The notes under the pieces were generated by a model. The model was given only the letters and a program-made list of their open reading frames with translations. It made no database searches and had not been told where the DNA came from. A stretch of DNA of 64,000 nucleotides. It comes from Mytilus trossulus (lineage: Eukaryota). Numbering within the stretch: position 1 is the stretch's first letter; the number at the start of each line of letters is the position of its first letter. Positions 1-64,000 of this stretch are shown here, in pieces. The stretch lies in NCBI RefSeq assembly GCF_036588685.1, contig NC_086373.1, positions 91,388,001 to 91,452,000 on the forward strand. Direction: 5' to 3'. Both the position numbers and the translations under genes were made by a program.

Positions 1-194
1 TCATTATTATTCATTGGATACCAATTTTTGTGTGTAGAGGTGAACCACAAATTCAAATGTTCAACGAATAACAAATTTTTTTATAGGATGTGTATGCAGA
101 GATTAGTAAAACCACGAAATCAAATACCCTTGAAAATGCAAGTTTTTCTCCATCCACGAAAATTGAAACCCACGAAAATGAATGAGTCCAAAGT
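1..194. mobile_element. Short TIR MITE (Tc1/mariner-like family, also at 20504-21242 and 42915-42999), truncated by window edge
   Basis: Shares ATACCAATTTT...CCACGAAAATTG..CCACGAA..AATGA.TCCA.AGTA terminal motifs with the other copies. Confidence 0.55.
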
Positions 195-459
195 ATTGTA
201 CATTATTGTGCTAAACTTGTCCCACTGAATAGAAATCAGTTAGGTAACTAAGGTTTAGTGAATTTGAATTGATTGAACTTTTTTCATTTCCCTTTTGGGC
301 CAATTTGTCTAGACTTTCAATAGCAGCTCAAAAAGTTGTATCATAAAAACTAAATCTATATTGTGTATCTCATTAGTATGACAAAAAAAATATTTAAAAA
401 TAATATTGTAAATGCTTTGTTACACTGAAAAACTGATTTATAACCCCCTGTTTCCTTAC

Positions 460-3400
460 CAATATAACCAGCTAAGAAGGTGACTGAGAGTTGTTCAGCC
501 TTGTTACATTCAATTCTTGGTCTGGGTACTACATATTTATACAAGGCTTCTACTGTTCTCTCAAAACAAGCAAATTTCATCATTGTATATGGGATCTGTC
601 TGCACCATAAAGGCACCAGTCCTTTGTAAAATCTGTATAAAAGAAGACATACATTTATATACATATATATACAATGTTTAAAGTATTTGTTATAGAGGTT
701 TTACCTATGTTAAGTTAATGTTGCTTATTATTTCACAGTATTTAAGTACACAGTGATGACTTTTTTTCTGAGAACCATTCCAATATCAAGTAAAATGAAC
801 AAATGCTTCATAATACTGTTATTGTTTTTTGAGATATATGCCGAAAACTGCATTTTTTACCCTTCATGTATGTTCTATTTTTAAAAACAGCAACGTTAAC
901 CCATTTGACGATGAATCAAATCCCTAGATAACATTTATAAACATGATACCCTATGCAATATTTATAAAGTTTGATTACATTTGACCCAGTAGTTTCAGAG
1001 AGAAGTAGTTTTTTTAACGTTTTCAACAACAGCAACAGTTGCCAAGTGATGACAAAAGATCATCACTTAAAAAAAAGAAAGATCCAAGATCTCAGAGTAG
1101 AAATGTTGGAAGTAAATAATTTTAGAGAAAAAAAATCTATGTTTATAGCCATTTCATTTAGTTATGTTTCCAAATTTTATTCAGATTTTTATTTTGAACC
1201 ATTCTGATGATCTGGGGATAAGCTATTTCATTCTCATAGCAAAATGGACTTGTCTTTGGAAATATAAATAGGATGCAACAAGTGAAACTGCGAGCTACTG
1301 CTCACTGATGATACCCCCGCCGCAAGTGGATAATATTAATAGTGTAAAAATATGCAAGTGTTCCGTAAACAGGAAGTTGTCGAGTGATGAATCTGAAAAT
1401 GCATCACACGGTATAGTTGACTTATATAAATCCTGAAACCAAATTTCAGAAATCCTTGTATTGTAGTTCCTGAGAAAAATGTGACGAAAATTTTCAACTT
1501 GGCTATCATGTGTAAAATCATACAAGTGTTCGGTAAACAGGAAGTTGTCAAGTGATCAATCTGAAAGCGCATCACACGGTATAGCTGACTTAGATAAATC
1601 CTGAAACCAAATTTCAGAAATCCTTGTATTGTAGTTCCTGAGAAAAATGTGACGAAAATTTTCAACTTGGCTATCATGTGTAAAATCATACAAGTGTTCG
1701 GTAAACAGGAAGTTGTCAAGTGATCAATCTGAAAACACATCACACGGTATAGCTGACTTAGATAAACCCTGAAACCAATTTTAGAAATCCTTGTATTGTA
1801 GTTCCTGAGAAAAATGTGACGAAAGTTTCATGGGACGGACTGATGGACGGACTGAGGGACGGACTGATGGACAGACAGAGGTAAAACAGTATACCCCCCC
1901 TTTTTTAATTTCAGAAATCCTTGTATTGTAGTTCCTGAGAAAAATGTGACGAAAATTTTCAACTTGGCTATCATGTGTAAAATCATACAAGTGTTCGGTA
2001 AACAGGAAGTTGTCAAGTGATCAATCTGAAAACACATCACACGGTATAGCTGACTTAGATAAACCCTGAAACCAAATTTCAGAAATCCTTGTATTGTAGT
2101 TCCTGAGAAAAATGTGACGAAAGTTTCATGGGACGGACTGACTGACGGACGGACTGATGGACAGACAGAGGTAAAACAGTATACCCCCCCTTTTTTAAAG
2201 CGGGGGTATAATTATATCAATACATCTTTAAAACATGCATACATAAATATGTGTTTTATATAGTTCAAATAGTGAATATTAAATATTCATTTCTGATGCT
2301 GCAAACTAATTGAAAACGTCATGATAGAAGTTTCAGTATTAAATTTTTAAAAATCCAACAAGATAAAGGATGTGTTGTTTATATCTAAATCTACATCACT
2401 GTGAGTCTGTGTAAATACGTAGTTATCAAACTAACCCGTTGATTCCTTCCTCTTTTAATATCCTTGGGAAACCTTCTCTCAGTGTTGTACTCCAGCCAGC
2501 CTGTGTTTGGATTCTGACTTTACAAGCTTCCATTGGACATAGAGCAATGTCAGCAAAGAATTCAGCTGATGCACTGGATATCAGGTATAATGAAGTTCTC
2601 CATAAAAAGCAATTTTCCTATTTAATATAAGGTAGCAAATATAAGTTTCAAATGTGCATCAATTGCTCCTGTGAGCATCTCTCACAGTCTACAACAAACA
2701 ACTTTATGATACATGATTTAATCACATTTTGTTTCTCTGTCAATTTAAGTTTTTCTTGTATTTCATTGGTTTTTTTCTTCTCTGATAGGCACAATCCACA
2801 TTGAATGTCATGAATGTATATGAATTGCGATATCAAATTTACAGATCTTACATCGTTGGGTTGATGTTTAGATGAGTTGTATATACATAATGTACACAGC
2901 CATGTATCACCATCATTGCTGGTGATCCGATGGATAAATCTGTTGTAGAATTGTCACCGACTCAGACGTACTTATAAATATAATTATTTTCTGTGACTGT
3001 ATCTTGCATTAATTTGTATGATCCTTTACTATAGATAATTGAGCTGATCTGTAACAATAACATCTCCATGCCTTATATATCATGTACTGTAGTACCCGCT
3101 AGATTAAAACTGACGAGGAAATGTAACACACAGCCACCGAAAGCTTTATTTTTGTGAAGCCCAGGTGGTCATGTGGTCTAGTAGGGCGGCTGCAGTGCAG
3201 GTGATTTGTTGTCACGATATCTCAGTAGCATGGTTTCGAATCCCGGCAGGGGAGGAACATAAAATTTGCGAAAGCAAATTTACAGATCTAACATTGTTGG
3301 GTTGATGTTTAGACGAGTTGTATATGAATTAAATATATATATATGTATGAAAAAAATTACTAATAAATATTTCTATCCATTTTTCTATCATTTGTAGGGG

Positions 3401-6262
3401 GATTCTAAGAACAAAAATTGAAATACAAATACAAATACAATATTTGTTCACATGTTTTACATGTACATGTGCATTTATAACATAATAACGTTTTCTGTAA
3501 TAGCAACTGTTAAAGTGTGTCTTTAACTATATATTATGACTATGGCATTGTCATAGGTGAAGCAACATTCATATAATTTTATTGTATTGACTGATTAAGA
3601 AAACTAGAGGCTCTAAAGAGCCTGTGTCGCTCACCTTGGTCTATGTGAATATTCAACAAAGGACACAGATGGATTAATGACAAAATTGGGTTTTGGTGAT
3701 GGTGATGTGTTTGTATATCTTACTGTACTAAACATTCTTGCTGCTTACAATTATTTCTATCTATATTGAACTTGGCCCATTAGTTTCAGTGGAAAATGTT
3801 AGTTAAAATTTACAAATTTCATGAAAATTGTTAAAAGTTGACTATAAAGGGCAACAACTCCTAAAGGGGTCAACTGACCATTTTGGTTATGCTGACTTAT
3901 TTGTAGATCTTACTTTGCTGAACATTATTGCTGTTTACAGTTTATCTCTATCTATAATAATATTCAAGATAATAACCAAAAACATCAAAATTTCCCTAAA
4001 ATTACCAATTCAGGGACAGCAACCCAACAACGGGTTGTCTGATTCATCTGAAAATTTCAGGGAAGATAGATCTTGATCTGATAAACAGTTAAACCTGGTG
4101 TGATTTGCTCAAAATGCTTTGGTTTTTGAGTTATAAGCCAAAAACTGCATTTTACCCCACTGTTCTATTTTTAGCCATGGCAGCCATCTTGGTTAGTTGA
4201 CCGGGTCACGCCACACATTTTTTAAACTAGATACCCCAAAGATGATTGTGGTCAAGTTTGGATTAATTTGGCCAAGTAGTTTCAGAGGAGAAGATTTTTG
4301 TAAAGATTACTAAGATTAACGAAAAATGGTTAAAAATTGACTATAAAGGGCAATAACTCCTAAAGGAGTCAACTGACCATTTTGGTTATGTTGACTTATT
4401 TGTAGATCTTACTTTGCTAAACATTATTGCTGTTTACAGTTTATCTCTATCTACAATAATATTCAAGATAATAAGGGAAAACAGACAAAATTTCCCTAAA
4501 ATTACCAATTCAGGGGCAGCAACCCAACAACGGGTTGTCTGATTCATCTGAAAATTTCAGGGCAGATAGATCTTGACCTGATTAACAATTTAACCCCATG
4601 TCAGATTTGCTCTAAATGCTTTGTTTTTTGAGTTATAAGCCAAAAACTGCATTTTACCCCTATGTTCTATTTTTAGCCATGGCGGCCATCTTGGTTGGTT
4701 TGACGGGTCATGCCACACATTTTTTAAAACTAGATACCCCAATGATGATTGTGTCCAAGTTTAATTTAATTTGGCCCAGTAGTTTTTGAGGAGAAGATTT
4801 TTGTAAAAGTTAACGACGACGACGGAGTGATTAGAAAAGCTCACTTGGCCCTTCGGGCCAGGTGAGCTAAAAAAGGATATTCTAAAATGATATTCCAAAA
4901 TACATGCATTAAGTGTCTAGGTGTTCTGGATCCTTGGGCATTGGCATGCCTTTGCCTTTTCCAATTTACTTTTCACCTTATTTCACAATGTAAAAAGAAA
5001 TGTAAATTGTGTTTAATTCAATAATTTTAAAATAAATGTCAATGTACATGTGCAATGTATACCGTAAATTGTGTATAAATATTCCGTCATGATGTGAAAA
5101 CTTCATTTTTTTTTAAATACAATAAATTTTCAATTTATAAACTTAAACCACAACCTTCACAAATTTATGTAAAAAGTTCTGTTCATACCTCTCCTAATAA
5201 GTTTCCATAAAATATCTTGAAGACTTCATAGAATCCAAATTTGCAAATTCCTTGCATTGAATAACCAATTAATGTTGGAGCCCATCCCTTGGTCAGCTCC
5301 ATAGCTCCACCTTCTTTGATGGATACTTTGAAGCCTTTGACGATCCCACCATATTTTTCAGGTTGTACTTGAATTCTACATTTCACCAAATCAAGTGGTA
5401 CTACAGCTGTGTGTGTTATACCGCAACTCAATAAACCACCAAAACCACACAAGGCATAGTACTTGTTAGATCCAAATTCACAGCTGGTGTCCTCTGAAAT
5501 AAAGTTAAATATTATTTATATAATAATAAAGAATTATTTTCCAAAATATCTTCTATTTTTCTGCCAAGACTTAAAATCCAAAGGCAGGAAACATATCTTT
5601 TCTATTTCGTTGTGGCGGTTTTGCCTTAGAAAAGTGACCATCTATAACTTTGCCACTGTTGTCATGTTGACCTTCACAATATGCATTTTCAATAATTCCA
5701 AGTATTCTGATGTTTTTTTGCATTATAAATATTTATATTTAGGATATCAACTGTATACCAGACAGGTAATTACATCTTATCAGAATTGGAAGAACCCCTC
5801 AAGTGAGGAGTATACCTTAATAAAAGTAGTTAACTTATGAGTATGATTATTTTATATCAAAAATAAATTGGATGGACTAGTGATTTTATTAGTTTCAATA
5901 GAAATTGACTACTCCGAGATTATCACAGGTGAAAGAACTTTTCTGCTTTAACATTCATTCATAAATATAGCTTTTAACTAAAAACTTAATACAAATTCAT
6001 GGGTGTCCTTGAATCTGACAGCTGAGTAAATTTCAAATGTAATTGTATCATGAAAATCTTTTACAATTTTAATGATAACGGTCATTGGTAATTAATGATA
6101 TACAATATATGTCGCCTATATAATGTGTTTTCTTGATATACCTTTAGCAGATGCAGCGGCGATTGTTCGTGTTTCGTTCACTTTGAAACCTTCACATTTT
6201 GCCTGATGGAAAGGGCTGCTGAACGGGTTGTTTTTCACCGCGTTGGAGATTGCTTCCATCAT
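460..6262 (-). CDS. SLC25A3: Mitochondrial phosphate carrier (SLC25A3/PiC), 5' part; coding exons complement(join(460..632,2436..2617,5189..5493,6142..6262)); gene continues beyond left edge
   Basis: Manual splicing at GT/AG sites gives a continuous frame (phases 1,0,2,1): MMEAISNAVKNNPFSSPFHQAKCEG...EDTSCEFGSNKYYALCGFGGLLSCGITHTAVVPLDLVKCRIQV...GWAPTLIGYSMQGICKFGFYE...ENCFLWRTSLYLISSASAEFFADIALCPMEACKVRIQT...GFYKGLVPLWCRQIPYTMMKFACFERTVE. Contains two Px[DE]xx[KR]x[RK] carrier signatures and PiC-diagnostic motifs. Confidence 0.96.
1277..2211. mobile_element. Non-autonomous Helentron/HINE-like element with internal 168-bp tandem repeats
   Basis: Starts AACAAGTGAAACTGCGAGCTACTGCTCAC. 168-bp units (e.g. 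1441 and 1609), (GGAC/TGAC)n microsatellite, terminal hairpin TATACCCCCCC..GCGGGGGTATA. An inverted short copy lies at 22039-22277 and a degenerate piece at about 14055-14170. Confidence 0.75.
2825..3325 (+). mobile_element. About 441-bp terminally redundant retro-repeat with tRNA-derived (Pol III A/B box) segment
   Basis: About 60-bp direct repeats at 2825-2884 and 3266-3325. tRNA-like segment 3159-3252 with TGGTCATGTGG (A-box-like) and GGTTTCGAATCC (B-box-like). Confidence 0.6.
3602..4872. mobile_element. Non-autonomous Helentron/HINE-like element with about 500-bp internal tandem repeats
   Basis: CTATAAAGGGCAA at 3842 and 4341. (GAC)n tract and terminal hairpin AGCTCACTTGGCCC-TTC-GGGCCAGGTGAGCT. 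Same family lies inverted at 53587-55037, with a degenerate fragment at about 835-1070. Confidence 0.8.
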
Positions 6263-6373
6263 TTTGACCTGAAATATACATGAATATTGTATTAAGACTT
6301 GTCGCTAGGAATTTTGATCAAAGTTTCAGTACAGTTAAGATTTAAATTGACAACCGGCGTTTTGTCCTCTTAC

Positions 6374-6449
6374 CGTTCTGGCGTGTTGCGACGGAAAGGA
6401 CTGATTAAAAGGTCAAACAGGGCTAAATTCTTCATACATTTGTGATTGG
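6374..6449 (-). promoter_or_regulatory. Putative SLC25A3 core promoter and non-coding exon 1 (about 6374-6400) with polypyrimidine (TCT-like) start and CCAAT box
   Basis: Minus strand reads TCCTTTCCGTCGCAACACGCCAGAACG|GTAAGA (donor 6373-6368). Exon 2 has an acceptor (TTTCAG) 6 nt before the ATG, so an upstream non-coding exon is expected. CCAATCA at 6449-6443. Confidence 0.6.
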
Positions 6450-7175
6450 ATGGTGCTATTGTGACGATATCGTCTGGTTCCCTGTTGCATCCATAAAAAA
6501 GTGTAATAATTGATGATTTTGCTAGGTATTATTATAATTTATATAAAAATGTTCAATAATTTAGTTTTGGGAGAGTCGTTTGCGAATGCAGCAAACTTTT
6601 ATAAAGTGTATTATGCTTCGACTAAAATAATTCGATGCACAGCATAAAAGTCTACAGTTAGTCTAGTCAGAGACATATATTTTTTTGTGAATTTTTTTCT
6701 TCTAAAACAGAGGCGGATTTATCTAAAAGGGGGGGGGGGGGGGGGGGTTGACACTAGTGGCAAGGTTTCGGTGCAAAATATAGTTGAAATGAATTTTGTG
6801 TCCGGACACATGGCCACAACGATAAATTACAAATATTGAATACAGTAATTCAGTTTAACATAGATGCTTTATTTAATATAAATAACCAAATGACAAACGA
6901 CACAATTGAAAATTCAATCAGATTCAATTTTCTTAAATAAATAAATTAAACTGCAAATCTCTTTTTGCATTGTGTTGAGGCACCGGACACATCCATATAG
7001 AGCACCAATGGCTACACTAATATATAAAAATCATTATAGGGGTGTGCTATATCAAATTGAACCCTCCTTTTCCAAAGTTAGTACAGAAAAACATTTGACC
7101 CCCACTACATTTTGACCAGGCCCCCTCCCGTGTTAAATATGATAAGTCCCTCAGCTATAATTATAAAGAAAAAGT

Positions 7176-7255
7176 CAATCTAATTGAAATGTTGATCTCT
7201 GATTACGTTATACTGCAGTATAACGTAATCAGAGATCAACATTTCAATTAGATTG
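7176..7255. mobile_element. 80-bp perfect palindrome flanked by 10-bp direct repeat (foldback mini-element)
   Basis: 40+40 nt perfect inverted repeat centred on CTGCAG. AAGAAAAAGT at 7166-7175 and 7256-7265. Confidence 0.8.
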
Positions 7256-9504
7256 AAGAAAAAGTAAGACACTTTTTCTTTCACTTTCTATCATATTCCG
7301 ATTGGACCGATTAAAGGTAAAACAGAATACTTCTGTCTATATTTCCTGATCTTAAGACCAATGAGTCTTGGGGCGGCCCCTCACTGAGTTGTCGAGCTAC
7401 ATATTGGTTTGGTGCATAAACTGTTTACAGGTTCCACTCCCGTGTTGTCTAGTTCGCTCCTTTTTTAAAATTCTGACTGGTCAGCATCAGGAAAGCTCAT
7501 AAATCGTCGAAAAACGACGTTGTTTAATTTATTGGATAATCACCAACTTCAATAACCAATGCACAGAGGCATGATGAATATAAATAAGGAGATGAAAGGC
7601 TGGCTTTGAAATCTCAATCGCCCAGCAAAACAACAGCTTAAATGTTAACCCAAAAATATAACTATTGAACCCGAAATTATAAAATTAGTATGTCCCAGCC
7701 TAAACAGACATCTTTTATATAGTAAATAACGGTGTTTTTTTTGGCTAGAACGATGCCAAGAGTAAAATTATCACGAGGAGGAGAAAATTGGTCCCTTTTG
7801 TCATTAGTTTTTGTGTCGAGTATTTCGTGTATAACTGAAATCTAAATCTAGAAAACAAGTTACATTTACACCACTGTCCCGGGTTAGATGGAGATTGAGC
7901 ACAATGAAACATGTTTAAACCCACCACATTCTTTATAAGCCTTTTCCAAAGCCCATATGTGTTTCCCTGAAGCTATCGTTTGTAGCTCTCTGTCATAATT
8001 AATTTTTTTTAATTTTATAAGCTAAATTTAAACCCATGTTTTCTGTTAATTTTTTTCTCTTTATTTTTTGGATGCATACCAAATAAATTAACCAAAAATT
8101 TAGGCAATTATATAGTTTGTGAATAACATGCATATTACTCAACTGATATATACACAAATAACTATTGCAGTTCCTTTTCTGTAGTTTCTTGATGCTGACA
8201 TGGAATGTGGATAAAGCCAACTGACAATCGGTCTACGCGAGAATTGTTTTTGCCGCTTACCTACACAACGAAGCATTGCTACATAATAAACTTTTCAAAG
8301 GAATAATGGAGCTACATAATTTTTGCCATTGCACACAATAACCCCTCTTGAGGACAACTGCCCCAGGCAATTTCACTTTGACACATTCCCCATTTTCATT
8401 CTCAATTTTAAAGATTAATAATAATTGTCGAAATTTTGAAATTATGCCTCTAAACTGACATTTTTGGTGTAGTTGACAATAGTTCTATACTACTAGTAGT
8501 ATATAATGTTGATTTTGATATATAGAACAATTGAAGTGATAGTCTTAAAATATTGGACTGGTTTGGTTACAATTCAATGAAAGCGAATTATAAACCAGAT
8601 AAATTTCAAGCTCTGGCAATTGGTAAAACAATTTGTATATTTATAGTCATGATATTGTTTTTAACCTTAAAAGAAATAGAAGAGATGAAAATGATGTACA
8701 GCTACTGGGAGTCATACTATACTACAGATTAAATTTTGATAAATATCATATAGTAAAAAGGCCTCTTATATTTAATAGTGTACATTTTTGTTTTGGGGCC
8801 AGCTTATGCACGCCTAAGGGTGCGCCCGGGGAGTTTCTCGCTGCATTGAAGACCCTTTGGTGGACTTTGGCTGATTCGCTCTTTGGTAGGGTTGTTGTCA
8901 CTTTAACACATTCCTTATTTTCATTCTCAATTTTAGTGTGTACCTTAATATAACACGTGTTAAGGAACATCAAGGCATTTTTTCTGAGACAAGCGCCTTT
9001 GGAAAGATGGCATAAAGCCAAGAGAAAGCATGTGTTGGGATTGGTGTATGAGGATTATGATAGCTCATATGAAGATTTTTTACACAAGTCAACTTTTTTT
9101 TTTAATTATACACAAAAAGTGTTCTTCCTATTTGCATGATTTGGTTAACAAATAAGTAAAAATTACATTCAGTTGAACAGCCCCAGGTGAGAACAACAAG
9201 CTAATGTATACATGGCTTCAATTCTTTTAGATACACAGCAGCACAATTTGGAATGAACTACCACATAGTTTTAGAAAAAAACCCAATTTAAACAATTTTC
9301 TAAACTTATTGTTACCTGCATGCATGGAATAGTAGTTTATGCTGATGCAATACCTGCAAATTATCAATGCTATACTTGTTAGTGTTTTTTTCTGCTTGAT
9401 GTGCTATAAATGTTTATGTGTTTTTTAAGTGCTTTGTATGTTTGAATTATTGATTGCTTATGGAAATAAACTGATCATAGATACCAGGACTAAATTTAGT
9501 ATAT

Positions 9505-9548
9505 ACGCCAGACGCGCGTTTCGTCTACATAAGACTCATCAGTGACGC
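9505..9548 (-). ncRNA. Type I minimal hammerhead ribozyme within a retrozyme/Penelope-like repeat fragment (about 9465-9645)
   Basis: Minus strand: GCGTCA-CTGATGA-GTCT-TATGT-AGAC-GAAA-CGCGCG-TC-TGGCGT. Intact catalytic core, 4-bp helix II, palindromic helix III, GUC cleavage triplet, 6-bp helix I. Confidence 0.8.
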
Positions 9549-10320
9549 TCGAATCCAAAAAAGTTAAAAAGGCCAAATAAAGTACGAAGATGAAGAGCAT
9601 TGAGAACCAAAATTCCTAAAAGTTTTGCCAAATACAGCTAAGGAGAACTTTCAATAATTTGGCATAGTTTAAAATATTTCAATGTAATGATTATGTTTGT
9701 GTGTAGCTGTCGTAGCTCAGTCTTGAGTGTGTAGCATGCGTGCTTTGTTTTAAATGTTTTGTTTGTAATTATAAGACGGTATAAAAGCTAAATAGCTAAG
9801 AGCTTATGTTTTCTGTATATCGATTTCGTCTATAAATAAAGCTTTTGAACTTGAACTTTTACTCATACGGCCTCAGCGAGCTCTTCGATGCATACACATG
9901 GATTTATTAGAGTTTTAATTTAGTCAAAATGTGTTTAAAAATCAATAGGCAACAAAACTGAGTACAATATTACGGTAATCTCTTTTATATATTGATGCTG
10001 TAAAGTCCGGCTTTCGAATTCAAGCGGCGTGTAGCTGAAAGCTTGAGTAAAATTAATATTGAATCTCTGTGCTTTCGGATTTGTTTCACAATTTACTATA
10101 TGTGTTGTAATCAAACAAAAATTTAGTCATTATGATGTTTGGAATACATCTTATAAAGAATTTGATACTGACTTAAATTAGTATCCTTCTGGTATGTATA
10201 TGCAAATGTCCATTCCAGAGCTCTATAATGCAAATGTCCATTCCAGAGCTCTATAATGCAAATGCAATGCTTCTGCGGTGGGAAATGAAATTTCAACGTA
10301 ATCGTAGCAAGTTAAGTTAT

Positions 10321-10403
10321 CACAGGCACTTGTCTCATAATTTTTTTCCCTATATACCTTAATATAACATTAACATATAGGGGGTCTCAGACAAGTGCCT
10401 GTG
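10321..10403. mobile_element. Miniature inverted-repeat element (CACAGG termini, P-element-like)
   Basis: TIR CACAGGCACTTGTCT. Flanks TAAGTTAT/TAAGTTAG (7/8 TSD match). Same family as 11206-11293. Confidence 0.75.
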
Positions 10404-10839
10404 TAAGTTAGGTACCGACAAATAACATATAGGAAATAGAAATAAGCAAGATAAACACACATGCACCCTATTGGCAACATTTGATAGACCAAGAAAGCAC
10501 AGGAAAATATAAATGGAAGTAAGAAATCGTTTCGGACTTTATTGCAAAAAACGGACGTTTTGACTTACCAGAACATCCACAACCCCAATCGTAACAGCAA
10601 GAACAAAATTGAAGTACATGGATGAAATTACACGGATAATCCACGTAGGTTTTGATATGTACCAATGAGAACAGTTATGCTAAAGGCCATACGATTGAGG
10701 AAGTTCTTTCAAATATCCCATCTACAGAAAGAATTTGTGACGTCAAATATGATAGACTGGTTGTATGAATATTTTCTACCTCCATGTGATGAATTTTGAA
10801 ATTTGAATTTGATAGATTTGTTCTTAATTTGCACTGGCT

Positions 10840-12735
10840 ACAGTTACACGGAAATGTAACAATAATATGAAAATTATTGTTACATTAGAGGCTAATTGTC
10901 GGAATGCAGGATTGGGAAAGGAACCGATTAATTACGAATGTAATAATAATATTTGGGTCTACGGTTACATTTATATGTGTTCCCCCTAACAGAAGTTCCA
11001 CTGGAAACTTTGTTATAAACAATGTCATAATACCTATTCATGTTGAAACAAATATTCTATACTATTTATTCCGTTAGGAACATTTACTGTAATATTTATT
11101 TTATTCCTATGGGAATAATATTCCAGAATATTTTTTCCTTTTGGAACTTATATTATGAAGGAACTTATATTCCGTGACAACATTGCGTTATTGTTACATT
11201 AAAGACACAGGCACTTGTCTCAAAAAAAAAATTCCTGTATACCTTAATATATTAAGGTATACAGGATTTTTTTTTTTGAGACAAGTGCCTGTGATTAAAG
11301 ACTGCAATGTAGGCTAGAATTGTTAAACTTCAACCTTCTATAGTTTTGTTGCTTAATTTTTGACTTCGATATGTACTAGATAATAATAGTAATAACAATA
11401 TCCCTTAATAGTAATAATAATATTCCTTTTCAACAATTTTTTTAAGTATTGATTGTTTTGATGTTGTTAAAGAAACTACTCATGATAGTTTAGTTCAAAC
11501 TATTGATGACTACTTAATACTGTCCAATAGGGCATTCAGTACTGTCACCACTAAGAACGAAATTACGATCACAAAATACTTGGACTCTGAAAAGTGAAAA
11601 CACTGTTTCCATTTAGCGGTGCACATTGCCGTATCACTGGTTTGTCACGGATGGCTGCTTATAGAGTGGTTTCACCAAAAATGCGTCGGACTAAAACATG
11701 CTAAAAAAGACATACTGGATTTGTAGAATCTGTCATTGTAAACAAAAAAATAAAATATTGTATGCAAACAATATTTAAATATCAAATAAAAGTTTTCGAG
11801 TTTTATTCTATAAATGATGTTTGGATTTTCATTTCTTTAAATTCGCCGGGACCTCGGGACTTCATGTTTTAAATAAATAAATAAATATTTTATTTGAGTG
11901 TCACACATCGATTGATACAGTACATATATACAAGTAAATTAAGTAACATCTTTAAAATTCAATCAATGCCCAGCCAAACATTTGACTTATGAGACACTTT
12001 ACTGAAAACATTCATGTACATATTTACAATAAACTGTATGTTAAATTGGTAAAATATTTCTAGAGTTAAAAATCTAATAAATTATTTTTTCAAAATCGCT
12101 TTCAAAAATACCATTTGTAAAAATATAAAATGTTAATACTGATCATATGAAAAACACTATAAAAGTTCTTATTAAAAAGTTATCAATTCTCTTCTAAAAT
12201 AGAAATAAAGTATAATAAAAATATTGAACTCAATAAATAAAAATACCTTATTTTAAAAATTTGAGAAAAACAAATATGCTTAATGTTAAAACCTTAGACA
12301 AAAACTAGGCTATAAAAATGAAAATCTACCTCTTCAATCAAATGTAAATAAAACACTTCTGTAAAATTTTACATGGACATTTCTGAATTTGCTCGGATCT
12401 CATCCCAGTATGCATTGTTTCAAAGTTCTCAATTAAATAATTACATTCACAAAATAAATCATATCGTATGTCTGCATATAAAGGGCACTCCATCAAAAAA
12501 TGTTTCTCAGTCTCTAACGTTACATGTCCGAGATCGCAATATATAGTCTATCTTCAATTGGAACTTTAAAGCCCAGGATTTCGGGACCAGGACCCTACGA
12601 CACCCCCCTTTTCCATTGCAGTTCGTAAATGTAACAATAACGCAATGTAACTGAATCCAAATAGTATTGTCACATTCGTAATTAATCAGTTCTCACCCAA
12701 CCCTGCAATCCGACTATTAGTCTCCAATGTAACAA
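10840..12735. mobile_element. Degenerate inverted-repeat element with nested insertions
   Basis: 10875-10970 plus 11181-11200 is the reverse complement of about 12628-12735 (ATTGTTACATT.GAG.CTAAT.GTCGGA.TGCAGG motif). Confidence 0.5.
11206..11293. mobile_element. Near-perfect 88-bp palindromic MITE with perfect 8-bp TSD (P-element-like)
   Basis: CACAGGCACTTGTCTC...GAGACAAGTGCCTGTG. ATTAAAGA at 11198-11205 and 11294-11301. Confidence 0.85.
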
Positions 12736-13094
12736 TCTTGATCTTAATGTTTGTTCTTTTAGACTGTCACTGTTTTAGCCAAACCATCTTCTTTTTTCAA
12801 TATAGTATAGTTTTTGTTGTAGTTGTATCTTCATTTCATTTAAATTAAATAAAAAAAACTTTTAAATTAGGAAAGCTTTACTAGCTTTTCGTTTGGGGTT
12901 CGTGTTGTTTATTCTTTAGTTTTCTATGTTACAAATGTAATGTGTAGATCTACTATTGTTTTTCTGTTTGTCTTTTTCATTTTTAGCCATTGCATTGTCA
13001 GTTTGTTTTAGATTTATGAGTTTGACTGTCCCTTTGGTATCATTCTAAATTCAAAGGTAAGAGACCATGTTAGAAATTAAAAAGGGACTGAAAC

Positions 13095-13135
13095 CAAGGA
13101 TTTGTATAGTATACATAATACTATACAAATCCTTG
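13095..13135. mobile_element. 41-bp palindromic mini-element (CAAGG termini), about 7-bp TSD
   Basis: CAAGGATTTGTATAGTAT-acata-ATACTATACAAATCCTTG. Flanks CTGAAAC/TTGAAAC. Confidence 0.7.
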
Positions 13136-13183
13136 TTGAAACATAAAAATCATGCAGTCTTCCCATAAATTACTTAATTATAG

Positions 13184-13214
13184 CAGAGACATATAATTGT
13201 ATTATATGTCTCTG
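13184..13214. mobile_element. 31-bp palindromic mini-element (CAGAG termini), perfect 7-bp TSD
   Basis: CAGAGACATATAAT-tgt-ATTATATGTCTCTG. ATTATAG at 13177-13183 and 13215-13221. Confidence 0.75.
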
Positions 13215-13405
13215 ATTATAGAATATCAAACTAGGCTGACTGTATTTTTTATTAGGCGCCCTCTATCGGCTGATAGCTCTTAGATGAGCGAAGGGAGATT
13301 GGTGGAAAACAACGGCTGACATTATTCATTTTTCTGGATAGGTATTTAGATGAATCTATATTTTTTTCTCACTGGAACATCGCGTGAAGGTTACTGTGAT
13401 CCAAT

Positions 13406-27461
<14,056 letters not shown>

Positions 27462-27783
27462 CAAATACTCATTTTAGGCGATTTTTAACTGTTGTGACTT
27501 ACTTAGGAAATCAGTTGAAATTGGAGATATAACTTATGATAGAACTGTTTTAGTGTGACCATAGACAGTGATTTCATGGTTTGAAAAGATTACTGTTAAA
27601 TGGCTCAATGTCTAATATGAAGTACATTTTATTTTATTAAAGTTCATCTGTTATAGGTTATTTTTTTAGTCAGGTTGATTTCCTGTGGATAAAATTTTAT
27701 CACATGTAGCTGTTATTTTTTATTTATGATATATTGTTGAATCTCGTGAAGATTAATATTTGTAAACTAGAAGAGATGTATGT

Positions 27784-27789
27784 AATAAA
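27784..27789 (+). terminator. Candidate PDHB polyadenylation signal AATAAA
   Basis: AATAAA about 320 nt after the PDHB stop, followed by T-rich sequence. Confidence 0.5.
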
Positions 27790-28924
27790 GTCTTAAAATG
27801 ATTTTACTTTCTGTAGAAACCAAGGTATACAAAAGAACATTATTTAGAGATGTCAACTGTAGGGATAGTTTTTTCCAATGTGTTTCATGTTATCACAGTC
27901 TTCATGATCAATTTTTGAATCCACAAACCAGAGGCTTAATTTTACAAAATTTTTAGTTGGATTCTGTTGGCTAGTAGAGAAGAATTTCACAAGCTGGAAA
28001 GTAAAATTTTACAAGCCATGGCTGTATGACTTGTGGTTAAGCGTGAAGACTGTTACTTACATTAACTTGGCAAAAGGGGATAGTTGTGGAGGTTGGAGTT
28101 TAAAGTGACTAAATTTGTCTCCCTATTTTAGAAAAAGTGGATTTGTAAAATTTGTTTGCATCCTTTTGTTAGATGCTTATACTTTCCATCTCCTTTATAA
28201 ACCAGTAACTGGATTTAATTTAACCTGCTAGAAATGTTCTGTACCCAATAGCAGTGTGCACCTCATGTTTTATATTTTGACCTGGCTGAATTTTTGTACT
28301 AGTATTCCCAAGTTATGACAGGTATGTTCCATCAAAATAACGTACTACCAAACTTTTAGTTATGTATTTGTGTTATAATACTCTGGTTGCTGTCTTAACA
28401 TACTCTTGTTTGAAAGGATAACAACCAGAACACAATGTAGTAGGCTTTTCCATTTACCATATCTATATTTTTTATGCAAGTTACACATAATCAAGTTATA
28501 CAATTAAACCTTAAACTTTTAGCATCACTCTGATTTTGATAGATGATTTGAACAAGAAAGATTAATATAGCAATGATAAAATATAAATTTTTGAATGAAG
28601 GCTTTATCACAATAGTTTTTAATAATTTTCTGTTGTTAAGCAGAATACTGTGGATTTAACAAAAAAGTGATACTGTAGTCCATGCAAAGTTTTTTAAGAT
28701 ATCCGTTTTTGTTTGAAAGATATTGCAGTATAATTGGATAAACTGGTTCATATCATCACATTTGTTGATTTCTATAATGCGTGATGGTTGTATCATTTGT
28801 TTCAATATTATTTATGTGAAAATTAAAAACAGAAAAAGACAGTTTATGTTTATTTCTCATTATTATTAAGCGACTGAGAGTAGAACATAAAGTAATGTGT
28901 AAGTTACTACTAGTGTAGAAATAT

Positions 28925-29950
28925 TATACCCCGGAAACAAAGTTTCAAAGGGTATGATGTTTTTGACCTGTTCCTCTGTAAGTCAGTCCATCCTTCAGTT
29001 CTCTGTTGTCACCATAACACCTCTGAAATCCCACAATAGAATTTCATGAAACTGTGAAGATAATACATACATGATATGTAGATGCACATATCCACAAGAA
29101 ATTTTTATCAGTTGTTTTTTGATGGATTTTTTTAAGCCTTTAACTTAGGAATCTGGTGAGATTGTTTGCAAAGTAACAATGATTGGACAATAACGAGAGT
29201 TTGCTTACAAAGGTTCATCGATTAATTTGGTGACCTATAACATATAAATAAGCCAAACTTTTAGAATAGTCTGATATGAAGCCTGCTGTTTTTAAAGGAC
29301 TGCGGTCATATATTAGTATCACATTGTTGTCGTTGTCAGCTTTGTCAGAAGACAGATGGTTTCCGGATAATAACTTTAGTATAAGTTAATAGAAATCAAT
29401 AAAATTTTGACACAATGTTTGTAACCACAAAAGAAAGGTTGGGATTGATTGAAAACAAGCATTTATCAAGTTTCAGGACAATAAGTTGTGTACAAGTATT
29501 TCAATTGCTCTGAAATTGTGCCACAATGTTTAATACCATAGGTAGAAGGTTGGGATTTTTTCAGGGTTATTGGGCAAACAGTTTTGGAATTAAGGGCCAA
29601 AAAGAAGCATTTTTCTAGTTTTAGGACAATAACATGTGTGTAACTGTATGAATCTCTCTGACATTGTGGCACAAGGTTCATTATATAACAAAGGGAAGGC
29701 TGGGATTGAGTTTGGTGTTAATTTCCCCGAACATATAGGAATAAGGGACCAAAAAAACGGCCAAAAAGAAGCATTTTTCTAGTTTACAGACCATAACTTG
29801 TTTTTTAGTGTATGGATCTCTCTGAAATTATACTACAAGATTTCTTACTGCAAAGGAAAGGCTTGAATTGAGTTTTGGGGTTCTTGTTCCATGGGGGATT
29901 TTTTCTAATTACAGATTTCAGAAACTAAAATGAAAATTTCTTCAAATATT
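28925..29950. mobile_element. Degenerate nested HINE-like repeat fragments
   Basis: TTATACCCC start, GTC/TGTC microsatellite traces and repeated GGCCAAAAAGAAGCATTTTTCTAGTTT units. Confidence 0.45.
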
Positions 29951-31304
29951 TTTTTTTTGAGGGGATTGTCACAACAGCATAGTGAATTGCTCAAAAGCAA
30001 AGAGTGTTTAATAAAAAGTTCATAAACATCAAATATACTGTCAAAAGAAAAATCATTCATTGTTATCCCGTTCTTGTTTGCAAGTGAGTTTTCCCCCTCT
30101 TCTTTATTATTTACAAGTGACTACCTTAAAGAATGCACTTGTTTTGATTATTCATTAGCAAAGTTTAATTAGTTGTTTCTATCCCTCTCCAACTTTTCAA
30201 TGTGAAATATTTGTGTAAAAGGTAGAGACGCCATACATAAAATACAAATAGGACATTTCATCTTTCTTTAAAGACACTTTATATAACATATTTGTTTAGG
30301 GGTTAGCTGAAAGTCTCATCCGGGTGCGGGAGTTTCTCGCTGCATTAAAAACCAATTGGTGGCCTTCGGATGTTGTCTTCTCTATGGTCGGATTGTTGTC
30401 TCTTTGGCACATTCCCCGTTTCCATTCTCAATTGTATTGTCACAAGTTCTTCGGTTTTCAACTATAAATCAATCTATGAAAGTTATGGTTTGAAAAATGA
30501 ATTCCCCGCTACCTTTTCATCATTGTCTTGTATATTTTAAGTCATTATACAAAAAAAATATTGGTGTGTGATTTGTACTAAAGGCGAATTTGTGAAAAAG
30601 TAATTAATACAAACAAAACAATTCATGAAAGGCATTGGTCTTATTAAAGTAGAACTTTATCAAAACATTGAACAAAAAAACGAACATGAAATAAATTCAC
30701 CTGGTTAAAAGAACATTATTATTCTCATAACAAATGCCTTTCTCTATGTCTATGTAAATATCAAAGCCCTTAGATTATCTCATTGAAAAACTGAAGGTCA
30801 ATTTATACCTCACATTTACTTGCAACGAATATTATGTTATAATTTTTCAAAACATGCAATTTCTGGACATTTAAATTCTTTAGAAAGCTATTCTGTATAA
30901 AGAAATTAGGAACTGTTTGTATTTTACCTCAACATAGATTTATTATCATTATCATGTTGATTTAGTTAAAGTTTTAAACAGTGCAGAACACTCATAAAAT
31001 ACCAGCAAAGTTTACAATTTAGGGCAATCTTGACAACAACTGAAGGTATAATTCGAGGCTTTGTATTGCATATACTTTAACACAAAGAGTTTACTAGTGT
31101 ACAGTTTATGCCAAACTATTATCAAAAGATCATTATACCAACAGTACACATATAATAACCACAAAAATATATGATTGCACCGTATCCAATAAATATAAAA
31201 CGCATTTAAAAATTGTTCTTGCTTACCTGGTTGACCATAGTTCAAAATGAGACATTTACAAGAAGACAAGAAGATTATCTGAGTGTTCAACAGTTTTAAA
31301 AAAA

Positions 31305-33538
31305 ATGGGGTAAGATTTATTTTTCTGTATTGGTTTTAGTTGGTTTGTTTGTCTGATTTGCGAGTACTGTTTAAAAAAGTCGTACTATGTTTTCGTGAAG
31401 TCCTTTTTGTCGAGCATGCGAACTTTATTTCACGAAAGCGAGATATAGCTATCACAGAAGTTGTTCATGCCAACATATAGTTATCCAGAGCAAAACTGCG
31501 AAAATATTTATTTTAAAGTATGAATCTTAACGAATAAATGGACTTAGTTTTTTTTAACATTCATATTTTGTAGCATTCATATTCATTCTGACGTTACAGT
31601 TTAGCTGTCATCAATCACTTTGTCAAACTTTATGAAATTAAATGAAATGTAGACAAAAGCATTGTGAATATCCAAAACATAGTACCCATAACAAAAGTTT
31701 GAAATTATTTATTTTTCATTTTTTAATATTTAAATGATAAAAGAATTTAGTTTTGTTCATAATTAACAAGTTGATAAGCATTAGTTTAAGTTTGTTACAC
31801 ATCAAATATTTTGTCAAAAAACTTTTTTTTAATGATTAAGATATAATGTCTTGTGCAAAGTTTTGAAAATGTATTTTTATTTTCGGTATTTTTCTGATAG
31901 ATGGACTAATTAGTTTTTTACAGTTAACATTTACAGACAGTCTGGGATTACATAATTTTGAAATAAGTTTGCAAACATTTATGGATTGTTATGAGATTTA
32001 AACAGACGCAAATTTTCGAGACAAAGAAATAACATGTAAAGAAACAGATTGATTTATATTTACAATTCTGTTTTTGACTGATAAATGAACTCACGTTTTA
32101 AGTTAGCACAACAAGTTTACAATGACAGCAGCAATTGAAGGTGAGACGCAGGCTGTGTCTCACCTTCAAACGCTGCTGTCATTGTAAGCCAGGGTTTCGC
32201 AGAATCCCTTGCGATGTTTTGTATCACATAATGAGTAACGAAGTTATTACATATTTCTTTTCCAGGAAGAGTAAAAAGTACAAAGTAAAAAAAATATGGA
32301 CTAGGAATGATTACGCTCTCAGACACAGTAACCAACAACGATCTCCATCTGAGGAAACAGTCAGGGTCTTAACAATGCAAACACGTAACGTACCAGCAAA
32401 ACCATATAGTTTTATGAAGATACCTGAAAATAATGAAATTACAAAATATCCCAAAGATGATGAAATTACAAAATATCCCGAAGATGATAAAATTACAAAA
32501 TATCCCGAAATTGACGAATCTGACAAAAAAGAAAAAAATACAGAAAGCTACGATGGTCTTAATAAACAAAAATCCAAACCTGTGGCATGTCTTGAATGTG
32601 TTAAACCGATTCAGGTTTTCACAAGTGAAGAAATTAAAAGAGGGGATCACATCAAATTCCATGGACGAATATATGATCACCATGCAATTGTAATCGATGT
32701 AAAACCAAATGAAAAAGATCATAAAGTAGACTTAGAATTGGTACATGCATCAAACACGACAGCTGGTGCAATATATAATTTTATAAGACCGTTTGGTAAC
32801 AAAGCCAAACTGTTAACAGAAACGAAACGAATAAATCTAAAGAAGATAAAAGTCATGGTGTATAAATATTCGGATACAATTGAACATTTTCTGCCCAAAG
32901 AGATTGTTACTAGAGCAGTCACAACAACATCCTACCCTGATTTCAAATACAACTTGCTAAATAATAACTGTGAGCATTTTACAACATGGTGCGTTACAGG
33001 CGTGATTCTTAGCTTACAAATTCGAAAGATACGAATGGTGAAGGGACTTTTTGCAAATCAAGGATTTCAAGGTATTGGCAACGAAGCTCTTCGAAATAAA
33101 ATCGAATTTGATAAAGGAATGCTCTGTAAACCGTGTTTCGATAGAAATGAAAAAATATTGAAGGTCACGAAGCAAAAGATCAGATCAAAAAGTGACGTAG
33201 AGATTGGTGATATAATAACATACAACTATTATAGATGTTGCCATTCTGCTGTCGTACTTGAAATTGTCAAATCACATGACAAATCACTACAGTGTAAAAT
33301 AGCTCATTATGCATTTCGTGGTTTACATAGGGATAAAAAGATTCTGGAGGAAACATTCAGAATTCCGTTTGATGGAAGTATAGAAGTTACTGATTTCACG
33401 ACTGATTATACTGTCTATGCTCCCGACGAGGTGGTAGAAAGGGCCCGTAGAAAGCTGGGCGAAAAACGTTATGATCATTTTTCAAATGATTCAAGTCATT
33501 TCGCGCGATGGTGTAAACTTAAATTGTACAGAAATTGA
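31305..33538 (+). CDS. Tandem double LRAT/PLAAT-like (permuted NlpC/P60) domain protein, copy 1; join(31305..31309,32266..33538), 425 aa, starts MGKSKKYKVKK
   Basis: Long ORF with GDHI..YDHHAIV..VHAS..YNLLNNNCEHFTTWCVTG (domain 1) and GDII..CCHSAVV..IAHY..VVERARRKLGEKRY..NDSSHFARWC (domain 2). ATGGG|GTAAGA donor at 31310 and polypyrimidine TTTCTTTTCCAG acceptor at 32265 join in frame. Confidence 0.9.
32423..32509 (+). repeat. 27-bp coding tandem repeat (P[EK][ND][ND][EK]ITKY x3) in copy 1 linker
   Basis: Units at 32423, 32450 and 32477. Copy 4 has a single unit (PEDDEITEY). Confidence 0.9.
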
Positions 33539-35281
33539 AATTAATCGTTATAGCCAATATTGTTTCATGGAATCTTTAGTAAACATATGACTTGATATGT
33601 ATTAATGACATGTCTTTGTTTTGTAATTTTGTTACATATCTAATTGTCAACAGAAAATCAATCCTGATGCATTGGCGGAAGAACTTTAACCAGTTTGTCA
33701 ATGGTTGACTTATCAAAATAAGAAATGAATTTTAGTGTTAGAAATTAAAATACACATACAAAATTACTACATATTGTCCTTTAAGATCTGTGAAAGTATA
33801 TTTTACGAACTGCTGAACAGTTTGTTGTACCTGATTTTGTGTGAATCTTTTATTCATTCAAATGAATTTAATACAAATGTCAATTCATGACACGTGCTGT
33901 TAAAGGTATAACATACATATATGATATGACGCAATCCTTTGGTCCAGAACTTTGTCTATATCAAATCTCAAACTCAATCTTAAAACCTGAATTAATCATC
34001 TGGAACGGGATATTTGTTTAAAGAAAATATAGAAAAATTGATTGGCAGTGTCAATTCAAAAAAATAAATCTATAAATAATAGTTTTGGATAACAAAATCA
34101 CAAAATTTAAGATAAATCTTTCTGTGTTAAGACTTGAAGTTAAATTAGTCTTATTAATCTATTTTAAATAAATCATGGGAGCCAAATATTTGTTAAACAG
34201 CGATGTTTAAATTTTAAAAAACTACAAGATAAGAGAAGCATCTATTAACATTTTGGTTTTCAACGATAAAACATAAAACATAAAAATAAAACATAATGTA
34301 TTGTTTGCTATTTTGAGTTAATCCACAGCATCACTCTGGATTCCTCCACCAATAAAAGACTGGCCGCCACGAAATAGACCGAAAGCGGGGCTAAAAGTGG
34401 CGTTACAAACACCTAAAATCAAATTAAATCAGAACTACTCAGTCGGCTGCAAATTTCAAAATGACGGTCCTAATATTTGAACAACTTCATACAAGAAATC
34501 TGCCATAATTATGATATGCGTTCATGAAGTCCTGGCATTTTTTGTATCGAAAGTTACTTATGTTTTTTTCATTTGTTAATGCTTACTTCTTTGACTAAAT
34601 CTCAGATGAACTTGGTTAATAGAAATTAATTGTATTAAATTCAACAATCAATAGAGCTATGTGTATTTAATATTCCTCATATATATTTATGAATTTATGG
34701 GAATATTTTATATTTGATATAATAGAAAGCACATCTTGAAGTTTTATGGAAAACAAAATATATAGAAATTGCCTAAAAAAGAATCTGTTGGAATTCCATA
34801 TCATTATAATTTAATATGCCACAATCGAATTAAATTTTCCACGAATTTGACCTACAGAATTAGACTTATCCCAAGGTTTATTTACCATGAGCAACACGAC
34901 GGGTGCCACGTTTGGAGAAGGATATAAGTAACCTTCCGAAGCACATGAGATCACCCCAGTGTTTGGTGGTGTTCGTGTTGCTCATTATAGTTTCCATGCT
35001 GTGTTTTGTATACTTTTGTTTGTCAATTAGACATCTTACCACTAAGATTTAAACGAAACGGGTGTAATCAATTATAGGCAACCATATATATTTATGCTTT
35101 ATAGAAGACATAGGATCTGTACTCTTATATATATATATATTTATGCATTGTTATACCCAGAGTGTTCTTGCATTCATTTGTAATGTATTCCTGTCATGTA
35201 ATGTTGTCATGTTAGCGGTACATTTAACATTGCCATAAAGCGCGAGTAATGGCTAGCAACAAAACCAGGTTCAATCCACCA

Positions 35282-36187
35282 TTTTTGTCGAGCCTGCGAC
35301 TTTTGTCTCTGATGCTCAAACAGTTTTCACTTGACCTCGACGTCATTTCATGGATCAGAGAACAAGGTTTAGCTTTAGTGGTCAAGTCTATATCTCAGAT
35401 ATTCTGAGCAATAGAATTAAAATTGAGAATGGAAATGTGGAATGTGTCAAAGAGACAACAACCCGACCATAGAAAAATCAACAGCAGAAGGCCACCAACA
35501 GGTCTTCAATATAGCGAGAAATTCCCGCACCCGGAGGCGTCCTTCAGCTGGCACTTAACAAATATATACTAGTTCAGTGATAATGAACGCCATACTAATT
35601 TCCAAATTGTACACAAGAAACTAAAATTGAAATAATACAAGACTAACAAAAACCAGAGGCTCCTGACATGGGACAGGCGCAAACTAGTATATTTGGTGTA
35701 TGGAAGGACTGTTAGGTCCAACTGGTAGGTGTCATCTGACCTTGACCTCATTTTGATGGTTCAGTGATTATAGTTAAGTTTTTGTGTTTTGGTCTGTTTT
35801 TCTTATACTGAATGCAAAGGTCAACTTTATTTGGTATATTTAATGATTGTTAGGTGTACATGTCTAGCTGGCAGGTATCATCAGATGACCTCGTTTTCAT
35901 GGTTCATTGGTTAAGTTAAGTTTTTGTTCTTATGTCTTTTTTCTAATACTATAAGCAATAGGCCAACTATTTTTTGGTGTATGGAAATATTTTATGATGT
36001 ACATGTCAGTCTCACAGGTTTTGTTTGACCTTGATCTCATTTCATGATTCTATGGCCGGTCAATGATTAGTTTTCTAGGTTGAGTCTGTTCCTTAGAAAC
36101 TATAAGCAATAGGTCAACTATATTTAGTGTATTGAATGATTGTATGGTGTACATGTATTTCTTGTTTGGCTTCAGCGTGTGCACTTT
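35282..36187. mobile_element. HINE-like repeat with a nested dispersed repeat (35418-35682)
   Basis: TTTTTGTCGAGCCTGCGACTTTT start and repeated GACCTTGACCTCATTTT / AAGCAATAGGTCAACTAT units. Related pieces at about 31404-31450, 41900-42330 and 48525-48560. Confidence 0.55.
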
Positions 36188-36985
36188 TGCTCTGAACATG
36201 TCCTGTACTAAGTCAGAATTATGTCAGTTGGTTTCTAATAGTTCGCCCAATCGATTTGTGACTTTTGACCAGCGGTAGACAACTGTTGCCTTTATTTATA
36301 TATGATGAGTTGCAGTTGTCGATAGTCCATAAAACAGTCTTAGCCCAAAATACGCACGTGCTCATACTTAGTTACTATTTCATGCATTGTTTATTGTTGT
36401 ATGAGGAAGTTTTGCGGCACTGGAAAATAAAATTGAAGAATTTTTTATGAGTTAAAAAAAAAAACCAATCAGCTAATTATGTGAAGGTGTATAAAAAAAA
36501 GTCTTACTCAAAAGCCTGTAATTTCGGTAATAATCAATTGATCTTTTGGAACCTTTATCTTATAGAAAGCCAATACCGCGTAAAGAACATGTGATCCATT
36601 TGCGTGGTTGACTCCAAGTAGAGCAAAAGTAGCAGTTATCATGATCATATTGCTACAGTAAATATATCAAACAACAACCAATACAAAAACTATATAAAGA
36701 AGCGTATCAACTACTATGTAAGTGAATCAAGATTTTAAGAAGTGTGGAGTTGACCGCTTCACGTTCTATACCAAACTGTTAAATCAATAGACAAACAATA
36801 GATGTGTAATATCGAAAAAATCATACATCGGATCACCTTTCCCAAATGAATTAAATGCTTTATAAAATGTTTAAAAATCCTATTTACCAATATAACTGAT
36901 TGACGAAGGTAAATGTTTAATTCAAGATGAGACATGCACAAGAAGACAAGTAGATTATTTAAGTGTTCAACAGTTCCAGAAAAAA

Positions 36986-38513
36986 ATGGGGTAAGGCTCA
37001 TCTTTCTTTAGTGATATTGGCCCTTTTTTATCAGTTTTTGTACTGTTCTTGCGTACTTTTTAATTTTCGTTTAATAATTGTATTAAGAAAGTTTGTTTAA
37101 TAACGTGTTTTTGATGAAACAACATCAAATATCTGTTCACAAAGAAACTGTTTACTGCTTAATGATGTGGGTCGTGTTTGCTTCTTATTTAAAATTAGAG
37201 TAATAGAATTTCTTTTCTTTTCCAGGAAGAGCATGAAGAAGAAATGTAAAAGAATATGGATCAGACATGATTATTCTCTCAATCAGAACGATCTACAAAG
37301 ATCTCCATCTGAAGAGTCAGTGAAAGTTTTAACAATGCATCAATACATTAAACCAGAAAAGCCTGGTTTTGCAAAGATTACAGAAGAGGATGAAATAACA
37401 GAAGATCCAGAAATTGACGATTCCTGCAGAAAAGATAACAGACAGGAAAGTAATGATGATCTTGATAGTAGAAATAATCAAGAGACACAACCTGTTGCAT
37501 GTCTTGAATGTGTAAAGCCGATACAGGTTTTCAGAGGACAAGAAATACAAATAGGGGATCACATCAAATTTCATGGGAAAATATATGATCACCACGCAAT
37601 TGTATTAAAAGTAAAACCTTCAAAAGAAAATGATCATAAAGTAGTTGTAGAACTGGTGCATGCATCAAACACCACAGCTGGTGCAATTTATTGCTGCTTA
37701 CAGCCATTTAGTAGCATTGCAAAACTGTTAAGTGAAACAAAACAAATAAATTTAAAAAAGATGAAAGTAATGGTTTATAAATATTCGAACACAGTCAAAC
37801 ATTTTTCACCAGAAAGGATAGTCAAAAGGGCAGTCGAAAAGAAATCAGAACCTGGTTTTAAATACGACGCGCTAAATAATAATTGCGAGCATTTTGCAAC
37901 ATGGTGCGTTACAGGAGAGAGTCTTAGCTTACAAGTTCGAAAGATAAGAATGGTAAGGTTTCTTTTTGCAAATCAAGGATTTCAAGGTATCAGAGACGAA
38001 ATTCTCCGAAATAAAATCGAATATGAAAATGAGATGCTCTGTAAACCGTGTTTTGAAAGAAATGAAAAACTATTGAGTATTGCGAAACAACCGATCAAAT
38101 CTAAAGGTGACGTTAAGATTGGTGATATTATAACATACACTTATTACGGATGTTTGCATTCTGCTGTAGTGCTAGACATTGATTCACACGACATGTCACT
38201 ACAGTGCAAAATAGCCCATTATGCATTCCGTGTTTTACACAGACACAGAAAAATACGAGAGGAATCGCTAAGAATTCCGCTTGATGGAAGTGTGAAAGTT
38301 ACGGATTACTCCAATAACGGTTATAGTGTATACGATCCAAAGGAAGTGGTTGATAGAGCAAGAAGTAGGCTTGGAGAAACACGATATGTATATTTTTCAA
38401 ATGATTCAAGTCATTATGCTCGTTGGTGTAAACTTAAATTGTATAGAAAAAGAATGATTATTACTGCAAAATCAAAATTGTTAAATGTAACATTAGAAAA
38501 CAACCCGTCTTAA
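36986..38513 (+). CDS. Tandem double LRAT/PLAAT-like domain protein, copy 2; join(36986..36990,37226..38513), 430 aa, starts MGKSMKKKCKR
   Basis: Same motifs (YDHHAIV, VHAS, NNNCEHFATWC; CLHSAVV, IAHY, NDSSHYARWC). ATGGG|GTAAGG donor and TTTTCTTTTCCAG acceptor join in frame. Confidence 0.9.
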
Positions 38514-39212
38514 TATAATTTAATTCTTGCTTAATTTGTTGCAACTATCATAGAAACATTGAAATGACAAAATAGGTCAATCACGGAATTTACAATAGAT
38601 ATAGGAAGATGTGGTGTGAGTGCCAATGAGACAACTCTCCATCCAAATAACAATTTAAAAAGTAAACCATTATAGGTTAAAGTACGGCCTTCAACACGGA
38701 GCCTTGGCTCACACCGAATAACAAGCTATAAAGGGCCCCAAAATTACTAGTGTAAAACCATTCAAACGGGAAAAACAACGGTCTAATTTAAGACTATTTA
38801 AGGCGCTTTAACTCCAGTTAAAAAAAAACCACAAAAAGATAGATAAAAACATTGATACTTTAAACTGATCTAACTCTAAAATTCATTATATCTGATTATC
38901 TGTCTATAATTTGTTCATTCTAATGATATTTAATATACACATGCAAATAATAAGACATGATCTTAAATGACTTAATGGTGATATCATGACTTTACATTAA
39001 AGCTTTATTCAAATTAGATGTTCAACTTATATATTCATTTGTAACCTTGTGCAAATTTTCCAATTATAATTTCCACAGCTCATTTACTTTGTGTATAACC
39101 TACCAAATAAGACTTATTACTTAAATTGTTTATACATGAACAAAATCGCATTGTCTTATGTGGAACAGGAGCTGAGTACTACTCCGGAGCACCTGAGATG
39201 TCTATGTTGTCG

Positions 39213-39650
39213 TTTTATGCCCCACCTACGATAATTGAGGGGCATTATGTTTTCTGGTCTGTGGCTCCGTTCGTTCGTTCGTCCCGCTTCAGGTTAAAGT
39301 TTTTGGTCAAGGTAGTTTTTGATGAAGCTGAAGTTCAATCAACTTGACACTTAGTACACTAGTTGCTTATGTTATGATCTTTCTAATTTAAAGCAAAATT
39401 AGACTTTTGACCCCAATTTCACGGTCCATTGAACATTTAAAATGAAAGTGGGAGTTTCAGGTTAAAGTTTTTGGTCAATGTAGTTTTTGATGAAATTGCA
39501 GTCAATCAACTTAAAACTTAGTACTAATTTTTCTTATAGTATAATCTTTCTAATTTTAATGCCAAATCAGATTTGTACCCTATTTCACGGTCCATGGAAC
39601 ATGTCAAATGATTGAATGTGGCATCCGTGTACTTTGGACACATTCTTGTT
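39213..39650. mobile_element. HINE-like element with about 170-bp internal duplication
   Basis: Terminal hairpin ATGCCCC..GGGGCAT, (CGTT)n microsatellite, TTCAGGTTAAAGTTTTTGGTCAA repeated, ends CATTCTTGTT. Confidence 0.7.
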
Positions 39651-40028
39651 TATTTTTTTGTTTGTCTTTTTTTAATGTCAAAGCAGGAGTTTGAATAAAC
39701 CTTTTGTATCTTTTAAACTTTTACACTTAATGAATAAGACAAAAAAAAAACACAAAAAATTAAATACACACACAATCAGAGAGAAATTTTTTAGGAAGAC
39801 TAAGTACAATTCTGAATAAAGTTTTCAAAGTAATATTGGGTAAGATTTTTCTGCGAGTGACAGTCTGTGCTTAAAATTTTGTCTTGATCGGTGCTGGTAA
39901 TAACGAATATTGTGAATAATCCATGGGCTTCTACTCTGATTCAGTATACATTAAAAAAAATTAAAATGTGTGCAAGTTCATGTTTTGGTTCAGTGCTGGT
40001 GGGTCTGTATACGATCATAGTCATTTAA

Positions 40029-40607
40029 GGTTCATGTGGACCCTATGGCTAAAATGGCCGTATTTTCACCTCAAAATTTTCTCTGAGTACAGGCAAACCT
40101 GTGCATCTGGAAAAGTTTTAAGGCATAGCATGCCCTAGATAAATAGAATTCAAATGCATTGTATGATTTAGAAAATTCATAACTTAACTGGATTTTGCCG
40201 TACACTTTTTTTCGTCTCTGCAGAAGATGATAAAATTAACAAACAGTTGCGTTTACCTTGATATGGTCCACTCAGGTACACAGTTTAAATAACGAATTAT
40301 TGTCAGGTATCTATTGTCCATCTAATATCCATGTCAATTTAAAATGCTCAGTTTAATTTTTACCTGTGGGAATTTCTCAAACCTGTTTCCCAACTTAGTT
40401 TATTTTGGCACCTTCTGGAGAAATGAAAAAAAGTGCACGGAACAATCCTGGTAAGTTTTTATTTTTATAAAACATAAAACATACTAAAAATACATTTATC
40501 TAGGGCATGCTATGGCTGAATTTTTTTACAGATGCGCAGGTTTGTCTGTACTCAGTAAATTTTGAGGTGAAAATACGGCCATTTTAGCCATAGGGTCCAC
40601 ATGAACC
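40029..40607. mobile_element. Kolobok-like MITE, long imperfect TIRs, TTAA TSD
   Basis: TTAA|GGTTCATGTGGACCCTATGGCTAAAATGGCCGTATTTTCACCTCAAAATTT...AAATTTTGAGGTGAAAATACGGCCATTTTAGCCATAGGGTCCACATGAACC|TTAA. GG..CC termini favour Kolobok over piggyBac. Confidence 0.85.
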
Positions 40608-41152
40608 TTAAAAAAGAAGTGGAGTATGATTTGAATAAAACGGTGCAGATTCAATAAAATTGGGCAAATACTTGTATTCAATCGTTGTAACTCATATTTC
40701 AACTATAGACATTTCTTTGACTGTAATAAGCGTTTCTAAATAATGGTTACTTCATATCACTTGAAACGGCAACATCCTCAATTCAATAGGAGAAGAAATG
40801 TGAACATTATAAGTAACCATATTTCATAACCAACAAGCATAAACCATATTGTATGAAAAGCTACAAAAAAATGTGTGAGGAAGGATGATTTATCTCCTTG
40901 ACAACTGATTAATAACGCCTTCAACACCAAAAAACAAATACATCTTAATGTCTGACCGAACTGAACTGTACATAATTGTTTTTAATTTCGATAAAAGGAA
41001 TATTTAGCATTTTTTTTCTTTAAAAAATCTACAAAAGAACTGCATTTCAATATGCTTTTTTTTAACATTTTTAATGACATTAACACAAAAAAAATCTTTT
41101 TTTACAGATATCCTTCAAGAAACGTAGGCATAATGTCAAGATTTTCAGTATA

Positions 41153-41428
41153 TAAAATTGAGAATGGAAATGGAGAATGTATCAAAGAGACAACAACCCG
41201 ACCATAGAAAAAACAACAGCGGAAGGTCACCAACAGGTCTTCAACGTAACGAGAAATTCCTTCAGCTGTCCCCTAAACAAATATATACTAGTTCAGTGAT
41301 AATGAACGCCATACTAATTTCCAAATTGTACACAAGAAACTAAAATTAAAATAATACACAAAAAAACAAGACCAGAGGCTCCTGGCTTAGGACAGGCGCA
41401 AAAATGCGGCGGGGTTAAACATGTTTAT
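41153..41428 (+). mobile_element. Dispersed repeat family A (AAAATTGAGAATGGAAATGG..TCAAAGAGACAACAACCCGACC); copies also at 35418-35682(+), 48755-49003(-), 30285-30432(-), 8790-8935(-)
   Basis: Multiple similar copies on both strands within the window. Confidence 0.75.
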
Positions 41429-44400
41429 GTGAATTGTTGAGTGTCTAGTCTGCGACAAAAAACGTTGAATGCGAAACATAGTGGTTATAACCCGATGACA
41501 GCAGCATAAACTATTGGTATTAAGCTTTATAGTTTAGAAAGTATAAGACAGACATGTTTTTTACTTTGTTTGTAGATACCGTATGATAAGAAGTTTTCGT
41601 CTGTCATTTAATGAATGGCTATTATTTATTTTAAATTTATTGAACCATCAAACTAATTTTGACTCTTCACATTGAAACGTCAGAGTGGGCTTGTCGCCAT
41701 CAAAATTGACAACATTGAAAATAAAACTAATAATTTTAAGCAATCAGAAGACAGTAAATACACAAAATGTATTTATATGACAATTGTCCTTATCCACAAT
41801 GTCTTGGTACAGGTTCTTTTTGAAAAAATAAATATATTTGTTTTGTCATATGAATTTTTTCTCATTACGAGTAAAGTATAATTATATTTGGCATCTATGA
41901 CCCTTACAAGTTCAATATGTCTACAAAATCGTAATCACCTGACCTTGACCTAATTTCCTAGACCAGTAACTAAGATTAATTTGGTGTTATCAAGTCTGTA
42001 TCTCACATACTGTAAGAAGTAGATTGACTATATTTTTGTGTATTGAGTTATTGTAAGTTGTTCATGTCAGACTAGGTTTTATACAATCTAAATTATTGCG
42101 TGGTTTATTAAGCAATGTTTAGTGTTTAAGGATTCGGTCTTTTTCTTAGATATGAGAGTTTATCTGATCTTGACCTTTTTTCTTGGTTAATATTTAATGT
42201 TTAAGTTTTCATGTTTTTTTGCAAATTATCAGATAATATTTTATTAATTGTATGGTAAGATTGGACTGTGCACATGTCGGTATGGCAAGAAACCAGCAGG
42301 TGAGACATGTCTGCATGTGGACTTTTGTTCTTTATAATTTTTTAATTTTTTTACTGTTAAAAAAAGATTTGTTTGCACTCTTCCAAGAATTTGCTAACAA
42401 AAATCTTTGAAATACATTTCATGAATATCCAACATGAAATGAAAGCGTTGAAATATCAATACCCCTACATTTTATTTCAAAAAATAATGAAACAGACCAT
42501 GTTTGTGAAATCTTATGAAACTTACCCTTTTAATTCGTTAGAATGATTTAAAAAAATACAAATGTTCAATTTAGAACTTTAAATGTATACAACATAGAAC
42601 TGAAATCACGCTGTTCTTTACTTCAAAACTATATCCAAATCAAATTTTACATCTTACGCAACTGAATGGTGTAGTAACATGTGAAGAAGAATATACGTTT
42701 TAGCGATAAAAACACCAGCACTTCTTATATATACATAGCTAGGCAAGATATATTAAAGAAAAAAGTACAATAATATAGAATAGCATGCAGCAAAGCTAAT
42801 CACTCTTCATATGAATTACGACCATTATTCATATGGAAAGCCAACATGGTTAAAATGCTTAATTCGTAAATTGTCAATTTGTTACTTGTCATTGTGTAAT
42901 TTGTACATTTGTGATACGGTGGATTCAGTATTTTTTATTTTAAATGGATGGAATTCCACGAAAATTGGTAACCAACGAATAATAATGAATCCACAGTATA
43001 CATATTTATAATGTATGTCCGTTTTAATGACTTCCCTTTTATGAATATACTTTGGAATACGGTATATTATGTATTCTTTTATGCTCAATAACTGAAACCA
43101 TTCCTCTGCTATTTGTTCAGTTATTTACCTTAATTGATGATGTTACATCGTGTACGTTGATACCGTTTTTTGCTCTATCTTGACAACTATTTTCTAAAGA
43201 CAGAAATTGTATACAGAAACAACGCTACTCAGCGTTTCAAGGTATACAAAAACGCTAAAAATACTGAAAGCATTCATTGGCTCCTTATATGACATATTAT
43301 CTTTACTCCCAGCTGTGGCATAAGGAGCTTTTAGTTTAGTAGGTTTAATAGGAAGAAGTAAGTTTTTACTCCATAAAGGACAACGGACTGAAGATTATTT
43401 TTTACCTTTCAAACATACAAAATAAGATATATAAATTGAATCAGATGTTTAGAAAAGATAATGCATTGAATAAAATGACAATTTTAATCTTATTTAAAAG
43501 CCTACCAATGTTAATTTACGGCGACAGTGCAGTATATACTTATTATACGTATACGAATCCAGAGACCCATATACCCATCTGTCCAATTAATGACATGATA
43601 GATATATGTTTCCTCATTTAAATTATAAAAGTGTCATTTGAGAAACAAATCAAAGTGTAATCTTTGCATCTTTAGCATGTTTTTCGGTAAAACTATATTC
43701 TTAATAGATTCCAAACGAAAAAAGATAACACAATCTTGTACATATAATCAAAGCCTCGTTAATGCTAAAAAACAAAAACACTGCAGTACCAATATAGATA
43801 GTTCATGAAAGTGTAATGTACTGTTTCGAAAAATCATAACAAGTATAAAAATAAAATTCATTTAATCAGATTTTTTTTAATTTAGAAAACATATTCGATT
43901 TTGTTTTGAAATCTTAACTAATTCGCTGTTAAGCAGATAATTCGATAATTCACCCTTCTTCACACATATGTTCCCTTCATTCTACCAGTCTGTACATCAA
44001 ATCCAAGAGTGAAAAAAGGCTGTCCGACTACGGATTACTTCGACACCAGTAACATATTTATACTATCAATTACTTGACATAATGATGCTGATGCGAAAGA
44101 AATGATTTTTTCAGGTGAGGTTTAGAGTTAGACAAACTGTATGGAAGCTAACACTATATTTAAAGATAACACAAAAACTCCACATTTCACCAATTTTCTT
44201 TTCATTGTTATAGGTTATATGTTAGATTTATTTATCAATGCAATTACCATAATGTCAAAAAGATTGAATTTTGACTACTTGTTAATATGGAGGTTTTTTT
44301 AACAGACATCCTGCTTTACAGCAGTTGAAATTTTACTCTTTTGAAATTTTATTCTTTTATTTAAAACGTTGTATCTCAAGTCATCAATTGCACTGCCTTA

Positions 44401-44612
44401 TAATAAATTTAAATAATGCATGTAAATGTTGTTGTTCTTTCGATTTAATTTATTGCTAAATTGATTTGACATTCCAGACACCTATTTGACTTTGTAGGTG
44501 AACTATGCTTCGAAATTTTTAAACGGGCAAACAAAACCACCGTGTATGTTAATATTCATCACTCTTAATGACCAAAGCAGAAAATATCTGAATGCAATTA
44601 ATATAAAAAAAG

Positions 44613-45137
44613 AAGATGTGGGATGATTACCAATGAGACAACTCTCCACAAGAGACCAAAATGACACAGAAACTATAGGTCATCGTACGGTCTTCAACAA
44701 TAAGCAAAGCTCATACCGCATAGTCAGCTATGAAAGGCCCCGAAATGACAATGTAAAACAACTCAAACGAAAAAAATCACGACCTCATTTATATAAAAAA
44801 AATATTAACGAAAAACAAATATGTAACACATAAACAAACAACAACCACTGAATTACAGGTTCATAACATGGGACAGGCACATACATACATAATGTGGCGG
44901 GGTTAAATATGTTAGCGGGATCCCAACCCTCCTTTTATCTTGGACAATGGTATTACAGTACAATATGAGAGCGAACTATAAAAACCAGTTGAAAACGGCT
45001 TAACTCATCAGATGGACAAATTACAAGTGGACGTGGCCGGGTACTTGTACATCCCAACAACAAAAAGACAATAGAAACAGATTTGAGAGTACTCGCAGTT
45101 AAATGGCAGCTGGTTCAAAGCCACTAACAACTAACAA
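44613..45137 (+). mobile_element. Dispersed repeat family B (AGATGTGG.ATGA.T.CCAATGAGACAACTCTCCA); related copies about 38600-38790, 18290-18640, 23600-24230, 57920-58080
   Basis: Shared ACAGAT.TGAGAGTA...CTAGTTCAAAGCCA and AAATCAGTTGAAA..GGCTTAACTCATC blocks. Confidence 0.65.
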
Positions 45138-45483
45138 ATCTGGAATGAGGCAGGCCCAATAAGGACCACATGTTTTAAAGCTTCTTAATAACTTTGAGGA
45201 CAGGCAAACGAAGAATACCAATATGACACAGCAAATATTACCTCGTCAAAAACTTTACAAAAATTGTGAGAAGTCAAGGTTTACAAACACTTTGTGAGAA
45301 GTCAATATCTATGACAGTTTTAGAAACAATCAGAGTGTCATCATACACCTTATTACAAATAATACCAGCCTGTAACGATAAACAGATATTACAATCGTTG
45401 AATGTTTTATTTCATTTTACACTATTCTTAATTTGTATTTGGTTGATCCATCTCTAAATCACCGAACTGTAAGTTTAAACATT

Positions 45484-46028
45484 AGGAATAGATTACCTTA
45501 GCTTTATTTGGCATAACTTTTAGGAATTTTTCGGTCCTCAATGATCTTCAACTCTATTTTGGCCTTTTAAACACCTTTTGATTCGAGCGTCATTTATGAG
45601 TCTTTTTTAGACGAAACGCGCGTCTGGCGTAAATATAAAACAAAATTATCCTGGTATCTATGATGAGTTTATTTGCAACCAGTGGGTCGATACACTGCTG
45701 GTGGAGATTTATTTCCCCGAGGGTATCACCAGCCCAGTAGTCAGCACTTCTTGAGTAATCATTGATATGTTCATAATTATTAATCAACTGTTAACAAACT
45801 TTGAAATTTTGAAAAATTAAGGCTTTTCTACCTCAGAAAAAGATTACCTTAGCAATATTTGGCACAATTTTTTAGGAATTTTTGGTCTTCATTGCTCTTC
45901 AACTTTGTACTCTATTTTGCCTTTTAAACACTTTTTGATTCGAGCGTTACTGATGAGTCTTTTTATACGAAACGCGCGTCTGGCGTAAATATAAAATTTC
46001 AATCCTGATATCTATAATGAGTTTATTT
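45484..46028 (+). mobile_element. Retrozyme/Penelope-like partial dimer (about 351-357-bp period) with two hammerhead motifs (45587-45630 core-mutated; 45944-45986 core intact)
   Basis: AGATTACCTTAGC at 45490 and 45841. CTGATGAGTCT..ATACGAAACGCGCGTCTGGCGT at 45950-45986. Absent from the paralogous site at about 56440-56470. Confidence 0.8.
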
Positions 46029-47280
46029 TAATAACAAAAACAGTTATGTCAATCACACAAATACGTAACCCTACTGATCGAGGCATTTATTATCTTAATG
46101 AGAGAGAAGTAAAAGTTGATAAAGAAAGTGATTGATAATGATGTTTTTCTCTCGAAAAGTTTACTTTTTACGGCTTAGAATGTTTGTTGATTTTTTTAAG
46201 AAGGGAAGGACCAGTTACCATCAGCACCGAAATCAATACAATTCTTCATCAAGTGTATTGATAGTGCTCATGTTTTTACAAACGCTCGGTAAGTAGTCTA
46301 ATTGTATAGGTCCCATTCGTGGTGAAAAGGAGGTTGGTTGTAGATACAACATTATGAACATATTCGATATTATCTGTGAAAGGAACTAAACTCTTAAACA
46401 ACAGTTTGAATGACAGATAAAAAGTTCAAGCGTTATACATCATGTGTCGGTGAAACTTTCTTACGAAGTGTGGATTATTGATTTTTATATAAAAAGATAC
46501 AAATCAATTTGGAGATTACTGAATATTTCTTTAATCCTTAAAGCGTTGTCCTTGTTACGCAGAAGTTGTCTTTCTTCGTTTACCTCGGCAAATGTGGGTT
46601 ACACTAAATGCCGAATCGATGGCAGGATATTAATGAAAGGACAACGATATGACCAACTGAAAATGCTTTATCCTTTAATGTCTAAAAACAATCAAAAAAA
46701 TCTCAAATTTCATCCTTTAAAACACATAAATGATAGGGAAAAATAAGAAAACAAATATTCACAGCTTGACCTTGATGAAGTGAAATGATATTTTGGTAGG
46801 GAATGGATTTGCACATACCTTCCATGGATAATGTCCAAGAAATATTACGTTAACTGGAAAACTTGCCACACAAATTAGCAAGTTTTATATAAGATATTTA
46901 TGGGGTTTACAATGGTCGGACTGAAATCCAGCAACAAAAATGAAAAGAACTTACGCGTTTGATTAAAATCATAAGATTATTAATATATCAGTGTCACGAC
47001 AGCCAAAATAGGAAGCGAATTGGCAGAGTCTGTAGTGCATTTAATTGAAGTTAGTTATGGGGTCAGTTCAAAATGACGCTGCTAGTAGTATATTAACTTG
47101 AATAATGTAAGATGTAAAAACAGAATAAAAACAAGTCAATGCTCTCTCAACAGATACATTTGTTCAGCAAACAAAGCTAGATGCTTCGTTTTTAACTCAT
47201 GTTAATTTCCTGCAAACGAAAGTGTTATTAAATGCAGCTACAACTTTTGGCTATGATATACTATTGAATTTGAATCTAAA

Positions 47281-48035
47281 ATCAAATAACACTTGCCTCT
47301 AGCTTTGTCTATTGAGGTCCCTAGTAATATCAAATAACATATGCCTCTAGCTTTGTCTATTGAGGTCCCTAGTAATATCAAATAACATATGCCTGTAGCT
47401 TTGTCTATTGAGGTCCCTAGTAAGATCAAATAACACATGCCTCTAGCTTTGTCTATTGAGACCCCTAGTAAGCTCAAATAACACATGCCTCTAGCTTTGT
47501 CTATTGACCCCCCTAGTAAGATCAAATAACACATGCCTCTAGCTTGTCTATTGAGATCCCTAGTAATATCAAATAACATATGCCTCTACCTTTGTCTATT
47601 GAGACCCCTAGTAAGATCATATAACATATGCCTCTAGCTTTGTCTATTGAACCCCCTAGTAAGATCAAATAACACATGCCTCTAGCTTTGTCTATTGAGA
47701 TCCCTAGTAAGATCAAATAACACATGCCTTTAGCTTTGTCTATTGAGACCCCTAATAAGATCAAATAATACATGCCTCTAACTTTGTCTATTGAAACCCT
47801 TAGTTAGATCAAATAACACATGCCCATAACTTCGTCTATTGAGACCCCTAGTAAGATCAAATAACACATGCCTCTAGCTTTGTCTATTGAGACCCATAGT
47901 AAGATCAAATAACACATGCCTATAACTTTGTCTATTGAGACAAATAACACATGCCTCTAGCTTTGTCTATTGAGACCCATAGTTAGATCAAATAACATCT
48001 GCCTATAACTTTGTCTATTGAGACCCCTAGTTAGG
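47281..48035. repeat. 48-bp minisatellite, about 16 units
   Basis: Unit ATCAAATAACACATGCCTCTAGCTTTGTCTATTGAGACCCCTAGTAAG, contiguous with no spacers. Confidence 0.95.
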
Positions 48036-49999
48036 ATTATCTCAATGAAAAAGTGATGGTCAATTTATACCTCGCAATTACTTTCAATTATCATTATGGT
48101 ATAGTTTTTCAAAACATGTAATTTTAGGACATTTAAATCCTTATTTTTCCAAAGAAAGCTATACTGTAGAAAGAACTTTGGAACTGTTTTTGTATTTTAA
48201 TTCAAAATTGAATTGTTATTACTTTCATGTTGATTTAGTTAAATTTTCAAGCAACAGTGCAGAACACTCATAATATAACGAGCAAAGATTGTTATTTAGT
48301 GCGATTGCGACCAGGACAACAACTGAACGTCTACTTCGAGGCTTTGTATTGTATATAAAGGAGTTAACTAGTTTACATTATATACACTACTATTATCTAA
48401 AGAATATTAGACACACAATAAATATTTAATAGCAAGTAAAACATATATGATTGCATATTATCGAATATATATGTAAAACGCATTTAAAAATGTTTAAATA
48501 TAATTGTTTGTCTATATATCCGTGTTTTGTCGGTCCTGCGAAAGTGAGAAATAACGATCATAGAAGCTTGTCAATGATCAAAATACAGTTTTAAGAAACA
48601 TTTTGAAAATATCTCTATTTATTTTCACCAATTTTGCTGATAACTGTCTTCAACTTTACATGAATTTGCTAACGCTCAGTAAAAGACGCTAGAGATTTGA
48701 AGTTTTATAAAAAATCTATATTTTAAATAGTAATGGTAGAAACAAATAATAGTCCCAAGTCAGGAGCCTCTAACCTTTGTTAGTCTTGTATGATTTTTAA
48801 TTATAGTATCTTGTGTATAATTCGGAGTTTAGTATGACGTCCATTATCACTGTACTAGTATACATATTTTTTAGGGGCCAGCTGAAGAACACCTACGGTT
48901 GGGGGAATTCTCGCTATATTGAAGACTCATTGGTGGCCTTCGGCTGTTGTCTGCTCTATGGTCGGATTGTTGCCGCTTTGACACATTCACCATTTCCTTT
49001 CTCAATATTAATATATATACAATACAAATAAAGCACAATATCTTTCTATATATAGCAATTTCAAAACTGAAAAAAGTCTAGTGTAGTATAAACATAGCAG
49101 GAACCTTCAAAATAAAATTATGAGTTTTGAAAATTGGTTGTACTGGTGGCTATAATTGACTTGCTTGACTGACTTTCATGGTCGGTAATTAAATTCAAAG
49201 TTTTTCTAGTGTGCTTCGATCTGATTTATTTTTATTTTATATAAGTATAATGGTATGTTAAACTGTAACTGCTATTTGGAGAAAATCATTTTCTGACAGG
49301 GATCACTTTATTATTTAGTGTTAGATTTGTTTCGATTGTTAATTTTTTGGAAAGTTTGATTGTATGGCGAAGACCTTACTGGACATTAAAAACCGCATAT
49401 AATAAACAACACTGTTCTTTTGACTTTAGTGTTTTTATGTTAAATAGCAGGTCTACAAACAATAAGGTCAATAAATTGCCTGTTCCATTATTTTACACTA
49501 TTAAAACAAAAATAATGTATCTACAACCTATCACTATAAAAATGAACAGTTATTTAGGAATTGAAGATTATAAAACAAATCTTAGTACGTTTTCAGTTGT
49601 TCTATGTTAATTTTTTTAGTACTAATTAAAATAATAAAAAAGCTTCAAAATAAAATAATATAAATGATTCACGTTTTGATTTTTAATCAGTTTAACAAGC
49701 CAAAGTTTAATGCAAATTGGAACAGAATCAGTGGCATATCGTATTTACTGTATATTGACCTCGAGTACTTATATTTCCTAAGAAAAACAATAAAGTTTGC
49801 TGTGATCTTTTTTCGTATTTTATTGAACGGTAGATTTATACTAGTATTCATGATTATGTTGATATAGTTAATCTCTCAAACTGCAAAGAATTCTAAAACT
49901 TAAAAAGCATACTTCAATCTTTAAAAAGCAACGAGAAGACTGTCTTACGTTATATACCAGTAGGGGTCTATCTTTTGGTCTATACTAAACTAGTATGTT

Positions 50000-50225
50000 A
50001 ATTAAATTAACGGTACCAATTTTCTTGCACCAAATGCGCATTTCGACAATACATGTCTCTTCAGCTTATATAAAAGATGAAGAGCTATAATCCAAAAGGT
50101 CCGAAATGTATAGCCAAATCCGTGAAAGGAATCAGAGCTTTGCATGAGGGAGATACATTCCTTAATTTATAATAATTTCTATCATTTTGTAACAGCAAAT
50201 TTTAATAACACAGAAATCCGTATTA
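50000..50225 (-). mobile_element. Fragment of a second hammerhead-bearing repeat family (truncated HHR at 50027-50064)
   Basis: Minus strand: CTGAAGA-GACA-TGTAT-TGTC-GAAA-TGCGCA-TT-TGGTGC. The 5' strand of helix I is missing. Confidence 0.55.
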
Positions 50226-50415
50226 AGATTAATAGCCAAAACACATGTGAAATATCGAAAAACAAATATGGATTTTCACGTTTTACAACATGTATTTAAA
50301 TATTCCAAAGTATAATTTTACCAATTCACCTGATTAACTGTTCAAGGTGTGTTTAATTCAATATTAGACATGTACGAGCCAACATGGTTATTTAAGTATA
50401 GCAAAGTTTTTAAAA

Positions 50416-51880
50416 ATGAGGTAAGATCAATTTGTCTTTATTGTATCAGCATTAATTTCTAAAGTTTATTTGTTTGTGAATTGAATGAAACATCGTCGAA
50501 TACTTTATCATATTTTACTGAAAAGGGAATGTTTCGTGGTAGCTTCTTTAATACGATAAGAGTTTATTGGAATGTTTTGCTCTTTTTTTCAGGAAAAGTA
50601 AAAGTTACAGTTGCAACAAAAAATTAGAGTTTAAAACTGATTTCAATCTCAGGCAGACTTTTCTTCAAAGATCTCCATCTGACGATACCGTAAAAGATTT
50701 AACAACGCAACGGCAAACAAGTATAGAAACACCTAGTTTCAGGGAGATAGTTGAAGAAGATGAAATCGAAAAAGCTCCAGAAATTGACAAAATAGAAAAT
50801 ATAATAGAAGTTCATGATGAATCTGATGGTAATAAAACATCAAAGCCAAAACCCGTTGCATGCCTTGAATGTGTAAAACCCATACAGGTTTTTAAAAGAG
50901 ATGAAATAAAAAGAGGGGATCATATCAAATTCCATGGACGTATATATGATCACCATGCAATAGTAGTGGATATAATACATTCAAATAAGAAAGATCATAA
51001 AGTAACCGTAGAAATTGTACATGCATCAAACACGACAGTTGGTGCCATGTATTGCTGCTTACGGCCATTTAGTAGCATAGCAAAACTGTTACGTGAAACG
51101 AAACAAATAAATTTGAAAAAGAATAAAGTGATGGTATATAAATATTCAGACACAATTGAACATTTTTCGCCCGAAAGGATTGTTGAAAGGGCAAACACAG
51201 AGAGATCAAACCCGGGTTTCAAATACAACTTGCTAAATAATAACTGCGAGCATTTCGCAACACACTGCGTTACAGGAGAGAGTCTCAGCTTGCAAATAGG
51301 CAAAATAAGAATGATAAAGCGGCTATTTGTAAATCAAGGATTTCAAGGTATAAGTGATGAAGTTCTTCGAAACAAAATCTTACATGAAAAAGGAATGCTC
51401 TGTACACCGTGTTTCGAGAGAAATACACATTTATTAAATGTATCGAAAAAGTCGATAAAATCAAAAGTTGACTTGAACATCGGAGATATAATTACATACA
51501 AATATTACAGATGCTGGCATTCTGCTGTCGTACTTGAAATCAAACCACACGCTAGTTCACTGCAGTGTAAAATAGCTCATTACGCATTTCGTGGTTTGCA
51601 TAAACATAGAAAAATTCGAGAGGAAACGTTAAGAATTCCGTTCGATGGAAGTGTTAAAGTAACTGACTTTTCCAACACTAAGTATACTGTCTACGATCCA
51701 GAAGAGGTGATGAAAAGGGCTCGAAGAAAGCTTGGCGAAAAGCGTTATGTACATTTTTCAAATGATTCAAGTCATTTTGCCCGTTGGTGTAAACTTGAAT
51801 TATACAGAAATCGACTTATCAGTAAACATAAAGGACACACACAAAACACTTCGAATGTTATCAACCTTAAGTTGACTTGA
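50416..51880 (+). CDS. Tandem double LRAT/PLAAT-like domain protein, copy 3; join(50416..50420,50593..51880), 430 aa, starts MRKSKSYSCNKK
   Basis: Same motifs (NNNCEHFATHC; CWHSAVV; NDSSHFARWC). ATGAG|GTAAGA donor and TCTTTTTTTCAG acceptor join in frame. Confidence 0.9.
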
Positions 51881-52574
51881 TGCACTAGCAGTACGCATCA
51901 CAGAAGAAGACAACACATGTTAAAAGGATTTTCATTGGTTTCCTTTAATAGATTTGGTTTGAACATAAACCTAGATATTAGTTATAAGGGTTGTATGGTG
52001 AGGGGTAGTAGCTATGTATTTGCAATTTTTGAAAATCAGTGACTATATTTCATTGAAACTGCAATAAAATAGTAAGTAATTACAGAAATTTGTAGCTCTT
52101 GTTTTATAATCGCACCAGACTGATTTTTTTGTTTTCCATAGTTTTTTTTCAAGTTGTAACAGGTATGTTCCATCATAATGAAGTGCATGTTCTCTTGTGT
52201 TATTACCAGACTGTTAAAGTTGTAAATGTGTTACCAGGTTGTTGTTATAACATAGTCCTGCTAGAGATAATAACAACAAGAACAACATGTAGAAAGCACT
52301 AGACAATCACTATTTATGGAATAGAAAACAAAGGATATAGTGTATGAATTTATGATACACAATCTCTACACACACTAAAGGCAAATGAACATCATTTGTA
52401 TTAATGTTCTTCGTCAAAAATTGTGCGCAATTAATTTTTTACTGACACGTCCACAGAGACTGATCTATAAACTGTATTGTTGATAGAATATCAGATATAT
52501 TGTTGATAAAAGTAATATGAATTCTTAACGCATCTTTTTGTTTTAACCGAATGCTTTGAGGTTTCGAAATACTG

Positions 52575-52785
52575 TATCACTAGCCTGTCAACACAGGTTG
52601 TGAGTTCACATCCCTCACGTAATACTCCAATCTTAATTGACTAGAATTGTAAGTTTTCCTAACGTAGGGTTGGTGGTTTTATCAAGGCACTCATGCTTCC
52701 TCCACCAATACAAACTGATCACCACGAAAAGTACTGAAATTGCTGAAAGTTGCGTCAAAAACCAAACAATAATTCAATCAATCAT
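52575..52785 (+). mobile_element. Degenerate tRNA-derived SINE (related 3' parts at about 34335-34430 and 17815-17920)
   Basis: GGTTGTGAGTTC.. B-box-like segment, TTCCTCCACCAATA.AA.ACTG..C.CCACGA body, (CAAT)n tail. Confidence 0.55.
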
Positions 52786-53586
52786 CCATACCGATATAAA
52801 AATGTATGGTAAGAAAATGTTTAAAGCTATTGTTATGAAATACTTTTTTAAACTGACTGTATTTAATTCGTATAGGAAAAAAAAGGTAAAGCGGCAATTC
52901 AAAAAAGAGGGAATTCATATGCCGGTTTAACTATTTTTGCAGTATATTATCATATTTTCGAAACAACATTATAATTTGTCTGCTAGCTCCTGTATTCAAA
53001 GGATATTGAATGGATCTAAATCTTCTTCCAAAAGTTTAAAAAGTTCTCTTTTTATTACGTATTTTGAAAATTGTGTGCATATATAAACCTATTTTGACAT
53101 GAGGCAGCTACGACGTTCTGTACAATACTTAGTTATATGTAAAAAAAAAAAAAAAGACAGAAAAAAAAGATACTATATTCTGACTTTAAAACTGATTGTA
53201 TCTGATTATGTGTCAAATATTATTCCATTCGAATTATTTTAATATACAATACAAATAATGAGACGTGATTTTAAATGATTTTTTTTTTCAAAAAGGTATC
53301 AAACATAGACAAGATATCATGACTTTACGTCAAAACAATATCCGAATAAGATTATAATTATATTGATTTTATCAATTTCAAACCGTGGGAAATAAATTGT
53401 TATTACAAAAGTCTCGTCAATTTCTCATAGAGTATGACCGACCAAATTAGACTTATCACCGAATGTGTACTCACACGTGCAACACAACGGGTGTCACATA
53501 TGGAGTAGAATCCCATTACTCCTCCGGAGCTCCTGAGATAACTGTGTTGAATTATTTGCCATTCGTTGTTTTTTGATTGTTTTTCC

Positions 53587-55037
53587 TTTTTAGCTCACCT
53601 GGCCAGAAGGTCAAGTGATCTTTTCTCATCACTTGGCGTCCGTCGTCCGTCGTCGTCGTTCTGCGTCCTGCGTCCGTCGTCGTTAACTTTTACAAAAATC
53701 TTCTCCTCTGAAACTACTGGGCCAAATTAAACCAAACTTGGCCACAATCATCATTGATATATCTAGTTTAAAATTTGTGTTTTGTTACCCCGCCAACCAA
53801 CCGAGATGGCCGCCATGGCTAAAAATAGAACATAGGGGTAACATGCAGTTTTTGGCTTATTACTCAAAAACCAAAGCATTGAGAGCAAATCTGACATGGG
53901 GTAAATTTGTTTATCTGGTCAAGATCTATCTGCCCCTGAAATTTTTAGATGAATCAGACAACCCATTGTTGGGTTGCTGCCCTAAATTGGTAATGTTAAG
54001 GAAATTTTACTGTTTTTGGTTATTATCTTGAATATTATTATAGATGGAGATAAACTGTAAAGAGCAATAATGTTCAGCAAAGTAAGATTTACAAATAAGT
54101 CAACATGATCAGTTGACCCTTTTAGGAGTTATTGCCCTTTATAGTCAATGTTTAACCTTTTTTCGTAAATCTCCATGATCTTTTACAAAAATCTTCTCCT
54201 TTGAAACTACCGGGCCAAATTAATCCAAACTTGGCCACAATCATCATTGATGTATCTAGTTTAAAATTTGTGTTTTGTTACCCGGCCAACCAACCAAGAT
54301 GACCGCCATGGCTAAAAATAGAACATAGGTGTAAAATGCAGTTTTTGGCTTATAACTCAAAAACCAAAACATTTAGAGCAAATCTGACATGAATAAAATT
54401 GTTTATCTGGTGAAGATCTATCTGCCCTGTAATTTTTAAATGAATCAGACAACCCATTGTTGGGTTGCTGCCCCTAAATTGGTAATTTTAAGGAAATTTT
54501 ACTTTTTTTTGGTTATTATCTTGAATATTATTATAGATGGAGATAAACTGTAAACAGCAATAATGTTCAGCAAGGTAAGATTTACAAATAAAAGGACCCG
54601 GCATACTAACCAAGATGGCTGCCACGGCTAAAAATAGACGTTGGAGTAAAATGCGGTTTTTGGCTTATAACTCAATAACCAAAGCATTTAAAGCAAATCT
54701 GACAGAGGGTTAAATTGTTTATCAGGTCAAGATCTATCAGCCCTGACATTTTCAGATGAATCTGACAACCTGTTGCTAGGTTGATGCCCTTGAATTGATA
54801 ATTTTAAGGAAATTTTTGCTGTTTTGGGTATTTATTTTGAATATTATTATAGATAGAGATAAGCTGTTAACAGAAAAAAATGTTCAACAAAGTAAGATCA
54901 TCAAATAAGTCAGCATGACCAAAATGGTCAATTGACCCCCTAAGGAAATATAGCCCTTTTTAGTCAATTTTTTAATTTTTTTGTAAAATTTGTAAATTTT
55001 CACTTACATTTCCACTGAAGCTATTGGGCCAAGTTCA
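53587..55037. mobile_element. Inverted copy of the HINE family at 3602-4872 with about 3 internal units
   Basis: TTTTTAGCTCACCTGGCC..GGTCAAGTGA hairpin, (CGTC)n tract, about 490-bp repeats. Confidence 0.8.
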
Positions 55038-56764
55038 TCAGACCTTCAAAAAGGAACATGTAAAATAGTACAAGACCCGGTCTTTTTTTGTTATTTTGTG
55101 GTTTTTTTCTTATCTAAATTGGATTAAAATTGCATTAAGATATAACATAGATTAAGAAGAAAATGTCTTTGGCGCAAAACTTTAAACTTCAGTGCACAAA
55201 AATGTCGTATAGGTTATATGCTGTTGCAGTAAGTGGTCAGTACCTTAACAAAATCTCATCGCAATAAATGAATGATTTGAATATTTTTAATTGGCCTTTC
55301 ATCCACTTGTGTGGCTCTCCTGGTATACATATTTTTTTCAATTTAGTAGCACAGTTAACAGTCATGAAGTAATTCCTCAAACAATGGAAAATATCTACAA
55401 AAGAACAGGATTTCATTTTAAGGACATTTTCCAGAGATTTAGTTACACCAGCATTTCTTATATATCAACAGCTAAGCAAGACAATTTAAAGACTAAAACT
55501 ACAATAAAAACAAATCCCATGCAGCCAACTGTTGAACACTTTGCATATTAATGACGATCCAAGTACACAAGGAAAGACACGGGGACAACATTCCAAATTC
55601 GTAAATTGTCAAGTGTTATTTAATATTGCTTTTAATACGTAAATTGGTAACTGTGTAATTCCAAAATGCTTAATTAATAAATTGTCAATTTCTTACTTGT
55701 AACTGTGCAATTCGTACATTCATGATATGTATATTTGTAATTCGTTGATTTTTCATTTTTTTATGGACCTCCCTTATTTAGTTTATCTTGGTATTTAGTA
55801 TTTGTCGTATACTTCTTTATACTCAATAACTGAAACCATTTATCAGGTTATTGTACACATATTCACTTCAAATTTGAGGTTTCACACATGCAGTTTTGAT
55901 CTCTGTCTTGAAAACTATTATCGAGAGACAGCAACTGTTTACAGCAATAACGATAACTAGCGTTTCAAGATATACACACACAAAAAAACGGCAAAAAATA
56001 CGAAAAGCAGTAATCGACTCCTCAAATAAAATATTTTCCTTACTACCAGCTATTGGATATAGAGCTTTTTAGTTAAATCAAATATTGAAACAAACACATC
56101 ATGTTGAACAAAATCTCGAAACATTATAACGTAATGTTAAAGCCGTATAACGAATTAGCAAATTATCATTACGACCAAAAGACACAGCAAATATGTTATC
56201 AAGGTCAATTCAGTATGTTGTTCAATCGTCAGCAAGAGTATGAACTCTTCATGAGTAGTACTGGAATGTCATTTCAATGACAGTTTGAGGAACAATCAGA
56301 GATTGATTATATATATCATTACAAATACAACCTGCCCGAAACAATTTACGGATATGAAATTAGTAGTTTGCATTGTATATCTTTTTACACTATTCTTCAA
56401 TAGATTTGGGTGATCAATTTTCAAATAACTGCATGAACTACAAGTTTAATAACAAACACAGTTATGTCTATTGCACAAATACGTAATCCTACTGGTCGAA
56501 AGGCAGTAACTGTCACTGTTTGTCAGTATTAATTATCTATCTTCTTAATGTGAGAAAATTAAAAGTCTATGATAAGGAAAGTGGTTACCAAAAATACTGT
56601 AATAGTTCAAGTGGTCAGTGTTTAATTTTTTGGGAAATTTACTTTATAGCAGTTTTTGTAAGACGTGAAAACCAATTACCGTCATTCTATATTAATTGAA
56701 GTTAGATGGCTTTAAGTTAGGTCTTTATTGTTTTCAAAGGCATCATAATTATCATTTAATACAC

Positions 56765-56945
56765 AAGGCGCGCGTTTCGTCTACATAAGACTCCATCAGT
56801 GAGCTCAGATCAAGTAACCCTCAGATCAAAATAGTTATTAAGTACAAAGTTGAAGAGCATTGAGGATTAAAAATTCCAAAAGTTTTTGTGCCAAATACGG
56901 ATAAGGTAATCTCTACCTGGGATAAAAACTTCCTTAGTATTTCGA
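56765..56945 (-). mobile_element. Retrozyme-family fragment with disrupted hammerhead core
   Basis: Homologous to 9505-9645. The core reads CTGATGGA (1-nt insertion) on the minus strand. Confidence 0.65.
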
Positions 56946-59900
56946 AAAAAAATTATACTTAACCTATTCTTACAAAATGAGGAGTATTAACTTTTTATAT
57001 AAAAAGTCATCAATAAATTTGGATATTTATAAATGAATAATTTTTATCGTAGAGTGTTGTCCTGATAATACAGGAGTTGTCTTTCTTTGCTTATCTCGGC
57101 AAACGTGGGGTTATACTTATTGCTGAATCAATATAACCGGACCAAATGAAAATGCTAATAACTTTTCATGTCTCAAAATATTTATCTCATATATGAAATA
57201 TAATGAGATTGCATTGTTTAATACATAAATATATGGAGAAAAAACGAAAGCAAATATTCAAAGCTTGGCCTTGATGAGGTGAAATGATATTTTGTAGGCG
57301 ATTGTTTTATCATTTGCACATCACTCCCATGGAGCACACTGCTCTTTCGTCTGCCGAAGAAATATTACATTACATACAAAACTAGACACGACCTATTATG
57401 TTTCATATAAGGAGATTTATGGTTTTAATCGGTGGGACTGAAATCCAGCAACAAAATGAAAAGTTTTTTGGCGTTCGATTTAGATCATTATATTTTTATT
57501 TTTTAGATGATAAGACTATAACATTATTGTCACAACTAAGAAACAGAAGACGGAATTATCGTTACGACAATAGGAATAAAACAATTGTCATCAGTGAAAC
57601 GGACGGTCTATAACGGTCAACCTTCTCAGGATGACGTTTGTTTTGAACAGAGGTATACTACTGTTGCCTTTATTTGTAAGACTTTTGAAGGAGTAACTTC
57701 AACAATTAGAATCGATGAATCAAACGTTTCCTTGAAAGCAAAAACTCATTTTAGGAAACGTAAACTCATGAATACCGTATCAACTGTGAGATAAATACTC
57801 AGTATGCAGTCGCTGCTTGTTTGGACCTTGCATACACTCCTTTCTACTATCTGTTCTTGAAATTTAATATCAGCCAACACACTTCTGCCTTCGTGTTTTG
57901 GCAAAAAAAACATACTGTTTAGTCGTCTATAAAAGGCCCCGACATGAAAAATATGGGACAGTTCAATTGAGAAAACCAAAGGCCTAATTCATAACAAAAT
58001 CAAAACAAATATGACGGACATGAAACATCGAAAACCACTTAACTACAGGCTCTTGGCAAAGGACATGCACATAAATAAAGAATAATGCGGGATTTCAAAC
58101 TAACATGTATATTTAACATATGAAAAGCAGGTATAGCTAACCTGATTGACCCGAATTTTTAAACTTTTACAAAAAAATAAAATTAATGTTCTACAGTTTA
58201 TTTGAATAATTTCTGCATTTATCATCCTGTGAATATTTGATATTTGAAACTTGAAACTAGACATATGTAAACAACCAATCAACCAATCAATTTATGATAA
58301 AATCATCCCCAAATTTTAAGCAGATGAAATATCTAATGTAATGAAATATTTAAATGAGAAAGAATATTTCTTAAACTTATCACAAAAAAACTGTTGTACA
58401 AGTGAGAGGTTAAGCTAGTCAGGGTTTAACCAACTATAGTATTTGGAAACTGCCTGTTACAAGTGGAATTTGACATTTGTTTTTATTTCGTTACATTGGA
58501 TGATAGTGTTTGATTTGATCAGTTTGTATGGGCGTCTCCCCCCTTTTTCAAATTTAATATTTATCTTATAATTGAAACATAACCTTAATACACTATAACT
58601 CTTTTTTTAAAATATCAAACAATAATTTATAATAATGAAATTGACAAAATTTCAAAACCAGATATTAGTATGTTGAGGAAGACAAATTATTAAATGTCTG
58701 ACAGTAGGAAATAGAAAAACTCTTCTTGAAAGATTGCATCATTTCCGTTCTTTCATGTGAAAAAGTTATTTTCCCAAATTAAATAAATAATAACATTTGT
58801 CAAAATCTATTCCTGTTTGAAACAATAACAAGAGCAACATAAAGAATGTGTTTCCTTTTGTACCTACAAAAAGTTCGTTGTTATTATTTTATGTACATGT
58901 TAAAAATTGTCGATTTAAAAAAACACAATAATATTTGACCTTGAGATTATAAGATCCAATTGAGGAAATTCATTTGAACTTTAAAGTATGTTACATTTAT
59001 TTTAAAACACAATTCAAACTGTAGTACGTTTAAAGATTTAATATATCCGTTTCAGTAATGTAAATTATGTATAAATATACAACAGTAGTATACCGCTGTA
59101 CGAAAGTTATAAATCGATTGAGAGAAAAAACAAATCCAGGTTGCATTGGTTCATATCATAACATTTGTTGTTTTCTGTTTAGTGTGAAGTTTGTATCAAT
59201 TATGGTTCAATATAATTTATATGACAATTAAAGACAAAAGAAAGACAGCTTATTTTTATCTCACACTTTTTGTGTTTATTTTTTATATATGTGTTTGGTT
59301 TTTTTTTATAGTGAGTAAAATTATAACACAATGGCTCTTCCCATTTTTTTTAAATTTTTACCTATGTTTTTGTTTTTTTTGTTCATACATCCTTGTCAAC
59401 ATAATGAAATTTTAACCGAACGGCTATACAAGTGGGTGTTTTAAATGGCGATAAAATCAAGTTAAAACCACAATAATCTATATAAGAAAATTCCTCTACC
59501 AAGTGAGGAATATGACAGTTGTTATCCATTTGTTTGAGCTTTTGGTTTTGCGTTTTGAGTAGGGACTTTTTTAATAGGACGTATTAATTTTTGAAACAGG
59601 ATAACTACACACACCTAAGACAAATGAACATCGTCTGTATTGATGTTCTTCATAAAAAAAACATGCAGTGAGCACAGCTTTTTGTTTAAATACACGTCCA
59701 CTAGACATACCAAATACAAAATGTATGTTAAAAATAATAAAATCAGAAATATTTTTATTGTCTGTTATAAAAGTTTTTTTCTTATTTCTTTTTTAATTAC
59801 AAAGTATTAGTCGCTTCCTTTCAGAATATACTTGTTCTTACGTTGGTAATCAAAGTTTGACTAATCATTGCATTTTCTTCAAAATGTGATTATTTCTATA

Positions 59901-61470
59901 AAGAGTCGAGAAATCAAACCTAAACTACGAGAAAAGACATTGTCAAACATATTTTTTTTTTCATACTGTCAAAACTATTCTAAATGAAAGTTATGCTTTA
60001 AAAGAAGAATGCACTATTCTATTATCATTGATTTGAATATGTCAGGCTCTTTCCTTTAATGCATTGAAAAGAATGCTATATCACATATACCAAAAACGTA
60101 TCGGTATTATAAACGTGATATTTGATTAATGAAAAAAATTAACACATACGAACATGAACATTCTTCGCCTGCTTAGGTTTCGATTTAAATCATAATGAAA
60201 ACGAAACTCAGTGTATACCCTGCATTCACCTTAGACAATTATTATGTTTTAATAATTCAAAAACATTTGTTATTTTAGTACATTTTATTTATTTTCTTTT
60301 CAAAGAAAGCAATACCGAATCATGCTTGTGTTTTATCTAAAAAACGAATTGATTATCATGATCATGATCATGCTGATATGAAAAAAATGTGCAAATAAAA
60401 AACAGCAACAGAACACTCACACCACATATTTGACACGAGGAGGAACGTGTAAATAACACAGCTCCCTGAGTACCGTCCCTTGGTGTCTGTTGCAGAATGG
60501 AAACATACACTATTCTAAATATCTGTTCCTGCAGTATATTTATTTGCTGTGAATATACATGAACTTTTTACGTTTGTATATGTTTTTCTGCATCAGATAC
60601 GAGGAGGATTGTTAGACCTTTTAAGATCAGAATCCTACAGCATCGTCCCTTGGTGTCTGTTGCAGCTAAACAATCATTTGTATTTATACATTTCCAGCAA
60701 ATATAATAAAATCAAGTGAGAAAAAAAATTAATAATAAAAGAATAAAAAAATAAGTAAATAAATTTAAAAAAAAGTTTGCCACATCTCTAGAGTAGCAAC
60801 TCTTGAATACTTTTTTATTTAACAAACAATACCTATATGACTTTATTTCATTAGATTATTTTACAATGGTATTTAAACTCATGAAGTTGTATCAATTATA
60901 TATGTTATGTGTATATGCCCCCCCCCCCCCCCCTTGGGGACCTAATTTGAAAAATAAAATTTATCTTATCTTATCTTATCTTGTCTTATATGTAGATCAA
61001 GACTGATATAACTTTTAATGCGACCAAGATAACTGAACGTCTTATGCATGGCTTTGAACAGGTTTTTATACCTGGCGTTTACTTTTTGAGAGTATTACCT
61101 GACTATACAATCTTCTTTACTCCACCATTATCATTGAGGAAATGTCTGTACCAAGTCCGGAATATGACAGTTGTTTTGTGTGTTTGATCTTTTGATTTTG
61201 TCATTTGAAAAGGTACTTTCCGTTTTGAATTTTTCACATGGATAGGCTTTATTACTTTTTACAAGCTTCTGGCATATACAACACATTTATTTATAGAGCA
61301 CCAGGCTAACAATAAATGTATAATATCAACAAAAACAAGGACATAACTGCACCTTTTTTACACCTGTAAACACATTAAAATGTTTTAACTATATAACAAT
61401 TTACCTGGTAACTGACGTTATTCAAGTTGGGACATTTACTAGTAGACACGAAGACTATTTAAGTATAAAA

Positions 61471-63326
61471 ATGTGGTAAGATTCAATTTTCTCTTATCGT
61501 TTTTTTTTCTTTTTTCTTGTTGGTGTATTTGTCTGTTTTGTGACTGCTGTATTAAAAAGTATCGAATAGCATAAATATAAAGATCAAATATTTGGACGTA
61601 GTCAGAAAGAATAAAAACAGAAAGTAGTACACATTTTAAACAAAATAGTTCATACGCATAGCGTGTTCCTTTGTCAATAAGTAAGGTATTTGGGAAACAA
61701 ATATTAAATGGAATCTTAAGGACTTAGGATCCCAGTGGAACACTTGAAAGTTTCTTTAGAATAATAATAAAACTATATGAAATACAATAGGAGGGCACAT
61801 TTGTTATTCAGATCAGAAGCACCTGTTTTTGTACTACCAAACTACTTGGAACATTTGCGCTCTAATATGCAATTGAAGATATTTTAAATTTTTCAGTCCA
61901 AGTCAGGATAATATATAGTTTTGACATGAAATGTCTGCTACTTTTTTTAAATTCAGGCAAAAAAACCGTTATTGCTCGCAGTTGTGGAATTTATCAGAGA
62001 AAGGAATTGGCTATGAAAAATTCGTGGTTTTATTTCTAAGATCAATTTAATTACGTAAAAAGAGATTGGGGTTACTGCATTTTTCTTTTTTTTAGGAAGA
62101 GTATAAAGAACAAAAGGAACAAATTCAAAACAATATGGACTGGGAATGATTATGAAATTAGACACAGTAACCAACAACGATCTCCATCTGAAGGAACGGT
62201 CAAAGTTTTAACACTGCAACGTACCGTATTAGAAGAACCTGAAGATGATGAAATTACAGAATATCCCGAAATTGAGGAATCTAACAAAATAGAAGAAACT
62301 AGAGATAAGTACGATGATCTTGATGGTAGAAAAACACAAAAGACAAAACCTGTGGCATGCCTTGAATGTGTGAAACCGATTCAGGTTTTCACAAGTGACG
62401 AAATAAAAATAGGAGATCACGTCAAATTCCATGGACGAATATATGATCACCATGCAATTGTTGTAGATGTTAAATCTTCGAATGAAAAAGATCATAAAGT
62501 AGACTTAGAATTGGTACATGCATCAAACACGACAGCTGGTGCAATATATAATTGTATAAAACCGTTTGGTAACAAAGCTAAATTGTTGAGAGAAACAAAA
62601 CGAATAAATTTAAAGAAGATAAAAGTTATGGTGTATAAATATTCGGATACTATTGAACATTTTTCGCCAAAAGAGATTGTCAGTAGAGCAGTCACAACGA
62701 AATCCAATCCTGATTTCAAATACAACTTGCTACATAATAACTGTGAGCATTTTACAACATGGTGCGTTACAGGACAGGGTCTCAGCTTACAAATCCGAAA
62801 GATACGAATGGTAAAGGGACTTTTTGCAAATCAAGGATTTCAAGGTATCGGTGACGAAGTTCTTCGAAATAAAATCGAATGTGAAAAGGGAATGCTATGT
62901 GCACTGTGTTTCGAGAGAAATCGAAAATTGTTAAATGTCCCAAAACAACCAATCAAATCAAAAAAGGATGTGGAGATTGGAGATATAATTACATATACGT
63001 ACTACAGATGTTGGCATACTGCCGTCGTGCTTGAAATCATAGCACACGACAAATCACTGCAGTGTAAAATAGCTCATTATGCATTTCGTGGTTTACATAG
63101 AGATAGAAAAATTAGACAGGAAACATTAAGAATTCCGTTAGATGGTAGTGTAAAAGTAACTGACTTCTCTAACACTGATTATACTGTCTATGATCCAGAA
63201 GAAGTGGTTGAAAGGGCTCGAAGTAAGCTTGGCGAAAAACGTTATGATCATTTTTCGAACGATTCAAGTCATTTTGCTCGATGGTGTAAACTTAAATTGT
63301 ACAGAAAGCGATATTCAATGGAATAA
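61471..63326 (+). CDS. Tandem double LRAT/PLAAT-like domain protein, copy 4; join(61471..61475,62096..63326), 411 aa, starts MWKSIKNKRNK
   Basis: The frame is open from the acceptor at 62095 (TTTTTTTAG|G AAG AGT ATA...) into the ORF-track ORF 62352..63326, encoding the same N-terminal QQRSPSE motif as copy 1. ATGTG|GTAAGA donor at 61476. Motifs HNNCEHFTTWC and NDSSHFARWC. Confidence 0.88.
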
Positions 63327-64000
63327 ACATTTTGACATTTATGTGCGTCAATCTATAGTCCTAACCATAGAGTATTATGCATGAATCATTGTCAAGCATC
63401 ATTAAATTTATTTCATTCACTTTTTGAAGAAAAAAAGGACAACATATGTGATGTTCGAACTTGCAAGCATTTTCTTCGATAATCACAATGGTCTTTGTTT
63501 CGCACACTCGACTACGATCGCTGATATTAAATTTGAAATACATGTTTTTCTTAAAATGCTTCATTTGGCTGAATGGATTATTGTACATGCATAAGCAAAC
63601 AAATCATGTAGATTCTGTATAATTGACGCTGAATGTATTTCGGTTTCACCACTATGTAAATTGATTTCTAGTATTTTGTTTTAATTCTATTGTTTTCGTT
63701 TCAATGAATTTTGTATTTGAGTGGTTTAGGTGACCTAACCCATTTAATAAAGTTTTCAACATTCGACATTTCTAATTCTTATATTAATACAACAGAAATT
63801 TAACTATAAAATAAGGAAGTACAAACATTTAGAACGACAAAACTAGGAGGCCGGTTACCAAAGTTGGTATTGTAAACGTTTAATCGTCAAAAATATTATA
63901 CATGTATCATAAATCATTCGATTCGAAAATATGTGTCATTAAAATTAATTTGGTCGTGAAAGGTAAATAAGATGCCGTTTTTCAGAAATCGAGATCAAAG

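Follow-up and report, generated by a model that had tools for sequence, protein, structure and literature searches.

The mussel Mytilus trossulus encodes a row of proteins in which an LRAT domain with an intact cysteine site is joined to a second LRAT domain that has serine in place of the cysteine, and the question raised by this locus is what the second domain does. The window analyzed, a stretch of 64,000 nucleotides (contig NC_086373.1, 91.39-91.45 Mb), contains four intact two-exon paralogues. PLAAT and LRAT enzymes have been studied as single-domain, membrane-anchored cysteine enzymes that hydrolyze or transfer the fatty acyl chains of glycerophospholipids by way of a thiol acyl-enzyme, with roles in vitamin A storage, N-acyl-phosphatidylethanolamine synthesis, organelle degradation, and virus restriction. 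The LRAT/PLAAT domain and its fold are already known. New is the joining of an intact Cys LRAT domain to a Ser-type copy in an anchor-less, bivalve-wide protein that has no description in the searched literature. We give a probability of about one half to the reading that domain 1 (d1) works as a thiol phospholipase/acyltransferase, with domain 2 (d2) as a constrained, non-catalytic module for lipid or membrane recognition.

The genes are all on the forward strand, and their long open reading frames are at 32135-33538, 37167-38513, 50567-51880, and 62352-63326 (copies 1-4). The coding part of exon 1 is 5 nt long in each copy and is followed by a GTAAG donor; an AG acceptor lies immediately 5′ of exon 2. 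Copy 1 (exon 1, 31305..31309, ATG GG; exon 2, 32266..33538) encodes a 425 amino acid protein, NCBI LOC134711156. Its Cys codon (TGT, 32969-32971) and Ser codon (TCA, 33491-33493) are exactly where the preliminary description had placed them, and its exon 2 contains a 27-bp coding repeat at 32436-32509. Copy 2 (exon 1, 36986..36990, ATG GG; exon 2, 37226..38513) encodes a 430 amino acid protein with the Cys codon at 37884 and the Ser codon at 38406. Copy 3 (exon 1, 50416..50420, ATG AG; exon 2, 50593..51880) also encodes 430 amino acids, with these codons at 51245 and 51767. Copy 4 (exon 1, 61471..61475, ATG TG; exon 2, 62096..63326) encodes the 411 amino acid protein LOC134704682, with the codons at 62742 and 63264. 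Copies 2-4 align with copy 1 over the full length at 67-85% identity. The window contains no RNA families according to Rfam.

The rebuilt models of copies 1 and 4 match NCBI P0004 and P0001, respectively, at every residue. Joined exon 1 and exon 2 models were used for this comparison and for hydropathy; the queries in protein searches were the exon 2 part alone, leaving out two exon 1 residues. Residue numbers such as C131, S305, and H222 follow the core of copy 4, starting at 62352, in which domain 1 is 1-150, a helical linker with the second CxxC pair is 151-200, and domain 2 is 201-316. Public runs with small-share matches, which we presume to be RNA, contain spliced contigs with GT..AG ends and coverage restricted to exons; these probable transcripts come from other individuals and represent alleles or paralogues that are 90-99% alike. 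A contig from run X1 has the copy 1 junction, 31308/9 to 32265/6, with GT..AG ends.

As the preliminary description had proposed, there are two permuted NlpC/P60 (LRAT) domains per protein: all four proteins contain two stretches matching Pfam LRAT (PF04970), with 77-89 bits for the whole proteins. Scored alone, domain 1 has 63.1 bits and domain 2 has 32.9 bits, both above the gathering cut-off of 24.3. The catalytic residues are in the permuted order: domain 1 has a complete Cys-His-His site (H33, H56, and C131, the last within NNCEHF), and domain 2 has H222, H242, and S305. The two domains align with each other in hhalign (probability 99%, E 5e-18), pairing H33 with H222, H56 with H242, C131 with S305, H133 with H307, and C138 with C312. 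In the AlphaFold2 model (pLDDT 88.9, pTM 0.84) both domains take the PLAAT/LRAT fold. Foldseek matches of the whole model to PLAATs were borderline (E about 1e-3), and structural re-alignment of the predicted model then matched domain 2 (205-317) to PLAAT4 and PLAAT3 (Z 11.2-11.4, rmsd 3.2-3.3 Å) and domain 1 (13-146) to HRASLS2 (Z 10.7). A phmmer search of PDB sequences reached PLAAT4 with an E of 0.14, and matches in the ESM Atlas were limited to generic LRAT clusters and a mollusc cluster made up of this family. When the two domains were predicted as separate chains together with a Zn ion, the score was 0.06, against a mark of 0.34, which weighs neither way on whether the domains touch.

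Conservation was counted over 269 homologues, with 253 aligned copies of domain 1 and 304 of domain 2 (295 at S305). The domain 1 Cys is kept in 248 of 253 copies and is followed by Glu in 252 of 253; at position 56, 123 copies have Glu and 82 have His. The catalytic Cys is replaced in domain 2, where position 305 is Ser in 260 of 295 copies (88%), with 19 copies having Cys and 9 having Ala, and is Ser, Cys, or Thr in about 95%. H222 is kept in 271/304 (89%) and H242 in 286/304 (94%), and the Glu of domain 1 is lost, its position being variable. The CxxC pairs, one ahead of each domain, are invariant. Every motif quoted in the preliminary description was found, and FSNDSSH[FY]ARWCKL[KE]LYR varies among the four copies at the bracketed positions alone.

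Selection differs along the protein. Nei-Gojobori omega for six paralogues (dS about 0.5-0.7) is 0.51 in the N-terminus, 0.27 in domain 1, 0.38 in the linker, and 0.15 in domain 2, so the Ser domain is under stronger purifying selection than the Cys domain. The Ser codon among paralogues is TCA, TCG, TCC, or TCT, with one AGT and one ACT (Thr) in divergent ones. Because domain 2 is predicted to have the PLAAT fold, keeps His-His-Ser across the family, has this low omega, and varies synonymously at the Ser codon, the earlier suggestion that the Ser site is constrained and not decayed is supported.

We predict from the sequences that domain 1 would be the catalytic unit, forming a thiol acyl-enzyme that acts on the acyl chains of glycerophospholipids. 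Domain 2 is an old internal duplicate in which the nucleophile changed from Cys to Ser by one base, TGY to TCN. It has lost the Glu next to the nucleophile and kept the pocket of His222, His242, and Ser305 and the helix HFARWCKL; no part of the protein is more constrained than the pocket residues and this helix. The old active-site pocket may bind a ligand, lipid or membrane, and may position domain 1. Domain 2 would then serve for recognition and have no catalytic activity or at most a weak one, a role that we predict because related bivalve proteins carry the Ser-type module in two to eight repeats after a lone Cys domain. Domain 2 and the polybasic N-terminus might together stand in for the C-terminal anchor by which vertebrate PLAATs attach to membranes.

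The C-termini of all four proteins are polar, and the first 20 residues include 6-7 Lys/Arg, followed by an acidic, poorly constrained stretch. Hydropathy of copies 1-4 revealed no signal peptide, transmembrane-like segment, or other hydrophobic segment (the top Kyte-Doolittle 19-residue means, 0.86-1.13, are within the folded domains), in agreement with the missing anchor noted earlier. The proteins, of about 410-430 amino acids, are presumably soluble and cytosolic.

All full-length relatives with organism names are from bivalves, and the architecture is kept across Mytilida, Ostreida, Pinctada, Mya, Mercenaria, and Potamilus. For genome annotation, d1-(d2)n provides a definite scheme for hundreds of proteins labeled “uncharacterized”. 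The searched literature contained no relevant publications on the family, its LOC identifiers, or LRAT in Mytilus or bivalves, and no functional description, in line with the preliminary description. The d1-d2 arrangement occurs 194 times and, judged from sequence, is one end of a d1-(d2)n series that extends to n = 8 in Potamilus (P0121). The M. trossulus genome includes a d1-(d2)3 ORF (locus L004), and a 917 amino acid M. trossulus ORF (C4) is among the multi-repeat examples. Unannotated LRAT proteins with multiple repeats, which occur in bivalves and in the flatworm Macrostomum, are like the mussel array in having one Cys domain with Ser-type domains. They differ in having more d2 copies, no CxxC before the d2 repeats, and a Ser motif of N-R/K/T-S in place of N-D-S, and the domain order is reversed in Macrostomum, with d2 ahead of d1. 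The series favors a binding module over a second active site as the reading of domain 2.

Vertebrate PLAAT1-5 (HRASLS) and LRAT share with the mussel proteins the Pfam LRAT domain, the permuted His...His...Cys order, and, in domain 1, the NCEHF motif, and both mussel domains match PLAAT2/3/4 at Z 10.7-11.4 in the predicted model. Sequence identity of PLAATs to the mussel proteins is about 17-25%. Unlike these enzymes, the mussel proteins have two domains in a chain, the second with Ser for Cys, CxxC pairs ahead of both, no C-terminal hydrophobic anchor, and a polybasic then acidic N-terminus. The picornavirus 2A H-box/NC protein of Aichivirus A also has an LRAT-like fold (Z 6.6-7.8 to both mussel domains), but is single-domain, much more distant, and from another biological setting.

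In LRATD proteins the LRAT domain is single and lacks the catalytic Cys, and it is accompanied by a proline-rich region and an N-terminal myristoylation site. Domain 2 is like LRATD1 and LRATD2 (FAM84A/B) in being without the Cys, but in the mussel such a domain comes after an intact Cys domain in the same chain. The four copies have no visible proline-rich region, and N-myristoylation was rejected as a general anchor because only copies 1 and 2 have Gly as their second residue (G, G, R, and W in copies 1-4). With two domains, one of them Cys-bearing, and a variable residue 2, the proteins fall outside the LRATD/FAM84 subgroup. Like the mussel proteins, LRATD1 and LRATD2 are soluble LRAT-domain proteins, and they are membrane-associated with no transmembrane anchor (PMC8536394). 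LRATD2/FAM84B has a role in vesicle-membrane trafficking, with no enzymatic activity reported in that study (PMC8536394), and is a precedent for the recognition-module reading; LRATD proteins have been called uncharacterised (PMC5133064). The bivalve family is a natural experiment in which an intact Cys domain is permanently tied to one or more Cys-to-Ser copies under tighter constraint than the enzyme domain. Knowing the role of the Ser domain would settle whether an LRAT pocket can be a lipid reader or a serine enzyme, and could illuminate the unexplained vertebrate LRATD/FAM84 proteins.

Domain 2 may instead be a genuine serine-nucleophile enzyme of the LRAT fold with the triad Ser305-His222-His242, making the protein a dual-nucleophile enzyme or a relay from a Cys131 thioester to a Ser305 oxyester. 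We consider this possible, although unlikely. Both His and Ser/Cys/Thr are kept jointly in about 90% of d2 copies, which is unusual for a dead domain and is expected of a working Ser-His-His triad; this counts against the binding module, and the high frequencies at each of the three positions and the lowest omega in the protein fit the serine enzyme. The hydroxyl itself looks selected because TCN, AGT, and ACT codons are all used, and the Cys minority at position 305 suggests that the pocket is compatible with chemistry. The module recurs in as many as eight copies after one Cys domain, however, which looks more like a binding pattern, and the Glu that almost always follows the domain 1 Cys is missing from domain 2. 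Cys-to-Ser mutants of PLAAT/LRAT enzymes are also reported to be inactive. That the Ser-His-His fold is chemically active, as a serine acyl-hydrolase/acyltransferase or as the acceptor of a Cys-to-Ser relay, we regard as distinctly unlikely. If true, bivalves would have a class of serine LRAT enzymes, with up to eight per chain, that has no characterised PLAAT/LRAT counterpart.

It is improbable that the proteins are thiol peptidases or amidases of the NlpC/P60-papain type (PPPDE/DeSI-like isopeptidases or peptidoglycan amidases) with a domain 2 that binds a protein or glycan substrate. Near the catalytic motifs the Pfam profiles Peptidase_C97 (PPPDE; E 1.4e-4, 22 bits, with the cut-off at 29) and Amidase_6 match weakly, below threshold, and tandem lineage-specific expansion, common in bivalve immune genes, is seen here as well. 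The matches above threshold are to LRAT only, however, the closest structural matches of both domains are PLAAT2/3/4, and the hydropathy result argues against a secreted cell-wall hydrolase.

Some copies may be dispensable or duplicated in the assembly because an inverted array 11 Mb away is 97-98.5% identical and its copy 1 homologue has an in-frame TAG, but it is highly improbable that the copies are recent redundant or decaying duplicates, or an artefact of annotation or assembly, with a drifting Ser domain, given four intact copies in the window, paralogues at dS 0.5-0.7 with omega of 0.15-0.27 in the folded domains, a separate M. edulis or M. galloprovincialis orthologue for each copy, and an architecture shared by bivalve groups from Mytilida to Potamilus.

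The tandem array had been described as four genes; four are intact in the window, and the local array totals six, with two further copies outside it. The genes are a lineage expansion as proposed, with repeated tandem copies, but the family extends beyond this locus, being spread across bivalves and having about 20 more loci elsewhere in the M. trossulus genome. Lineage-specific expansion has recurred in mussels, oysters, pearl oysters, and clams, which hints at a possible ecological or defense role. An RSPS motif in the N-terminus occurs only in the Mytilus clade (19 of 204 two-domain homologues).

The window, positions 91388001-91452000 of contig NC_086373.1, encodes four intact paralogous proteins on the forward strand, each with two LRAT domains, a Cys-type domain 1 followed by a Ser-type domain 2. 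ORF scanning and splice-site reconstruction place the long ORF of copy 1 at 32135-33538 (exon 1 ATG at 31305, exon 2 start at 32266), copy 2 at 37167-38513 (36986 and 37226), copy 3 at 50567-51880 (50416 and 50593) and copy 4 at 62352-63326 (61471 and 62096). Exon 1 is equally tiny in every copy: its coding part is the ATG plus two more nucleotides, and a GTAAG donor comes next; the 5′ region around it is conserved, and an AG acceptor lies directly before exon 2. The rebuilt two-exon models are exactly those of NCBI for copy 1 (P0004, LOC134711156) and copy 4 (P0001), the latter translation being 100% identical to “uncharacterized protein LOC134704682 [Mytilus trossulus]”. Copies 2-4 share 67-85% identity with copy 1 in the full-length alignment. 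All of the motifs listed in the preliminary description are found in the four aligned copies, and its Cys codon at 32969 and Ser codon at 33491 in copy 1 are correct (TGT and TCA). A tblastn search with the NCBI models matches exactly the four known places in the window, with no fifth copy.

The genes had been described as an array of four. The four copies in the window stand as intact genes, and the array itself has six members, two of them downstream of the window on the same contig (NC_086373.1, here C1). These two extra intact copies are at C1:91460545-91461795 and 91467248-91468510 (near C1:91460824 and C1:91467548; 1046-2296 and 7749-9011 of the extracted locus L001), and copy 6 is identical to NCBI LOC134686693 (P0009). 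A further dozen or so two-domain paralogues, all of full length, are encoded on C2, C5, C7, C9, C10, and C14 of the same genome.

The proteins are members of the LRAT family, as judged by their profile matches, the order of their residues and their fold. As the preliminary description had anticipated, Pfam LRAT (PF04970) matches twice in each window copy (77-89 bits), and domain 2 alone scores 32.9 bits, above the curated cut-off of 24.3. Comparison of the two domain profiles gives a probability of 99% (E 5e-18) and pairs H33 with H222, H56 with H242, C131 with S305, H133 with H307, and C138 with C312 (core numbering, starting at window position 62352 in copy 4). An AlphaFold2 model of the 324-residue core of copy 4, built from an 82-sequence alignment, has a mean pLDDT of 88.9 and a pTM of 0.84. 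Its best Foldseek matches in the PDB are PLAAT3, PLAAT4, and HRASLS2. On VIA re-alignment, domain 1 (residues 13-146) superposes on HRASLS2 with Z 10.7 and domain 2 (residues 205-317) on PLAAT4/PLAAT3 with Z 11.2-11.4 and an rmsd of 3.2-3.3 Å. Since each domain matches the PLAAT fold, domain 2 is predicted to adopt the LRAT/PLAAT fold as well, and the refutation that the preliminary description foresaw on this point does not arise. Domain 1 and the linker helices together (model residues 4-181) find their top VIA match in chain E7 of the respiratory supercomplex I+III2+IV of Euglena gracilis (8iuf), a chain that is thus structurally similar to this region (Z 12.0, 151 residues aligned).

All protein searches used only exon-2 sequences as queries. 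Domain types were then called in 269 homologues by means of HMMs derived from the alignment. In domain 1 the nucleophile position 131 is Cys in 248 of 253 aligned copies, the Glu after it (132) is kept in 252 of 253, and the third triad position (56) is Glu in 123 and His in 82. Both residues are common at this third position in NlpC/P60 enzymes. In domain 2, His is found at position 222 in 271/304 and at 242 in 286/304, and position 305 is Ser in 260/295 (Cys in 19, Ala in 9); residue 306, aligned to Glu 132, is variable. Nei-Gojobori omega among the six M. trossulus paralogues is 0.51 in the N-terminal stretch, 0.27 in domain 1, 0.38 in the linker, and 0.15 in domain 2, so the Ser domain is the most constrained part of the protein and the earlier claim of a constrained Ser site holds. 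Pairwise dS is ~0.5-0.7, and the duplicates are therefore old.

All named full-length relatives are from bivalves (five Mytilus species, Saccostrea, Crassostrea, Ostrea, Pinctada, Mya, Mercenaria, and Potamilus) and are annotated merely as uncharacterized or “LRAT domain-containing”. In a quick maximum-likelihood tree, the six local copies form a Mytilus-only clade (SH-aLRT 100), in which an orthologue in M. edulis or M. galloprovincialis exists for each of copies 1, 2, and 3, and the partner of copy 5 is an ENA protein (P0005); Mya, Pinctada, and the oysters have separate expansions. An exhaustive HMMER search returned 1273 proteins at E <= 0.001, many of them multi-repeat. Domain typing of the multi-repeat relatives shows one Cys domain, then two to eight Ser-type domains. 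In the Potamilus streckersoni protein P0121, a single Cys-type domain is followed by eight of the Ser type, and a 917-amino-acid M. trossulus ORF (C4:72260509-72263259, L004:1010-3760) encodes one Cys-type LRAT domain, then three of the Ser type (NRS/NKS motifs). C4:73.34 Mb is a further locus of this kind. In the flatworm Macrostomum lignano the order is reversed, with Ser-type domains ahead of the Cys type.

The two-domain Cys/Ser architecture is well supported as real and conserved. The PLAAT1-4/LRAT subgroup has one domain and an anchor, and LRATD/FAM84 proteins have one Cys-less domain; the mussel proteins fit neither. Invertebrates have many LRAT-like genes, and FAM84A/B are uncharacterized (PMC5133064). 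Literature searches covering 8.1 million PMC papers and bioRxiv gave no description of this family. As annotations for the proteins already exist and the family is spread across bivalves, the finding is less exceptional than it first seemed, yet it remains a clean example, open to experiment, of a constrained LRAT domain with Ser in place of Cys.

We predict that domain 1 is the catalytic unit and, by homology, would act on acyl chains of glycerophospholipids, because all features required of a PLAAT-type thiol acyl-enzyme are present. The hydrophobic anchor is absent from the window-copy proteins, as noted before (highest Kyte-Doolittle 19-residue mean <=1.13), and the first 20 residues include 6-7 Lys/Arg; with a polybasic start and no anchor, the approach to membrane would have to be peripheral. 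For domain 2 we favor a constrained, non-catalytic module that may recognize lipid or membrane using the old pocket (probability about 0.5), because one Cys-type domain followed by a varying number of Ser-type domains resembles an enzyme domain that carries recognition modules in differing numbers. There is a precedent in LRATD2/FAM84B, which contains an LRAT domain and acts at vesicle membranes, and for which no enzymatic activity is reported (PMC8536394).

The main alternative is that Ser305, His222, and His242 form a working triad, or that the Ser takes up the acyl group in a relay. Domain 2 has kept all three residues together, which speaks for this alternative, and so do the Ser codons: paralogues on other chromosomes use TCA, TCG, TCC, or TCT, with AGT in one divergent paralogue and ACT (Thr) in another, a variety that indicates selection for the hydroxyl residue as such. 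The module is reiterated, however, and the Glu after the nucleophile is lost in domain 2, and we consider this alternative rather unlikely. A peptidase or amidase acting on something other than lipid, suggested by sub-threshold Pfam matches, seems quite improbable. Decay or artefact is contradicted by the per-domain omega and dS and by the quick tree.

A CxxC pair precedes each LRAT domain at core residues 3-6 and 183-186 (window 62358-62369 and 62898-62909, forward strand, in copy 4), and these four Cys residues show little or no variation across the two-domain family. Also conserved are C138 and C312, after the H-F-x-x-W helix. The second pair is missing before the extra Ser-type domains of multi-repeat relatives. 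We suspect that these Cys residues make up a candidate structural metal (zinc) site. Two divergent paralogues of 320-322 amino acids stand out at the nucleophile positions: L015 (C9:19112250-19113350) encodes the Ser of domain 2 by AGT, and in L016 (C10:62576500-62577650) the Cys of domain 1 is replaced by Ser (SNSEHF) while domain 2 carries Thr (ACT).

Contigs from public runs cover the exons of copy 1 and leave its intron uncovered, and one of them connects 31308/9 directly with 32265/6, at GT..AG ends. A joint of the same kind occurs in another run, where the second codon is “TGG”, as is typical of a paralogue. The runs are presumed by guess to be RNA, and their sequences are related alleles or paralogues, so we take them as good evidence of splicing within the genus and not as a measure of expression.

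An inverted counterpart of the whole array (C1:80351959-80404558, i.e., 80.35-80.40 Mb; L002 and L003) lies 11 Mb from the window on the same chromosome and is 97-98.5% identical to it, also in the non-coding DNA. In its copy-1 homologue, an in-frame TAG splits the coding sequence between domains 1 and 2. There are two readings of this array: a haplotig placed wrongly in the assembly, or an inverted segmental duplication of very recent date that carries a null allele.

The window is AT-rich eukaryotic DNA (~32% G+C) and free of N, and its first 31 kb contain no ORF of more than 135 amino acids. The acidic N-terminal stretch of copy 1 contains EITKYP(E/K)DD units encoded by a 27-bp in-frame tandem repeat (32436-32509, 2.7 copies, 95% matches) that is missing in the remaining copies. 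Non-coding tandem arrays occur between and upstream of the genes (47277-48034, 1342-1828, 24979-25539, 26534-26789, and 54280-54898), and the repeat types among them include a 48-bp satellite (~14 copies) and 168-bp, 162-bp, 23-bp (11 copies), and 316-bp repeats.
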